Source: Alphaproteobacteria bacterium (GTDB lineage: Bacteria; Pseudomonadota; Alphaproteobacteria; UBA828). From it: a stretch of 64,000 bases of DNA. The stretch is taken from positions 2,528,001 to 2,592,000 of the forward strand of contig CBDEFM010000002.1 of NCBI GenBank assembly GCA_965237415.1, read 5' to 3'. The translations under genes and the position numbers were made by a program. A model generated the notes under the pieces. It searched no databases. It saw nothing but the letters and a program-made list of their open reading frames with translations, and was not told the origin of the DNA. Of the stretch, positions 1-64,000 are shown piece after piece. Every line of letters begins with the position of its first letter. The stretch's first letter is position 1.

Positions 1-222
<222 letters not shown>

Positions 223-318
223 AGCGGCCAAAAGGCAACCATTTAGGCCGTCTCTGTCACTAATTTTGTCTCCCCCCGCCGCCTTGCCCCGCCTTGGTGA
301 GGGCGGCATAGTGCAGCC

Positions 319-900
319 ATGGAATGGCGCCATGCAGTGGAGAGGGGTGTGCACCGCGAGGCGGAGGAGCCGCCCGTTCGCGTGTGCGAGCATCCAGACT
401 GCGACTGCGCCGCGGACCACAAGGCGCCGCGCGCACCCAGCGACCTCCGCTCCTGGCGCTGGTTCTGCCTCGACCATGTGCGCGACTACAACCGCTCTTG
501 GAACTTCTTCGCGGGCTGGAGCCAGCACGACATCGAGCGCTTTCAACACGACGACATGACCGGGCATCGCCCCACATGGCCGTTCTGCCAGGGACCGGGC
601 GGGCGCCGGCGGGAGGACCTGGAGGCAGCGTTGCGCACCTTCGCGCGCGAGTGGCTGGGTGGCGAAGAAGGGCAGAACGGACGACGGCGGCCGGGCACAA
701 ACGGGCACTCAGAGGCCACACTCGAAGCGCTCGCGCTCTTCGACCTCACGCCACCCTTCGACCTCGACTCGCTCAAGCGGCGCTACAAGTCGCTAGTCAA
801 ACGGCACCACCCAGACGCCAACGGCGGTTCGCGCGAATCCGAGGAGCTTTTGAAACACATCAATCACGCCTATAACTACCTCAAGAAGGAGTGCTCATAG
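319..900 (+). CDS. DnaJ-domain protein with N-terminal Cys/His cluster
   Basis: C-terminal J-domain with HPD (RHHPDANGG); [11 protein letters not shown] motif; usual position upstream of cobS in alphaproteobacteria. Confidence 0.85.
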
Positions 901-976
901 ACGAGGCGTGGTCAATCGGACTGGCACGGGGGCGGCCGCCGATGGCGGCCTTCTTCGTGTGGAAGGAAAGCGCGCA

Positions 977-1978
977 ATGCAGAAGAACGAGGCAGAGACG
1001 CCGGGCGCCAACGGCGGTGTGCCGGACATCCAGGTTTCCGTCAGCCAGACTTTCGGTATCGACACCTACATGGAGGTGCCGGCGTTCTCGGAGCCCACGG
1101 ACCATGTGCCGGACATCGACAACGCCTATCGCTTCGACCGCGACACCACGCTCACCATCCTCGCCGGCTTCGCGCACAACCGCCGGGTGATGATCCAGGG
1201 CTACCACGGCACCGGCAAATCCACCCACATCGAACAGGTGGCGGCCCGCCTCAACTGGCCCTGCATCCGCATCAACCTCGACAGCCACATCAGCCGCATC
1301 GACCTGATCGGCAAGGACGCGATCGTGATCCGCGACGGGGTGCAGGTGACCGAGTTTCGCGAAGGCCTGCTGCCGTGGGCGCTGCAGCATCCGACGGCGC
1401 TGGTGTTCGACGAGTACGACGCCGGCCGGCCTGACGTGATGTTTGTGATCCAGCGCATCCTCGAGGTCGACGGCAAGCTCACCCTGCTCGACCAGAACCG
1501 GGTGGTGCGGCCGCATCCCGCGTTCCGCATTTTCTCCACCACCAACACCGTCGGGCTCGGCGATACGACTGGCCTCTATCACGGCACGCAGCAGATCAAC
1601 CAGGGCCAGATGGACCGCTGGAACCTGGTCGCGACGCTCAACTACCTCGCCCACGACGAGGAAGTGAAGATCGTGCTGTCGAAGGTGCCCTCCTACGAAA
1701 CCGAGGAGCGGCTCAAGCTGATCCATGCGATGGTCGAGGTGGCAGCGCTCTCCCGCGCCGGCTTCATGGCCGGCGACGTGTCCACCGTCATGTCGCCGCG
1801 CACGGTCATCCACTGGGCCGAGAACGCCGAGATCTTCGACGATGTGGGCTACGCCTTCCGCACCACCTTCGTGAACAAGTGCGACGAGATGGAACGGCCG
1901 ATCATCGCCGAGTACTTCCAGCGCTGCCTGGGCGTGGAGCTACCGGAATCGTCGGCGCCGCTGCAGGCGAGAAACTGA
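977..1978 (+). CDS. cobS: Cobaltochelatase subunit CobS (MoxR-type AAA+ ATPase)
   Basis: Walker A GYHGTGKS, Walker [29 protein letters not shown]; ATG at 977 follows a GGAAGGA RBS. Confidence 0.95.
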
Positions 1979-1993
1979 GCCGGACCACGCCTC

Positions 1994-3874
1994 GTGCCCC
2001 AAGAGGAAACCCCGGTCGAGACCTTCCAGCGGGCCGTCGGCTCGGCGCTCCGGGCTATCGCGGGCGAGGCGGGCGAGGAGCTGCAGGTTTCCTTCGGCGC
2101 GGACCAGCCGCAGGTCGCAGGCGACCAGGTCCAGCTTCCGTTTCCGGCGCGCGATCTCAACGCGCTCGACGTTGAGCTGGTGCGCGGCTCGGCCGACGCG
2201 CTGGCGCTCAGGCTTCGCTACCACGACCAGGGCGCCCACGTGCGCGAACAGCCGCGCGGCAAGACGGCGCGCACGATTTTCGAAGCGATCGAGCAGACGA
2301 GGGTCGAGGCGCTGGGCGCAGGCCGGCTTGCCGGCGTTGCCGCGAACCTCGATTCCGCGCTCGAGCAGAGATGCCGCCGCAAGGGCTACGATCACTGCAA
2401 TGCGCCCGAGGAGGTGCCGATCGCAGAGGCGCTCGCCATGATCATGCGCGAGAAGCTCACCGGCCGGCACTTGCCGCAGTCCGCCCGCCACATGGCCGAC
2501 CTGTGGCGGCCCTGGTTCGAGACCAAAGGCGCGAAGTACACGGCGCAGCTCATGCGCGCGATGAACGATCAGACCCAGTTTTCGTCGCTCTCCAGGCGCC
2601 TGATCAAGGACCTGGACCTGCCCGACGAGGACGCCGAAGACCCGGACGACGCCGAGGACCAGTCGAGCCCCGAACAGACCGACGATGACGACGCCAGCCA
2701 GCCTGGCGATGCCGAGCGCGGCGACGAAATGGATTCGGACAGCGACCGGGAGGCGGATGCCGACGCGGACGCGGATGCCGACGCGCAGGACGCGGCCGAC
2801 GAAGACGCTGACGCCTCGATGAGCGAGGGCGAGGACGACGACGAGGAAGCCGGCCGGCGGCGCTTCCACCCCGGCAGCGGGCCGGGGCAGCCGAAGGAGC
2901 CGCCCTACAAGGCATTCACGACCGCCTTCGACGAGATCGTCAACGCGTCCGACCTCTGCGACGCCGAGGAACTGACCAGGCTCCGTCTTCAGCTCGACCA
3001 ACAGCTCTCGCAGCTGCATGGGGTCATCAGCCGGCTCGCAAACCGGCTGCAGCGGCGCCTTCTCGCGCGCCAGACGCGCTCGTGGGAGTTCGACCTCGAA
3101 GAGGGCCTGCTGGATACCGCGAGGCTGTCCCGTGTCGTCACCAACCCGCTCCATCCGCTCTCCTACAAGATGGAGAAGGAAACCTCCTTCAGGGATACGG
3201 CGGTGACGCTGCTCATCGACAACTCAGGTTCCATGCGCGGGCGGCCGATTATGGTCGCTGCGATGAGCGGCGACGTTCTAGCACGGACCCTGGAGCGCTG
3301 CGGCGTGAAGGTGGAGATCCTGGGCTTCACCACCCGGGCGTGGAAGGGAGGCCAATCGCGCGAGCGCTGGCTTGCCGAGGGTCGCACGCGCAATCCGGGT
3401 CGCCTCAACGACCTCCGCCACATCGTCTACAAGAATGCCGACGAGCCCTGGCGTCGGGCGCGGAAGAGCCTCGGGCTCATGCTGCGCGAGGGCCTGCTGA
3501 AGGAGAACATCGACGGTGAGGCGTTGCTCTGGGCGCATGAGCGCCTTCTCGCGAGGTCCGAGGAGCGCCGCATTCTGATGGTGATCTCCGACGGCGCGCC
3601 GGTGGACGACAGCACGCTCTCAGTCAACGCGCGCAATTATCTGGAGCGGCATCTACGCTCGGTGATCGATTGGGTCGAGACCTTTTCGCCGGTCCAGCTA
3701 TTGGCCATCGGCATCGGGCACGATGTGACCCGCTACTACCGCCGTGCCGTCACGCTCACCGATGCGGAGCAACTCGGTGGCACCATGACCGAAAAACTCG
3801 CCGAGCTCTTCGACGAGAAGCCGCGCGAGGAGCGCGCCTTTGGATCCCGCCCGCGGCTCAGGAGTGCTTCGTAG
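1994..3874 (+). CDS. cobT: Cobaltochelatase subunit CobT (acidic linker plus VWA domain)
   Basis: [16 protein letters not shown] motif [32 protein letters not shown]; directly after cobS. Confidence 0.95.
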
Positions 3875-3902
3875 CGCCTAACCGCGCATGGCTGCGCGCC
3901 CC

Positions 3903-4667
3903 TCACACAAGATAGGCTTGGAAGAAGGCCAAGGTGCGCTGCCAAGCGAGGGCGGCGTCCTCCTCGTCGTAGCGGGCGCTGGTTGGGTTGGCGAAGCCGT
4001 GATCTGCCTCGTACCAGTGGCTCTCGGCGCTCTTGCCGGCCGCCGCCATCTCGGACTCGAAACCGTCCACCATGGCTTGGTTGATCCACTTGTCGCGGGT
4101 GGCGAAGTGGCCGAGCACCGGCCCGGTGAGCGCTGCCAGGCGCTCACGCCCCTTCTTGACGCTGCCGTAGTAGACGATCGTCGCGTCGACCGGCGCCGCG
4201 AGCGAGGCGTTGAGCGACCAGCCGCCGCCAAAGCACCAGCCCACGGTGCCGACCTTACCGGTGCCGTCTTCATGGCTCCGCAGCCAGTTGACCCATGAAG
4301 CGCAGGTGTCGGTCGCGGCCCCGGCGTCCACCGCCCCGACCAGCTCGCGCGCGGTCTGTGGATCGTCGGTCACTTGGCCATCGTAAAGATCAATAGCGAG
4401 CGCCAGATAGCCGGTCTCCGCCAGTGCCGCGGCAACCGACTTGATCTGGTCGTTCAGCCCCCACCATTCGTGCACCAGAATGACGGCCGGCGCCGGTAGC
4501 GCGGCGGGCACACCGAGCGCGGCCGAGACGGACCGGCCGCCTGCGGTGGTGATGGTGACGGTCTCGAGGCTGGCGGCGGCAGCCCGGGCGAGCCGCGGGT
4601 CCGCGAGGACCGCTGCGAGCGGCAGCCCGGCGAGACCGATGAGGAGGTCACGTCTTGCGAGTCCCAT
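3903..4667 (-). CDS. Dienelactone hydrolase family protein with Tat-like signal
   Basis: HEWWGL, nucleophile elbow GWCFGG, HGFANP; N-terminal RRDLL. Confidence 0.9.
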   Translation of the reverse strand: MGLARRDLLIGLAGLPLAAVLADPRLARAAAASLETVTITTAGGRSVSAALGVPAALPAPAVILVHEWWGLNDQIKSVAAALAETGYLALAIDLYDGQVTDDPQTARELVGAVDAGAATDTCASWVNWLRSHEDGTGKVGTVGWCFGGGWSLNASLAAPVDATIVYYGSVKKGRERLAALTGPVLGHFATRDKWINQAMVDGFESEMAAAGKSAESHWYEADHGFANPTSARYDEEDAALAWQRTLAFFQAYLV

Positions 4668-4808
4668 GGCGCGTCGTCCTCCGTTGCGATGTCAGGGCGC
4701 CCATGGTCGGGCGCGCGCGGGCCCGGCGCAAGACGTGATCGGGCCGCCCATTGCTTTCTCCGCCGGACGCCTCCCTGTATCCTCGCGCGGCTTCAGCGGA
4801 GGAGGGCC

Positions 4809-6536
4809 ATGGCGAGTTCGATCGAGGCGCGAGACATCAGCCGCCGGCGGGGAGCCGGCGCGCAGCTCAGGCGAGAGGAAGACCCGACGAACCGCCCGAT
4901 TACCGGCGGCGATACGCTGGTCAAGACCCTTCTCGACCACGGCGTCGATACCGCGTTCGGCGTGCCGGGCGAGAGTTACCTCGCCGTCCTCGAAGCGCTG
5001 CGGGCGGCGCAGGATCGGCTCCGCTTCGTCGTCACCCGCCATGAATCCGGTGCCACCTTCGCCGCCTGCGCCTACGGCCGGCTCGCGCGCAAGCCGGGTG
5101 TCGCCTTCGTGACCCGCGGGCCCGGCGCCACCAACGGCGCGATCGGAATCCACACCGCGCGCCAGGATTCGGTACCGTTGCTTCTCTTTGTCGGCCAGGT
5201 GCCGTCGGGGCAGCGCGGCCGGGAGGCCTTTCAGGAGATCGACTATCACCGCATGCTGGGGCCGCTGACCAAGGCGGTGTTCGAGCCGCAGACGCCGCAG
5301 GAAGTCGCGGAGGCTGCTGCGGAGGCCCATGCGATCGCCATGGACGGAAGGCCCGGGCCGGTCGCCGTTTCGCTGCCTGAGGACGTCACCGAGGGCGCGG
5401 CCGGCAACGCGCCACCGCCGGCGCTCCGCCCACGTAGGGACCGCCCGCCCGCGCCGGAGGCGATCGAGGACATCGCCCGGCACCTCACGCGCGCCGAGCG
5501 CCCCGTCGTGATCGCAGGCGAGATGGTGGGCTCCGAGGGCGCCAACGAGGCGCTCGCCGCCTTCGCCGAGGCCTATGGCTGCGGCGTGCTCAGCTCCTTC
5601 CGCCAGCAGGGGGTGGTGCCGTCCGCGCACCCCGCCTATCTGGGGACGCTCGGCTTGGCACTCCCGCCCTATCAGGAAGACCTGCTGGCCGAGGCGGATC
5701 TTGTGCTGGCGCTCGGCACCCGGCTCGACCTCGCCACCACCCTCGACGATCGGGTGACGGAGGAGGCGCGCCTCGTCATCCATGTCTACCCGGATGGCGA
5801 TGCACTGGCCGCTGCCGGTGGCGACCTGCAGGTCTGTGCCGATATCGCGCCGGTGCTGGAGGGCCTCTGCGCCGCCGCGCCGGAGGCCCCGCCCGCGACC
5901 CGAAACGCTTGGCGCGCGACCCAGCGCGCGGCGTTCGATGCGTTCCGCCAGAACGCCGCCGCGCCGGCGCTCGGTGCGGTCGATCTCGCCGCCGTCGTGC
6001 AGACGCTGGCCGAGCGGGTGCCTGAGGATGCGACCATCGTCAACGACGCCGGCAATTTCTCCACCTGGCTGCTCCGCCACTACCCTTACGAACATCCGCT
6101 GTCCCAGGCCGCACCGGCGGTCGGCGCCATGGGCTATGCCATGCCCGGCGCGATCGGCGCGCAGCTCGCGCGGCCCGGCAAGCGGGTGGTGGCGCTCGCC
6201 GGCGACGGCGGCTTCGGCATGACCGGGCAGGAGCTGATCACGGCGGTCGGCAACCGTCTGCCGATCGTCGTGCTGGTGTGCGACAACGGCGGCTACGGCA
6301 CCATCGCCATGCATCAGCACCAGCGCTACGGCGCCGACGCCACCTACGGCATCGCGCTCGACCGTCCGGACTTCGCGGCTGCCGCCCGCGCCTGGGGCGC
6401 AGACGCCTGGACGGTCGCGGCCACCGAGGATTTTGCACCGGCGCTGGAGGGGGCATTGGCGGCGCAAGGCCCCACGCTGATTCACCTCAAGACCGACATG
6501 CGCGATCTCGCGGCCTCGGGCGCCAAGATGCAGTGA
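4809..6536 (+). CDS. Thiamine-diphosphate-dependent enzyme (acetolactate synthase large subunit-like)
   Basis: FGVPGESYL, RHESGA, TRGPGATN, and ThDP motif GDGGF...DNGGYG; ATG at 4809 follows GGAGG. Confidence 0.9.
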   Translation: MASSIEARDISRRRGAGAQLRREEDPTNRPITGGDTLVKTLLDHGVDTAFGVPGESYLAVLEALRAAQDRLRFVVTRHESGATFAACAYGRLARKPGVAFVTRGPGATNGAIGIHTARQDSVPLLLFVGQVPSGQRGREAFQEIDYHRMLGPLTKAVFEPQTPQEVAEAAAEAHAIAMDGRPGPVAVSLPEDVTEGAAGNAPPPALRPRRDRPPAPEAIEDIARHLTRAERPVVIAGEMVGSEGANEALAAFAEAYGCGVLSSFRQQGVVPSAHPAYLGTLGLALPPYQEDLLAEADLVLALGTRLDLATTLDDRVTEEARLVIHVYPDGDALAAAGGDLQVCADIAPVLEGLCAAAPEAPPATRNAWRATQRAAFDAFRQNAAAPALGAVDLAAVVQTLAERVPEDATIVNDAGNFSTWLLRHYPYEHPLSQAAPAVGAMGYAMPGAIGAQLARPGKRVVALAGDGGFGMTGQELITAVGNRLPIVVLVCDNGGYGTIAMHQHQRYGADATYGIALDRPDFAAAARAWGADAWTVAATEDFAPALEGALAAQGPTLIHLKTDMRDLAASGAKMQ

Positions 6537-6538
6537 CA

Positions 6539-7759
6539 ATGCCCGCCGGCGACGCGACCGAGGCCGATGGAAACGGCCCGGCGCCGGAAGACGCGCCGGG
6601 CGAGGCTGCCGTCGAAGCGCATGTTTTGAGCTCAATCACCCAGGTGGACGCGGCCGCCTGGGACCGCTGCGCGGGCCCCGACAACCCCTTCGTCCGCCAT
6701 GGCTTTCTGTCAGCGCTCGAAGAGAGCGGTTCGAGCACGACGGAGACCGGCTGGCACCCTCGACACATCGTTCTCAAGACCCCGCAGGGCGCCGTCCTCG
6801 GCGCCGTGCCGATGTATCTCAAGAACCATTCCCACGGCGAATACGTGTTCGACCACGGCTGGGCGGACGCATTCGAGCGCGCCGGCGGCCGCTACTATCC
6901 TAAGCTTCAGGTCTCGGTCCCGTTCACGCCGGTGACCGGGCCGCGCCTGCTCGCACCCGCGGGACCGAGCGCGGAAGCGGTGAGGACGGCCTTGCTGTCG
7001 ACCTGCGTCGGCGTCTGCGACCAGACTGGCGTCTCGTCGCTGCACGTCACCTTTCCCACCGAGGACGAGTTCGGCCTGATGGGCGAAGCGGGGCTCCTGC
7101 AACGCACGGGCATCCAGTTCCACTGGCTCAACGAGGGCTATAGCACCTTCGACGACTTCCTCGCCGGCCTCGCCTCGCGCAAGCGGAAGCAGATACGCAA
7201 GGAACGGCAAACGGTGGCGGACTCGGGCCTGACGATCACGGCGCTTGCGGGTAGCGAGATCGAGGAGCGCCACTGGGATGCCTTCTTCGCCTTCTACCGG
7301 ACGACCGGCAGCCGCAAGTGGGGGGTGCCCTATCTCACGCGCGCCTTCTTCAGTCTCCTCAGCGAGCGGATGGCCGATGCGGTGGTGCTGGTGATGGTCG
7401 AGCGGGCGGGCCAGCCCATCGCGGGGGCGCTTAACCTTGCGGGGTCGGACACGCTCTACGGCCGCAACTGGGGCTGTATCGAGGAGCACCGCTTCTTGCA
7501 CTTCGAGGCCTGCTACTACCGCGCTATCGACTACGCCATCGCGCGCGGCCTAAAGCGGGTCGAGGCCGGCGCCCAGGGGCCGCACAAGCTCGCCCGCGGC
7601 TACCTGCCCGTGCCCACCTATTCCGCGCACTGGGTCGCCAACGAGAGCCTGCGGGAGGCGGTCGGGCGCTACCTCGACCACGAGACGCGGGAGATCGACC
7701 GGGAGATCGCCGTACTGGAGCGGCACGGCCCCTTCCGCCAGAGCGACGACGCGGCCTGA
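6539..7759 (+). CDS. GNAT-fold FemAB-like (DUF482-type) protein
   Basis: HSHGEYVFDHGWADA, YYPKLQVSVPFTP, LHFEACYY, EAGAQGPHKLARGY. Confidence 0.85.
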   Translation: MPAGDATEADGNGPAPEDAPGEAAVEAHVLSSITQVDAAAWDRCAGPDNPFVRHGFLSALEESGSSTTETGWHPRHIVLKTPQGAVLGAVPMYLKNHSHGEYVFDHGWADAFERAGGRYYPKLQVSVPFTPVTGPRLLAPAGPSAEAVRTALLSTCVGVCDQTGVSSLHVTFPTEDEFGLMGEAGLLQRTGIQFHWLNEGYSTFDDFLAGLASRKRKQIRKERQTVADSGLTITALAGSEIEERHWDAFFAFYRTTGSRKWGVPYLTRAFFSLLSERMADAVVLVMVERAGQPIAGALNLAGSDTLYGRNWGCIEEHRFLHFEACYYRAIDYAIARGLKRVEAGAQGPHKLARGYLPVPTYSAHWVANESLREAVGRYLDHETREIDREIAVLERHGPFRQSDDAA

Positions 7760-7844
7760 GGGGGTCCCCCGCCCGCCTTGCGTCAGACACCACAGCACCC
7801 CAAGATCGCCGGCACTCCAACCGCCGCGCCCGAGGAGAAATCGA

Positions 7845-9194
7845 ATGGCAGCCTCCAATCTCGACGCGCTCACCCGCGATGCGCTCGACTTCTATCTGTT
7901 CCCGCTCGTGAGCAAGCAGGATGTCCGCTCGCAGGGCCCGATGATCTTCACGAGTGCCGAGAGGCTGGAAATCACCGACGCCGGGGGCAAGACCTACCTC
8001 GACATGATGAGCTCCCATACCCGGGCGAGCTCGCTGGGCTACGGGCAGGAGCGCATCGCGCGCGCGATCTACGACCAGCTGATGCAACTCCACTACGCTG
8101 GCACGATCGCCAATGTGGTCGATGTCACGGTCAACCTTTCGGCCAAGATGGCGGAACTGGCGCCGGGCTCGCTCACGGCGACGGTATTTGCCGGCAGCGG
8201 GTCGGAAGCCAACGAGATGTCGATCAAGCTCGCCAAGCAGTACCACATCGCAAAAGGCGACAAGCCGCACGCGCACAAGATCATCTCGCGTTGGGACTCC
8301 TATCACGGCGCCACCATGGGCGTGATCGGCTGCACCGACTATCTCGGCACACGTGCCATCACCGAGCCTGGCGTGCCCGGCTACAGCCGCATCCCTGCGC
8401 CGACGCTCTACCGCACGCCCTTCGGCATGGACCCCTCCGAGGTCTGCGACTTCTGTGTCGACTTCCTGGAGCAGCACATCGTCCATGAGGGGCCGGAGAC
8501 GGTCGCCGCCTTCATCGCCGAGCCGGTGATGCAGGGTGACGGCGTGCAGGTGCCACCCGACGACTACTTCGCCAGGGCGAAGGCGGTCTGCGACAAGTAC
8601 GACGTGCTGTTCATCGGCGACGAGGTGATCACCGGCTTCGGCCGCTGCGGATACTGGTTTGCGCTGGAGCACTGGGGCGTCGAGTGCGACATCATGAGCA
8701 CGGCGAAGGCGATCACCGCCGGCTACTTCCCGCTCGGCGCGTCGACGGCGAGCCGCAAGGTGGCCGACGCGTTGCCGGTGTTCACTCATATCCAGACCTA
8801 CAACGGCCACCCCGGCGCCTGCGCCGCGGCGCTTGCCACCATCGATATCCTGGAGAGCGACAACCTGATCGAGCACGGGCGCGAGACCGGTGCTTACTTT
8901 CTCGATGCCTTGCAGCGGTTGCGGGACCTCCCCATCGTCGGCGACGTGCGCGGGCTCGGCATGTGGACCTGCATCGACTTCACCGTCGACAAAAAGACCA
9001 AGGCGCCGTTCACCGACGACACGGTCAAGGCGATTACGCGCCGCATGGCCGATCTCGGCGTGCTCGGCGGCGAAGAAGGCACGGCGATCGAGTTCGGCCC
9101 GGCGCTCGTCGCCACCCGAGAGGACGTCGACCGCTGCATCGATGTTGCGGAGCAGGCGATCCGCGAGGTGATGGCGGACCGGAACCTCGGCTGA
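7845..9194 (+). CDS. Class-III PLP aminotransferase (omega-amino acid type)
   Basis: SGSEANE, SYHG, FIAEPV, DEVITGFGR, AKAITAGYFPLG. Confidence 0.9.
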   Translation: MAASNLDALTRDALDFYLFPLVSKQDVRSQGPMIFTSAERLEITDAGGKTYLDMMSSHTRASSLGYGQERIARAIYDQLMQLHYAGTIANVVDVTVNLSAKMAELAPGSLTATVFAGSGSEANEMSIKLAKQYHIAKGDKPHAHKIISRWDSYHGATMGVIGCTDYLGTRAITEPGVPGYSRIPAPTLYRTPFGMDPSEVCDFCVDFLEQHIVHEGPETVAAFIAEPVMQGDGVQVPPDDYFARAKAVCDKYDVLFIGDEVITGFGRCGYWFALEHWGVECDIMSTAKAITAGYFPLGASTASRKVADALPVFTHIQTYNGHPGACAAALATIDILESDNLIEHGRETGAYFLDALQRLRDLPIVGDVRGLGMWTCIDFTVDKKTKAPFTDDTVKAITRRMADLGVLGGEEGTAIEFGPALVATREDVDRCIDVAEQAIREVMADRNLG

Positions 9195-9215
9195 TCGCCG
9201 CTCCCTCAACCCGGA

Positions 9216-10613
9216 TCAGTCCAGGATCACGCCGGGATTGAGGATGCCCTTGGGGTCGAGCGTGGCCTTCAGCCTGCGCATCAGCGCGATCTCCTCGGGC
9301 GTGCGCGCGAGCGGCAAATAGGCGCGCTTCATCACGCCGATGCCGTGCTCGGCGCTGATGCTGCCCGCGTGGCCGTGCACAGCGCCGTAGATCGCCTCCG
9401 CCAACGCCGGCTCCATGGCGAGAAAGTCGGCGTCTGAGAGCCCCGGCTCCTGCGCCATGTTGACGTGGACATTGCCATCGCCCAGATGGCCGAAGAGAAC
9501 CACCCGCACGCCCGCGAACCCCTCGGCCAGCGCCTCCATCTCGCCGAGAAACGCGGGGATCACGCCGGGCGGTACCGTCACGTCGAACTTGTGGGTGAGC
9601 CCGCGGCGGCTCACCGTCTCGGTCGGGGCCTCGCGCACCTGCCAGATAGCCCGCGCCTGGGCCTCGGAACCCGCGACCACAGCGTCGACGATCAGCCCGT
9701 CGGCGAGCAGGCTCTCGAGCCCGGCTGCGAAGGCTTCGCCCGCCGCCTCGCCTGTGGTGGACTCCTCTTCGATCACGACGAGGCTCGCGTGCTCGCCCGC
9801 GAGCGGGATGCGAAGCTCGGAGTCCGCCTCGCGGACATAGGCCACAGTTGCCCCGTCGATGAACTCGAGCGACGAGAGGCGGGGGAAGCGCGCCCGCGCC
9901 GCCTGCAGCAGGGCAGGCAGGAGGTCGCGGCGTGCCAGGCCTGCGAGCGCGGTCTGAAACGCCTCCGGCGCCGGCTGCACCTGGAGCACGGCGCGGGTGA
10001 TGACGCCGAGCGTGCCCTCCGAGCCGATGAAGACCTGTTTCAGGTCGATGCCGGTGTTGTTCTTCTTGAGGATGTTGAGGCCGCTCACCACGGTGCCGTC
10101 GGCGAGCACGACTTCGAGGCCGCGCACCTGCTCGCGCATGTGGCCGTAGCGGAGCACCTTCACCCCGCCGGCATTGGTGGCGATCATGCCGCCGATCTGG
10201 CATGACCCGCGGGCGCCGAGATCCACCGGCATGTCGTAGCCCCGCTCGGCGAGATAATTCTGTAGCGTCTCCAGCACGACACCGGCCTGAACCCGTACGG
10301 TGGCCGAGGCCTCGTCGAACGCCTCGATCGCGCCCATCCGCTCGACGCTGAGCACCACCTCGCCCGCGCGCGGCACCCCGCCGCCCACCATCCCGGTGTT
10401 GCCGGCCTGGGGCACCACGGGCACGTCGAGCTCGGTGCAGGCCGCGAGCACCGCCGCCACTTCCTCGGTCGAGCGCGGGCGCACCACGAGCGGCGCGCTG
10501 CCGACATACTTGCCGATCCAGTCGCGCGCATAGCGGGCCGTGTCGGCGGGGTCGTCGAGATAGAGCGCCGGGTCGCCGAGCCTGGCGCGCAGCCTCTCGT
10601 GGGGCGCCGTCAT
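9216..10613 (-). CDS. FAD-binding oxidoreductase (D-2-hydroxyglutarate/D-lactate dehydrogenase-like)
   Basis: GNTGMVGG, IGGMIATNAGG, FIGSEGTLG, GHLGDGNVH, SAEHGIG, DPKGILNPG. Confidence 0.9.
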   Translation of the reverse strand: MTAPHERLRARLGDPALYLDDPADTARYARDWIGKYVGSAPLVVRPRSTEEVAAVLAACTELDVPVVPQAGNTGMVGGGVPRAGEVVLSVERMGAIEAFDEASATVRVQAGVVLETLQNYLAERGYDMPVDLGARGSCQIGGMIATNAGGVKVLRYGHMREQVRGLEVVLADGTVVSGLNILKKNNTGIDLKQVFIGSEGTLGVITRAVLQVQPAPEAFQTALAGLARRDLLPALLQAARARFPRLSSLEFIDGATVAYVREADSELRIPLAGEHASLVVIEEESTTGEAAGEAFAAGLESLLADGLIVDAVVAGSEAQARAIWQVREAPTETVSRRGLTHKFDVTVPPGVIPAFLGEMEALAEGFAGVRVVLFGHLGDGNVHVNMAQEPGLSDADFLAMEPALAEAIYGAVHGHAGSISAEHGIGVMKRAYLPLARTPEEIALMRRLKATLDPKGILNPGVILD

Positions 10614-10691
10614 CGTGCACTCCATTCGGCAGAGGGCCGGTTTTGCGGCACTATGCGGCCTGCGTCAAACGGCGAGGGCGGAGCGCGGCGG

Positions 10692-11333
10692 ATGGGCGTC
10701 AAGGTACTGTTTCTCGACTATGACGGCGTGATCGCCGACAGCATGGGGGCCAAGGTGGAAGCCATGGCCGACGCCTTCGCGCCCTATACCCAGGATCGGG
10801 ATGCGGTCGCCGACGGCTTCAGGCGCCACGCCGGCAGCGGCCGGGAATTGGTTTTCGACCACATCTACGAGGACCTGCTGGGAAAGGCGCTCGACGAGCC
10901 CACCCGCGAGCGCATCCTGGGCGCGTTTCTCGACCGCATCGACGCCATCAACGCGGCGATCCGCCTCTTCCCCGGCGTCCATGACTTCATCGAAGGCCAG
11001 GCGGCGAAGCGGCTCGTCGCCGTGGTGACGGGGGTGCCGCACGACGAGGCCGAGCGGCAGCTTGAGCGCTTGGGCCTCGCGCCCTTTCTCGCCTCGGTTC
11101 ATGGAGCGACGCGCGCGACGCCCAAGCACATCCACATGAAGCGATTCCTGGAGGCCCGCGCTATCCAGCCCGCCGATGCCCTCTTCGTGGGCGATTCTCA
11201 TGCCGATATGCGCGAGGCCGCATTGGCTGGCGTCCCCTTCGTCGGCATCGGCACGCTGGATTTTTTCGCCGCTGGTGCACCGCGCGCCGTGGTTCCCCGC
11301 CTGCCCGACCTTGCCCCACTCATCGACGGCTGA
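10692..11333 (+). CDS. HAD-family hydrolase/phosphatase
   Basis: Motif I DYDGVIAD, motif II T, motif III K, and FVGDSHAD. Confidence 0.85.
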   Translation: MGVKVLFLDYDGVIADSMGAKVEAMADAFAPYTQDRDAVADGFRRHAGSGRELVFDHIYEDLLGKALDEPTRERILGAFLDRIDAINAAIRLFPGVHDFIEGQAAKRLVAVVTGVPHDEAERQLERLGLAPFLASVHGATRATPKHIHMKRFLEARAIQPADALFVGDSHADMREAALAGVPFVGIGTLDFFAAGAPRAVVPRLPDLAPLIDG

Positions 11334-11343
11334 GGCCGCGCGA

Positions 11344-13071
11344 TCAGACAGGCACCAAGATGCCCGAGCGCGGGGCAGTGAGAATATCGAGATCGCAGCC
11401 GCGGTCGGCCTGCTCCACATGGGCCAGGTGGAGCGCGAGATAGCCACGCTCCGCACCCGGCGGCGGAGCCGGCGGGCGCCACGCCGCACGGCGCGCATCG
11501 AGCGCAGCCTGCGGCACATCCAGCGTGAGCGAGCGTGCTTTCACGTCGAGGATGATCCGATCGCCGCTCTCGACCAGAGAAAGCGGCCCGCCGATGGCGG
11601 CCTCCGGGCAAGCGTGGAGCACGATGGTGCCGAAGGCGGTGCCGCTCATCCGCGCGTCGGAAAGCCGTACCATGTCGGTCACACCCGCCGTGGCGAGCCT
11701 ACGGGGGATCGGGATGTAGCCGGCTTCCGGCATCCCCGGCGCACCCTTGGGGCCGGCGTTGCGCAACACTAGTACGTCGTCCGGCGTGACGTCGAGCGCG
11801 GGATCGTCGATCCGCTCTGTGAGGTCGGCGAGGGAGTCGAACACGACCGCGCGCCCGGTGTGTCGGCAGAGCGCGGGCGTTGCCGCCGATTGCTTGATGA
11901 TCGCACCGTCCGGCGCGAGGTTGCCGCGCAGCACGGCGATGCCGCCCTCGGGATAGATGGGATCGTCCCGCTCGCGCACCACGTCCTGCGGCCAGGGGGC
12001 GGGCGCGGCGGCGATCTCCTCCCCGAGAGTACGCCCGGTCACGGTCAGGCAGTCGAGATCGAGCTGATCCGCCAGCGCGCGCAGCACCGGCATGAGCCCG
12101 CCGGCCTTGTTCAAATCCTCCATGTAGTGCTGGCCGGAGGGTTTGAGATCGACCAGCACCGGGGTCTCGCGGCTGAGCCGGTCGAGGCGGTCGAGGTCGA
12201 GATCGAAACCGCAGCGCCCGGCGATGGCAGCGAGGTGGATCACCGCGTTGGTCGAGCCGCCGACTGCCAGCAGCACCCTGAGCGCATTGGTGAAGGCGGC
12301 GGGCGAGAGGATGCGATCCGGTGTGAGCCCGTCTGCCGCGAGCGCCACGGCGCGCGCGCCGGTCCCACGCGCAACCCGCTGCCGGTCGGCGAGCACCGCC
12401 GGGATCGCGGCGCTCCCCGGCAGCATCATGCCGAGCGCTTCCGCCGCGCAGGCCATGGTGCTGGCCGTCCCCATCACCATGCAGGTGCCGGCAGAGGGCA
12501 TGAGCCGGCCGCCGACCTCCGCGATCTCGTCCTCATCGACACGGCCGCCCCGGTGAGCACCCCAGTAGCGCCGGCAATCGGTGCAGGCGCCGAGCCGCTC
12601 CCCCCGGTGGCTCCCGGTCAGCATCGGCCCCGTGACCAGCTGGATCGCGGGCACGCCGGCGCTCGCCGCCGCCATGAGCTGCGCCGGCACGGTCTTGTCG
12701 CAGCCGCCGATCAGCACCACAGCGTCGAGCGGATGGGCCCTGATCATCTCCTCCGTGTCCATCGCCATGAGGTTGCGGAAGAGCATGGTTGTCGGGTGCA
12801 TGAAAGGCTCGCCGAGCGAGATCGTGGGGAAGGTCAATGGCAGTCCGCCCGCAGCCGTAACGCCGCGCTCCACCGCTTCGATCAGGGCCGGCACCGTGCC
12901 GTGGCAGCTCACGAGGCCGCTGGCTGTGTTCACGATGCCGATGACAGGTCGGTCGAGCTCCGCCTCGGTGTAGCCCATCGACTTGGCGAAGGCCTTGCGC
13001 AGGAAGAGCGAGAAGCCGGGATCGCCGTAGTCGGTGAGCTTGCGCCGCAGCCCGGTGGGCTTATCGGTCAT
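11344..13071 (-). CDS. IlvD/Edd-family dehydratase (possibly sugar-acid type)
   Basis: GCDKT, CMVMGTASTM, GGSTNAVIHL, GPKGAPGMPE, SDARMSGT. Confidence 0.9.
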   Translation of the reverse strand: MTDKPTGLRRKLTDYGDPGFSLFLRKAFAKSMGYTEAELDRPVIGIVNTASGLVSCHGTVPALIEAVERGVTAAGGLPLTFPTISLGEPFMHPTTMLFRNLMAMDTEEMIRAHPLDAVVLIGGCDKTVPAQLMAAASAGVPAIQLVTGPMLTGSHRGERLGACTDCRRYWGAHRGGRVDEDEIAEVGGRLMPSAGTCMVMGTASTMACAAEALGMMLPGSAAIPAVLADRQRVARGTGARAVALAADGLTPDRILSPAAFTNALRVLLAVGGSTNAVIHLAAIAGRCGFDLDLDRLDRLSRETPVLVDLKPSGQHYMEDLNKAGGLMPVLRALADQLDLDCLTVTGRTLGEEIAAAPAPWPQDVVRERDDPIYPEGGIAVLRGNLAPDGAIIKQSAATPALCRHTGRAVVFDSLADLTERIDDPALDVTPDDVLVLRNAGPKGAPGMPEAGYIPIPRRLATAGVTDMVRLSDARMSGTAFGTIVLHACPEAAIGGPLSLVESGDRIILDVKARSLTLDVPQAALDARRAAWRPPAPPPGAERGYLALHLAHVEQADRGCDLDILTAPRSGILVPV

Positions 13072-13108
13072 GCTCGTCTCCGCCTGCGGGTGGGTAGCAC
13101 AGCGGCCG

Positions 13109-13879
13109 TCACTCGGGCACGAGCCCGCAACTCACGCCGCCGTCGATGGTGAGCGCGATGCCGGTGACCCAGCGCGCCTCGTCCGAGGCGAGGTAAACGA
13201 AGCCCGCGGCGATATGGGCCGGGTCGCCCACGCCGAGGGGGTGCAGCCGTGCCAGCCGCTCCTTGAACCCCTCGGGATCGTCGAGCTGTGAGAGGTGATA
13301 GTCGACCATCGGCGTCTGCACCCAGCCGGGGCAGACGCAGTTGGCCCTGATCTGATCCCTGGCGCCATCCAGCGCCAAGCACTTCGTCAGCATGACGACC
13401 GCGCCCTTGGAGGTCGCATAGGCTACCTGACCCGGCGTGCCAATGAGGCCCGCAACAGAGGCGGTGTTGAGGATCGCGCCGCCGTGGCGCTCGCGCATAT
13501 GGCCCCAGACCGCCTTGGCGCCCCGGTAGATGCTGGTGACGTTGACGTCCATCTGGCGGTCCCAGTCCGCCCGCTCGACCTCCTCCACGCTGCCGATCAC
13601 CGCCTGTCCGGCGTTGTTGACGAGGATATCGACGTGGCCGAGAGCCTCGATGGCGCCAGCGACCATCCCCGCCACGTCGTCGTCCTGCATGACGTCGGCC
13701 TCGATGGCGATGGCGCTGCCGCCCGCCGCCTCGATGGCGCGCACGGTGGCGACGTTGTCGTCGGCGCTGAGCCCCGCGCAGGCAACCGCCGCGCCCTCCT
13801 TGGCAAAGCGCAGCGCCGTGGCGCGGCCGATGCCCGAGCCCGCGCCCGTGACGATGGCCGTCTTGCCGCCCAATCTCAT
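13109..13879 (-). CDS. Short-chain dehydrogenase/reductase
   Basis: [17 protein letters not shown]. Confidence 0.9.
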
Positions 13880-14020
13880 CGTGGCCTCATGCCAGCCTCG
13901 TGCGACCATGCCCCCGCTCAAGCCCGGCGCAGGATAGCCCGGCGCTTTCCGGGCCGCGAGGGTTGACTCCGGTCCCCGCCAGCCGATAGGCCGGGCCGTG
14001 AACGGGACGGAACGGAGGCG

Positions 14021-14833
14021 ATGAGGCTAGAGGGCAAGACCGCCATCGTCACCGGCGGCGGACGCGGCATCGGCCGCGAGATCGGGCGCCGCTTCGCCGC
14101 GGAAGGCGCGCATGTGCTGCTCGCCGATATCGACGGCGACCGGGCGCGCGATGCCGCAGACGAGATCGGCGCGGCAGGCGGGCAGGCGACGCCGTGTACC
14201 GCCGACCTCGGCCTGCCCGAGGGCGCGCGGCACATGTTCGAGCATGCGGAGGACTGCTTCGGCGGACGCCTCGACATTCTCATCAACAATGCGGGCATCG
14301 CCCATCACGGCGCCTTCCTCGAGCTTTCGTTCGAGGATTGGGAGCGCGTGCTGCGCAACAACCTCACCAGCGCCTTCCTCTGCGCGCAGGGGGCCGCGCG
14401 GATCATGGCGGTGAATGGCGGCGGGCGGATCGTCAACATCGGTTCGATCTCGGGCCAGCGCGGCAGCTACGGGCGGACCGCCTACGGCGTCACCAAGGCG
14501 GGCATCCACCAGATGACGCGGATCATGGCGGTCGAGCTCGGCCCGCGCGGCATCGCCGTCAACGCCATCGCGCCCGGCCCCATCGATACCGGCATCACCA
14601 GCATGGGCCCGGATCAGGAGCGCCGTTATCTCGAGCGGATTCCGCTGGAGCGATTCGGCCACGCCCGCGACATCGCAGGCACGGCGCTCTTCCTCGCCAG
14701 CGACGAGGCAGCCTACCTCACCGGCAGCGTCGTCAACGTCGACGGCGGCTTCGATGCCGCCGGCCTCATCTTCAGCTACACAGAACTCACGACGGTGAAG
14801 AGCGATGTCCGCGACCCTAACAAGAGCGACTGA
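14021..14833 (+). CDS. Short-chain dehydrogenase/reductase (FabG-like)
   Basis: TGGGRGIG, NNAG, YGVTK. Confidence 0.9.
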   Translation: MRLEGKTAIVTGGGRGIGREIGRRFAAEGAHVLLADIDGDRARDAADEIGAAGGQATPCTADLGLPEGARHMFEHAEDCFGGRLDILINNAGIAHHGAFLELSFEDWERVLRNNLTSAFLCAQGAARIMAVNGGGRIVNIGSISGQRGSYGRTAYGVTKAGIHQMTRIMAVELGPRGIAVNAIAPGPIDTGITSMGPDQERRYLERIPLERFGHARDIAGTALFLASDEAAYLTGSVVNVDGGFDAAGLIFSYTELTTVKSDVRDPNKSD

Positions 14834-14837
14834 GCCG

Positions 14838-15590
14838 ATGCGTATCAAGGGATGCGAGGCCTTCGTCACCGGCGCCGCCGGCGGCATCGGCGCCCGCCTG
14901 GTAGCGGCGCTGGCGGAGCGCGGCGCCCGGCGCATCCACGCCGCCGACTTGGCCGCTCCGCTCGCGAAGGCGGCGTTTCCGGAAGGCGCGGGCGTGGAAC
15001 CGCTCGCCCTCGACGTGACCGACGAAGCGGCCGTCCAGCGTGCTGCCGAGCAGTGCACGGGCGTCACGCTGGTGGTCAACAATGCCGCCATCGTCGCCTG
15101 GGAAGGCGTGATGAGCGCGCCCACCTTGTCCACCGCACGTACCGTGTTCGAGATCAATTATTGGGGCTATCTGCACGTGGCGCGGGCCTTCGCCCCGCTG
15201 CTGGCGGGGAACGGCGGCGGCGCGCTGGCCAACGTCCTCTCCGAAGTGGCCCGGGTCAACGCGCCCTTCTGCGGCTCCTATTCCGCCAGCAAAGCCGCGG
15301 TGTGGTCCGCGACCCAGTGCATGCGGGCGGAGCTTGCAGCCCAGAGGACCCAAGTGTTTGCGGTGTTCCCGAGCTCGACCGATACCCCGATGGTCGCGGG
15401 CTTCGACGGCGAGAAGCAGCGGCCCGAGGCGGTCGCGGAAGGCATCTGCGACGCGCTGGAAGAAGGCGTGGAGGACGTCTGCATCGGCGCCCACTCGATC
15501 CAGACCGAGGCGCTGATGCGGAGCGATCCCAAGGCGGCCGAGCGGGAGTTCGCGGCGTTACTGCCCGGCGCCGCCGCCATACCCGATTAG
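14838..15590 (+). CDS. Short-chain dehydrogenase/reductase
   Basis: TGAAGGIG, NNAA, YSASK. Confidence 0.85.
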   Translation: MRIKGCEAFVTGAAGGIGARLVAALAERGARRIHAADLAAPLAKAAFPEGAGVEPLALDVTDEAAVQRAAEQCTGVTLVVNNAAIVAWEGVMSAPTLSTARTVFEINYWGYLHVARAFAPLLAGNGGGALANVLSEVARVNAPFCGSYSASKAAVWSATQCMRAELAAQRTQVFAVFPSSTDTPMVAGFDGEKQRPEAVAEGICDALEEGVEDVCIGAHSIQTEALMRSDPKAAEREFAALLPGAAAIPD

Positions 15591-15614
15591 AGAGGAACAC
15601 TCGCCCAGCCAACG

Positions 15615-15781
15615 CCCCGGACCATGGCGTGGTGCGCAGCGCGCACCGCCCACCCCATTTTCGCGCCATGCAGCGCAAGAGTGAGAACGAACACGACACG
15701 GGACGAGCGCGCGTGTGCGACACGGTTCCGCGCGCACGACCCTGCGGCGTGCGCAGGCCGTGATTGTGGCGAGAATTCCGT
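15615..15781 (-). repeat. Degenerate, internally deleted copy of the dispersed intergenic repeat (family A)
   Basis: Reverse complement shares CGGAATTCTCGCCAC with 31097-31111, and CTCTTGCGCTGC plus the end ATGG(G)TCCGGGG with the 50.9 kb copy; lacks the GGGAT array. Confidence 0.6.
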
Positions 15782-15782
15782 C

Positions 15783-17744
15783 CTAGAGCCCAAGCGCGGC
15801 GCGGTGGCCGTCGTGAATGGCGGAGGCGGCATCGCGCGGCAGCAGACAGTCGCCGATGAGCGTGACCGGAACCCCGGCCTCCGCCAGATCGTCGGCAAGT
15901 TCGTCCCGCGCGGCGCGCGGCGTTGCGTAGGTCAGCAGCGCCACGTCCTCGATCGTCGTCTCGGCGCCGGTGATCACGTGGCGGCAGGTGACGCGGTCGC
16001 CCGCGCGGGCGATCGCCTCGGTGAGGCGGCGCACGTCGATGCCGAGGAGCGCGAGCCTGCGCTCGACGCCCATGCGCGACATCAGGTTGACGAAGCGGGC
16101 GTTCTCGGCCGCCGGGGTCAGCAGGACGACGCGGGCGAAGCGCTGCGCCAGCAGCTCGACCGCGCCGTAGACGGCGGGCGTCTGGTCCATGTCGAGCAGG
16201 ACGGCCGTACCCGGCGCCGGTTCCCGATCGGGGCCGGCCTCGACCAAGGTTGCGACAGCCTGCCTGAGATCGACTGCCTCCGCTCCCGCCGCGAGCGCCG
16301 GCGGGCGGCGCATCGTGGAGCCGGCGCCCAGGATCACCGCATCCGGCTCGTACGCCATCACCGAATCTACTGTCGCGGCCTCGCCGAAGCGGAATTCGGC
16401 GCCAGCCTCGATCGCCTTCCTGTGCTGGAATTCGGCGGTCTTCGCCACCTCCGCCCGGCCCGGCAGGCTGGCTTCGAGGCGTGCCGCGCCACCCGGCTCG
16501 GCGCTTGCCGAAAAGACGGTGACCGCATAGCCGCGCGCGGCTGCGACCCACGCGGCCTCCAACCCCGCGAGCCCGGCGCCGATCACCGCCACGCGCTTGC
16601 GGGCATCGGCGGGAGGCGGCTGCCAGCCGGCCTCCCCCGCGCTCCCCAGCACGGGGTTCTGGAAGCAACGGATGGGTTTGCCAGCGTGAATCTCGCCCCA
16701 GCAATAGTTGCAGAAGGTGCAGGCGCGCACGTCGCCGGCCCCGCCGGCCTCTGTCTTGCGCGGCCAATCGGCGTCGGAGATCAGCAGGCGGCTGAAGCCG
16801 ACCATGTCGCAGGCACCCTCGGCTAGCGCGGCCTCTGCCGCCTCTGCCGATTCGATCCTGCCGAGGCCGATCACCGGGAGCCCGCCGCCGGCCGCGCGGA
16901 GCCGCGTGTGGAGAGGCAGGAACGGCCGGGGCGGGTAATGCATGTCGGGCAGATGGGTATCGAACGCAGGCCCGAACGCGCCCTGGCTGAAGGAGAGATA
17001 GTCGAGCACGCCTTCGGCCGCGGCGGTGGCGGCGATACGCTCCGCCTCGTCGGGGTCGATGCCGCCCGGCACACGCTCGTCCGCCGGCAGCTTGATGCCG
17101 ACGATGAAATCCGCCCCGCAGGAGGTGCGGACCGCCGCCATCACCTCGCGCATGAAGCGGGTGCGCCCCTCGAAGCTGCCGCCATAGCCATCCGTCCGGT
17201 CGTTGCAGGCGGGCGAGAGGAACTGCGCGATCAGGTAGCCGTGGGCGCCGTGCAACTCGACCCCGCTGAAGCCCGCACGCTTCAACCGCTCTGCGCTCTC
17301 GGCATAGCCCGCGACGATGCCCGGAATCTCGTCTTCGGCGAGGGGACGGGCGGTGTTCCAGTAGAGCACCTCCGGTTGCGACGACGCGCTGCGCGGCACG
17401 GAATCGAGGCCCCAGAGCTGTTGGCGACCGATGTGGCCGAGCTGGCCGATCAGCCGGCAACCGTGGCGCTCGACTGCCTCGGCCCAGCGCGTGAGCCCCA
17501 CGAGGTTGCCCTCGTCGTGGATGCTCACCAGGATCGGCGCGCCGGTGCTGGTCGGGTGGACGTTCATGAGCTCGGTCACGATCATCGCGGTGCCGCCCTC
17601 GGCGCGGGCCGCGTGATAGGCGATGAGGCGGTCGGTCACGGCACGGTCCTTGCCGAGGCCGGTGACGGTGGCGGTGTGGACGATACGGTTGCGCAATTCG
17701 CGACCGCCCACCGCAATGGGGCTGAACAGGGTATCGAAGGCCAT
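15783..17744 (-). CDS. Old-yellow-enzyme-family NADH:flavin oxidoreductase (FadH/TMADH-like, with Fe-S and FAD domains)
   Basis: ELHGAHGYLIAQFLSP, NDRTDGYGGS, CxxCxxC (CTFCNYC), GAGLAG. Confidence 0.9.
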   Translation of the reverse strand: MAFDTLFSPIAVGGRELRNRIVHTATVTGLGKDRAVTDRLIAYHAARAEGGTAMIVTELMNVHPTSTGAPILVSIHDEGNLVGLTRWAEAVERHGCRLIGQLGHIGRQQLWGLDSVPRSASSQPEVLYWNTARPLAEDEIPGIVAGYAESAERLKRAGFSGVELHGAHGYLIAQFLSPACNDRTDGYGGSFEGRTRFMREVMAAVRTSCGADFIVGIKLPADERVPGGIDPDEAERIAATAAAEGVLDYLSFSQGAFGPAFDTHLPDMHYPPRPFLPLHTRLRAAGGGLPVIGLGRIESAEAAEAALAEGACDMVGFSRLLISDADWPRKTEAGGAGDVRACTFCNYCWGEIHAGKPIRCFQNPVLGSAGEAGWQPPPADARKRVAVIGAGLAGLEAAWVAAARGYAVTVFSASAEPGGAARLEASLPGRAEVAKTAEFQHRKAIEAGAEFRFGEAATVDSVMAYEPDAVILGAGSTMRRPPALAAGAEAVDLRQAVATLVEAGPDREPAPGTAVLLDMDQTPAVYGAVELLAQRFARVVLLTPAAENARFVNLMSRMGVERRLALLGIDVRRLTEAIARAGDRVTCRHVITGAETTIEDVALLTYATPRAARDELADDLAEAGVPVTLIGDCLLPRDAASAIHDGHRAALGL

Positions 17745-17771
17745 GGCCGGGTCCGTCGTGAAGGGTCCGGG

Positions 17772-18611
17772 CTAGGCCTTGGATTTCACCTGCGGCACTG
17801 CCGGGTTGGCCGTGTGCTCAGGCCCGGGGAAACGCCGGGCGCGCACGTCGGCAGCGTAGTCCCGCACAGCACCGGCGAGCCCGTCGCCGAGCGCTGCGTA
17901 GCGCTTGACGAAGCGGGGCGTGAAGGCACCGGCGAGCCCCACGATGTCCTCGGTGACGAGGATCTGACCGTCGCAGGCCGGCGACGCGCCGATCCCGATG
18001 GTGGGCACCGCGAGCTCCTGTGTGAGCGTACGCGAGAGCAGCTCGACCGTGTTCTCGATCACGATGCCGAAGGCGCCTGCGGCCTCGACCGCCCGCGCGT
18101 CGGCGAGGATGCGCCGCGCGCTCTCTTCGGTCTTGCCCTGAACCTGGAAGCCGGCCGCGTTGACCGATTGCGGCATCAGCCCGATATGGCCCAGGACGGG
18201 CACGCCGCGCACCGTGAGGAAATCGATCGTCTCCGCCATCTCCTGCCCGCCCTCGAGCTTGACCGCCGCGCAGCCGGTCTCCGCCACGATGCGCGCGGCG
18301 GTGCCGAATGCCTGGGCCGGCGATTGCTGGTAGGAGCCGAAGGGGAGGTCCACGACGATGCAGGCCCGCCTGGTGGCGCGGACCACCGCGCGGCCGTGGG
18401 CGATCATCATGTCGACCGTGACGCCGACCGTCGAGTCCATGCCGTAGAGCACCATGCCGAGCGAATCGCCCACCAGGATGAAGTCGCAGGCCTCATCGAC
18501 AATGCGGGCGACGGGCGCCGTGTACGCGGTGAGGCTCACGATCGGCTCGCCCCCCTTGGCGCGGGCGATATCGCGGACAGTGAGCCGCCGGACCGGGCTG
18601 TCGTTGGCCAT
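17772..18611 (-). CDS. panB: 3-methyl-2-oxobutanoate hydroxymethyltransferase
   Basis: [38 protein letters not shown]...CDGQILV. Confidence 0.95.
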
Positions 18612-18666
18612 GTCATCGCCTCCCTGGCGAGGCCCTGCGGGCGGCTCGCAGCCGCCCCGGCGCTTT

Positions 18667-18738
18667 ATGCTGCGCCGCAACAAAGGCTCATTGTAACAAA
18701 CGCAACGGCATTGTGAAGAAGATGTTGCAATGCAGCAT
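18667..18738. promoter_or_regulatory. Two TGC-N3-GCA palindromes upstream of panB (PhaR-box-like)
   Basis: TGCTGC-GCC-GCAACA at 18668-18682 and ATGTTGC-AAT-GCAGCAT at 18722-18738, in an AT-richer spacer. Confidence 0.4.
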
Positions 18739-18753
18739 GATGCTGCCGCGATC

Positions 18754-19071
18754 TCAATTGATGGTGCGAACGGTGCGGTAGCGGCCGTTCTCGAAGCCGC
18801 CGAAGAGGTGGTCCAGCAGCCGGTGGTGAATGGGGCCGCCCTCCGGGTCGGGCTCCAAATGTCGTTCGGCGACATAGGTCGTGTGCGCTGCATCGTGGAC
18901 CAGCACGTGATACCAGGGCCGGTCCTTCGGCGGGCGCGAGCGGGCGACCTGCTCGTACCACTCGTCGGTGCCCTGGAAGTACGGATCCACGTCGAACACC
19001 ACGCCGCGATAGCCGAATTTCAGGTGGTGCACGATCTGGCCGACCTCGAATTTCGCGGCGCTGACCGTCAT
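18754..19071 (-). CDS. hspQ: Heat shock protein HspQ
   Basis: [25 protein letters not shown]...RPWYHVL...TYVAERHL. Confidence 0.9.
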
Positions 19072-19118
19072 CGTTGGCCTCCCACGCCCGTGGCGCCCCG
19101 GCCGCAGGATGAAGCCGG

Positions 19119-19162
19119 GCGCCACCCATGCGCCACTGGTGCGCCACCGGTGCGCCACTATA
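19119..19162. repeat. Four tandem 11-bp repeats (GCGCCACnnnT-like) upstream of hspQ
   Basis: GCGCCAC starts at 19119, 19130, 19141 and 19152. Confidence 0.7.
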
Positions 19163-19242
19163 GTGTGCGCCGGCCTCTCCGGCCAATCGACCCAACGCCA
19201 CGCCGGACTCTTACCGTTGCGTGCAGCCCCGGGGCGTTGAAC

Positions 19243-20232
19243 TTACTGTTCGGCCGTCTGCGCCGCCGAGAGCGATAAGCGGTCGCGATCGTGCGGGCGG
19301 GCGAAGTCGAGCTCCGGCCCCTTGGGCACGATGCGGGTGGGATTGACGCTCACATGGCTGCCGTAATAGTGCCCCTTGATGTGCGCCATGTTCACCGTGT
19401 CGGCGACCCCCGGATACTGGTATAGCTCCCGCACGTAGTTGCCCAGGTTGGGATAGTCCTCGATCCGGCGCCGGTTGCACTTGAAGTGCCCGACATAGAC
19501 GGCATCGAACCGGACCAACGTGGGGAAGAGCCGCCAGTCCGCCTCCGTGATGCGCTCGCCCGCCACGTAGCGTTGCGCGTCCAGCCTCGCCTCCAGCGCG
19601 TCCAAGGTCGCGAACAGCGCGTCGAAGGCGTCCTCATAGGCCGCCTGCGATCGGGCGAAACCGGTCTTGTAGACGCCGTTGTTCACGTGCTCGTAGATCG
19701 GCTCGTTGATCGCGTCGATCTCGTCCCGAAGCGGCGCCGGGTAGAAATCCGGCTCGCCGTTGCCCCATCCGTTGAACGCCACATTGAGCATCCGGATGAT
19801 CTCGGCGGACTCGTTGTTGACGATAGTCTTTTCCCGCTTGTCCCAGAGCACAGGCACCGAGACGCGGCCGGTATAATCGTCCTTCGCCAGCTTGTAGATC
19901 TCGCGCAGATACCGGGTGCCGTTGAGCGTGTCCGGGATACAGCCCGGTCCGTCGCTGAAGTGCCAGCCTTCGTCGCTCGTAAACGGGTCGACCACCGAGA
20001 CCGAAATCACATCCTCAAGCTTGCGCAGCGCACGAAAGATCATCGTGCGGTGCGCCCAGGGGCATGCGTGCGACACATAGAGGTGGTAGCGGCCCGGCTC
20101 GGCCTTGAAGCCGGAGGAGCCATCGGCGGTGACGGTGTTGCGAAAGGAGGTCGTGGCGCGCACGAAGCGGCCGTCGGCCGCAGTCCTTTCGTCCCCATCC
20201 TTGAGCCACGCGCCGTCGATCATCGTGCCCAT
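19243..20232 (-). CDS. Glutathionyl-hydroquinone reductase (YqjG-like GST)
   Basis: YVSHACPWAHR, VPVLWDK...IVNNESAEI, VNNGVYKTGFA, DWRLFPTLVRFD. Confidence 0.9.
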   Translation of the reverse strand: MGTMIDGAWLKDGDERTAADGRFVRATTSFRNTVTADGSSGFKAEPGRYHLYVSHACPWAHRTMIFRALRKLEDVISVSVVDPFTSDEGWHFSDGPGCIPDTLNGTRYLREIYKLAKDDYTGRVSVPVLWDKREKTIVNNESAEIIRMLNVAFNGWGNGEPDFYPAPLRDEIDAINEPIYEHVNNGVYKTGFARSQAAYEDAFDALFATLDALEARLDAQRYVAGERITEADWRLFPTLVRFDAVYVGHFKCNRRRIEDYPNLGNYVRELYQYPGVADTVNMAHIKGHYYGSHVSVNPTRIVPKGPELDFARPHDRDRLSLSAAQTAEQ

Positions 20233-20264
20233 CGTATGGTCTCCTAGTGCGGTGCGGTGCGGGC

Positions 20265-21320
20265 TCAGAGAGCTTCGCGCGAACGGCTGGCGGCGGAGGC
20301 AGCAGGGGCCGGCGGCTCCGGCGAGGGTGGCGCCTCGGCTCGTCGTATCCGGATGCGGGAGAGAAGGCTCTTTCCCTCGGCGATCTGCCAAGCAAGGAGG
20401 CCGGGAACGCCGATCACCAGCTCGCGTACCCGCTTGACCAGCGATAGCGCGAGCGCCACTTCGGGCCCGAGGCCGATCATCCCGCCGAGCAGCACCAGCA
20501 CGCCCTCTTGCACGCCAAGCGCGCCCGGCACGAAGAACGCGGCGGTGCGCGTCGCCAGGATGAGGCTCTCGAGTAGCAGCGCGTCGGCGACGGTGACCTC
20601 ATGGCCCATGAAGTGGAGCGCGGCATAGACCTCGGCCGCGCCGAGCACCCAGGCGGCGAGCTGGCCGGTCGCGTTGCCCGCCAGAAGCCAGCGCCGGCGG
20701 TAGAGATCGAGGATCGCCTCGTCGAGCGCCTGGGCGCCGCCGATGGCGTTGTCCCAGGCTCGACCCCTGGCGAAGCGTGCCACGAGGCCGGTGATCCAGC
20801 CGAAGAGGCCGCGCTGTTGGAAGACGCAGAGCAGGATGACGACCACGAACCCGCCCGCGACGCAAAAGCCGATGGCGCGCGCGATATCGCTCTCGCCGTG
20901 GTGGGCCATCAGCAGGCCAATGCCGACCAGGGTGAAGAACAGCAGGGTGATCGTGCTTAGGGTAAGGTCGACGACGACACTCGCGCCCGCGATTCGCCCG
21001 GGCACGCCGCGCATGACCATGAGCCGCGAGCGGACCACCGCGCCCCCCACCTGAAACGCCGGCACCAGCGTGTTGACCGCTTCCCCGATCCAGCGCGCCC
21101 AGAGCGCCGTCAGCACCGGCGGCCGGTGGCCTTCCAGAAAAAGCAGCCGCCAGACATAGCCGTCGAGCATGATCGGCACGAGGCGCACCAGGACGACCAC
21201 GACGATTCCCCAGCTCACCGCGGCGACGGCAGCCGCCACGTCGCCGGCGCCCTGATAGCACACCAGCCCGATGACCAGCGCGATACCGACGATGAGTCCG
21301 ATGTAGCTCCAGCGCCTCAC
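20265..21320 (-). CDS. Lysylphosphatidylglycerol synthase TM-domain (HpnL-like) membrane protein
   Basis: Multiple TM segments, WIGEAVNTLVPAFQVGG, FFVPGALGVQEG, LVKRVRE; GTG start assumed. Confidence 0.75.
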   Translation of the reverse strand: MRRWSYIGLIVGIALVIGLVCYQGAGDVAAAVAAVSWGIVVVVLVRLVPIMLDGYVWRLLFLEGHRPPVLTALWARWIGEAVNTLVPAFQVGGAVVRSRLMVMRGVPGRIAGASVVVDLTLSTITLLFFTLVGIGLLMAHHGESDIARAIGFCVAGGFVVVILLCVFQQRGLFGWITGLVARFARGRAWDNAIGGAQALDEAILDLYRRRWLLAGNATGQLAAWVLGAAEVYAALHFMGHEVTVADALLLESLILATRTAAFFVPGALGVQEGVLVLLGGMIGLGPEVALALSLVKRVRELVIGVPGLLAWQIAEGKSLLSRIRIRRAEAPPSPEPPAPAASAASRSREAL

Positions 21321-21475
21321 CGGCGATTCCTTCTTCCACCATGAGCGCGAGAGGCCCCCGGCCGGGCCGGGGGGCGCCCCATTATACCGGCGCGCTCGCG
21401 AATCGACTCGTCCATTGATTGGAGCGGTTGTGCTGCCCGAATTGCCTCCTCGGCTGTACCAGGACCGCGGCAGCG

Positions 21476-22702
21476 CTAAGACGGGCCGAGGAGCTCCGCC
21501 GGCGGGCGACGGAAGGTCATGCGCCCGCGCTTGAAGCCGTAGAGCGGCGGGGCCACCGCGGCCACCGCTTGAGCCGGATCGGCCGCGTCGAGCACCACGA
21601 GGTCGGCCGCCTTGCCTGGGGCGATGCCGTAATCGTCGAGGCCGAGGATGCGGGCCGAGCGGCGCGTAATCATGTCGAAGCAGTCGAGCATCTCCGACCG
21701 CGCGCCGACGTGGCAGACATTGGCGTAGAGGTTCGCCATGCGGATCAGCGAACAATCGCCGAAGGGCGTGAACGGGTTGAGCACGTTGTTGGATGACAGC
21801 GAGCAATTGACGCCGTGGCCGAGCAGACGATGCGCGGCCGTGACTCCGCGCCGCACGTTGGCCTCGTCGCCCCGCCCCATGAGGAAGAGATCGGTCGCGG
21901 GCAGCACGGTGCAGGCGACGCCGGCCTCGGCCATGCGATCGGCAGTGTGCGCCAGATGCTCAGGGCTTGCGGCCGAGAGCTTGGTGACGTGGCCGACCGT
22001 CACCCGCCCGCCATAGCCGAAGCGCTCGGTCAGGTTACAGACCTGATCGAGATCGAGATCGTCCGCGCTCTCGCCGAAGTCGAGGTGCATGTCGATATCG
22101 ACATCGAATTGGCGGGCGAGCGCGAACACCCGGTCGATCTGCCCGGCGGGGTCGCTGTCGGTATAGGGCGCGGCACCGACCACGCGTGCGCCGCGTTCCA
22201 GCGCCTCCACCATGAGCTCGTCGGTGCCCGGGTTGTTGAGCAGCCCCTCCTGCGGGAAGACGCAGATCTCGAGGTCGATCGCCCAGCGATAGGCGTCGAT
22301 CAGCGGCAGCACGCCCTCGAAGCCGCGCATGCCGATACCGGGATCGACCTCCAGATGGGTGCGCACGTGGGTGGTACCCTGAGCGATGCAGGCGTCGAGC
22401 ACGCGGCGTGCGCGTGCGTTCACGTCGTCGGCCGTGAATTCCCGTTTGACCCGCGCCACCTCGTCGATGGCCTCGGCGAGATCGCCTCTCTCCGAGCGGC
22501 AGCGGTCGAGGATGCAGGCCTTGTCGAGATGGATGTGGGTCTCGATGAAACCGGGCGCCACCAAGCGGCCATCGAGATCGAGCACCGGCGCGTCCGCCTC
22601 GATCGTCGGCTCGAGCGCGGCGATACGCCCGTCGGCGATGCCGATATCGAGTCTGGTGCCGTCGCCGCCGGCAACGACCGCACCGCGCAGGATGTGATCC
22701 AT
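21476..22702 (-). CDS. Cytosine-deaminase-like metal amidohydrolase with atypical active site
   Basis: PGFIETHIHLDK, FPQEG, DMHLD, GHVTKL, NPFTPFG; starts 25 bp downstream of the ureC-like gene. Confidence 0.85.
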   Translation of the reverse strand: MDHILRGAVVAGGDGTRLDIGIADGRIAALEPTIEADAPVLDLDGRLVAPGFIETHIHLDKACILDRCRSERGDLAEAIDEVARVKREFTADDVNARARRVLDACIAQGTTHVRTHLEVDPGIGMRGFEGVLPLIDAYRWAIDLEICVFPQEGLLNNPGTDELMVEALERGARVVGAAPYTDSDPAGQIDRVFALARQFDVDIDMHLDFGESADDLDLDQVCNLTERFGYGGRVTVGHVTKLSAASPEHLAHTADRMAEAGVACTVLPATDLFLMGRGDEANVRRGVTAAHRLLGHGVNCSLSSNNVLNPFTPFGDCSLIRMANLYANVCHVGARSEMLDCFDMITRRSARILGLDDYGIAPGKAADLVVLDAADPAQAVAAVAPPLYGFKRGRMTFRRPPAELLGPS

Positions 22703-22727
22703 CCCTCCGCCCTCTCGTGCGCGGGCC

Positions 22728-24440
22728 CTAGCGCAGCATGTAACGCTGGGCGAGCGGCAGCTCGTCCGCCGGCTCGCAGGTCGCGAGCTCACCGTCGACA
22801 CGGACCTCGAAGGTCTCGGGGTCCACGCTCACCTCGGGGCAGGCGTCGTTGTGCAGCATGTGGCCCTTGGCGAGCTTGCGCGTGCCCTGCACAGGAACGG
22901 TCCGGCTCTCCAGCCCCAGCTTGCCGGCGATATCGGCATCGGCCGCCGCCTGCGATATGAAACTGAGGCTGAGCGCCTCCTTCGCCCGGCCGAAGGCGCC
23001 CCACTGCGGTCGCATCAGCACCGGCTCGCAGGTCATCAGCGAAGCGGCGCTGTCCCCCATCGCCGACCACACGATGAATCCGCCCTTGATGACCAGCTCC
23101 GGCTTGATGCCGAAGAAGGCCGGGCGCCAGAGCACGAGGTCCGCGAGCTTGCCCGCCTCCAGCGAGCCGACATGGCGGTCGATGCCGAAGGTGCGGGCCG
23201 CGTTGATGGTGTACTTCGCGATGTAGCGCTTGATCCGCTCGTTGTCGCCTTTCGCCGTCTGCTCCGATGCGAGCCGGCCGCGCTGGCCCCGCATCTTGGA
23301 CGCAAGTTGCCAAGTGCGGCAGATGACCTCGTTGATCCGCCCCATCCCCTGGCTGTCCGAACCCAGCATCGAGATCGCACCGATATCGTGCAGCACGTCT
23401 TCGGCGGCGATGGTCTGCGCCCGCACCCGGCTTTCGGCAAAGGCCACGTCCTCGGGCACCGCCGGGTTCAGGTGGTGGCAGACCATGATCATGTCGAGAT
23501 GCTCGTCGAAGGTGTTCCGCGTGTAGGGGTTGGTGGGATTAGTCGACGACGGCAGGCAGTTAGGCTCGCCGGTGATGCGGATGATGTCCGGCGCATGACC
23601 GCCACCGGCGCCTTCGGCGTGATACATGTGGATCGTGCGGCCCTTGATGGCGGCCAGCGTCTCTTCCAGAAAGCCGCTCTCATTCAGGGTGTCGGTGTGA
23701 AGCTGGACCTGGAAGTCCATCTCGTCGGCGACGCCGAGGCAGCAATCGATTGCCGACGGCATTGCGCCCCAGTCCTCGTGGATCTTGAGCCCCATGCAGC
23801 CGCCGGCGATCTGATCGACCAGCGACTGGGGCTTGGCCGAGTTACCGCGCCCGAGGAAGCCGAAGTTGATTGGCCATGCCTCGGCCGCCTGCAGCATTTT
23901 GCCGACGTTCCAGGCGCCGCCGCAGTCGATACCGACGGTGATCGGCCCGAGCGAGCCGCCCAGCATCGTCGTGATGCCGCTCGCGATGGCGTGTTCGCAG
24001 AGCTGCGCGCTGTCGAAATGGACGTGCACGTCGATGCCGCCCGGCGTCGCGATCAGCCCCTCCGCATCGCGCACGGTGGTCGCGGCACCGCAGAGCAGCG
24101 CCGGGTCCACGCCGTCCATGACCGCCGGGTTGCCGGCCTTGCCGACACCGGCGATGAGGCCCTCCTTGATCCCGATGTCCCCCTTGACGATGCCGAGCAC
24201 CGGATCGATGACGACGGCGTTGGAGACCAGCATATCCAGGGAGCCGCCGGCGCTGTCGAGCCCGGCCACGAGGCCGATGCCGTCACGCAGCGTCTTGCCG
24301 CCGCCGTGCAGGCATTCCTCGCCCGGCACGCCGTGGTCGTGCTCGATCTCGGCCAGGAGCTCGCTGTCCCCCAGCCGCACGCAATCGCCCGTCGTGGGCC
24401 CGTAGAGCGCCGCATAGTCCGCCCGGCTCATCCATGCCAT
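22728..24440 (-). CDS. ureC: Urease alpha subunit-like protein, paralog 1 (divergent pocket)
   Basis: [55 protein letters not shown]. Confidence 0.9.
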
Positions 24441-24443
24441 CGC

Positions 24444-25139
24444 TCAAGCTCCCTTGAAGCCGCGGGCGCGGGCGCGGGCCAGCGCCTCCTGCTTGACGCT
24501 TTCGGAGCGCCGCGAACCCTGGGTGAGGTCGTTGAGCCCTACCATCTCGCCGCTGCCGCCGAACTCGACGAGGGTGACCTCCTTCGTCTCCCCCGGCGCG
24601 AAGCGCACCGCCGTGCCGGCAGGGATGTCGAGGCGCATCCCGAAAGCCGCAGCGCGGTCGAAGTCGAGATGCCGGTTCACCTCGAAGAAGTGGTAGTGGC
24701 TGCCGATCTGCACCGGCCGGTCGCCTGTGTTGGTGACCGCGACAGTTGCGGTCGGCCGGCCCGCGTTGATCTCGATCTCGCCCTCGGCGGGGATGATCTC
24801 GCCCGGGCGCACGCTCTCATCCCGTGCCTTCTTTCCAGGGCGGATCGGCTCGTGGACCGTCACCAGCTTGGTGCCGTCGGGGAAGGTGCCTTCCACCTGC
24901 AGCATGGGCATCATGTCGGCGACGCCCGGCATGACATCGTCGGTGGTGAGGATGGTCGCGCCATACTCGATCAGCTCGGCCACCGAGCGCCCGTCGCGCG
25001 CGCCTTCCAGAATCTCGTCGCTGATGAGCGCCACAGCCTCCGGATGGTTTAGCGCGCGGCCCCGCGCGCGGCGCCGGCGCGCGAGCTCGGCGGCGGTGAA
25101 GATGGTGAGCCGCTCTATCTCCGTCGGTGTCAGCAGCAT
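24444..25139 (-). CDS. ureAB: Fused urease gamma-beta subunit, paralog 1
   Basis: Gamma part MLLTPTE...LNHPEA...[16 protein letters not shown] joined in frame to beta part PGEI...[19 protein letters not shown]...[14 protein letters not shown]. Confidence 0.92.
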
Positions 25140-25154
25140 CGTGGGCCACCCTGA

Positions 25155-25874
25155 TCAGTTGCTGAAGAGTCGAACCGCCGCTTCCTCGTGGCGGGCCGCC
25201 GCGACATCGGCGAGCGGCACATAGGAGCGCGCCTCATCGAGGCGAGGCGCCGGGCGGGCGAGAAGCGCCGCCATCCTGGGCCTGAGACCGCGCAGCATGA
25301 TCTGCGCGTCGAGGTGGCCGATCAAGCCGAGCCTGAGCGCCGCCCCCAGGATCGTCGCACAAAGCCCGTGCAGGCTCACCGCCTCGGCACGGTCGAGGTC
25401 GAGGCCTGAGCCGGCCAGCACCACCCCCTGCACCACGGCGAGATGGCCATGCGCCTCACCGGCACGGAGCCGCGCGCGATAGGTTTGGGCACCGGGCGTC
25501 TCCATGCGCGCGTGAACGCCGAGCAACGCAGCGCCTCCCTTGCGCGAGCCCTCGCGCAACTCGCGCGGCAGTGCCATCGCCTCCTGCAGGGCGTCGATCT
25601 CGGCGACCGCCGGCCAGTCGGGGCAGGCGCGGTGGGCGGCGGCGAGGAAGGCGCGCTCCGCCGTAGCCCAGCGATCGGTCACCTGATCGGTAAGGAACGC
25701 GTTGAGTCCGGCAGCGTCGACAACGATGCCGTCGGCATAGAGCGTCTCCAGCCCGAGCGAGAACGACACCGCGCCGCTGGGAAAGAAGCTGTCGCCGAAC
25801 TGCAGCGCCGCGAGATCGGCGGCCACGTCGCCCTGCGCCTTCGCCTTCGTGCCGCTCATGCCCGCATCACTCAA
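25155..25874 (-). CDS. ureF: Urease accessory protein UreF
   Basis: LQFGDSFFPSGAVSFSLGLE N-terminal motif and C-terminal HE...RLFSN; start may be ATG 25859. Confidence 0.85.
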   Translation of the reverse strand: MSDAGMSGTKAKAQGDVAADLAALQFGDSFFPSGAVSFSLGLETLYADGIVVDAAGLNAFLTDQVTDRWATAERAFLAAAHRACPDWPAVAEIDALQEAMALPRELREGSRKGGAALLGVHARMETPGAQTYRARLRAGEAHGHLAVVQGVVLAGSGLDLDRAEAVSLHGLCATILGAALRLGLIGHLDAQIMLRGLRPRMAALLARPAPRLDEARSYVPLADVAAARHEEAAVRLFSN

Positions 25875-26031
25875 ATCGGGGCGGCTCCCGCATCGGCTCC
25901 CGCGGCGGAAGCTCCAACACCACGTCCCCGAAGGGTTTGAAGAGCGCGTGCAGCGCCGTCCCCAGTCCCTTCGTCGGAACCGGTTCTCCCTCGACCGCCT
26001 CGGCCATATCCGATCTCGTTTCTTCTTCCAT
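25867..26031 (-). pseudogene. N-terminally eroded FitA/StbC-like antitoxin with no toxin gene
   Basis: (RS)MEEETR...KGLGTALHALFKPFGDVVLELPPREPMREPPRFE resembles the C-terminal part of FitA-like antitoxins; the RHH N-terminus is not recognisable. Confidence 0.6.
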
Positions 26032-26139
26032 CGAGCGGCACCTTACCCGCCGCTGCAAAGGCGGCGAAAGCCTGTTGTCACGGCCCGCGGCCACGGTCAT
26101 GGTCCACCCGGCAGGCACGGGCGCGAGCGGGAGGCGGGC

Positions 26140-27582
26140 ATGGCCGGGGCAGAGCAGTACGACGTCCTCTTCACGGGCGGCATGGTAATCGACGGCACTG
26201 GCGCTGCGCGCCAGCGCGCCGACGTCGCCGTCTCGGGCGATCGCATCGCCGCTGTGGGCGATCTGGCGGGGGCGGAGGCCGCGCGCACCATCGACGCCGC
26301 CGGGCGCATCGTCTCGCCCGGCTTCATCGACGCCCACACCCACGACGACAACCTGCTGCTGGTCGACCGGGACATGACACCCAAGACGAGCCAGGGCGTC
26401 ACCACGGTGATCGCCGGCAATTGCGGGGTGAGCCTCGCGCCGCTCGCGCCGGGTCGCCCGGTGCCGCCGCCGCTCGACCTGCTGGGCGGACCCGCCGACT
26501 TCCGCTATCCCCGCTTCGCCGATTATGTGGCGGCGCTCGACGCGGCCCCGCCTGCGGCCAATGCCGGCCTTCTGGTCGGCCATTCGGCGCTCCGCCTCGA
26601 CACGATGGACGACGTGGACTGCCCGGCGACGGCCAGCGAGATCGACGCGATGCGGGAGCGGCTGGCCGAGGGGATGGAAGCCGGCGCATTGGGCTTCAGC
26701 ACCGGGCTCATCTACGGGCCCAACAAGGCGGCGACCACCGACGAAGTTGCGGCCGTCGCCGAGGTCGCAGGCGCCGCCGGCGGCCTCTACGTCACCCACA
26801 TGCGCAATGAGCATGACGGCATCGAGGAGGCGATGGAGGAAGCCTTCGAGATCGGCCGCCGCGCCGGCGCCGGCGTCGTCATCTCCCACCACAAGTGCGC
26901 CGGCCGCCAGAACTTCGGGCGGAGCCGCGACACGCTCGCGCTGCTCGATAAGGCCCGCGAGCGCCAGGCCATCGGCCTCGATGTCTATCCCTACACCGCA
27001 GGCTCCACGGTGCTGCTGGCGGAGATGGTGGAGAAGGCGGAGCGGGTGATCGTCACCTGGTCCGAGCCGCATCCGGAATACGCGGGCCGCGACCTCCCCG
27101 AAGTCGCTGCCGAGTTCGGCCTCGACCCGGTCGCCGCCGTGGCGAAGCTGAGCCCGGCGGGCGGCATCTACTTCATGATGGACGAGGCGGACGTGCGCCG
27201 CATCATCGCTTATCCGCACAGTATGATCGGCTCAGACGGCCTGCCCCACGACCGCCATCCCCATCCGAGGCTCTGGGGCACCTTCCCGCGCGTGCTGGGC
27301 CACTATGCGCGCGAGCTCGGCCTGCTCACGCTGGAGGACGCGGTGCGTCGCATGACCGGGCTCACCGCCGCCCAGTTCGGCCTCACCGACCGCGGCGAGG
27401 TGCGCGCCGGCGCCTATGCCGATCTCGTGATGTTCGATGCGGAGACCATCGCCGACGAGGCGACCTTCGAGGCGCCGACCCGGCCTGCCGCCGGCATCGA
27501 TATCGTCATGGTGAATGGCGCCATCGTGCGCGAAGGGGACCGGGTCACCGGCAAGCGGCCGGGCCGGGCACTGCGACGCTAA
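26140..27582 (+). CDS. N-acyl-D-amino-acid deacylase (D-aminoacylase)
   Basis: PGFIDAHTHDD, GNCGVS, THMRNE, ISHHK, DVYPY, IGSDG, HPRLWGTFPRVLG. Confidence 0.9.
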   Translation: MAGAEQYDVLFTGGMVIDGTGAARQRADVAVSGDRIAAVGDLAGAEAARTIDAAGRIVSPGFIDAHTHDDNLLLVDRDMTPKTSQGVTTVIAGNCGVSLAPLAPGRPVPPPLDLLGGPADFRYPRFADYVAALDAAPPAANAGLLVGHSALRLDTMDDVDCPATASEIDAMRERLAEGMEAGALGFSTGLIYGPNKAATTDEVAAVAEVAGAAGGLYVTHMRNEHDGIEEAMEEAFEIGRRAGAGVVISHHKCAGRQNFGRSRDTLALLDKARERQAIGLDVYPYTAGSTVLLAEMVEKAERVIVTWSEPHPEYAGRDLPEVAAEFGLDPVAAVAKLSPAGGIYFMMDEADVRRIIAYPHSMIGSDGLPHDRHPHPRLWGTFPRVLGHYARELGLLTLEDAVRRMTGLTAAQFGLTDRGEVRAGAYADLVMFDAETIADEATFEAPTRPAAGIDIVMVNGAIVREGDRVTGKRPGRALRR

Positions 27583-27599
27583 AAACCGGCGCCGCCGGC

Positions 27600-28178
27600 T
27601 TAGATCTCGTGGCGGCCGAGCCGGTCGCGAAGCTGCTCCACGCGCCGGTTGACCCCCGGCATGTGGGGGTTGTGGACCAGCGCCCGCTCGAACGCGGCGA
27701 GCGCCTCTTCCTCGTTGCCGAGCGCGCCGTGGCAGAGGCCGAGCCCCGAGAGGGCGCCGAAGTGGCGGGGCTCACGCTTGAGCGTCTCGTCGATATCGGC
27801 GATGGAGCCCTCGTAGTCGCCCATCAGGTAGCGCAGCGTAGCACGGCGGTTCCAGCCCTCGGAGAGGTCCGGCCGGTGCTCGATGACCCCGTTGAGGATC
27901 GCGTACGACTGGTTGAAGCGACCCGTGGAGAGCGCCCTATCGCCCGCGAGGAGCATCCGGTCCATCTCTTCCGAGCCGGTATCGAACCAGTGGAACCAGA
28001 TTTGCGACTCAATCTGGCGGACCTGCTGCGGGCTCTGCGCGGATTTGAGGTCGCGGAAGAGTCCGTCCAGCGCCGGGTCGTTCTGATCGGCCAAGACCGT
28101 CCCCATAGTGCCAAGGGCGAGCAGCAGCGCGAGCGCCAATGCAGGCAGGCATCGCAGGCAGCGGCTCAAGGACACCAT
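27600..28178 (-). CDS. Exported tetratricopeptide-repeat protein
   Basis: Signal-peptide-like N-terminus; EGWNRRATLRY...EPRHFGALSGLG TPR motifs. Confidence 0.85.
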   Translation of the reverse strand: MVSLSRCLRCLPALALALLLALGTMGTVLADQNDPALDGLFRDLKSAQSPQQVRQIESQIWFHWFDTGSEEMDRMLLAGDRALSTGRFNQSYAILNGVIEHRPDLSEGWNRRATLRYLMGDYEGSIADIDETLKREPRHFGALSGLGLCHGALGNEEEALAAFERALVHNPHMPGVNRRVEQLRDRLGRHEI

Positions 28179-28463
28179 GCGCCAGCGTAAACCCGGGGCG
28201 CCCTCCGCGCCAAGCGTCTTCGTTGCCGTCTGCCTCCACGCGCCGTCACCCGTGGGCCCGGGACGCTGCCGCGCGGCATCCCGATCGGGAACGGGCAGGA
28301 ACGAGCGTCGCTCACAAATAGTTCTTGATCAATGGATTACGTGAAATTGGCTTCGTTTTGTAATTTTCCATTTTCCGTCCTCGCCTCCTTGGTCACGCTC
28401 CTCAAACAACCGGAGCCGTAAGAGGCTATAGCGGAATTCTCTCTCGGTCCTCCCAACCCTGGT

Positions 28464-29666
28464 CTATGCCGCGCTGACCTCGTGGCGCACGAGAGGCCGG
28501 TCGCGGATCGGCCAGTGCAAGCCCGCCGCCACCACGGCCAGCGCCACGGAAGTCAGCCACACCGCATCGTAGGAGCCGGTCGTGTCGTACACGTAGCCGC
28601 CGAGCCAAGCGCCGAGGAAGGAGCCCACCTGGTGGCTCAGGAAGACGATGCCAAAGAGCGCGCCCAGATAGCGCGGCCCGAAGATCTGGGCGATGAGGCC
28701 GCTGGTAAGCGGTACGGTGCCGAGCCAGAGCAGGCCCATCAGGGCGGAGAACACCAGCACGCTCGCCTCGCTCACCGGCACCACGATGAAGCCGCCGAGG
28801 ACCACCGCGCGGCCGAGGTAGAAGAGCGAGAGCACGTGCTTCTTGCGGTGCCGGCCGCCGAGCCAGCCGGCGGCGAAGGTGCCGACGATATTGCCGAGCC
28901 CGATCACGGCGATCGCCGTCGCCCCCAACATCGGTGCAAGGCCCGCGTCCGTCAGGAACGGCGGCAGATGAGTGGCGATAAAGTAGACGTGGAAGCCGCA
29001 GACGAAGAAGCCACCGCAGAGCAGCCAGAAGCCGCTGTGGGCGCGGGCCTCGACCAGTGCCTCGCTTAGCGTCTGGGCGCTGCCCTCTGGCGGCGTGTGG
29101 CTGCCGCGCATGCCGATCAGGCAGGGCACCATCATCGCCGCTATCCCGCAATAGGCGATGAGCGTCATCGACCAGCCGACGCCGTCCAGCAAGACGCCGC
29201 CGACCGGGGCGAGCGCGAACTGCCCGAAGGAGCCGCCGGCCGCCGCGATGCCGAGCGCCATGCTGCGCTTTTCCGGCGGCACCGCACGCCCCACCGGGCC
29301 CAGCACCACCGCGAACCCGGTGGCGCTGATGCCGATCCCCACCAGCAGGCCCTGGCCCAGATGCAGCCCAAGCGCGCCGTCGGTCGATGCCATCCAGAGC
29401 AGACCCGCGACATAGACCACGGTCCCCAGCAGGACGACCCGTATCGCCCCGTGGCGGTCGGCGAGCGCGCCGAAGAAAGGCTGGGTGATCCCCCAGACGA
29501 TGCCCTGAATTGCGATGGCGAGCGCGAAGGTCTCGCGCGATATGCCGAGATCGAGGCTCATCGGCGTGCCGAAGAGGCCGAAGCTTGAGCGCAGCCCGTT
29601 GCTGATGCTGAGCACCAGGGCCGCGCCGAGAACGAGCGCGATCACGCCCGCGGCGGGCCGGCTCAT
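28464..29666 (-). CDS. MFS transporter
   Basis: About 12 TM helices; motif A GALADRHG; GFFVCGFH; SHQVGSFLGAWLGG. Confidence 0.9.
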   Translation of the reverse strand: MSRPAAGVIALVLGAALVLSISNGLRSSFGLFGTPMSLDLGISRETFALAIAIQGIVWGITQPFFGALADRHGAIRVVLLGTVVYVAGLLWMASTDGALGLHLGQGLLVGIGISATGFAVVLGPVGRAVPPEKRSMALGIAAAGGSFGQFALAPVGGVLLDGVGWSMTLIAYCGIAAMMVPCLIGMRGSHTPPEGSAQTLSEALVEARAHSGFWLLCGGFFVCGFHVYFIATHLPPFLTDAGLAPMLGATAIAVIGLGNIVGTFAAGWLGGRHRKKHVLSLFYLGRAVVLGGFIVVPVSEASVLVFSALMGLLWLGTVPLTSGLIAQIFGPRYLGALFGIVFLSHQVGSFLGAWLGGYVYDTTGSYDAVWLTSVALAVVAAGLHWPIRDRPLVRHEVSAA

Positions 29667-29720
29667 GCGCCTGCTCTCCCAGCCGACGGGGCCGGGTGCC
29701 AAATGAATGCCATTGCAACC

Positions 29721-31025
29721 TCAGCTCTGGCGCGCCAGCGCTCGCCCCAGGATCGCGACGGCGCGATCGATCTGCTCATCGCTGGTGCAGAACGGCGGCA
29801 CGAAGCGGAGCACGTTGCCGTGCTGGCCCCGCACCGAGAAGAGGAGTCCGTCGGCGAGGCAGTCGCGGTAGATCTCCTTCGCCTCCCCGCTTGCGGGTTC
29901 CTTGGTGGCACGGTCGCGCACCAGCTCGACCCCCTGCAGGCAGCCCTTCCCACGAAGGTCGCCGATCATGGGGAAGCGCTGCTGCAGGCTCTCCATGCGC
30001 GCGCGCCAGTGGGCGCCGATCGCGCGGGCGCGGGCCGGCAGGTCCTCGGCCAGGATTTCCTCGAGGCTGGCCAAGCCGGCCGTGCACGCGATGGGATCGG
30101 ACGAATGCGAATGGCCGAAGGTGAGTCCGCCCTCCAGCGCGCGCTCGGCGATGTCGTCCGTCGTCACCATGGCGCTGATCGGCAGGCCCCCGCCGAAGTG
30201 CTTGGACAGCGTCATGATGTCCGGCACCACGCCATGCTGCAGATAGGCGTAGAGGGTGCCGAGCTTGCCGAGCCCGGTTTGCGCCTCGTCCAGGATGAGG
30301 AGCGCGCCGCGCGCCGCGAGCCCCGCCTTGAGCGCCTTGAGGTAGCCGGGCGGCATCTCGATCACCCCGCCCGCGCTGATGACCGGCTCGGCGATGACTG
30401 CCGCCAGATTGTTCGGGCATTCGCGGTCGAGCAGGTCGAAGGCGATGCTCAGCAGCGGCGCCCACCAGTCGTCGCCGTCGGCGCCGACCGGCGAGCGGTA
30501 GGCGTAGGGCGCCGGGATCGCGTGCAGATCGGGGATCGGCGGCCCGTGCCCGCCGGCCGCTGCGGCGAAGCTCATGGCGCGGGTCACGTCGGTATAGCCG
30601 TGGAAGCTCAGATGCAGCGCGCCGATGCCGCTCCGCCCGGTCGCGCGCCGGGCGAAGAGCACCGCCGCCTCGTTGGAATCGGCGCCGGACTGGATGAAGA
30701 GCGAACGGCTGAGCGGCGCATCGAAGGTCTCCGCCAGCCGCGCAGCGAGGCGGAGCTGCGGCTCGTTAAAGTATACCGAGCTGGCATGGGTCAGCCTGCC
30801 GAGGCCGTCCTGCACCGCTTGGGTCACGCGCGGGTTGTTATGGCCGAGCGCCGAGCACATCTGGCCCGAGTTGAAGTCGAGATAGGCCTGGCCTTCGGAA
30901 TCGAAAATCTCGGCGCCGTCGGCGCGGACGAAGACCGGCCCGTCCGCGGCCGGAACCACGTCCGAGAGCAGCTCGCCCTGGATCAGATGACGCGCGCCGG
31001 CCGCGCGCAGCGCCGCGATGTCCAC
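29721..31025 (-). CDS. Class-III aminotransferase resembling 2,2-dialkylglycine decarboxylase
   Basis: DFNSGQMCSALGH, SGADSNEAA, AEPVISAGG, LDEAQTGLG, TLSK. Confidence 0.85.
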   Translation of the reverse strand: MDIAALRAAGARHLIQGELLSDVVPAADGPVFVRADGAEIFDSEGQAYLDFNSGQMCSALGHNNPRVTQAVQDGLGRLTHASSVYFNEPQLRLAARLAETFDAPLSRSLFIQSGADSNEAAVLFARRATGRSGIGALHLSFHGYTDVTRAMSFAAAAGGHGPPIPDLHAIPAPYAYRSPVGADGDDWWAPLLSIAFDLLDRECPNNLAAVIAEPVISAGGVIEMPPGYLKALKAGLAARGALLILDEAQTGLGKLGTLYAYLQHGVVPDIMTLSKHFGGGLPISAMVTTDDIAERALEGGLTFGHSHSSDPIACTAGLASLEEILAEDLPARARAIGAHWRARMESLQQRFPMIGDLRGKGCLQGVELVRDRATKEPASGEAKEIYRDCLADGLLFSVRGQHGNVLRFVPPFCTSDEQIDRAVAILGRALARQS

Positions 31026-31059
31026 CGTTACCTCCCTTGCGGAATTGTCGAGCGCGATC

Positions 31060-31090
31060 CTAGAGCGTTTCCGTTTAACACGGAAACGCT
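31060..31090. repeat. Palindromic hairpin repeat (family B, CTAGAGCG-type)
   Basis: CTAGAGCGTTTCCGT-TTAAC-ACGGAAACGCT; near-identical to 40434-40468. Confidence 0.8.
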
Positions 31091-31095
31091 GTCGC

Positions 31096-31378
31096 CCGGA
31101 ATTCTCGCCACGGTCGCGGTCAGGTTCCGCGTCCCACCTCGGGCAAACATAATTTTCAAGCGGGATTCGCTGGGATTAAGTGGGATAAGTGGGATTCCGG
31201 GGGGCTGGTAGCCCCGGCGCAGAAAGCGACCCTGGTGAGAATTGCGGGCAATGCCGCCTTCCGTGCTTTGTTCGCTCTCGCGCTGCGGTGCGCGGATACG
31301 CGCGCGGGAATATGATCGGCACATGCCGCGATCGTGGCGCGGAAGCCGCACACCTTGCATCGCACCATGGGCCGGGGG
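31096..31378 (+). repeat. Dispersed intergenic repeat (family A) with a 4x GGGAT phased array
   Basis: 31160-31197 matches 50738-50775 at 37 of 38 nt; 31274-31378 aligns with 50885-50988. Confidence 0.85.
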
Positions 31379-31475
31379 CCGGGAGGGCCGGACGCGCGCC
31401 TGAGAAAATGCTGGGCGTGCGCTCAGGCCGCACTGGCCAAAGCCCGACCGTCCCCGACCACAGAGAAAATCCGGG

Positions 31476-32237
31476 CTAATACTGCACGCGCTGCGTAATC
31501 CCGCCGTCCACCACCAGGTTTGCGCCTGTGGTGAAGCCTGAGACCGGGCTCGCGAGGAAGGCCACTGCATCGGCCACCTCCTCGGGCGTCCCCATCCGGC
31601 CGGTGGGGTTGCGTGCGAGCGCCGCCTCGTAGCTCTCGGGGTCGTCAAGGCGCCGCTGGTCCCAGACACCGCCTTCGAAGAAGATTGTGCCCGGCGAGAC
31701 GCAGTTCGCACGGATGCCGCTGCCGGCGAGCGCGTTGGCGAGGTTCGACGTGTAGTTGATGACGGCGGCCTTGACCGAGTTGTAGGGGCGCACGCCGCCG
31801 AAGCTCTCGACGCCAGCGACGCTGGATACGGTGACGATCGCCGCGGCCTCCGAGCTCTCGAGGTGTGGCATGGCCGCCTCCACCGTGCGCACGGTGCCGA
31901 GCACGTCGACCTCGAAGCCGGCCCGCCAGGCGGCTTCGTCGGACGCACCGGCGAGCGCGCTCACGTTGGCGACCACGATGTCGATGCCGCCGAGCTCGGC
32001 CGCCATCGCGGCGGTCCACCGCTTCACCGCCGCACCGTCGGCCACGTCGCAGGCAGCGCCGATGACAGAGAGGCCATCGGCCGCGAAGGCCGCCAGCACC
32101 GCATCGAGCCGAGTACCGTCCCGCGCGCAGATGCCGACCCGGCAACCCTCCAGCGCGAGCCGCCGCGCGATCGTGTGGCCGATCCCCCGCGTGCCCCCCG
32201 TTACAATGGCCTTCCTGCCGTCAAGCTTGAGGTCCAT
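31476..32237 (-). CDS. Short-chain dehydrogenase/reductase
   Basis: TGGTRGIG, YNSVK, NCVSPG. Confidence 0.9.
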   Translation of the reverse strand: MDLKLDGRKAIVTGGTRGIGHTIARRLALEGCRVGICARDGTRLDAVLAAFAADGLSVIGAACDVADGAAVKRWTAAMAAELGGIDIVVANVSALAGASDEAAWRAGFEVDVLGTVRTVEAAMPHLESSEAAAIVTVSSVAGVESFGGVRPYNSVKAAVINYTSNLANALAGSGIRANCVSPGTIFFEGGVWDQRRLDDPESYEAALARNPTGRMGTPEEVADAVAFLASPVSGFTTGANLVVDGGITQRVQY

Positions 32238-32330
32238 GTCCTTGCACCCCCTTGCGCGGGGATGCTTCCGCCCCGCCGGGCCCGAGTGTCGGGCGCCTGC
32301 GCGTGCTTGTCCAGCCGGCGCCGGCGAGCG

Positions 32331-33467
32331 CTACGACTGGCCGGGAAGAAGCTCGCGATAGACGTCGAGGGTCGCGCTGCACATGCCGTCCAGCGTGAAG
32401 TTGCGGCGCACGTGGGCCTGGCCGGCTGCGGCCATCCTCTCGTGCTCGGCGGGGCTCGCCGCCAGTGCCTGGCGAATTGCATGCGCCAGCGCGTCCGCGT
32501 CGCCCGGCGGCACCAGCCATCCGGTCTCGCCGTCAAGCACGGTCTCGCACGCCCCGCCGTGGCCCGCAGCAATCGCCCGCCGCCCCATGGCTTGCGCCTC
32601 GGCGGGGACACGGCCGAACGCCTCCGGCCGGAGCGAGGGGGAGACCACCACGTCCGCCAGCATGTAGGCCGCCGGCATGTCCCGGCACGCGCCGGTGAGC
32701 TGGACGGTATGGGCCGTGCCCAGCGCTTCGATCCGCCGCTCGATTCGCGTGCGATAGCCCGCGTGCCCCGGGTCGGCGGTGCCGACGAACAGGCAGCAGA
32801 CGCTTTCCTCGACCCGCGCCAGCGCGTCGAGAAGAGCGAGGTGCCCCTTCAACGCGGTCAAGCGTCCCGGCAGCATGACGATCGGCCGCCCGTCCGGCAC
32901 GCGCCAGGCGTTGCGGAGCGCCGCGATCCTCTCCGGGCCAACGCGCGCTGGATCGAAGGCGGATAGATCCACGCCGCGCGGGATGGTTCTGATTCTGTCC
33001 GGCGTGACGCCGTAGGTCTCGACGATGTGTCGCGCGATGAATTCCGAGATCGCGATGACACGGGCGCCCCGCGCCATGATCGCGTTGTAGCGGTGCTTCC
33101 CCGGCCAACCGGTTGAATAAGCGCCGTGGAAGGTAGTAACGAACGGCCGTCCGGTCCGCCGCGCCGCGTAACAGGCGAGCCAGGCCGGCCAGCGCGAGCG
33201 GGCGTGGACGAGATCCACGCCCTCCTCGGCGATCAGGCGTGCGAGGAGCCGGATCGCGCCCGGAGCCTGCATGGGGCTGCGGCGTGCGACCGGCAGCGCC
33301 GCGTGGTGCGCGCCGGCGTCGGCGGCCTGTTCCCGGTCCGCCTCTCTCTCGCTTACGATGACGGAGCGCCAGCCGGCGGCAACCAGGGCGCGCGAAATAT
33401 CGAGCGTGCCGCGTTCCACGCCGCCGCCCCCGGCGAGGCTCGGCAAGACCTGGAGAACCGTTGGCAT
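32331..33467 (-). CDS. Glycosyltransferase family 4
   Basis: GGVERGT, VHARSR, TTFHG, PGRLT..KG, PEAFGRVPAEAQAMG. Confidence 0.9.
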   Translation of the reverse strand: MPTVLQVLPSLAGGGGVERGTLDISRALVAAGWRSVIVSEREADREQAADAGAHHAALPVARRSPMQAPGAIRLLARLIAEEGVDLVHARSRWPAWLACYAARRTGRPFVTTFHGAYSTGWPGKHRYNAIMARGARVIAISEFIARHIVETYGVTPDRIRTIPRGVDLSAFDPARVGPERIAALRNAWRVPDGRPIVMLPGRLTALKGHLALLDALARVEESVCCLFVGTADPGHAGYRTRIERRIEALGTAHTVQLTGACRDMPAAYMLADVVVSPSLRPEAFGRVPAEAQAMGRRAIAAGHGGACETVLDGETGWLVPPGDADALAHAIRQALAASPAEHERMAAAGQAHVRRNFTLDGMCSATLDVYRELLPGQS

Positions 33468-33861
33468 GAAGACCGTCCCGGACCGGGTCGGGCCCGGCCG
33501 GTGAGTATCGCAAACCGCCGCGGTCGCGTCGAGCTTAGCCCGGTGTCGGGCGCGGGTCCGAGGCCGGCTCGGGGGCCGGCCTCGGCGCTCAACCCGCATT
33601 TCTCACCACGGTCATGGTCTGCGCGACGCTGTCCGGCCGAGAGGGCAGGAGAGGCGCGCAGCGCGATGCGGGGACATCGGGCAAGAGTTTCGACGCACCC
33701 TGTCGGCCGGACAGCGCCGCCCTTCGGGTCGCGTCCAGGCGCCCGCCCGCGGCGTCGCGGGCCTCAACCGTATACCCCGATACGCTTTTCGGCCCGCTCC
33801 TGGCGGATCGGACGCCTGAATGCGACGCAGGCCGTGACCGTGGTGAGAAATGCGGGTCAGA

Positions 33862-34047
33862 CTACCGACTAATGTAGATGCCCGGAATCCGCGACCTCAC
33901 GATTTCGCCGCGCACCGCCTCGTCAATACTGGACCGTGTGAGCCCGATATCGGCAAGATCGTGGTCGGTCAGGCGCTGGAGCTCCTGCCGCGCACGGTGG
34001 CGCTCCTGCCATTTCCGGACCGCCTGGGTGATGTTTGAAATATCCAT
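33862..34047 (-). CDS. DUF1127 (YjiS-like) small protein
   Basis: RARQELQRLTDHDLADIGLTRSSI; strong AGGAGGTGAGG RBS. Confidence 0.85.
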   Translation of the reverse strand: MDISNITQAVRKWQERHRARQELQRLTDHDLADIGLTRSSIDEAVRGEIVRSRIPGIYISR

Positions 34048-34280
34048 GTCCTCACCTCCTGTTACCGGAGTGTCACCGGTGCTGCGGCGCCCGCCTCCGG
34101 GACCACCGCGTACCATTCCTGATTCCGATATGTGTCCTGCCGAGGCGCCCTGGAACCCCCGTGCCCGGCATGGCTGCCATGCTGCTGCGGCAGTTGTGCA
34201 GGGTCCGACACGTACCTGTGGCTTCCGGCGCTCGATCCGGGCGCGGGGAACGCCTATTCTTCGCGCGCGACCCAACCACG

Positions 34281-35183
34281 ATGACTGAGCCAAGCATGTT
34301 CGAAAGCTTCACCCAGACCCGGATCGAGACCTCGTCCACCGCCATAAATCTGGTGCAGGGCGGCGAGGGCCCGCCGCTCCTCCTGCTCCACGGCTACCCG
34401 CAGACCCACGTGATGTGGCACAAGGTGGCGCCGGCGCTCGCCGCGCACTACACGGTGGTGGCGCCCGACCTGCGCGGCTACGGCGACAGCGGCAAGCCGG
34501 CCTCCGACGATTTTGGCGACCATTGCAAGCGCGCCTCGGCGCGGGACCAGGTCGAGGTGATGGCGGCGCTGGGCTTCGATCGCTTCCACGTCGTCGGCCA
34601 CGACCGTGGCGCCCGCGTCGGCCATCGCATGGCGCTCGACCATCCGGCGCAGGTGCGTACCTTCGCCTCGCTCGACGTGGTGGCCTCCCAGGCGGTCTTC
34701 GAGAACATGGACCGCGACCTCGCGTTCTCATTTTTCCACTGGCACCTGATGCGCCAGCCGGCGCCGTTCCCGGAGACGCTGATCGGCAACAGCCCAAAAC
34801 TCTTCCTCGACTTCCTGCTGGCGCACTGGTGCGCGGTCGCGGGCGCGATCGTGCCCGAGGCCTATGACGAGTATCTGCGCTGCTTTAGCGATCGCGAGAC
34901 GCTGCGCTGCATGTGCATGGACTACCGCGCCATCGAGCTAGACCTCGTCCATGACGAGGAGGACCGGGGCCGGCGCATTTCATGCCCGATGCTGGTGCTG
35001 TGGGCCGGCGACATGGCCCGGCGCCCCGGCTGGCAGACCGGCGGGGCGCTCTGCGTGCTGGAGAGCTGGCGCGAGCGGGCGGAGGACGTGCAGGGCCGGG
35101 CGCTCGACTGCGGCCACTTCCTGCCCGAGGAGGCGCCGGAGGAAACCGTGCGCGAGATCCTGGCCTTCCTCGCCGATCGCTGA
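34281..35183 (+). CDS. Alpha/beta hydrolase resembling fluoroacetate/haloacetate dehalogenase
   Basis: LLHGYPQTHVMW, GHDRGARV, FHW, DYRA, GHFLPEEAP. Confidence 0.85.
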   Translation: MTEPSMFESFTQTRIETSSTAINLVQGGEGPPLLLLHGYPQTHVMWHKVAPALAAHYTVVAPDLRGYGDSGKPASDDFGDHCKRASARDQVEVMAALGFDRFHVVGHDRGARVGHRMALDHPAQVRTFASLDVVASQAVFENMDRDLAFSFFHWHLMRQPAPFPETLIGNSPKLFLDFLLAHWCAVAGAIVPEAYDEYLRCFSDRETLRCMCMDYRAIELDLVHDEEDRGRRISCPMLVLWAGDMARRPGWQTGGALCVLESWRERAEDVQGRALDCGHFLPEEAPEETVREILAFLADR

Positions 35184-35201
35184 GGCGATGCTCCGTCGGG
35201 G

Positions 35202-36785
35202 CTAATCGCCCGCGCGCAGCTTGTAGCGCTGAATCTTGCCGGTTGCGGTCTTGGGCAGACTGTCGACGTAGCGGAGCCAGCGCGGATACTTGTAGCGCGC
35301 GAGCGCCGCCTTGCAGTGGGCGACCAGCGCCTCGCTCAGGCGCTCGCTGGCGGTGTGCCCCTCGGCGAGCACGATCCAGGCCTCGGGCTTGATCAGCCCG
35401 TCGTCGTCGGCGCGGCCTACCACGGCGGCTTCCAGCACCGCCTCATGGGCGATCAGGCGGGCTTCGATCTCGACTGGGGAGACCCAGATTCCGCCGACCT
35501 TGAGCATGTCGTCCGAGCGCCCGCAACACACGTAACAGCCGGCCTCGTCGACGCTGTAGGTATCGCCGGTGCGGAGCCACGCGCCGTCGAACGCGGCCGC
35601 CGTGCGCTCCGGCTCGCCCCAATACTCGGCGATGAGGGATTGCCCGCGAATCAACAGGTTGCCGGTCTCGCCGGGCGCCACGTCGCGCCCGCCATCGTCG
35701 ACCAAGCGCGCCTCGTAGCCCGCTACGAGCGTGCCGCTGGTGCCGGGCGCCACCGCGCCCGGCCGGTTGGAGATGAATATGTGCAGGCTCTCGGTCGTTC
35801 CGATCCCGTCGACGATGTCGAGCCCCGTGGCGGCGCGCCAGCGTTCGAGCAGCGGCGCCGGCAGCGGCTCGCCGGCCGAGACGCAGAGCCGCACGCTGGA
35901 AAGGTCCGGCGTCGCGCTCTCCAGCGCCTGCAGCTGCGCGGCATAGAGCGTCGGCACGCCGTAGTAGAGCGTAGGCCTAAATTCCTCGATTGTGGCGAAG
36001 GTCGAGGCCGGCGTGGGCCGGTCGGCGCTGAGTACCGCCATGCCGCCGGTCCAGAGCGGGAATGTCATGGCGTTGCCGAGCCCGTAGGCGAAGAACAGCT
36101 TGGCGGCGGAGAAGTGGGTGTCGTTCTCGGTGATGCCGAGCGTATCGACCCCGAAATACTGGCTGGTCACCACCATGTCGCGATGGCGATGAACGCCACC
36201 CTTGGGCGTGCCGGTCGATCCCGACGTGTAGAGCCAGAACGCCGGGTCATCGGCGGATGCCGGCGCCGGCGCCAGCGCCTTCGGCGCTTCGGCAAGCCGC
36301 GCGGCGAAGGAATCGCCCTCGCCTTCGGCAGGCAGCGCATGCGCCGGCCGGTATGACGCCCCGGCCAGCGCGCCGGCGATTTCGTCGGCGAACTCGGGCG
36401 ACCACACGATGCAGGCGGCGCGCGCGTTATCGATCACGACGCGATAGTCCGGGGCCCGCAGCAGGGTGTTGAGCGGGACCGGCACGAACCCCGCCTTGAT
36501 CGCGCCCCAGAACAGATAGAAGAACAGGGGGCAATCCTTCACCACCATCAGAACGCGATCGCCGGGGCTGAGCCCCAGCGTTGCGAGCGCGTTTCCCGCG
36601 CGGTTCACGTTGGCGGCGAGCGCGGCATAGGTCACATCGCCGTGCGTATCGCGGATCGCCACCTTGGCACCGCGTCCTTCCGCAAGATGCCTGTCGATGA
36701 ACGGCACCGCGACGTTGAAGACCTCGGCGAACGCCAGCGCGGTCGGCGTTTGCGCGGTGTCGACCGCAACGGTGTGGTCGTCCAT
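35202..36785 (-). CDS. Benzoate-CoA ligase family acyl-CoA synthetase
   Basis: WLYTSGSTGTPKG, AKLFFAYGLGN, SAGEPL, DGIGTTE..HIF, LPKTATGKIQR. Confidence 0.9.
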   Translation of the reverse strand: MDDHTVAVDTAQTPTALAFAEVFNVAVPFIDRHLAEGRGAKVAIRDTHGDVTYAALAANVNRAGNALATLGLSPGDRVLMVVKDCPLFFYLFWGAIKAGFVPVPLNTLLRAPDYRVVIDNARAACIVWSPEFADEIAGALAGASYRPAHALPAEGEGDSFAARLAEAPKALAPAPASADDPAFWLYTSGSTGTPKGGVHRHRDMVVTSQYFGVDTLGITENDTHFSAAKLFFAYGLGNAMTFPLWTGGMAVLSADRPTPASTFATIEEFRPTLYYGVPTLYAAQLQALESATPDLSSVRLCVSAGEPLPAPLLERWRAATGLDIVDGIGTTESLHIFISNRPGAVAPGTSGTLVAGYEARLVDDGGRDVAPGETGNLLIRGQSLIAEYWGEPERTAAAFDGAWLRTGDTYSVDEAGCYVCCGRSDDMLKVGGIWVSPVEIEARLIAHEAVLEAAVVGRADDDGLIKPEAWIVLAEGHTASERLSEALVAHCKAALARYKYPRWLRYVDSLPKTATGKIQRYKLRAGD

Positions 36786-36938
36786 GGCATTCCCCTGCCG
36801 TCCCGGGTGCGCAAATGCATCCGTGCCTGGCGGAGCGGCCAGGGTAACCTATGCCGTATTGCGCGCGCCCGCAGTCTTCAAATCATGAACGGCGCGCGTG
36901 CGGTGCGCGGCGCAGGTCGGGATCAGGGGAACGAGTTC

Positions 36939-38531
36939 GTGGCGTGGGATTACATCGTCGTGGGCGCTGGCTCCGCCGGCTGTGCCATCGCCGGGCGCCT
37001 GTCGGAGGACGGGCAAAGCCGCGTGCTGGTGCTGGAGGCAGGCGGGTCGGATCGGCGCCTCGCCATTGCGATGCCGGCAGCCAGCTTCCTCCTCGCACTG
37101 GGCAACCCGCGCTACGACTGGGCGTACAAGGCCGAGCCGGACCCGACGCGGAACGGGCGCCGCGACCTCATGCCGCGCGGCAAGGTGCTGGGCGGCACCA
37201 GCGCGATCAACGGCATGTCCTATGTGCGCGGCCAGCCGGCGGACTATGATGGATGGGCCGCCCTCGGCTGCCGCGGCTGGGACTTCGCAAGCGTGCTGCC
37301 CTACTTCAAGCGCGCGGAGGACAACGAGAACGGCGCCGACGCCTACCACAGCACGGGCGGCCCGCTCGCGGTCTCCAACAGCCGCACGCGGCATCCGCTG
37401 TCGGAGGCCTATCTCCGATCCTGCATTGATATCGGGCTCCAGCGCATGGCCGATATCAACACGCCGCCTCAAGCGGGCGTCGGCTACGTGCCCGTCACCC
37501 AGCGCCGGGGGCGGCGGTGGAGCGCGGCTCGCGCCTATCTCCGCCCGGCGATGGGGCGGAAGAACGTGCGGGTGCTGACACATGCCCACGTGCTGCGTGT
37601 GCTGTTCGAGGGCAAACGTGCCACCGGCGTCGAGTACGTCCACCGGGGACGCACCGTGCGGGCGGAGGCGGCTGGCGCGGTGATTCTCTCCGCCGGCGCC
37701 TTCGCGTCGCCGCAGCTCCTCATGCTCTCAGGCGTCGGGCCCGCCTCCCATGTGAGCGAATTCGGCGTGCCGGTGGTGCACGACCTGCCAGGCGTCGGCG
37801 AGAACCTTCAGGATCATCCGGGCCTCGCCCAGACCTGCTGGGCAAACGTGACGACCTACAACATGCAAACCGGCCTCGCCCGCGCGCTGGTATTGGGCGC
37901 GCAGTGGCTGCTCACAGGGACCGGGCCGGCCTCCACGCCCCATTCCCAGGTGACCGCCTTCGCGCGCCACGACGGGGGCGCGGGCCGGTCCGACATCCAG
38001 TATCTCTTCTCGCCTGCCGGCTTCGACCTGTCGGAGGAGGGGCCGGTCATGTTCGACCGGCCGGCGGTCACAGGGCTGATCAACGTGCTCCGGCCTTTCT
38101 CCCGCGGCTGGGTACGGCTCGCCTCAGCCGATCCGTTCGCGCAACCGGCGATTCAGCCCAACCTCTTCGCCGACGCGCGCGACCTCGATCTGCTGCTCGC
38201 TGGTGCCAAGCTGCAACGCCGGATCTTCGAGACCGAGCCCTTGTCCCGCTCTATCGTCGGTCACTATCGGCCCAGCAGCGGCGTGCAGAGCGACGACGAG
38301 TGGTGCGCCTATCTGCGCGAGAGCGCCATGAGCGCATACCACCCGGCAGGCACCTGCAAGATGGGCCACGACCCGATGGCCGTCGTCGACGACCGCCTGC
38401 GGGTGCGCGGGCTCGCGAACCTCTATGTCGCGGATGCGTCGATCATGCCGGCGATCGTCAGCGGCAATCTCCACGCGACCTGCGTCATGATTGGTGAGAA
38501 GGCCGCGGACTTGGTTCGGGAGTCACTCTGA
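36939..38531 (+). CDS. GMC oxidoreductase
   Basis: DYIVVGAGSAG, PRGKVLGGTSAINGM, VGENLQDH, YHPAGTCKMG; GTG start assumed. Confidence 0.9.
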   Translation: MAWDYIVVGAGSAGCAIAGRLSEDGQSRVLVLEAGGSDRRLAIAMPAASFLLALGNPRYDWAYKAEPDPTRNGRRDLMPRGKVLGGTSAINGMSYVRGQPADYDGWAALGCRGWDFASVLPYFKRAEDNENGADAYHSTGGPLAVSNSRTRHPLSEAYLRSCIDIGLQRMADINTPPQAGVGYVPVTQRRGRRWSAARAYLRPAMGRKNVRVLTHAHVLRVLFEGKRATGVEYVHRGRTVRAEAAGAVILSAGAFASPQLLMLSGVGPASHVSEFGVPVVHDLPGVGENLQDHPGLAQTCWANVTTYNMQTGLARALVLGAQWLLTGTGPASTPHSQVTAFARHDGGAGRSDIQYLFSPAGFDLSEEGPVMFDRPAVTGLINVLRPFSRGWVRLASADPFAQPAIQPNLFADARDLDLLLAGAKLQRRIFETEPLSRSIVGHYRPSSGVQSDDEWCAYLRESAMSAYHPAGTCKMGHDPMAVVDDRLRVRGLANLYVADASIMPAIVSGNLHATCVMIGEKAADLVRESL

Positions 38532-39356
38532 TCGGCCAGAGCGCTCCAGCCAGGCGTTCACCGCGTCTTCCATGGTGAGGAAGGTCGCGCCCATCCCCTG
38601 GAGCGCGTCGATCAGCCGCTCCAGCATCAGCATGCGGTGGCCGCGGCCGATCACGAAGGGGTGGCAGGTGTAGGTGAGCACGCCCCACTCCAAGGTGCGC
38701 GTCATGTAGTCGAAATCGTCCACCCAGTTCTGCAGCACGCCGCCCGCCGGCATCAGGCCCGGCATGCTGTATTGTTTGTTCCGCACGTATTCGAAGTGCG
38801 GGTAGTCGTCCAGCGTCCAGCTGATCGGCATCTCGACCAGGCTGGTCTCGGGCCCCAAGACCATGGGCTCCTCAAGCGCGATCGCATCGCCCGTGCGCGC
38901 GAAATAGGGCGTGTAGTCGTTCCCCATCATGCTGCTCTCGTAGAGGAAGCCGCGGGAGACCAGGAGCTCGATGGTGTTCTCGCTCAGGTCCCAGGCGGGC
39001 GAGCGGTAGCCGCGGGGCTTCCGCCCGCACAGCTTGATGATCGCATCGGTGCCGCGCTGGAGGCCCGCCTCCTCCTCGTCGCGCGACATGGTGACGGGCG
39101 TCATGTGGGTCCAGCCGTGATGGCCGATCTCGTGGCCGCCCTCGGCGATGCGGGCCGACATCGCCGGATAGGTCTCGATCGTGTGGCCCGGGATGAACCA
39201 GGTCGCAGGGATACCGTGCCGCTGGAGCAGCGCCAGGATGCGCTCGGCGCCGACGAGGCCGAACTCGCCGCGGCTGATCGGCGTTGGCGAGCGCTGGCCC
39301 TGGGCGATGTAGCCCGAGACGGCATCGAAGTCGAAGGTCAGGCAGGTGATGTGCAT
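38523..39356 (-). CDS. Carbohydrate esterase 4 / polysaccharide deacetylase (PuuE/HpPgdA-like)
   Basis: TFDFD, HEIGHHGWTH, GYRSP, LYESS, WTLDDYP, HPFVIGR. Confidence 0.85.
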   Translation of the reverse strand: MHITCLTFDFDAVSGYIAQGQRSPTPISRGEFGLVGAERILALLQRHGIPATWFIPGHTIETYPAMSARIAEGGHEIGHHGWTHMTPVTMSRDEEEAGLQRGTDAIIKLCGRKPRGYRSPAWDLSENTIELLVSRGFLYESSMMGNDYTPYFARTGDAIALEEPMVLGPETSLVEMPISWTLDDYPHFEYVRNKQYSMPGLMPAGGVLQNWVDDFDYMTRTLEWGVLTYTCHPFVIGRGHRMLMLERLIDALQGMGATFLTMEDAVNAWLERSGRSE

Positions 39357-39551
39357 GGCCGTCTCCCTTTAGCCCGGTTTTCGCTTTCATGATGTCTCTT
39401 TCCGCATCATTTCGCACTATTACTCCCTGCCCTGGTCCGCGCATTGCGGTATCGTGAACACCCCGCCACGGTGTGGCTCAACCATGTCGATAATGCGCCG
39501 TCCGATCCCCGGCGCGGTCTGCTCCGGCCGCGCCCCCGATTCAGTCGTGCC

Positions 39552-40427
39552 GTGATCGCGGGATCGGCGCTTCTCGGCGTCGGCGCTGCGGCCAGTTGGG
39601 GCGTCGGCGACTTCGCCGCCCGCTTCCTCGGCCGTGCGATCGGTGTGCCGCAGGCGCTCTTCGGCATGATGCTGGTGGGCAGCCTCGCCATCGGCGTTTA
39701 CATCCTGGCCAGCGGGGAAACGCTTGTCTTGGAGCCCTCCGGGCTCTGGCTGCTGGCTCTCAACGGCGTCGCCACCATGCTGGCGACGTTCATGCTGTTC
39801 GACGCGCTTACCCGCGGCCCGATCTCGCTCGGCTCGCCGATGGTCTCCAGCTACCCGGCCTTCGCGGTGCCGATGACGGTCGTCTTCGGCGCCCGGCCGG
39901 AGCCCATCCACTGGGTCGCGATGGCAGCGACGCTCGGCGGTATCTGGCTGGTTGCCCTCGCGGTTTCCCGCATCGAAGGCGGCGACAAGCCGGAATACGC
40001 GCCGGCGGTGCTGCGGCGAGCGATGCTGACGGCGATCGGCTCGGCGTTCTTCTTCGCCGTCGCCCTTCTCGCCGCGGACGAGGCAATCGAGCGCTACGGG
40101 ATCCCGCTCACGCTGCTGTCGGGGCGGATTGTCGGCGCTGTCGTCCTGGGCGCGAGCTTCCTGGTCATGCGCAAGGTGCCGCGCATGCCGCTCCGCGCGT
40201 GGCCGCTGATCGCCCTCGTCGCCTTGGTGGACACCCTCGGCTACATCTTCGTCTACGCCGGCCTCGCGCTCGAGAACGGCGAGTTCGCGATCGTCACCAG
40301 TTCCGCCTATTCGGTGGTGACGATCCTGCTGGCGCGGATCGTCCTTCGCGAGCAGGTGGTGCCGCTTCAGTGGCTGGGCGTCGCCATCGTGATCGCGGGG
40401 ATCGGGACGCTGTCCGCGACCGGCTAA
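39552..40427 (+). CDS. EamA/DMT-family transporter
   Basis: About 10 TM helices in two repeats; WGVGDF; LARIVLREQ; GTG start assumed. Confidence 0.85.
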   Translation: MIAGSALLGVGAAASWGVGDFAARFLGRAIGVPQALFGMMLVGSLAIGVYILASGETLVLEPSGLWLLALNGVATMLATFMLFDALTRGPISLGSPMVSSYPAFAVPMTVVFGARPEPIHWVAMAATLGGIWLVALAVSRIEGGDKPEYAPAVLRRAMLTAIGSAFFFAVALLAADEAIERYGIPLTLLSGRIVGAVVLGASFLVMRKVPRMPLRAWPLIALVALVDTLGYIFVYAGLALENGEFAIVTSSAYSVVTILLARIVLREQVVPLQWLGVAIVIAGIGTLSATG

Positions 40428-40433
40428 CTCAGA

Positions 40434-40758
40434 CTAGAGCGATTCCGTTTCACACGGAAACGCTCTAGCAATAAGGCTTATCCCCTTGGCTCCGGGAGCG
40501 CATGATGTTGCGTGCCTTCCCACTGCTGGAAGGCCCGGATAAGGCACGGGCTGCGCTGTGATTTTCTGAGTCCGCCGGCTGAAACCGTTGCATTGCGTAG
40601 GTCAATATCTAGACGAACCGGAAGCAAGGGGATAAGCCTTCTAGCAATTTATCGCTCACGGCAGCCGGCCTGCGACCGGCGCCTCCGCGAGGGCACCGCA
40701 GGAGCGGCGGGCCGCGGTCGCGGCCTGTCGCGCGTCCGTCTAGACGGACGCGCTCTAA
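40434..40758. repeat. Family B palindromic element (two hairpins) interrupted by a MITE
   Basis: Left hairpin CTAGAGCGATTCCGT/ACGGAAACGCTCTAG at 40434-40468; perfect 24-bp palindrome GCGCGTCCGTCTAGACGGACGCGC at 40730-40753 followed by TCTAA. Confidence 0.75.
40473..40640. mobile_element. MITE, 168 bp, with 23-bp terminal inverted repeats and an 8-bp target site duplication
   Basis: AAGGCTTATCCCCTTGGCTCCGG (40473-40495) vs CCGGAAGCAAGGGGATAAGCCTT (40618-40640), 21 of 23 complementary; CTAGCAAT directly flanks both ends (40465-40472, 40641-40648). Confidence 0.85.
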
Positions 40759-40759
40759 T

Positions 40760-41857
40760 TCAGATCACCCGCTCGCTCTCCGGATCGACGAGCACGGCCC
40801 GGTTCATGTCCAAATCGAGCGCGAGCGAATCCCCCGGCTGCTCGGCGGCGGAGCCGTCCAAGCGCACGAGCATCGAGGTCTTGCCGAGGTGGAAGTTGAC
40901 GAGCGTGTTGGCACCCATGGGCTCGACAATCTCGACGGTGGTCGCGAGCCGCGCGCAGTCGGGCCTGGGCGTCTCGCCCTCGGCCCGGTACATGTGCTCG
41001 GGCCTGATGCCCAAGAGCACGTCGCGGCCGCCGTCGCCGGCGTAGCGCGCCGCCCGCTCCGGCGGCAGGGCGAAGGCATGGTCACCGGCCCTCACCGCGG
41101 CCGCGCCGTCCGCCGCCTCGATCAGTGCCGTGGCAAAATTCATCGCCGGCGAGCCGATGAAGCCCGCGACGAAGCGGGTCGCCGGCCGCTCGTAGAGCTC
41201 CAGCGGCGGCCCCTCCTGTTCGATCTGGCCGTCGCGCAGCAGCACGATCCTGTCGGCGAGCGTCATCGCCTCCACTTGATCGTGGGTCACGTAGATCATG
41301 GTCCGCTGCATGTCCTGATGCAGCCGCTTGATCTCGGTGCGCATCTCGTCGCGCAGCTGGGCGTCGAGGTTGCTGAGCGGCTCGTCGAAGAGATAGAGCT
41401 TGGCGTCCCGCACCAGCGCGCGGCCCATGGCGACGCGCTGGCGCTGGCCGCCGGAGAGCTGGCGCGGCTGGCGCTCGAGCAGGTCCGCAATCCCCAGCAT
41501 CGTGGCCGCCCGCTCCACCCGCGGGCGAACCTCGGCGGTGGCCGTGCCCCGCATCCGAAGCCCGAAGGCCACGTTCTCGAACACCGACATGTGCGGGTAG
41601 AGCGCGTAGTTCTGAAACACCATGGCCACGTCCCGGTCCTTTGGCCGGACGTCGTTGACCACCGCGCCATCGATCTCCACCGTGCCCTCGGTCACCTCCT
41701 CCAGGCCTGCGATCATGCGCAAGAGCGTGCTCTTGCCGCACCCCGACGGCCCCACCAGCACGGTGAAGGCGCGGTCCGGTATCTCGATATCCACACCGCG
41801 CACGGCATGAACCTTGCCGTAGCGCTTGTGCACGCCGCGCAGCCTGACTCCGGCCAT
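40760..41857 (-). CDS. Carbohydrate ABC transporter ATP-binding protein (MalK/UgpC-like)
   Basis: GPSGCGKS, VFQNYALYPHM, LSGGQRQR, DEPLSNLD. Confidence 0.95.
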   Translation of the reverse strand: MAGVRLRGVHKRYGKVHAVRGVDIEIPDRAFTVLVGPSGCGKSTLLRMIAGLEEVTEGTVEIDGAVVNDVRPKDRDVAMVFQNYALYPHMSVFENVAFGLRMRGTATAEVRPRVERAATMLGIADLLERQPRQLSGGQRQRVAMGRALVRDAKLYLFDEPLSNLDAQLRDEMRTEIKRLHQDMQRTMIYVTHDQVEAMTLADRIVLLRDGQIEQEGPPLELYERPATRFVAGFIGSPAMNFATALIEAADGAAAVRAGDHAFALPPERAARYAGDGGRDVLLGIRPEHMYRAEGETPRPDCARLATTVEIVEPMGANTLVNFHLGKTSMLVRLDGSAAEQPGDSLALDLDMNRAVLVDPESERVI

Positions 41858-41867
41858 CGCGCTCCTC

Positions 41868-42743
41868 CTACCCCTTGACCGCGCCCATGGTGATCCCGCG
41901 CACGAGGAAGCGCTGGAGCGTCGCCACCGCGAAGAACACCGGCAGGGTGCCAAGCACCGAAAGCGCCGCGATCTTCGCCCAGAATGTCGACTGGGCGCCG
42001 TAATAGTGGGTGACCAGCACGGGGAAGGTCAGCACTTCGTGGCGCGTCAGAATCAGCGCGAAGACGAACTCGTTCCACGCGAAGATGAAGGTGAACACCG
42101 CCGTCGCGAAGATGCCGGTGCGCGCCATCGGGAACACGATCTTGCGCAGCGCCTGCCAGCGCGAGCAGCCGTCGGTCAGCGCGCTCTCCTCCACCTCGAC
42201 CGGGATGTCCTCGATGTAGCCGCGCATCATCCAGATCACGTAGGGCAGATTGAACGCGATGTAGAGCAGGATCAGCCCGACGTAGCTGTCGATCCAGCCG
42301 AACCAGACGAACAGCAGGAAGATCGGGAAGACGATGACGATCGGCGGGATCATCCGCTGCGAGATGATCCAGATCGCGAGGTTCTGGCCGCCGGTCTTGA
42401 AGCGCGCGAGGCTGTAGGCAGCCGCGGTGCCCAGCACCATGGCAACGACGGTCGAGACGCTGGCGATGATGAGGCTGTTGTAGATCGCCCAGACGTCGCC
42501 GTCTTTGAACAGGATCCCGAAGATGCGGAAGTTCGGCTCGTTCGGGAACCAGACCGGCGGGCGGGCGAAGATATCGCCCGCCGATTTGATCGAGGTGATG
42601 AAGAGCCAGTAGACGGGGAAGAGGAAGATCACCAGCACCACGAGCGCAATCAGGAAGCGCCAGGTCATGCGCCGGCGCTCGCGGGTCAGCCAGCGCGGCC
42701 ACATGCTGGTTCGGGTGGGGGCAGGTGTGTCGGACACCGTCAT
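41868..42743 (-). CDS. Carbohydrate ABC transporter permease (MalG-like)
   Basis: EAA loop EESALTDG; FIFAWNEF. Confidence 0.9.
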   Translation of the reverse strand: MTVSDTPAPTRTSMWPRWLTRERRRMTWRFLIALVVLVIFLFPVYWLFITSIKSAGDIFARPPVWFPNEPNFRIFGILFKDGDVWAIYNSLIIASVSTVVAMVLGTAAAYSLARFKTGGQNLAIWIISQRMIPPIVIVFPIFLLFVWFGWIDSYVGLILLYIAFNLPYVIWMMRGYIEDIPVEVEESALTDGCSRWQALRKIVFPMARTGIFATAVFTFIFAWNEFVFALILTRHEVLTFPVLVTHYYGAQSTFWAKIAALSVLGTLPVFFAVATLQRFLVRGITMGAVKG

Positions 42744-43654
42744 CGGGCGATCTCCACCCGCTTGAGCGCGAAAATGACGATGATCGAGAGCAGGATGATC
42801 ACCAGGAAGGCGATCGCGCCCGCATAGCTCGTCTCGAACTCCTTGAAGGCCCGGATGTAGGTGTAGATCGAGATCGTCTCCGTCATCGTGCCGGGGCCGC
42901 CCTTGGTCATCGCCCAGATGATGTCGAAGATGCGGAAGAGATCGAGCGCACGGATCAGGATGGCGATGACGAGCACCGGCTTGATGACCGGCAGCGTGAT
43001 CCTGAAGAATATCTTCCAGAACGAGGCGCCGTCGATCTCAGCCGCCTCGATCAAGCTGCGGTCGACGTTGGAGAGCGCGGCCAGCAGGATCAGGAACATG
43101 AACGGCGTCCACTGCCACACCTCGCAGACCAGGATCGCGGGATAGACCCATTCCGGCCGCGACAGCCAGAGGATCGCCATCGGGTCCGACGAGAACCAGC
43201 CGATGATCTGGTTGATCGGGCCGTACTGGTTGTCGAACATCAGCCGCCACGTGGAGCCTGCAACGATCGGCGAGATGACGGTCGGGATGATGAGAAGCGC
43301 GACGAACACCTGCTTGAGCGGCATCTTTTCCAGGAAGAGCTGCGCCATGAGGAGGCCCAGCACCAGCTCGATGGGGAGCGCGATCGCCAGGATCAGGAAG
43401 GTGTGGCCCATCGATTCCCAGAGCCGCGTGTCCGAGAAGAGGGCCGCGTAGTGCTTGCCGCCGGACCAGGAGGTGTCCTCGGCCAGCATGGTGATGTCCT
43501 GGAAGCTGACGATACCGGTGTGGATAATCGGGTAGAGGCCGACCAGCAGGAGCACGATGATCGACGGCGCGATCACCAGCCACTTGAAATGCCGGTCGGC
43601 GAAGAGGTTCGCGCGGTGGCCGAAGTGCGGGCCCCGGCCCGCGGCGACCGTCAT
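42740..43654 (-). CDS. Carbohydrate ABC transporter permease (MalF-like)
   Basis: WQWTPF, EAAEIDGAS, TKGGPG. Confidence 0.9.
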   Translation of the reverse strand: MTVAAGRGPHFGHRANLFADRHFKWLVIAPSIIVLLLVGLYPIIHTGIVSFQDITMLAEDTSWSGGKHYAALFSDTRLWESMGHTFLILAIALPIELVLGLLMAQLFLEKMPLKQVFVALLIIPTVISPIVAGSTWRLMFDNQYGPINQIIGWFSSDPMAILWLSRPEWVYPAILVCEVWQWTPFMFLILLAALSNVDRSLIEAAEIDGASFWKIFFRITLPVIKPVLVIAILIRALDLFRIFDIIWAMTKGGPGTMTETISIYTYIRAFKEFETSYAGAIAFLVIILLSIIVIFALKRVEIAR

Positions 43655-43919
43655 CCGCAGGCTTTCACCGGCGGTCCGCCACCGACGTCAGCAACCGCAC
43701 CCGCCATGCCGTTCCCGTCCATGCCGGCCCGCCGCGTTCCTTCCGCACAGCCTTGAGAGGTAACGGAAATGCCGCCACGGCGCAACGTTCGCCGTGACAC
43801 TGGGGCGACGCATGATCGACCATCGGCATGGCGCTCGCTTGCGCGTAAGATGCGCCGGCAATCGGAACGGCGGGGCTCCTGCATGAGCAGGGGCTGTGCG
43901 TAGAATGGGAGTGTGAGCG

Positions 43920-44369
43920 ATGAGGCAGATCGGCTACGCCATGCAGTTCAGAGGGTCCGCCGGGCCGCAGGAGGGCAAGGAGAACGAGCTCTGGGCCAAG
44001 ACGGGCTCGACCACGATGCGGCTATCGACCTCGCTCGATGCGGGCGGGCCGCAGGTCTCTATGGAGGACGCGACCGAGCAGCGGGCGTCGTTCACTTCGA
44101 ACGTCCAGACGCTCGAGGATGGCGAAGTCACCGAGGACGGGACCATCGATTTCGGCGAGGCCGGCACGCTCGATTTCAGCACCATCGGGACCGGATGGAT
44201 GGGTCCGAGCGCAATTGACGGGCTCACTCACGGCGGGATCAGCTGGCGGGTCGACGGCGGCACAGGGCCGCTAGAGGGTGCAAGCGGGATCATCACCTCC
44301 AACTTTACCGTCTCGGGGTCGGGCGAAGTCGCCGACAACCAGTGGGGCGTCATCTACGTCAAGGACTGA
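43920..44369 (+). CDS. Hypothetical acidic, probably all-beta protein
   Basis: Clean 149-aa ORF with host-like GC-ending codons; C-terminal VDGGTGPLEGASGIIT. Confidence 0.7.
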   Translation: MRQIGYAMQFRGSAGPQEGKENELWAKTGSTTMRLSTSLDAGGPQVSMEDATEQRASFTSNVQTLEDGEVTEDGTIDFGEAGTLDFSTIGTGWMGPSAIDGLTHGGISWRVDGGTGPLEGASGIITSNFTVSGSGEVADNQWGVIYVKD

Positions 44370-44374
44370 CGCGC

Positions 44375-45085
44375 GTGCAGGACGGCACCGCCCGACAGAG
44401 TGCGAATGGCGTGAGCCGCCGCAGCCCCCGGCCGAAAGACGCTGCTACGTTGGTTCTCTTGCGCGAGGGCAGGGGTGGGCCCGAGGTCCTGATGGGCCGC
44501 CGCCCCCGCCGCCAGGTGTTCATGCCCGGCCAGTACGTGTTTCCGGGCGGCGGCGTCGAGCCCTGCGATCGCTGGGTCCGCCCGGCGACGGAGCTCAGGC
44601 CCGGCGTGGCCGCACGGCTTGCGCGCTCCGCTTCGCCTGCGCGCGCCCGCTCGCTGGCTGCTGCGGCCGTGCGCGAGACCTTCGAGGAGACAGGGCTCGC
44701 CCTCGGTCTGCAAGCGCCGGCGGCAAACGGCCGTCTCCGGCCCGAATGGCAGGCCTTTCACGCGACCGGCCTGGCACCCGCCCTCGACAAGCTCGACTAC
44801 ATCTACCGCGCGGTCACGCCGCCGGGGCTGCCGCGGCGCTTCAACGCACGGTTCTTCCTGGCCCGCGCGACCGACGCGTCGGGGACGCTCGGCAGCAACG
44901 GCGAGCTACTCGATCTCGGCTGGGTGCCGGTGACGGAGGCCATGGGCTTGCCGATCCCCTACATCACCGCCGTCGTGCTGGAGGAGCTCGAGCACATGTA
45001 CGCTTCGCCCCCCGATCCCGATAGCGACCGGCCCGTGCCGGTCTGCATCCGCGTGGGGCGGGACCACGTCCACAGCCACGAATAG
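44375..45085 (+). CDS. NUDIX hydrolase
   Basis: KDAATL, YVFPGG, AAVRETFEETG, RRFNARFF; start uncertain. Confidence 0.85.
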   Translation: MQDGTARQSANGVSRRSPRPKDAATLVLLREGRGGPEVLMGRRPRRQVFMPGQYVFPGGGVEPCDRWVRPATELRPGVAARLARSASPARARSLAAAAVRETFEETGLALGLQAPAANGRLRPEWQAFHATGLAPALDKLDYIYRAVTPPGLPRRFNARFFLARATDASGTLGSNGELLDLGWVPVTEAMGLPIPYITAVVLEELEHMYASPPDPDSDRPVPVCIRVGRDHVHSHE

Positions 45086-45106
45086 CGGTCACGGGCGGCG
45101 GACCGA

Positions 45107-46120
45107 CTACTCCGCCGAAACCCTGACCAGCAGCTTGCCGAAGTTGCTGCCGTCGAAGAAGCGCTGAAACGCCGCGGGCGCGTTCTCGAGGCCGTCCACG
45201 ATGTCCTCCTTGAAGGCGAGCCGGCCTTCCCCCAGCCAACGGGCGAGGCGCTTGCGCGCGTGCTCGTAGTGCGCGCCGTAGGAGTAGATGTTGAAGCCCT
45301 TCACCTCGGTCTCGGTGAAGAGGATCGGCGCGAGATGGCTTGCGACCCTGGGCGGCTCGGTCGCGTTGTAGTGGGAAATGCCGCCGCAGATCACCACGCG
45401 GGCGCCGTGAGCGAGCAGGGGATAGATCGCATCGCCGATAGGCCCGCCGACATTCTCGAAGTAGACGTCGATGCCATCGGGGCACGCCGCGGAGAGGGCT
45501 GCGGGCAGATCGTCGGTATGCCTGTCGATGGCCTCATCGAAGCCGAGCTCTTGCGCGAGATAGCGCAGCTTCTCCGCCCCGCCGGCGATGCCGACGACCC
45601 TGCAGCCCGCGATCTTCGCCACCTGGCCTGCGACCGCACCGACCGCGCCCGACGCCGCCGAGATGACGACCGTATCGCCGGGCGCGGGCCGGCCGACCTT
45701 GACGAGCCCGAGATAGGCGGTGAGCCCCGGCATGCCGAGCACGCCGACGGCCGTCGACAGCGGCCCCAGCGCCGGGTTCACTTTGCGCGCCTCTGCGCCC
45801 TGCGCGATGGCGTAGTCCTGCCAGCCGGTGTAGTCGTCGACGATATCGCCGGGTGCGAATTTCGGGTGCCGGCTCTCCACCACCCGGCTAACCGCGCCCC
45901 CCACGATCACGTCGCCGAGCGGGATCGGCGGGTAGTAGCGGAGGTCCGTGCCCATCCTGAGCCGCATGTAGGGGTCGAGGGAGAGCCAGATCGTCCGCAC
46001 TAGCAGCTCGCCCTCTGCCGGCGTCGGCACCGGCCCCTCGACGAGGCGGAAATCCGTCTCCTTCGGCGGCCCCACCGGGCGCGCGGCGAGCGCGATCTGG
46101 CGGTTGGTGTTGGCTATCAT
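45107..46120 (-). CDS. NADP-dependent oxidoreductase (CurA/prostaglandin reductase-like MDR)
   Basis: [38 protein letters not shown]. Confidence 0.9.
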
Positions 46121-46245
46121 CGGCGCCGCTCCCTCTCTCCCTCCCCTCGAGTCTATGCGACCCGCGGTCGGCAGCAAATTCGGCTGTCTTCAGCGCGCTC
46201 CGGCGACTACTCTTTTCCGACGACGCAAGAGGGAGACGACGGCCG

Positions 46246-46941
46246 ATGAACCTCACCCCGACAGAGCAGGAGCGGCTCACCATCTTCACTGCCGCCCAGC
46301 TTGCGCGTGAGCACAAGCGCCGCGGCATCAAGCTCAGCCACCCGGAAGCGATCGCCTATATCTGCGACGAGCTCCTGATGTGTGCGCGCGAAGGTCGCAC
46401 CCTCAAGGACCTTATGGGCTATGGCGCGGAGATCCTCACGTCGGACGACGTGATGCCGGGCGTGCCGGAGCTGATTCCGGTCATCCATGTCGAGGCGGTG
46501 TTCCCGGACGGCGCCAAGCTCATCACCGTGCACCAGCCGATCCGCCCGGGCACGGCGGAGAGCCCGCCCAGCCCCCGCGCCGGCGAGATCATCACGCCGG
46601 ACGAGGAGATCGAGCTGAACGCAGGCCGGAGGACCGGATCGGTGGCGGTCACCAACACCGGCGACCGCCCGGTCCAGATCGGCAGCCACTTCCACTTCTT
46701 CGAGATCAACCGGGCCCTCGACTTCGATCGTCAGGCGACCTTCGGCATGCGCCTCGACATCCCGTCCGGCACTGCCGTGCGCTTCGAGCCCGGGCAAGAG
46801 AAGGAGGTCGCGCTGGTGGAGATCGGCGGCCGCGGCCGGGTCACCGGCTTCAACTCCCTCACCGAGGGCATGATCGATTCGCCCGAAGTCAAGGATCAGG
46901 CGATCGCCCGCGCGAAAGCGGGCGGCTTCCGGGGAGCGTAG
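46246..46941 (+). CDS. ureAB: Fused urease gamma-beta subunit, paralog 2
   Basis: [11 protein letters not shown]...LSHPEA...[13 protein letters not shown] joined to [19 protein letters not shown]...[17 protein letters not shown]. Confidence 0.92.
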
Positions 46942-46945
46942 GCAG

Positions 46946-48655
46946 ATGGTGAAGATCGCACGCGAGACCTATGCCCGCTACTACGGGCCGACCAAGGGCG
47001 ACAAGATCCGACTCGGCGATACCTCGCTGATCGGCGAGATCGAGCACGACCACACCACCTACGGCGATGAGTGCTGGACCGGCGCCGGCCGCGTGATGCG
47101 CGACGGCATGTCCTACGACGCCCATACCTCCGCAGCCGACGGCGCCATCGACATGCTGGTCGAGAACGCGACCGTCATCGACCCCGTGCTCGGCCTCGTG
47201 AAAGCCGACATCGGCATCAAGGACGGCAAGATCGCGGGCGTCGGCAAGGCCGGCAATCCCAACACGCAGGACGGGGTGGATTCGAACCTCGTCTGCGGCC
47301 CCAACACCACCTACTACCCGGCCAGCGGCCTTATCGTGACGCCGGGCGGCATCGACGTGCACGTCCACTGGTTGTCGGCGGACCAGTGCAACCACGCGCT
47401 GGCGAGCGGGCTCACCACCATGATCGGCGGCACCATGGGACCGCTCTTCGCCATCGACTGCGGCGGCCCCTGGAACACCTACCGGATGCTGGAGGCATCG
47501 GAAGCGTGGCCGATCAATTTCGGCTTCTTCGGCCGCGGCTCGTCCCACGATCCGGCGACCATCGTCGAGCATCTCGACGGCGCCATCATCGGCGTCAAGA
47601 TCCACGAGGACTACGGCGCCATGCCGGCCACCATCGATGCCTGCCTGCGCGCCTCCGCCGAGCACGATTTCCCGGTCCAGATACACACTGACACGCTGAA
47701 CGAGTCCGGCTTCTACGAAGACACGATGGCGGCGATCGCAGGTCGCACCATCCACATGTACCACACGGAAGGCTCCGGCGGCGGCCACGCGCCGGACATC
47801 ATCCGCTGCAACGGCGAGCCCCACTGCCTGCCGTCGTCGACCAACCCGACCAACCCCTACACGGTCAACGTCTTCGACGAGCAGCTCGACATGACCATGG
47901 CCTGCCATCTGCTGCGCTACGACCTGCCGGAAGACGTGGCCTTCGCCGAGAGCCGGGTGCGGCACGGCACCATCGCGGCCGAGGACGTGCTGCACGACAT
48001 CGGCGCGGTCTCGATGTTCGGCTCCGACAGCCAGGGCATGGGGCGGATCAACGAGGTCATCACGCGCTGCTGGCAGCTTGCGAGCAAGATGCGCGACCAG
48101 CGCGGGCGGCTACCTGAGGAGACCACCGCCGACGCCGACAACGAGCGCATCAAGCGCTATATCGCGAAATACACCATCAACCCGGCGATCGCCTTCGGCG
48201 TCGACCAATACGTGGGCTCGCTGGAGCCCGGCAAGATGGCCGATCTCGTCACCTGGAAGCCCGCCTTCTTCGGCATCAAACCCTTCGGCGTCATCAAGGG
48301 CGGCTTCGTCGCCTGGGGCCAGAGCGGCGATCCCTCCGGCAGCTACTTCCAGACCGAGCCGGTCATCATGCGGCCCCAGTTCGGCCATCACGGACGCGCG
48401 CCGGCGACGCTGAGCGCCGTCTTCGCGCATCGGCGCGCGCTCGATATCGACGTGCCCGGCCGCATCGGCCTGAGCAAACCGATCCTGCCGATCGGGAGCT
48501 TCACCAAGCTCACCAAGAAGGACATGCTGCACAACGACGCCTGCCCCGACATCCGCGTCGACTCCCAGACCTTCGAGGTCTTCGTCGACGGGACGCTGGC
48601 GGCCTGCGAGCCGATCGACAAGATCACCCTCGGCCAGAACTACCTGCTGCGCTGA
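46946..48655 (+). CDS. ureC: Urease alpha subunit-like protein, paralog 2 (more divergent pocket and flap)
   Basis: [56 protein letters not shown]. Confidence 0.9.
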
Positions 48656-48663
48656 GCCTTCGT

Positions 48664-49521
48664 TTGGCTGCCTCCGTGTCCCAGGCTGCCCGGGCCAATG
48701 AGGAGCCACAGGCGGCGCTCCGCTTCGCCCGCGCACCCGATGGCCAGAGCTACATCGCCCGCCAGCGCGTCGGCTACCCGTTCCACATCACCCGGCCGTT
48801 CTACTTCGACGAGGCGCCGGCCGGAGCGTTGACGCTCTATCTCCAGTCGGTCTCCGGCGGCATCTACCAGGGCGAGGATCTGCGCATGATCTGCGGCGCA
48901 GAGGCCGGCAGTGCCGCCCATGTGACCACCCAGGCGGCGACCATCGTGCACCGGATGCCTGCCGCGCCGGCGCGGCAGACGGTCGCGCTGGAGGCGGCTG
49001 ACGGTGCGCTTCTCGAATATCTGCCGGACCCGCTGATCATGTTTCCGGGCGCCCGGCTCACCTCGCTGCTGGAAATCGAGGCCGCGGAGGGTGCCACGGT
49101 CATCGCGTCCGAAAGCTTCGCTCACCACGACCCCGGCGGCGAGGATCGACGGTTCGAAAGCTTCGCGGCGGAGATGCGTATCCGCGATGAGGGGGGCCGC
49201 CTGCTTGCGCTGGAGCGCTACGCCCTCGCCGGCGATCGTCTGGCGAAGGGTGCGAGCCAGATCGCGCGCTGGCCGGCGCAGGGCAGTCTCGTCGTCGCCC
49301 ACCGCGGCCCTGCGCGCGAGGCCATCCTGGCCGCTCTCCGCTCGGCGCTTGCGCCGACGGAGGCCTTCTACGGCGGCGCCTCGGCGCTCCCCAACGAGGC
49401 CGGTGTGGGCGTGCGCCTGCTGGCGCGGGACGGGGCCCGGCTGCGGCGCGGGCTGGAGGCAGCGTGGTGCGCAGTCAGGCTCGCGCTCTACGGCGCGCCG
49501 CCCGCCCGCCGCCGCAAGTAG
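48664..49521 (+). CDS. ureD: Urease accessory protein UreD/UreH
   Basis: YPFHITRP, SGGIYQGEDL, VTTQAATIVH, LEYLPDPLIMF. Confidence 0.85.
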   Translation: MAASVSQAARANEEPQAALRFARAPDGQSYIARQRVGYPFHITRPFYFDEAPAGALTLYLQSVSGGIYQGEDLRMICGAEAGSAAHVTTQAATIVHRMPAAPARQTVALEAADGALLEYLPDPLIMFPGARLTSLLEIEAAEGATVIASESFAHHDPGGEDRRFESFAAEMRIRDEGGRLLALERYALAGDRLAKGASQIARWPAQGSLVVAHRGPAREAILAALRSALAPTEAFYGGASALPNEAGVGVRLLARDGARLRRGLEAAWCAVRLALYGAPPARRRK

Positions 49522-49539
49522 GCGTGGCCCGCCTTCACA

Positions 49540-49596
49540 GCACGCTCTTGATATTGGTTCACGCAATATCCGCGACGACGTAAAGACCGCGATCAT
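49540..49596 (-). pseudogene. Possible remnant N-terminus of a VapC/PIN toxin
   Basis: ATGA overlap with the antitoxin stop; MIAVFTSSRILREP resembles a VapC start (MIAVDTSA...EP) but lacks the catalytic Asp and runs antisense into ureD. Confidence 0.45.
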
Positions 49597-49850
49597 TTTG
49601 GCAAGCCGTCATCGTCGTAGAGAAAATCCTGGCTGCGCGCAGCCGTAGCTCCCTCGGTTCGCTTGCCCCGAGCGGTCGTCTGCACGGCCGCGATCAGTGT
49701 ACGCCGAGCTTCGAGATCGGGTTGCGGCTGCACCGGCACCAAGCGAACGATAGCCTTGCCGTGACGGGTGAGCACCACCTCATCGCCCGCTTCCGCCCGG
49801 CGGACAAGCTCGGTCAATCGTCCCTTCGCTTCGCTGACGGAAATTCGCAT
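49593..49850 (-). CDS. Phd/YefM-family antitoxin (orphan)
   Basis: MRISVSEAKGRLTELVRRAEAGDEVVLTRHGKAIVRLVP; C-terminal SQDFLYDDDGLPK. Confidence 0.85.
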   Translation of the reverse strand: MRISVSEAKGRLTELVRRAEAGDEVVLTRHGKAIVRLVPVQPQPDLEARRTLIAAVQTTARGKRTEGATAARSQDFLYDDDGLPK

Positions 49851-49993
49851 CGGGCCAGTTCCTTCATGCAAAGTCACTAGCCCCGAAATTGAACCATGAT
49901 GCGGTCTATTCAAGGCCAGTGTTTCAGGTGTTGTCCGGCACACAATGTGTTGAGGCCCTTGATCGCTGCGCCCGGCCTGCCAAGGTTGCAGCC

Positions 49994-50671
49994 ATGCACG
50001 TGCTGGTCGTCGAAGACGACATCGAAACCGCCCGCTATCTGCAGAAGGGCCTGAGCGAGAGCGGCCATGTGGTCGAGCTCGTCCACGACGGGGCGGACGG
50101 GCTCTCGCTCGCGTTGGACCACCGCTTCGACGCGCTCGTGGTCGACCGCATGCTGCCGGGCCTCGACGGCCTCGCGCTAATTGAGACGCTGCGCCGCAAG
50201 GGCCGGCGCACGCCGGTGCTGATTCTCAGCGCGCTCGCCCAGGTGGACGACCGGGTCGAAGGGCTCAGGGCCGGCGGCGACGACTACCTGACCAAGCCCT
50301 TCGCTTTCTCCGAGCTGCTGGCGCGGTTGGAGGCGCTGCTCAGGCGCGCCGACAGCTTTGGCGGCGAGACCCGCCTCGGCCTCGCCGATTTGGAGGTCGA
50401 CTTGCTCGCCCGCACGGTGCGGCGCGCGGGGCGCGAGATCGTTCTGCAGCCCCGCGAGTTCACGCTGCTCGCCTATTTCATGCGCCACGCAGGCCAGGTT
50501 GTCACACGCACGATGCTGCTCGAACATGTCTGGGGCTACCACTTCGACCCGCAGACCAACGTGATCGACGTTCATGTGAGCCGGCTGCGCGGCAAGATCG
50601 ACAAGGGCTTCGACACGCCCCTGATCCACACCGTGCGCGGCGTCGGGTATTGCTTCCGTGCCGACGGATAG
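49994..50671 (+). CDS. OmpR-family response regulator
   Basis: VVEDD, DRMLPGLDG, DDYLTKPF, wHTH region NVIDVHVSRLRGKID, TVRGVGY. Confidence 0.95.
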   Translation: MHVLVVEDDIETARYLQKGLSESGHVVELVHDGADGLSLALDHRFDALVVDRMLPGLDGLALIETLRRKGRRTPVLILSALAQVDDRVEGLRAGGDDYLTKPFAFSELLARLEALLRRADSFGGETRLGLADLEVDLLARTVRRAGREIVLQPREFTLLAYFMRHAGQVVTRTMLLEHVWGYHFDPQTNVIDVHVSRLRGKIDKGFDTPLIHTVRGVGYCFRADG

Positions 50672-50673
50672 CC

Positions 50674-50990
50674 CCCGGTCTTCACCAAGGTCGTGTCGCG
50701 CGCATCGCGCGACACGCGCAAACTTCAACAATCTAATGCGGGATTCGCCGGGATTAAGTGGGATAAGTGGGATTCGGGGAGACTGGCGGCGGCCGTCCTC
50801 GATTGCGGCACCGACGACTGCGGGCGGCAGCCGCCCAGGCGACGAGCGCCCGCAGATATTGTCTGCACCTGCCGCGGCCCGCTTGCTCTTGCGCTGCGTC
50901 GCGCGGATACGCGCGCGGGAGCACGATCGGCACATGATGCGATCATGGCGCATAAGCCGCGCACCGTGCACTGCACTATGGGTCCGGGGA
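50674..50990 (+). repeat. Dispersed intergenic repeat (family A) between the regulator and kinase genes
   Basis: GCGGGATTCGCCGGGATTAAGTGGGATAAGTGGGATTC at 50738-50775; downstream block GCGCGGATACGCGCGCGGGA...GATCGGCACATG shared with the 31.3 kb copy. Confidence 0.85.
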
Positions 50991-51069
50991 GTCGCACGGG
51001 GCGGCAGGGCAGCCTCTTCCCTTCCGTCGTCGCCCGGCGTCGACCGGCACACCCTGACCGTGGCGAGAG

Positions 51070-52452
51070 ATGCGGGCTAGGCTGCTCCGGACGTCCACGT
51101 TCCGGCTTTCGCTTCTCTACGTCGGCCTCTTCGGCGCCTCGGTCCTGGTGCTGCTCGCGTTCATCTACTGGACCACGGTGCGGGTCATCGACAGCCAGAC
51201 CAGCGACACAATCGAGGCCGAGGTTCGCGGTCTTGCCGAGCAATACCGGGCGCGGGGCATGGGCCAGTTGATCGCCGTGATCGAGGAGCGCAGCGGCCCC
51301 TACGGCGATCCGGACAGCGTCTACCTCCTTGCCGATCCCGCGCTCCGGCCGCTCGCCGGCAATCTCAGCGCCTGGCCGCGCGAGGCTGCCGGGGCCGAAG
51401 ACGGGTGGGTGGAGATCTCGGCCAGGCGCGCGAGCGGCGAGGAGGCGCACGGCACCATCCGCGCCCACACCTTCGTGCTGCCGGGCGGCTTCCGGCTGCT
51501 CGTCGGCCGCGACCCGCGCGGCCGGGCGGACTTCGAAGGGCTGATTCTGGAAACCCTCGGCTACGCGCTCGGAATCACGCTGGTTCTGGGTCTCCTCGGC
51601 GGCCTCGTCATGAGCCGGCGGATGCTGCGCCGGGTCGATGCCGTGCGTGAGACCGGCCAGCGCATCGTGCGGGGCGATCTCTCGCGGCGCATGCCGGTCA
51701 CGGGCGTCGGCGACGAATTCGATCGCCTCTCCATCACGGTCAACGAGATGCTGGATGAGATCGAGACGCTGATGACGGGCTTGCGCACGGTGACCGACAG
51801 CGTCGCGCACGATCTGCGCAGCCCGCTCACCCGGCTGAAGTCGCGGCTGGAGCTTGCGCTTCGCGAGGGGCCAGACGACGAACACGGCCACCGCGCCGCG
51901 CTCGAACGCGCGATCGCCGAGACCGACGGCATCCTGCGCACCTTCGCCACGCTGATGGAGATCGCCCGCGCCGAATCCGGCAAGGCCGGCATTGCCATGG
52001 TGCCTGTCGACCTCGGCGCCATCGTCGGCGACATGGTCGAGCTCTACGCCCCGCTCGCCGACGAGAAGGGGCTCGCCATCGAGGCCACGCTCGACGAGAC
52101 GGAGCCCGTGGCCGGCCACGCTCAATTCCTCTCCCAACTCGTCGCCAACCTGCTCGACAACGCGCTCGCCTACACGCCCGAAGGCCGGATCGGGGTGAGC
52201 CTCGAGTGTGAAGAGGCGGGCGCCGTTCGACTCATAGTGGAGGACTCGGGGCCGGGCATCCCGCCCGAGGAGCGGGAGCGTGTGCTGCAACGCTTTGTCC
52301 GCCTGGACGCAAGCCGCACCGGCGGCGGCACCGGCCTCGGGCTCAGCCTCGTCGCGGGCGTCGCCACCTTGCACCGGGCGTCGCTCGCGCTCGACGACGG
52401 TCCGTTGGGCGGCCTTCGTGTGACCGTGACCTTCCCACGGCCGGCCGCATAA
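51070..52452 (+). CDS. Sensor histidine kinase with HAMP domain
   Basis: Two TM helices; H-box AHDLRSPL; N-box NLLDNA; DSGPGI; GTGLGLSLV. Confidence 0.95.
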   Translation: MRARLLRTSTFRLSLLYVGLFGASVLVLLAFIYWTTVRVIDSQTSDTIEAEVRGLAEQYRARGMGQLIAVIEERSGPYGDPDSVYLLADPALRPLAGNLSAWPREAAGAEDGWVEISARRASGEEAHGTIRAHTFVLPGGFRLLVGRDPRGRADFEGLILETLGYALGITLVLGLLGGLVMSRRMLRRVDAVRETGQRIVRGDLSRRMPVTGVGDEFDRLSITVNEMLDEIETLMTGLRTVTDSVAHDLRSPLTRLKSRLELALREGPDDEHGHRAALERAIAETDGILRTFATLMEIARAESGKAGIAMVPVDLGAIVGDMVELYAPLADEKGLAIEATLDETEPVAGHAQFLSQLVANLLDNALAYTPEGRIGVSLECEEAGAVRLIVEDSGPGIPPEERERVLQRFVRLDASRTGGGTGLGLSLVAGVATLHRASLALDDGPLGGLRVTVTFPRPAA

Positions 52453-52474
52453 ACCGATCGCCCGAGGCCAGCGC

Positions 52475-52846
52475 TTACTCGCCCTGAAACCGCTGGCGGA
52501 GCGCCTCGACGCGCGCTCTGTTCACCCCCATGTCGCCGATACCGAAGCGCGAAGCCGAGCGGACATGGATCACGCCTTCCTCTGGGTGAACACGAAACTC
52601 GACATCGTCGGCGAAGCCGCGGCGTGTCCGGCAGACGGCGTGGAGATAGTCCTCTGTCGCTGTCACGATTTCGGTCCGCGGCAACTCTTCCACCAGGGCC
52701 TTCAACCGGACGAAGGCCGCCGCAGGGTCGCCTGAGACGGCGAAGGGCTCGATACGGTGACGGGCGGCCGCGTCGCCGCGGCTGCTTATGCAGTTGGGCC
52801 AGAACGGGCAGGGTGCGAGTTCTTCGGACATAACCGGCTGGACCAA
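52475..52846 (-). CDS. DUF1499-family protein
   Basis: LAPCP..PNCISS, FADDVEF, IHVRSASR.G.GDMGVNRARVE. Confidence 0.8.
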   Translation of the reverse strand: MVQPVMSEELAPCPFWPNCISSRGDAAARHRIEPFAVSGDPAAAFVRLKALVEELPRTEIVTATEDYLHAVCRTRRGFADDVEFRVHPEEGVIHVRSASRFGIGDMGVNRARVEALRQRFQGE

Positions 52847-52987
52847 GGCTCATTCCGCGCAGGCTCCGTTGAATTATGAAGAAGAATTAATCAAGCGTCC
52901 ATCGTGGTGACAGCTTGCCCTGTCATAGAGGGGCTGCGGCCTGCCATCGGCCGCTGCGCAACAACGGCAACGGCAAGTGAGGAAACG

Positions 52988-54511
52988 ATGAGCACGCTTT
53001 CACCGCAACGCAAACGGATGGTCATCGTCGCGGCTCTGGCGGGCCTCGGCATGATCGCTGTGGCCGGCGGCGGCCTGGCCACTTCGCTCAAGACGGCCAC
53101 GGCGATCACACCGCCGACGTCGGTCGATCACGTCCTGGCAACGCCCAGCCTCGCCGGCGTGGTGGAGGCGGTTAGCCCGGCGGTCGTCTCGATCGAGGTC
53201 ACCCACAAGGCCCGGCCCGCGTTGACCGCCCAGCAGTGGCGCGGCCCGCGCATGCCGGAGCACTTCAAGCGCTTCTTCGGCGAGGACTTCGCCGAGCGAT
53301 TCGGCTTCACGCCGGACATCGAGCCCGGCCCCATGGTACCGAGCGGGGGCATCGGCTCCGGCTTCATCGTCGACGCCGACGGCTACATCGTGACGAGCAA
53401 TCACGTAATCGCAAGCGCCGAGACCATGACCGTGGTTCTCGACGACGGCACCCGGCTCGATGCGGAGATCGTCGGTCAAGACGTGCGGACCGATCTTGCC
53501 CTGCTCAGGGTCGAGACCGACGAGCCCTTGCCGACCGTGCAATTCGCTGCCGAGGACGGCACCCGCGTCGGCGATTGGGTGGTCGCCATCGGCAATCCCT
53601 TCGGTATCGGCAAGACCGCGACCTTCGGCATCGTCTCCGCGCGCGGGCGCGGAACCGGCCCCAACCCCTACGAGGACTACTTGCAAATCGACGCGCCGAT
53701 CAATCGCGGCAATTCGGGTGGGCCTGCCGTCAATCTGCATGGCGAGGTCATCGGGGTGAACACGTCGATCGTCTCACCCACCGGCGGCAATGTGGGAATC
53801 GGCTTCGCAGTCCCCGCCGCCACGGCCAGGGTCGTCATCGACGACCTCAAGGCCCACGGCCGGGTCATGCGCGGATGGCTCGGTGTCCATATCCAGCCGG
53901 TCACCGAAGACATCGCGGCAAGCCTCGGGCTGGAGGACACGGAGGGCGCCATCATCGCCCGCGTGCAGCCGGAGAGCCCGGCGGCGGTCGCAGGGCTAGA
54001 GTCCGGCGATGTCATCGTCGCCGTGGATCAGGTGCCGATCGAAGACGCGCGAGCGCTGTCGCGCATGATCTCCACCATCGACGCCGGGGCCGCCGCCACG
54101 CTCACCGTCTGGCGCGACGGCCAGGCCATGGAGATCACGGCGGCGATCGCCAACGCAACGCCGCCCGTCGAGCCCAGCGCGGAGATGACCGGCGCGGATG
54201 AGGCCGGCCGCCTCGACACCTTCGGCCTTCGCCTTGCGAATGTCGATTCGGAGGCTGGCGACGGCACGGCGATGGACGGCGGCTCAGGCGCCGTGGTGGT
54301 TGCCGAAGTGGCGCCCGGGAGCGCCGCTCATCGCAAGGGGCTTCGCCCCGGCGACGTGATCGTCACCGTGGGCAACGAGCCCGTCGGATCGGTGGCGGAC
54401 GTGAACGAGCGTATCGAGGCCGCTCAGGGCGACGGGCGCGAGGCCGTGCTGCTCTTGATGAGCCGTGACGGGCGCGAGCACTTCGTCGCTCTTCCCTTCG
54501 CCACGTCGTGA
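52988..54511 (+). CDS. DegP/DegQ (HtrA) serine protease with two PDZ domains
   Basis: GSGFI, TSNHV, DLALL, QIDAPINRGNSGGP, RGWLGV. Confidence 0.93.
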   Translation: MSTLSPQRKRMVIVAALAGLGMIAVAGGGLATSLKTATAITPPTSVDHVLATPSLAGVVEAVSPAVVSIEVTHKARPALTAQQWRGPRMPEHFKRFFGEDFAERFGFTPDIEPGPMVPSGGIGSGFIVDADGYIVTSNHVIASAETMTVVLDDGTRLDAEIVGQDVRTDLALLRVETDEPLPTVQFAAEDGTRVGDWVVAIGNPFGIGKTATFGIVSARGRGTGPNPYEDYLQIDAPINRGNSGGPAVNLHGEVIGVNTSIVSPTGGNVGIGFAVPAATARVVIDDLKAHGRVMRGWLGVHIQPVTEDIAASLGLEDTEGAIIARVQPESPAAVAGLESGDVIVAVDQVPIEDARALSRMISTIDAGAAATLTVWRDGQAMEITAAIANATPPVEPSAEMTGADEAGRLDTFGLRLANVDSEAGDGTAMDGGSGAVVVAEVAPGSAAHRKGLRPGDVIVTVGNEPVGSVADVNERIEAAQGDGREAVLLLMSRDGREHFVALPFATS

Positions 54512-54519
54512 AGGCGGGC

Positions 54520-54553
54520 GGGGCCGGCGTTCCTGACCGGGGGCGCCGGCCCC
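54520..54553. terminator. GC-rich hairpin between convergent genes (possible bidirectional terminator)
   Basis: GGGGCCGGCGTTCC-loop-GGGGCGCCGGCCCC; no clear U-tract. Confidence 0.45.
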
Positions 54554-57500
54554 TACTCTTCGAGCGACTTCAGCAGATCGTCGACGAGGTCTTGGAGGTC
54601 CTCGTCCTTGTCGCGCTCAGGTGCTGGCAGGGGCTCGGGCACAGGCTCCTCGGGCGCGGGCGCCTCGGTCGGGGGCGCTGCTTCGCGCTCCTCCTCCCCG
54701 CCAGTCTCTAGCGGCTCCTCGACCTCTTCCCTCTGCTCGACGCCTGCCGCCTCTTCCGGCTGACGCGCCTCGACGGGCTCCGTCGCCACCGCCGCATCGC
54801 CCGAGCCATCGCCCGGCGACGCCGCGGCATCCCCCGCTCCGTCCTCTTCTTGGGCGTCCACCGCTTCACTCGGTTCGCCCGCTCCCGCGCGTTCTTCCGG
54901 CTCGTCGGGCTCTTCCGCTGTCTCGGCGTCCTCGGCCTTGTCCGGATCGCCGAGCACGTTTCTGAGCAGGGTGTCCATCTCGGTTCCGGGCTCCGCCTTG
55001 GCACCCTTGCGCAGCGTGATCTTGGGCATGCCGGGCGCGCCGGCGAGCGAGAGCAGCCCGAGCTTGACCAGGTGGGCCTGCATGTCCGCGATCAAAAGGC
55101 GGCGCTCCGGCCGATCGATCGGCCCCTCGAACCGTATGCCGACAGGCGGGGCATCCGCGTGCTCGGTGAGGCGGAACAGCGCCGTGAGGTCTAGCTGCCA
55201 CGCGGGGAGATCGGCGGTACCGCTGATTTCGCCGACGCCCCCCTCGGCGACGACCTCGAAGCCGTCGATGCGTGCCTGGCCGTCCTGTACCCGCACGGTG
55301 CCGTCGAGGGAGCGGATTGCCGTTCGCCCGCTGGATAGGCTTTGCTCGGTCCCATCGACGAAGCTCGCGATGTCTTCGAGCGCATCGACCTTGGAGAGCG
55401 CGTCGATCTGGCGGCTGATCGCCGGCACGTCCACGCCCTCGACGGCGCCCTCGCTGGCGGCAAGCGCGACGCGGCCGGAGAGGCTCTGCATCATCTCGCG
55501 GGCCGTCTGCCCGCGCAGGGTGAAATACCCGTCGACCTCGGCGCGGCCAGAGACCGCATCGACGCCTGCAATCTCGCGCAGGATGGCGCCCAATTCCGCA
55601 TCGGTGAGCCGGAATGCCGCCTGCCCCGCCGGCACCGGTCCGCCGGCGAGGCTGCCGTCGGCCTTCAGCGCCCCGTCGAAAAGCCGGCCGGTAAGCGAAC
55701 GCAGCGTCAGCGTCCCCTCGGCTACGGCCAGATCGACGTCGGCCTGTTCGATGCGGTAGGCGCCGAGAAGGAGGGCCTCGGCGTCGAGCGCGAGTGTTCC
55801 GGAGAGCCGATCGAGGACCGTGAGGTCGATCGTTTCGTCGGACCAGCGCGCGGGCTGCGGTGCAGCGCCCTCGGTGCCGGTGCCCGCAAGGTCGACACTT
55901 ACCGATGGTGTCCCGCCGGCCTCCGTCTCGCCCGTCGCGGCAAGACCGCCGCCCAACCATGCGAGGTCGAGCACGCCGCCATGAAGGTCGGCGCTGAACC
56001 CCGGCGGCTCCTGATCCAGGCGGAGGAAGACCCCGCCGGTCAGCGTGCTGTCGCCGATCATGGCGTCGATGTCGGCGAAGCTTGCCACAGTCCGGTCGCC
56101 GGATACCTTCCCGGCGAGGCGCAGCGCGCCGAGGGCAACATCCGCCGGCGCGTCGCCGACCAGGGTTTCGACCAGGGCCTCGCCGCGCGGATGGGCGAGA
56201 TCGACATCGACGCTGTAGCTGGGAGAAGCGAGCGGATCCGTGACCTTGCCAGCGACCTGAAGCGTCGCGCCGGCGGTCTCGGCGCTCATGTTGATCGCGA
56301 CGGAGTCGAGATCGCCGCCGATCCCGCCCTCCATCGTCAGCGCGCCGAGCCGCGTGACGATAGGCGGTGGCGTGAGCCCGACGCTGCGGGCGAGCGAGGC
56401 GGCATCCGGTGCCTGCAGGCTGAAGGCGAGCGCCGCGGCGGGCGCGCCGAAGGGTTGCTCGACGGTACCTGCCAGCGACGCCTGGGCCGCGCCAGCAGCG
56501 AGAGCGAGATCGATCGACAGTGCTTCCTCATCGCCCGCGAGCGCACCATTCAGCGTGACCTTGCCGAACGCCTCGGCGCGAATGTCGGGATCGATGTCGA
56601 GGAGCGCGAGGACACCGTCGAGCGAATCAGCCGCAGCTTCGACCGCGAGATCGAAACTTGGCGCCGTCCCGACCGTGCGCCCGGTGCCTGACAACAGGAT
56701 GCTGGCGCCCGCTGCGTCCGCGACCGACGCCCGCCGCAGGGTCAGGTCGCCCTGGTCGAGGGCCGCGTCGAATTCCAGCCCGGCCAGGCGCACTCCCCCG
56801 TAGGTAAGCGCATCGATCTTGAGCGCGACGTCGGCGTCGATCTCGTCGAGCACCGGCCATGCTCCACCCCCCACGCTATCCCCCGCGCGGCCCGGCGTTG
56901 GCTGTGCCGCCTCCTGCGGCGCTGCGTCCGCATCGCCTGTCGCACGTGACGGCGCCGGGCCTGCATCGAGCAGGTAAGCGTCGACATTCACAGCGTCGAC
57001 AGCGAGGTCGGCGGCGATCTGCGGCCGCTCGCTCGTCTCGATGGACACGTTGCCGGCGATCCGCGTGGTATCGATCCTGATGTCGAGATTGGATGCCGAC
57101 AGCCGATCGCCGTTGGCAGAGAGATCGGCACTCGCGCTGAGGTGTCGGAGCCGATCCGCCGGGACTGCCCCCACATCTACGCCAAGCCAGGAGAGGGTGG
57201 CGCGCAGGTCCTCGGTCGCGATCTCGCCGACACCCTCCATCCACTGGCCGTTGCCGTTGGCGGTCAGCCGGCCGGCGAGGTCGACGTCCGCGCCTCCGGG
57301 CAACAGCGCCGACGTTTGCCGGATCGTGACCACGCCGTTCTCGAGCGCAAGACGCGCCCTGGCCTTACGGATGACGCCCTTGCGCCAGGTGACCGCACCG
57401 ATCGTAAGGTCTAGAGCGGCATCGATCTTCGTGGGAATTTCGTGCCGGATGTCGTCTGTGATCGATTGCGGCGTGGCCAGAGCCACTGCATTGCTCGACT

Positions 57501-58608
57501 GCCCGGCACCGTCCGAGCCCGCCGCCTCCGCAGTCTGCGGTTCGCTGCCAGAGCCTGCCGATCCCGCGGGCTTGGGTTTGCCGTCATCCGGCAGGAAGCG
57601 ATCGAGGTCGATGCGGTTGAGGTCGATCTCGGCCGCTAACCGCGGCACCTCGCCATCCTGCCAAGAGAGCGTGCCGTTCGCCTGGCTCTCGCCCAGTCGA
57701 ACCTGAAGCTCGCGTGCGGCGATGGTATCCGCGTGCACGCTGAATTCGCCCTTGGCAGAGAATTCTCTACCCAGCGGCTCGGCGGGCAGCGACCCGAGAT
57801 CCACGGCGAGCGCATTCAGGAGAGCGCCGAAGTCGGACGCCTCGGCCCGCACGCTGCCGTCGAACGCAGGCATCCCGTCGATGCCTTTGAGGATGCCCTC
57901 GAACAGCGCGCTGCCCCGCTCACCGCCGAAGGTCGCTTCGAACGAGACCGGCAGAGTGCGGTCTTCGCCGACCGTGCCCGTCGCGAGCCGAAACTTGATC
58001 GCCCGGCCGCGCACGGCGAGATTGCCCTCCCCGCGGAAGGGACCGTCGAGGGAGCGGGCAGAGATCGCCGCGTCGATCCTGTCTATTCGCGCCGGGGGCT
58101 CATCGTGCGCATGGCGATAGACGATCGTACCGTTCGTTATGGTCGCAGAGTCGATCCTGGTCAGCCCGAGGTCGGCTGCCTCCGGTTCGCCATTGGCAGA
58201 GGTCTCCACCGTCGGGTCGGTCTCAGGCTCGAAGAGCCAGTTGGGACGGCCGTCGGCGAGGCGCTGGAGCTCGATCACGGGCTCCACCATCTCGAGACTG
58301 GTGACGGCGATCTTGCCGCCGAGGAGCGGCCCCAGCGCAAGCGTGAGATCGAGCGAGGCGATCCGCGCCATGTCGGGGGCGACCGCGCCCGGCGCGTTGG
58401 CGATGCGAAGGTCGGCGGCCTTGATTGTGGGCGTCGGCAGGATGGAGACCGCGAGCGGGCCGTCGATCGCAATCTCACGACCGGTGATGGCCTCCAGGCG
58501 CTCCGTGATCTCGGGCTTGAACCGCTCCCAATCGAGAACCGACGGCACGATGAAGAGGGCAGCGACGACGAGGACCAGAAGGACGAGTAAAGCGTAAACG
58601 AATTTCAC
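54553..58608 (-). CDS. Large AsmA-family protein with acidic C-terminal tail
   Basis: N-terminal TM anchor, DWERFKPEI...TGREIAIDG AsmA N-terminus, repeated beta-rich segments. Confidence 0.85.
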   Translation of the reverse strand: MKFVYALLVLLVLVVAALFIVPSVLDWERFKPEITERLEAITGREIAIDGPLAVSILPTPTIKAADLRIANAPGAVAPDMARIASLDLTLALGPLLGGKIAVTSLEMVEPVIELQRLADGRPNWLFEPETDPTVETSANGEPEAADLGLTRIDSATITNGTIVYRHAHDEPPARIDRIDAAISARSLDGPFRGEGNLAVRGRAIKFRLATGTVGEDRTLPVSFEATFGGERGSALFEGILKGIDGMPAFDGSVRAEASDFGALLNALAVDLGSLPAEPLGREFSAKGEFSVHADTIAARELQVRLGESQANGTLSWQDGEVPRLAAEIDLNRIDLDRFLPDDGKPKPAGSAGSGSEPQTAEAAGSDGAGQSSNAVALATPQSITDDIRHEIPTKIDAALDLTIGAVTWRKGVIRKARARLALENGVVTIRQTSALLPGGADVDLAGRLTANGNGQWMEGVGEIATEDLRATLSWLGVDVGAVPADRLRHLSASADLSANGDRLSASNLDIRIDTTRIAGNVSIETSERPQIAADLAVDAVNVDAYLLDAGPAPSRATGDADAAPQEAAQPTPGRAGDSVGGGAWPVLDEIDADVALKIDALTYGGVRLAGLEFDAALDQGDLTLRRASVADAAGASILLSGTGRTVGTAPSFDLAVEAAADSLDGVLALLDIDPDIRAEAFGKVTLNGALAGDEEALSIDLALAAGAAQASLAGTVEQPFGAPAAALAFSLQAPDAASLARSVGLTPPPIVTRLGALTMEGGIGGDLDSVAINMSAETAGATLQVAGKVTDPLASPSYSVDVDLAHPRGEALVETLVGDAPADVALGALRLAGKVSGDRTVASFADIDAMIGDSTLTGGVFLRLDQEPPGFSADLHGGVLDLAWLGGGLAATGETEAGGTPSVSVDLAGTGTEGAAPQPARWSDETIDLTVLDRLSGTLALDAEALLLGAYRIEQADVDLAVAEGTLTLRSLTGRLFDGALKADGSLAGGPVPAGQAAFRLTDAELGAILREIAGVDAVSGRAEVDGYFTLRGQTAREMMQSLSGRVALAASEGAVEGVDVPAISRQIDALSKVDALEDIASFVDGTEQSLSSGRTAIRSLDGTVRVQDGQARIDGFEVVAEGGVGEISGTADLPAWQLDLTALFRLTEHADAPPVGIRFEGPIDRPERRLLIADMQAHLVKLGLLSLAGAPGMPKITLRKGAKAEPGTEMDTLLRNVLGDPDKAEDAETAEEPDEPEERAGAGEPSEAVDAQEEDGAGDAAASPGDGSGDAAVATEPVEARQPEEAAGVEQREEVEEPLETGGEEEREAAPPTEAPAPEEPVPEPLPAPERDKDEDLQDLVDDLLKSLEE

Positions 58609-58792
58609 TGTTGGCCATGCCTCGGGGCGGGGTAGCCTGGCGCTTTGCCCAAACGGCGGCTCCCCGGTCGACTCCGGTTAACAGCCCGATTCATTTCGTC
58701 TAGGCTTGCCTCTCAATCGGACGAGTCAGATCGGATGGGAGACCCCGCATTTCTTAGACCACGTTTGCCGGCGTATCGAAAGGCCTTTGGTC

Positions 58793-59017
58793 ATGGGCGA
58801 TGTCGTCAACCTTAACCAGTTTCGGAAGAAGCGCGATCGGGCCGCGAAAGCGCAGAAAGGCGCGGCGAACCGTGCGCGATCGGGGCGTAGCAAGGCGGAG
58901 AGGCAGGTGACGCAAGTCGAGGCGGCGCGCGGCGACGGCACGCTGGACGGCAAGCGTATCGATCATGAGCCCGAAGAGCCCGAGGGCAGCAGCAGGCTGG
59001 ACCCAAAGGGCGACTGA
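58793..59017 (+). CDS. DUF4169-family protein
   Basis: MGDVVNLNQFRKKR...AANRARSGRSKAE...LDGKR. Confidence 0.8.
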   Translation: MGDVVNLNQFRKKRDRAAKAQKGAANRARSGRSKAERQVTQVEAARGDGTLDGKRIDHEPEEPEGSSRLDPKGD

Positions 59018-59055
59018 GCGGCGCATCGGGATATATCCAGGCAGTGCCAGACAGA

Positions 59056-59562
59056 ATGAGACGAGGGAGCGTCGTGGCGGCGGGGCTGATCGGGGCGGTG
59101 CTCGCGCTCGCCGCGCCGGGAGCACAAGCCGGCTGCGCCGATACGCCGCAGCCGGGTGTCGATTGGCGGCGTTGTCTTCTCGACAATCGGAACTTCGTCG
59201 ACGTTGACCTCGCCGGCGCCACGCTGCGCGATGGGTTCTTTGCGCGCTCGGACCTCACGCGGGCCGACTTCTCCGCGGTTGACGCCCGGCGCGCCAAGTT
59301 CACCGATTCCGTCCTGGTGGAGACGCGCTGGGCCGGCGCGCGCCTGATCGGCACGGACTTCACCAAATCGGACCTGGCCGGCGCCTCGTTCGAAGGCGCC
59401 GATCTCAGGCGCGCCCGTTTCTTCCGCGCCAATCTTCGCGGTGCCGACTTCACCGGCGCCCGGCTCGACGCGACCGATTTCCTCAAGGCGGATCTCAGCG
59501 GCGCGATCTGGATCGACGGCAACAAGGTGTGCGCGGAGGGTTCCAACGGCCAATGCAATTGA
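59056..59562 (+). CDS. Exported pentapeptide-repeat protein
   Basis: Signal peptide; A(D/N)LxG-type pentapeptide repeats; terminal Cys pairs. Confidence 0.85.
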   Translation: MRRGSVVAAGLIGAVLALAAPGAQAGCADTPQPGVDWRRCLLDNRNFVDVDLAGATLRDGFFARSDLTRADFSAVDARRAKFTDSVLVETRWAGARLIGTDFTKSDLAGASFEGADLRRARFFRANLRGADFTGARLDATDFLKADLSGAIWIDGNKVCAEGSNGQCN

Positions 59563-60248
59563 CCGAAGGCGCTCGGAGCGCGCCTTCGGGCGCCGACCTC
59601 GCGCACATAGACACGTGGATATTCGACCTCGACAACACCCTCTATCCGTCGAGCTCGCGCCTCTTCGACCAGGTGAGCCATCGCATCGGCGCCTTTATCG
59701 CCACTGCGCTCGACGTCGACCACGTTGAGGCCAAGCGGCTGCAAAAGAGCTACTTCCGCAAATACGGCACCACGTTGCGCGGCCTCATGCTCAAGCACGG
59801 CATGGACCCCGCGCCCTTTCTCGAATTCGTGCACGACATCGATCTCTCGCCCATCGCGCAGAGCGATGCCCTGGAGGCGGCGCTCGGCCGGCTGCCCGGC
59901 CGCAAGCTGGTCTTCACGAACGCCGATGCGCCCTATGCCGAGCGGGTGATGGCGCGGCTCGGAATCGGCCACCATTTCAGCGAGATCTACGATATCGAGG
60001 CGGCCGACTGGGTGCCGAAGCCCTTTCCCCAAGCCTACGAGCGGCTCGCGGACGTGCACGATGTCGAGCCCAAGAGCGCCATCCTGTTCGAGGATATCCT
60101 GCGCAACCTGGTGCCCGCTGCTGCGCTCGGCATGGCGACCGTATGGGTGCGCAACGACAGTGACTGGGCGTCGTCCGGCGCCGAAGAGATCACGCCAGAC
60201 TATGTGACCGACGATCTTGCCGTCTGGCTCGCCGCGCTCCCGGCGTAG
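59553..60248 (+). CDS. Pyrimidine 5'-nucleotidase (HAD family)
   Basis: [34 protein letters not shown]. Confidence 0.9.
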
Positions 60249-60298
60249 CCGGCGGAAGACGGCACCCGCGGTCGCAGTGGAGAGCAAGGGAGAGACCG

Positions 60299-61144
60299 GT
60301 GAGGACAGGAGACCTGGACCGCGCGGTGGAAGCCGCCTGGGAGGCGCGCGACACGCTTTCGCCCGCGAGCGGCGGTGCCGCCGCAGACGCGGTGGAGGCT
60401 GCGCTCTCCCTGCTCGATTCCGGCGAGGCGCGCGTTGCGGAGAAGCAGGGCGACGCCTGGATCGTCAACCAATGGCTCAAGAAGGCGGTGCTGCTCTCCT
60501 TCCGGCTCAACGACATGGCGACAATCCCGGGCGGGCCGGGGGGCGATACGCCCTGGTACGACAAGGTGCCGTCCAAGTTCGCAGGCTGGGACGAGGCGCG
60601 CTTCCAGGATGCGGGCTTCCGCGCCGTGCCCGGCGCCATCGTGCGGCGCTCGGCCTACGTCGCGCCCGGTGTGGTATTGATGCCCTCCTTCGTGAACATC
60701 GGCGCTTATGTCGATAGCGGCACCATGATCGACACCTGGGCCACGGTGGGGAGCTGCGCGCAGATCGGCAAAAACTGCCACATCTCCGGCGGTGCCGGAA
60801 TCGGCGGTGTGCTGGAGCCGCTCCAGGCGAACCCGGTGATCATCGAGGACGACTGCTTCGTCGGCGCGCGCAGCGAGGTGGCCGAAGGCGTCATCGTCGA
60901 GCAGGGCGCGGTGCTGGCGATGGGTGTCTATGTCGGCGCCTCGACCCGGGTGGTCGATCGCGAGACCGGCGAAGTCCATCGCGGGCGCATTCCGTCGTAT
61001 TCGGTCGTGGTGCCGGGCTCGCTTCCGGGCAAGCCGCTTCCGGACGGATCGCCGGGCCCCGGCCTCTATTGCGCGGTGATCGTCAAGCGGGTGGATGCGG
61101 GCACGCGGGCCAAGACCTCGATCAACCAGCTGCTCCGCAATTGA
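60299..61144 (+). CDS. dapD: Tetrahydrodipicolinate N-succinyltransferase
   Basis: [49 protein letters not shown]. Confidence 0.95.
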
Positions 61145-62325
61145 GTGAAGAGAGCCGGGAGGGCCAGGCGAGCGTTGAAGCGCTCGCGCATCCACTGGCG
61201 CTTGCCCGGGCGCTGATCCGCTGCGAGAGCGTGACACCGGCGGACGGCGGCGCCTTGGATGTGCTGCAACGCGCTCTCCAGACGCTAGGCTTCACCTGCC
61301 ACCGCCTGCCGTTCGAGGAGCCGGGAACCGCACCTGTCGACAACCTCTACGCGAGGCGCGGCAAGGGCCGGCCCAACTTCTGCTTCGCCGGCCATACCGA
61401 CGTGGTGCCGACGGGCGACCGTGCGGTCTGGACCCGCGAGCCCTTTGCCGCCGAGGTGGAGGACGGCGTCCTCTACGGGCGCGGTGCCTCAGACATGAAG
61501 GGGGCCATCGCCGCCTTCGTCGCTGCCGCAGCCCGCTTCGGCGCGGCCGGAGCCGGCGGCGGCTCCATCAGCCTGCTGATCACCGGTGACGAGGAAGGGC
61601 CGGCGGTCAACGGCACGCGCAAGGTGCTGGACTGGCTCGCGGAGCGTGGCGAGACGCTCGACGCCTGCCTCGTCGGCGAGCCGACCAACCCCGAAGAGCT
61701 CGGCGAGATGGTGAAGATCGGCCGGCGCGGCAGCCTCAACGGCACGCTCCGGGTCGCGGGCCGGCAGGGGCACGTCGCTTATCCGGCGCTGGCGGACAAC
61801 CCGCTGCCCCGTCTCGTCGCGCTGCTGAATGCGCTGCTCGCCCTCAAGCTGGACGAGGGAACCGACCTTTTTCAGCCGAGCCGGCTGGAGCTCACCTCGA
61901 TCGACGTCGGCAACGAGGCCACGAACGTCATTCCCGGCGCAGCAGCGGCGCGCTTCAATGTCCGCTTCAACGACCGGCACACCGGCGCGAGCCTCGAGCG
62001 CATCATCCGTGCGTGCCTCGATACGACCGGCGAGCCTTACGACCTGGCGATCGAGATCTCTGGCGAGGCCTTCGTCACCCCGCCGGGTCGGCTCAGCACC
62101 ATCATCGCCGAGTCCGTCGCCGCCGTGACGGGCAGGACGCCCACCCTCAGCACCACCGGCGGCACCTCGGACGCGCGCTTCATCAAGGACCACTGCCCCG
62201 TCGCCGAGTTCGGGCTTCTCAGCCGGACCATGCACCGGACCGACGAGTGTGTGCCCGTGGAGGCGCTGGAGCAGCTTACGGATATCTATCTCGGCGTCCT
62301 GCAGCGCTATTTCGCGGATTCTTGA
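61141..62325 (+). CDS. dapE: Succinyl-diaminopimelate desuccinylase
   Basis: [46 protein letters not shown]; follows dapD; start approximate. Confidence 0.93.
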
Positions 62326-62334
62326 CTCGCTGGC

Positions 62335-62361
62335 TTGACACGACGACAGTATGGCCATACT
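62335..62361 (+). promoter_or_regulatory. Candidate sigma70 promoter with palindromic operator for the TA operon
   Basis: TTGACA at 62335-62340; perfect palindrome AGTATGGCCATACT at 62348-62361 containing a -10-like CATACT (spacer is short, 15 nt). Confidence 0.5.
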
Positions 62362-62368
62362 TAGAGAT

Positions 62369-62662
62369 ATGGCCGTAACAACGATCAAATCGACCTATTC
62401 GCTCGATGTGGAGACGGTGCGCACGCTGGAGTCGCTGGCACGCCGCTGGAACGTGTCGAAGTCCGAGGTGCTGCGTCGGGCCATTCGCTCGGCGGCGCGG
62501 GGTGAAAGCCCGCGCGCGCGCGAAAAGCTAGCTGCCCTCGACAAGCTGCAGGCTTCGATGAAGGCGCGAGGTGTCGATTTTGCGGCTTGGGAGCGAGAGG
62601 TTCGGGCCACACGTGACGCATACTCACGCAAGCGGTTAGACGCTCTCGATGATCCATCTTGA
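62369..62662 (+). CDS. Ribbon-helix-helix (CopG-like) antitoxin
   Basis: KSTYSLD.ETVRTLESLARRWNVSKSEVLRRAI; overlaps the PIN gene. Confidence 0.8.
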   Translation: MAVTTIKSTYSLDVETVRTLESLARRWNVSKSEVLRRAIRSAARGESPRAREKLAALDKLQASMKARGVDFAAWEREVRATRDAYSRKRLDALDDPS

Positions 62663-63026
62663 TACGAGCTTTCTGATACGGGGGTTCGTGTCTGGGACGT
62701 CCGAGAGCCGTGCGCTGCGCAAATGGCTCGGTGCCGACGAAACTCTGGCGGTCAGCTCGGTCGCCTGGATGGAGTTCCTTTGTGGACCCATCGAGCCGCC
62801 GGAAATGGAGTTCGCCACCAGCATCATCGATCGTCATATCGACTTCACATCCGCGCACGCTGAGATTGCTGCGCGCCTGTTCAATTTGTCGGGGCGCAGG
62901 CGCAGGCTGTTCGTGGACTGCACGATTGCGGCGACGGCGATCGCCGAGGATGCACGAATTGCGACCACCAACGAACGTGACTTTCGCCGGTTCGAGAGCG
63001 AGGGCTTGATGCTCGCGCTCGCGTAG
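62649..63026 (+). CDS. PIN-domain (VapC-like) toxin
   Basis: MIHLDTSFLI, WMEF, DCTIAATA, TTNERDF retain the acidic PIN residues. Confidence 0.88.
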   Translation: MIHLDTSFLIRGFVSGTSESRALRKWLGADETLAVSSVAWMEFLCGPIEPPEMEFATSIIDRHIDFTSAHAEIAARLFNLSGRRRRLFVDCTIAATAIAEDARIATTNERDFRRFESEGLMLALA

Positions 63027-63044
63027 GCCGTCGCCATCGCCTGC

Positions 63045-64000
<956 letters not shown>

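What the first reader, a model, noticed from the sequence alone, without database searches (positions are those of the whole stretch)
22728..48655. Two divergent urease-like Ni-amidohydrolases with remodelled substrate pockets, possibly not acting on urea
Seen in sequence: two full-length alpha subunits (22728-24440 minus, 46946-48655 plus), each behind its own fused gamma-beta gene. Both keep every metal-centre residue known from Klebsiella aerogenes UreC: HxH, the carbamylated Lys of KIHED, the His of HTD, the His of HxEG and the Asp of SDSQ. Motifs that are near-invariant in true ureases are changed in both. (1) [20 protein letters not shown] (20 aa, carries Ala167, whose carbonyl binds a urea NH2) becomes [17 protein letters not shown] (17 aa) and [16 protein letters not shown] (16 aa). 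(2) DSQAMGR (Ala363, the other NH2 contact) becomes DSQGMGR. (3) EVKFGGGK becomes ECLHGGGK and ECWTGAGR. (4) NASIPTPQP becomes AASLMTCEP and SGSYFQTEP. The reference motifs are recalled, not aligned by software. Inference: this is a distinct urease-superfamily clade with a reshaped pocket. It may act on substituted ureas, ureides, amides or related C-N compounds, and automated annotation would mislabel it as urease.
Basis: partly seen in the sequence, partly recalled or inferred. Interest (0 to 1): 0.88.

Follow-up and report, generated by a model that had tools for sequence, protein, structure and literature searches.

The report
Urease-like nickel enzymes, probably amide-directed
The window carries two intact copies of a widespread but biochemically untested sister lineage of urease, and in other bacteria this lineage sits beside amide-type rather than urea-type uptake and sensing genes, so it may split small amides or urea analogues instead of, or as well as, urea.

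Summary
Both alpha genes and both fused gamma-beta genes are intact at the stated coordinates. All metal and catalytic residues are kept, and all four motif changes hold in software alignments.

The two alphas belong to a well-supported clade, apart from the single clade that holds every canonical urease sampled. Short pocket loop and DSQGMGR co-occur without exception, as do long loop and DSQAMGR. No solved structure falls in the clade. A 2008 paper noted the fused ure(AB)C group but did not test its function (PMC2492869).

New here is the genomic wiring. In other bacteria the clade sits in operons with a Urt-like ABC importer. In 46 of 46 cases its binding protein has lost urea-contact residues and resembles the acetamide sensor AmiC. 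Importers beside canonical ureases keep the full urea signature in 38 of 39 cases. AmiR antiterminators, AmiE amidase and a CbbQ/VWA pair are enriched beside the clade.

Best reading, confidence 0.5: nickel hydrolases for small amides or urea analogues. Main rival, 0.37: a true urease isozyme. No substrate was tested. This scan has flagged the same lineage before on other DNA.

The parts
25155..25874 (-). UreF accessory gene heading cluster 1
   Evidence: Pfam PF01730 UreF, 107 bits. It is one of only two UreF genes in the genome. The order ureF - ure(AB) - ureC is kept in close relatives, for example L005-L008, L014, L018 and L019.
24444..25139 (-). Fused gamma-beta subunit 1 (P0003, 231 aa)
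   Evidence: Pfam Urease_gamma (residues 1-99) and Urease_beta (112-208). NCBIfam NF009671, 368.8 bits against a cut-off of 243.
22728..24440 (-). Alpha subunit 1 (P0001, 570 aa), W1-type short-loop/Gly363 urease-like enzyme
   Evidence: It is 57% identical to K. aerogenes UreC by my estimate from the printed alignment, and 78-99% identical to 80 loci in other genomes.
23910..23960 (-). Codons for the shortened pocket loop [17 protein letters not shown] (residues 161-177 of alpha 1)
   Evidence: HMMER alignment to 1ejw_C. This loop or a one-letter variant occurs in the W1-type rows.
23346..23348 (-). Gly365 codon of alpha 1 (position of K. aerogenes Ala363, DSQGMGR)
21476..22801 (-). Cytosine-deaminase-like amidohydrolase directly downstream of alpha 1. 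The listed ORF overlaps alpha 1 by 74 nt, so the true start is probably further downstream.
   Evidence: Pfam Amidohydro_3 and Amidohydro_1. NCBIfam PRK05985 at 263 bits and cytosine deaminase PRK07572 at 232 bits, both below cut-off. The gene family follows ureC in 14 loci of this lineage.
25849..27582 (+). Divergently transcribed Amidohydro_3 protein (D-aminoacylase-like). The start is uncertain.
   Evidence: Pfam PF07969, 140 bits. NCBIfam PRK09061 at 198 bits, below cut-off. The family lies beside cluster 1 in 16 related loci.
46246..46941 (+). Fused gamma-beta subunit 2 (P0004, 231 aa)
   Evidence: Pfam Urease_gamma and Urease_beta. NF009671, 337.8 bits.
46946..48655 (+). Alpha subunit 2 (P0002, 569 aa), W2-type short-loop/Gly363 urease-like enzyme
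   Evidence: Relatives at 79% identity or more occur only in related alphaproteobacterial MAGs.
47426..47473 (+). Codons for the shortened pocket loop [16 protein letters not shown] (residues 161-176 of alpha 2)
48035..48037 (+). Gly364 codon of alpha 2 (DSQGMGR)
48664..49521 (+). UreD accessory gene closing cluster 2
   Evidence: Pfam PF01774, 135.7 bits. It is one of two UreD genes in the genome.

Best explanation
Both gene pairs encode catalytically competent, nickel-dependent hydrolases of the urease family. They belong to an old, widespread, horizontally spread lineage ('ure2': fused gamma-beta subunit, short pocket loop, Gly at the Ala363 position) that is sister to canonical ureases, not part of them.

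Maturation most likely uses a second, lineage-specific accessory set that is scattered in this genome: UreF with cluster 1, UreD with cluster 2, and UreE and UreG about 0.75 Mb away.

Chemistry is most likely the urease mechanism: attack by a hydroxide bridging the two nickel ions on a carbonyl bound to nickel, with His320 on the flap protonating the leaving NH2. I infer that the part of the pocket which in urease holds the second NH2 of urea has been rebuilt. The physiological substrates would then be small amide-type nitrogen compounds, such as formamide- or acetamide-like primary amides or N-substituted ureas, which amide-type (AmiC/FmdD-like) systems import and sense. Some activity on urea may remain.

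Shown: gene integrity, conserved catalytic residues, clade separation, and the genomic wiring in other genomes. Inferred: nickel loading, the mechanism, and above all the substrate.
For: 1. All metal and catalytic columns are kept; only A363G differs.

2. A full second accessory set exists: UreF and UreD in the window, a second UreG at C2:3327013-3327600 (238.9 bits, cut-off 204.2), and beside it a 176-aa ORF that I take to be UreE by position and length alone (not scanned). In other genomes the order ureE-ureF-ure(AB)-ureC-ureG-ureD is typical.

3. The clade is separate from canonical ureases. Short loop and Gly363 are strictly coupled.

4. Urt-like binding proteins lie beside short-loop alphas in 46 cases. 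None keeps Trp120, Asn246 or Ser274 of the urea-binding set defined for Prochlorococcus UrtA (PMC10392092, passages read), and 43 of 46 lack Gln144. Beside canonical ureases, 3 of 3 and 35 of 36 keep the full signature WSYQEYYNS. P. aeruginosa AmiC, the acetamide sensor (1pea), reads YSYPEYYVT at the same columns, close to the YSYFEYWVA, YSYYEYWVA and YTWWEYFVT of the short-loop operons.

5. The binding protein of the P. veronii amiE-fmdA cluster shares Gln144Phe and Asn246Val. PMC13209695 (passages read) reports growth of a P. veronii strain with this cluster on acetamide and formamide, and suggests that the transporter takes formamide.

6. tblastn over 146 short-loop loci versus 91 canonical loci gave AmiR 19 vs 0, AmiE 24 vs 1, CbbQ-type AAA 23 vs 0 and VWA protein 21 vs 0.

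7. The window's genome has no UrtA above the NCBIfam cut-off (best 410.5, cut-off 492.75). Its five best UrtA-like proteins all carry amide-type signatures. It has no alpha with the canonical loop: its three PF00449 hits above cut-off are alpha 1, alpha 2 and W3.

8. In Salinisphaera orenii the only UreC is short-loop. Its one canonical UrtA, with the full urea signature, sits beside urea carboxylase and allophanate hydrolase instead.

9. Jack bean urease is on record as acting on formamide, acetamide and N-methylurea. I saw only the title of Dixon et al. 1980 in the reference list of PMC6077230.
Against: - Neither cluster in this window has an amide importer, AmiR or AmiE beside it. The wiring argument is carried over from relatives 62-82% identical.
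- Loci are related and partly spread by transfer, so counts such as 46 of 46 are not independent events.
[quoted passage not shown] I could not read FmdD's signature.
- All residues known to matter for urea hydrolysis are kept, and the two Ala contacts are backbone contacts (recalled), so Gly need not abolish them.
- Arginase-family genes, which usually release urea, lie beside the clade in 4 loci.
- The short-loop alpha is the only UreC in Methylophaga sulfidovorans, Hyphomicrobium sp. GJ21 and S. orenii, and in at least 7 of 17 alphaproteobacterial genomes that carry it. That also fits a plain urease.
- An earlier follow-up note of this scan (e1-4766400) judged that it 'most likely still splits urea'.
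- No structure model could be made, so the reshaped pocket is inferred from sequence alone.
Confidence: 0.5

Rival explanations
1. Both are true ureases: an isozyme lineage whose physiological substrate is urea. They would differ from canonical ureases in regulation, kinetics or assembly. The amide-type neighbours would reflect a shared regulon for scavenging small amides and urea, as in Methylophilus fmd.
For: - The catalytic apparatus is complete and both pass the NCBIfam urease equivalog cut-off.
- Dedicated UreDEFG genes accompany the clade.
- It is the sole UreC in 3 of 10 cultured genomes examined and in at least 7 of 17 carriers in the class sample.
- Arginase-family neighbours occur in 4 loci.
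- The review PMC10781810 says FmdDEF carries urea as well.
- The permease and ATPase genes pass the UrtB-E equivalog cut-offs, and the binding protein passes TIGR03407 (538 bits, cut-off 492.75).
Against: - None of 46 adjacent binding proteins keeps the urea-contact set, whereas 38 of 39 beside canonical ureases do.
- AmiR, AmiE, CbbQ and VWA genes are enriched only beside this clade.
- Pseudomonas and Acidithiobacillus keep a canonical urease as well, which argues against redundancy.
- S. orenii pairs its canonical UrtA with urea carboxylase, not with this enzyme.
- The loop deletion and Ala-to-Gly changes are strictly conserved at exactly the elements said to hold urea's NH2.
Confidence: 0.37
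2. In this alphaproteobacterial lineage, alpha 1 has been recruited to a ureide or creatinine-type pathway. It would act on a substituted urea such as N-carbamoylsarcosine or on N-methylhydantoin, together with the co-transcribed cytosine/creatinine-deaminase-like amidohydrolase.
For: - The deaminase-like gene directly follows ureC in 14 loci of the lineage.
- In some relatives an isochorismatase-family hydrolase follows, with an amidase-signature enzyme (L014, L022, L073) or a soxB-family gene (L024, L025).
- Hydantoinase A/B-like ORFs lie next to the second UreE/UreG pair. I identified them from the printed translations; they were not scanned.
Against: - The deaminase-like protein is below every NCBIfam cut-off, so its substrate is unknown.
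- The known N-methylhydantoin route needs no urease-like step (established pathway, recalled).
- The neighbours vary among loci.
- Alpha 1 is 78-88% identical to enzymes in quite different operons, which argues for the same substrate throughout.
Confidence: 0.08
3. One or both copies are decaying or non-catalytic duplicates that survive without function after loss of their accessory genes.
For: Accessory genes are split among three loci. Urease-like proteins lacking metal ligands do exist in the representative library, for example P0134, P0160 and P0167.
Against: - Both frames are intact with every ligand kept.
- Third-position GC is 0.90 and 0.93, like that of the other ORFs that passed my coding filter.
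- Both paralogues are kept at 93-99% identity in over ten related genomes.
- Contigs from RNA libraries of 4 runs in 2 studies cover pieces of alpha 1 and gamma-beta 1. The tool warns that DNA carry-over is possible.
Confidence: 0.03

Closest known systems
Canonical nickel urease UreABC of Klebsiella aerogenes (PDB 1ejw and others)
   Same: Same fold family, length and domain order. The alignment runs end to end (702.9 bits) with all nickel ligands, the carbamylated Lys, His219, Asp221, Cys319, His320 and Arg336 kept. Both need UreD/E/F/G-type genes.
   Different: - Gamma and beta are fused.
- The pocket loop is 3 residues shorter and reads TVGIDCGG instead of [10 protein letters not shown].
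- Ala363 is Gly, and further motifs differ ([17 protein letters not shown]).
- It forms a separate clade.
- Its UreE, UreF and UreD are so diverged that tblastn finds them in 84, 104 and 107 of 146 short-loop loci but in only 1, 1 and 3 of 91 canonical loci.
- The linked importers lack the urea-contact residues.
Fused ure(AB)C clusters of Pseudomonas syringae B728a (Psyr_2197), Bradyrhizobium sp. BTAi1 and Streptomyces coelicolor/avermitilis, noted by Contreras-Rodriguez et al. 2008 (PMC2492869)
   Same: Same architecture, with fused ureAB. The paper describes a UreC group apart from the typical proteobacterial ureases (passages read). P. syringae, P. congelans and P. cedrina relatives are 78-79% identical to alpha 1 and carry the same loop.
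   Different: The paper drew only a tree and cluster maps and did not test function. I did not fetch the very strains it names, so identity with its clade is inferred from species-level relatives. The window's clusters have lost the contiguous ureE/ureG genes and the importer.
Helicobacter pylori urease UreAB
   Same: Two-subunit layout with a fused gamma-beta chain. NF010592 also matches the window's fused subunits, below its cut-off.
   Different: The H. pylori alpha-equivalent chain scores 658 bits against alpha 1, in the canonical range. The fusion therefore does not by itself define the window's clade.
Short-chain amide systems: P. aeruginosa amiEBCRS, and the fmd/ami clusters of Methylophilus methylotrophus and P. 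veronii
   Same: In other genomes the clade's operons share these parts: AmiE (716 bits, cut-off 427), AmiR (AmiR_N plus ANTAR), a CbbQ-type AAA protein (an AmiB-like role is my recollection), and binding proteins with an AmiC-like pocket.
   Different: In those systems the hydrolases are nitrilase-superfamily (AmiE) or FmdA-type enzymes without nickel. Here a urease-fold nickel enzyme takes their place or joins AmiE. FmdA occurs in only 1 of 146 short-loop loci.

Membership tests
Urease alpha subunit (EC 3.5.1.5), canonical | Binuclear nickel ligands: HxH, carbamylated Lys, two further His, Asp | tested here: met
   Alignment to 1ejw_C. In the 14-column table, both alphas read HHKHDHHHCHRD...
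Urease alpha subunit (EC 3.5.1.5), canonical | Catalytic and substrate residues His219, Asp221, His320 and Arg336 | tested here: met
   both alphas.
Urease alpha subunit (EC 3.5.1.5), canonical | Pocket loop [20 protein letters not shown] carrying Ala167 | tested here: not met
   The loop is shortened to [17 protein letters not shown] in alpha 1 and [16 protein letters not shown] in alpha 2.
Urease alpha subunit (EC 3.5.1.5), canonical | Ala363 in DSQAMGR | tested here: not met
   Gly in both. All 17 canonical rows have Ala; all 28 rows of the W1+W2 clade have Gly.
Urease alpha subunit (EC 3.5.1.5), canonical | Score above the NCBIfam equivalog TIGR01792 cut-off | tested here: met
   812.5 and 737.6 bits against a cut-off of 680. 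This is why annotation names them urease.
Urease alpha subunit (EC 3.5.1.5), canonical | Placement inside the clade of canonical or solved ureases | tested here: not met
   Separate clades. The best solved chain scores 702.9 bits, whereas clade members in the class sample score about 800 bits or more. Only K. aerogenes motifs were read directly; other solved ureases were judged by score.
Urease alpha subunit (EC 3.5.1.5), canonical | Hydrolysis of urea as the preferred substrate | not testable with these tools
   Needs an enzyme assay.
Urease alpha subunit (EC 3.5.1.5), canonical | Linked UrtA binding protein with the urea-contact set (Trp120, Ser122, Tyr141, Gln144, Glu146, Tyr190, Asn246, Ser274 of PMC10392092) | tested here: not met
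   0 of 46 beside short-loop alphas, against 38 of 39 beside canonical ones. None in the window's genome.
ure2 / fused ure(AB)C short-loop lineage | Fused gamma-beta gene directly upstream of the alpha gene | tested here: met
ure2 / fused ure(AB)C short-loop lineage | Short loop with IDCGG, together with DSQGMGR | tested here: met
ure2 / fused ure(AB)C short-loop lineage | Tree placement with Pseudomonas, Acidithiobacillus, Aminobacter and Methylophaga members | tested here: met
   The W1 clade has 19 rows (SH-aLRT 97), the W2 clade 9 rows (99), and the two together 28 rows (100).
ure2 / fused ure(AB)C short-loop lineage | Contiguous ureE-ureF-(AB)-C-ureG-ureD with a Urt-like importer | tested here: not met
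   The window has only ureF-(AB)-C and (AB)-C-ureD. UreE and UreG lie elsewhere and there is no adjacent importer.
Aliphatic amidase / formamidase (AmiE, AmiF, FmdA) | Nitrilase-superfamily or FmdA_AmdA fold | tested here: not met
   Pfam gives Urease_alpha plus Amidohydro_1 only. Any likeness would be in function, not in family.

The most novel reading that the evidence does not exclude
The short-loop lineage is not a urease at all but a nickel-dependent hydrolase of small amides or N-alkyl ureas. Candidate activities are a formamidase or acetamidase, or an N-methylurea hydrolase that releases methylamine. The second idea would fit its presence in methylotrophs and its position next to genes that look like the N-methylglutamate pathway in a few loci. 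Canonical urease, with its longer loop and Ala363, would then be one specialised branch of a larger and more diverse family of nickel amidohydrolases. Deeper short-loop/Gly363 lineages with full metal ligands (P0128, P0132, P0140, P0150) lie outside both clades in the midpoint-rooted tree.
Probability: 0.3. Interest if true: 0.85.

Novelty: new variant of a known kind. Interest (0 to 1): 0.62.

Why it matters
Urease is a textbook enzyme, and ureC is widely used as a marker for urea turnover in soils, oceans, guts and sponges. A large, horizontally spread sister lineage is annotated as urease. In one alphaproteobacterial sample about 17 of 113 UreC-bearing genomes carry it. It also occurs in Pseudomonas, Acidithiobacillus, Aminobacter, Hyphomicrobium and Methylophaga.

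If this lineage really works on other small amides, ureC-based inferences would be inflated for those taxa, and a new nickel-enzyme activity would be on offer. The contrast between the binding-protein pockets gives a cheap, direct test.

If it turns out to be a plain urease, the result still matters. It would show that the loop and the Ala363 position are not required as they stand in canonical ureases. It would also leave open why many genomes keep two complete, non-interchangeable maturation sets.

Tried and rejected
- **Actinomycete origin.** I assumed this first from the 69% GC. The nearest homologues are alphaproteobacterial MAGs, so I dropped it.
- **Guanidine link.** No riboswitch or other Rfam family reached threshold in the window. 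In 8 related loci there was only a livK motif in L075, plus antisense '5_ureB_sRNA' hits that reflect coding conservation.
- **50%-identity representative search**. Ureases are too alike, so the clade collapses into canonical clusters. The search served only as a source of deep outgroups.
- **Literature.** Searches for a characterised member found none in the held library. Searches (Nitrospirales and Methylobacter papers; M. smegmatis) held nothing on this clade. Subscription-only papers were not searched. The supplements of PMC10392092 (its Fig. S2 alignment) were not opened.
- **Structure modelling.** No pocket geometry or volume is therefore available.
- **RNA libraries.** Contigs of 4 runs from 2 studies cover pieces of the alpha 1 and gamma-beta 1 genes at 92-99% likeness, at depths like those of the neighbouring genes. 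Contigs cannot show strand or level, and DNA carry-over is possible, so this is no more than a hint of transcription.
- **FmdA displacement.** FmdA is rare beside both kinds of urease (1 of 146 and 1 of 91 loci), so mutual exclusion says little.
- **Methylamine link.** gmaS-like/type III glutamine synthetase, mgs-like and soxBDA-like genes lie near the clade in about 12 loci only. This stays a lead, not evidence.

Full report
**What is in the window**

The window is G000:C2:2528001-2592000 of a 4.75-Mb, roughly 69% GC genome in two contigs. Its closest protein relatives come from alphaproteobacterial (Rhodospirillales-like) metagenome-assembled genomes. Runs holding the stretch include some labelled sponge metagenome.

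Cluster 1, on the minus strand, reads ureF (25155-25874), gamma-beta (24444-25139), alpha 1 (22728-24440), then a cytosine-deaminase-like amidohydrolase (about 21476-22700). Cluster 2, on the plus strand, reads gamma-beta (46246-46941), alpha 2 (46946-48655), then ureD (48664-49521). The two alphas are 64% identical.

**The motif claims hold**

A HMMER alignment to K. aerogenes UreC shows the 3-residue-shorter loop, [15 protein letters not shown] and AASLMTCEP in alpha 1. MAFFT alignments show the alpha 2 versions. Of 14 metal or catalytic columns, only the Ala363 position differs; it is Gly in both. Both proteins pass NCBI's urease equivalog model, so pipelines name them urease, as the database names confirm.

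**The rest of the genome**

- There is a third urease-type operon at C2:1859053-1864449. From the printed translations I read it as ureA, ureB, ureC, ureE, ureF, ureG, ureD and a His-rich membrane protein. UreC, UreD, UreF and UreG there also gave family hits.
- Its alpha (W3) also has a short loop (GGGSGPKTVGIECPG). In addition it has DSQGVGR and Asn in place of the His of GGGHAPD.
- So no alpha in this genome has the canonical loop. The three PF00449 hits above cut-off are alpha 1, alpha 2 and W3.
- The genome has two UreD, two UreF and two UreG genes. The second set is split among cluster 1 (UreF), cluster 2 (UreD) and C2:3.327 Mb, where UreG lies beside a 176-aa ORF that I take to be UreE (that ORF was not scanned).

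**The clade**

- Eighty loci related to alpha 1 (78-99% identity) include Acidithiobacillus ferrianus, several Pseudomonas species, Stutzerimonas stutzeri and Salinisphaera orenii.
- Relatives of alpha 2 at 79% identity or more are confined to related alphaproteobacterial MAGs. At 62-67% come Aminobacter, Labrys, Hyphomicrobium, Mesorhizobium and Methylophaga, which the tree places with alpha 1.
- Across 159 alpha ORFs from the loci, short loop with DSQGMGR and long loop with DSQAMGR never mixed.
- I built an IQ-TREE tree of 58 rows (quick search, LG+C20; 21 ligand-less or fragmentary representatives were dropped beforehand). The 17 canonical rows form one clade (SH-aLRT 99). The alpha 1 group has 19 rows (97) and the alpha 2 group 9 rows (99), and together they form one clade of 28 (100).
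- W3 is a long, unplaced branch. Several deeper lineages with short loops and full ligand sets lie outside both clades.
- The root is not inferred, so I cannot say which state is ancestral.
- Only 9 columns separate the two groups at 90% consensus, among them the loop deletion and A363G.
- No solved structure belongs to the clade. The best chain, K. aerogenes, scores 702.9 bits, in the range of canonical alphas; clade members in the class sample score about 800 bits or more.
- The grouping of fused ure(AB)C clusters was already drawn in 2008, without any test of function (PMC2492869, passages read). Targeted literature searches found no characterised member.

**Genomic wiring elsewhere**

I clustered neighbours over 154 loci and annotated the families. 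A typical operon emerges:

- Beta- and gammaproteobacteria: binding protein, urtB, urtC, urtD, urtE, sometimes AmiE, then ureE, ureF, ure(AB), ureC, ureG and ureD, sometimes followed by a CbbQ-type AAA protein and a 766-aa VWA protein.
- Rhizobiales and methylotrophs: an AmiR antiterminator (AmiR_N plus ANTAR) precedes the binding protein.

By tblastn over 146 short-loop loci and 91 canonical loci:

| Neighbour | Short-loop loci (of 146) | Canonical loci (of 91) |
|---|---|---|
| AmiR | 19 | 0 |
| AmiE | 24 | 1 |
| CbbQ-type AAA | 23 | 0 |
| VWA protein | 21 | 0 |
| FmdA | 1 | 1 |

**The binding-protein pocket**

The urea contacts of Prochlorococcus UrtA are Trp120, Ser122, Tyr141, Gln144, Glu146, Tyr190, (Phe192), Asn246 and Ser274 (PMC10392092, passages read). 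I mapped them through the printed alignment to 7s6e.

- Binding proteins next to canonical ureases read WSYQEYYNS in 3 of 3 cases and in 35 of 36 cases in a separate control. That control used 80 canonical loci, of which 36 had such a gene within 10 kb.
- Next to short-loop alphas, 0 of 46 keep Trp120, Asn246 or Ser274, and 43 of 46 have Phe, Tyr, Trp, Leu or Val in place of Gln144.
- At the same columns P. aeruginosa AmiC (1pea) reads YSYPEYYVT.
- The binding protein of the P. veronii amiE-fmdA cluster reads WSYFEYWVS.

These counts come from related genomes and are not independent events. NCBIfam still names these proteins UrtA (538 bits, cut-off 492.75).

The window's own genome has no UrtA above the cut-off, and its five best UrtA-like proteins all have amide-type signatures. 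It also has an AmiE.

**Copy-number patterns**

- Acidithiobacillus and three pseudomonads (two Pseudomonas species and Stutzerimonas stutzeri) have one canonical and one short-loop alpha each.
- Labrys sedimenti and Aminobacter aminovorans have one canonical and two non-canonical alphas.
- S. orenii, Methylophaga sulfidovorans and Hyphomicrobium sp. GJ21 have only the short-loop one.
- S. orenii has a canonical UrtA, but it sits beside urea carboxylase and allophanate hydrolase.
- In a sample of 401 alphaproteobacterial genomes, 113 have a UreC match. About 17 of these have one at 61% identity or more to alpha 1, and at least 7 of the 17 have no other kind. Identity alone cannot separate canonical from W3-type matches there.

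**Reading**

The enzymes are almost certainly active nickel hydrolases using urease chemistry. Which substrate they prefer is open.

- For a non-urea, amide-type substrate: the remodelled importer pockets, the AmiR and AmiE wiring, coexistence with canonical ureases, and the strict conservation of changes at the two elements said to hold urea's second NH2.
- For urea: the intact catalytic set, backbone-type contacts, sole-copy genomes, arginase-family neighbours in a few loci, and the report that the Methylophilus amide importer also carries urea (PMC10781810, passages read).
- I put 0.5 on the amide or urea-analogue reading and 0.37 on a true urease.

Two earlier notes of this scan on other genomes reached similar descriptions. 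I re-derived their claims in part, and added the control with canonical loci and the AmiC comparison.

**Limits**

- No structure model could be made.
- The RNA evidence consists of contigs only.
- The neighbour genes were called by my own ORF heuristic, which misses some genes in high-GC DNA.
- Residue roles in urease and AmiC beyond what the cited passages state are recalled.

Noticed in passing
outside the window: G000:C2:1859053-1864449 (alpha within L001): A third urease-type operon: separate ureA and ureB, then ureC, E, F, G, D and a His-rich membrane protein. Its alpha has a short loop GGGSGPKTVGIECPG, DSQGVGR, and Asn instead of His in [10 protein letters not shown]. These motifs are conserved in relatives named Roseovarius, Pontibaca methylaminivorans, Mycobacterium sp. 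and others. A hydantoinase-like and an amidase-like ORF lie upstream; I identified these from the printed translations only.
   Followed up: partly
outside the window: G000:C2:3327013-3333680: The second UreG and a UreE-like ORF lie next to an acyl-CoA-synthetase-like ORF and two ORFs that look like hydantoinase/oxoprolinase A and B. I identified them from the translations; they were not scanned.
   Followed up: no
representative proteins P0134, P0160, P0161, P0167, P0181, P0191 and others: Full-length urease-alpha-like proteins in the 50% representative library have lost most or all metal ligands. Some of them keep a long GGGTGP-type loop. They may be pseudo-enzymes.
   Followed up: no
L075:1143-1225 (+), mirrored at 777-861 (-): An Rfam livK RNA motif (78.9 and 82.4 bits, gathering score 65) lies just upstream of the amide-type binding-protein gene of the P. 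cedrina ure2 operon. It could be the operon's cis-regulator.
   Followed up: no
L026, L028, L030, L121: Arginase-family genes lie beside short-loop ure genes; they come as a pair in L026 and L030, where an extra ureG-like gene precedes them. This recalls nickel-dependent arginase-family hydrolases, which is my recollection.
   Followed up: no
L078, L146, L147, L150: A 605-aa protein with the N,N-dimethylformamidase beta-subunit-like C-terminal domain (PF20254, 304.7 bits) lies a few genes upstream of ureE-F-(AB)-C. In L146, L147 and L150 an AmiC-like/AmiR pair lies between them, and soxB/D/A-family genes lie downstream.
   Followed up: partly
L036, L046, L067: A type III glutamine-synthetase-family gene (TIGR03105, 642 bits) lies next to short-loop ure genes, together with genes resembling glutamate-synthase pieces. 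The layout looks like the N-methylglutamate route for methylamine, which is my reading.
   Followed up: partly
window 40760-43654 (-): A MalK-type ABC ATPase and two permease genes here have markedly lower first-position GC (0.53-0.54) and higher third-position GC (0.94-0.95) than their neighbours.
   Followed up: no
window 49889-54511 (+): An OmpR-type response regulator, a HAMP histidine kinase and a DegP-type protease follow cluster 2. They are kept in that order in the closest relatives of alpha 2. No link to the urease-like genes was shown.
   Followed up: no
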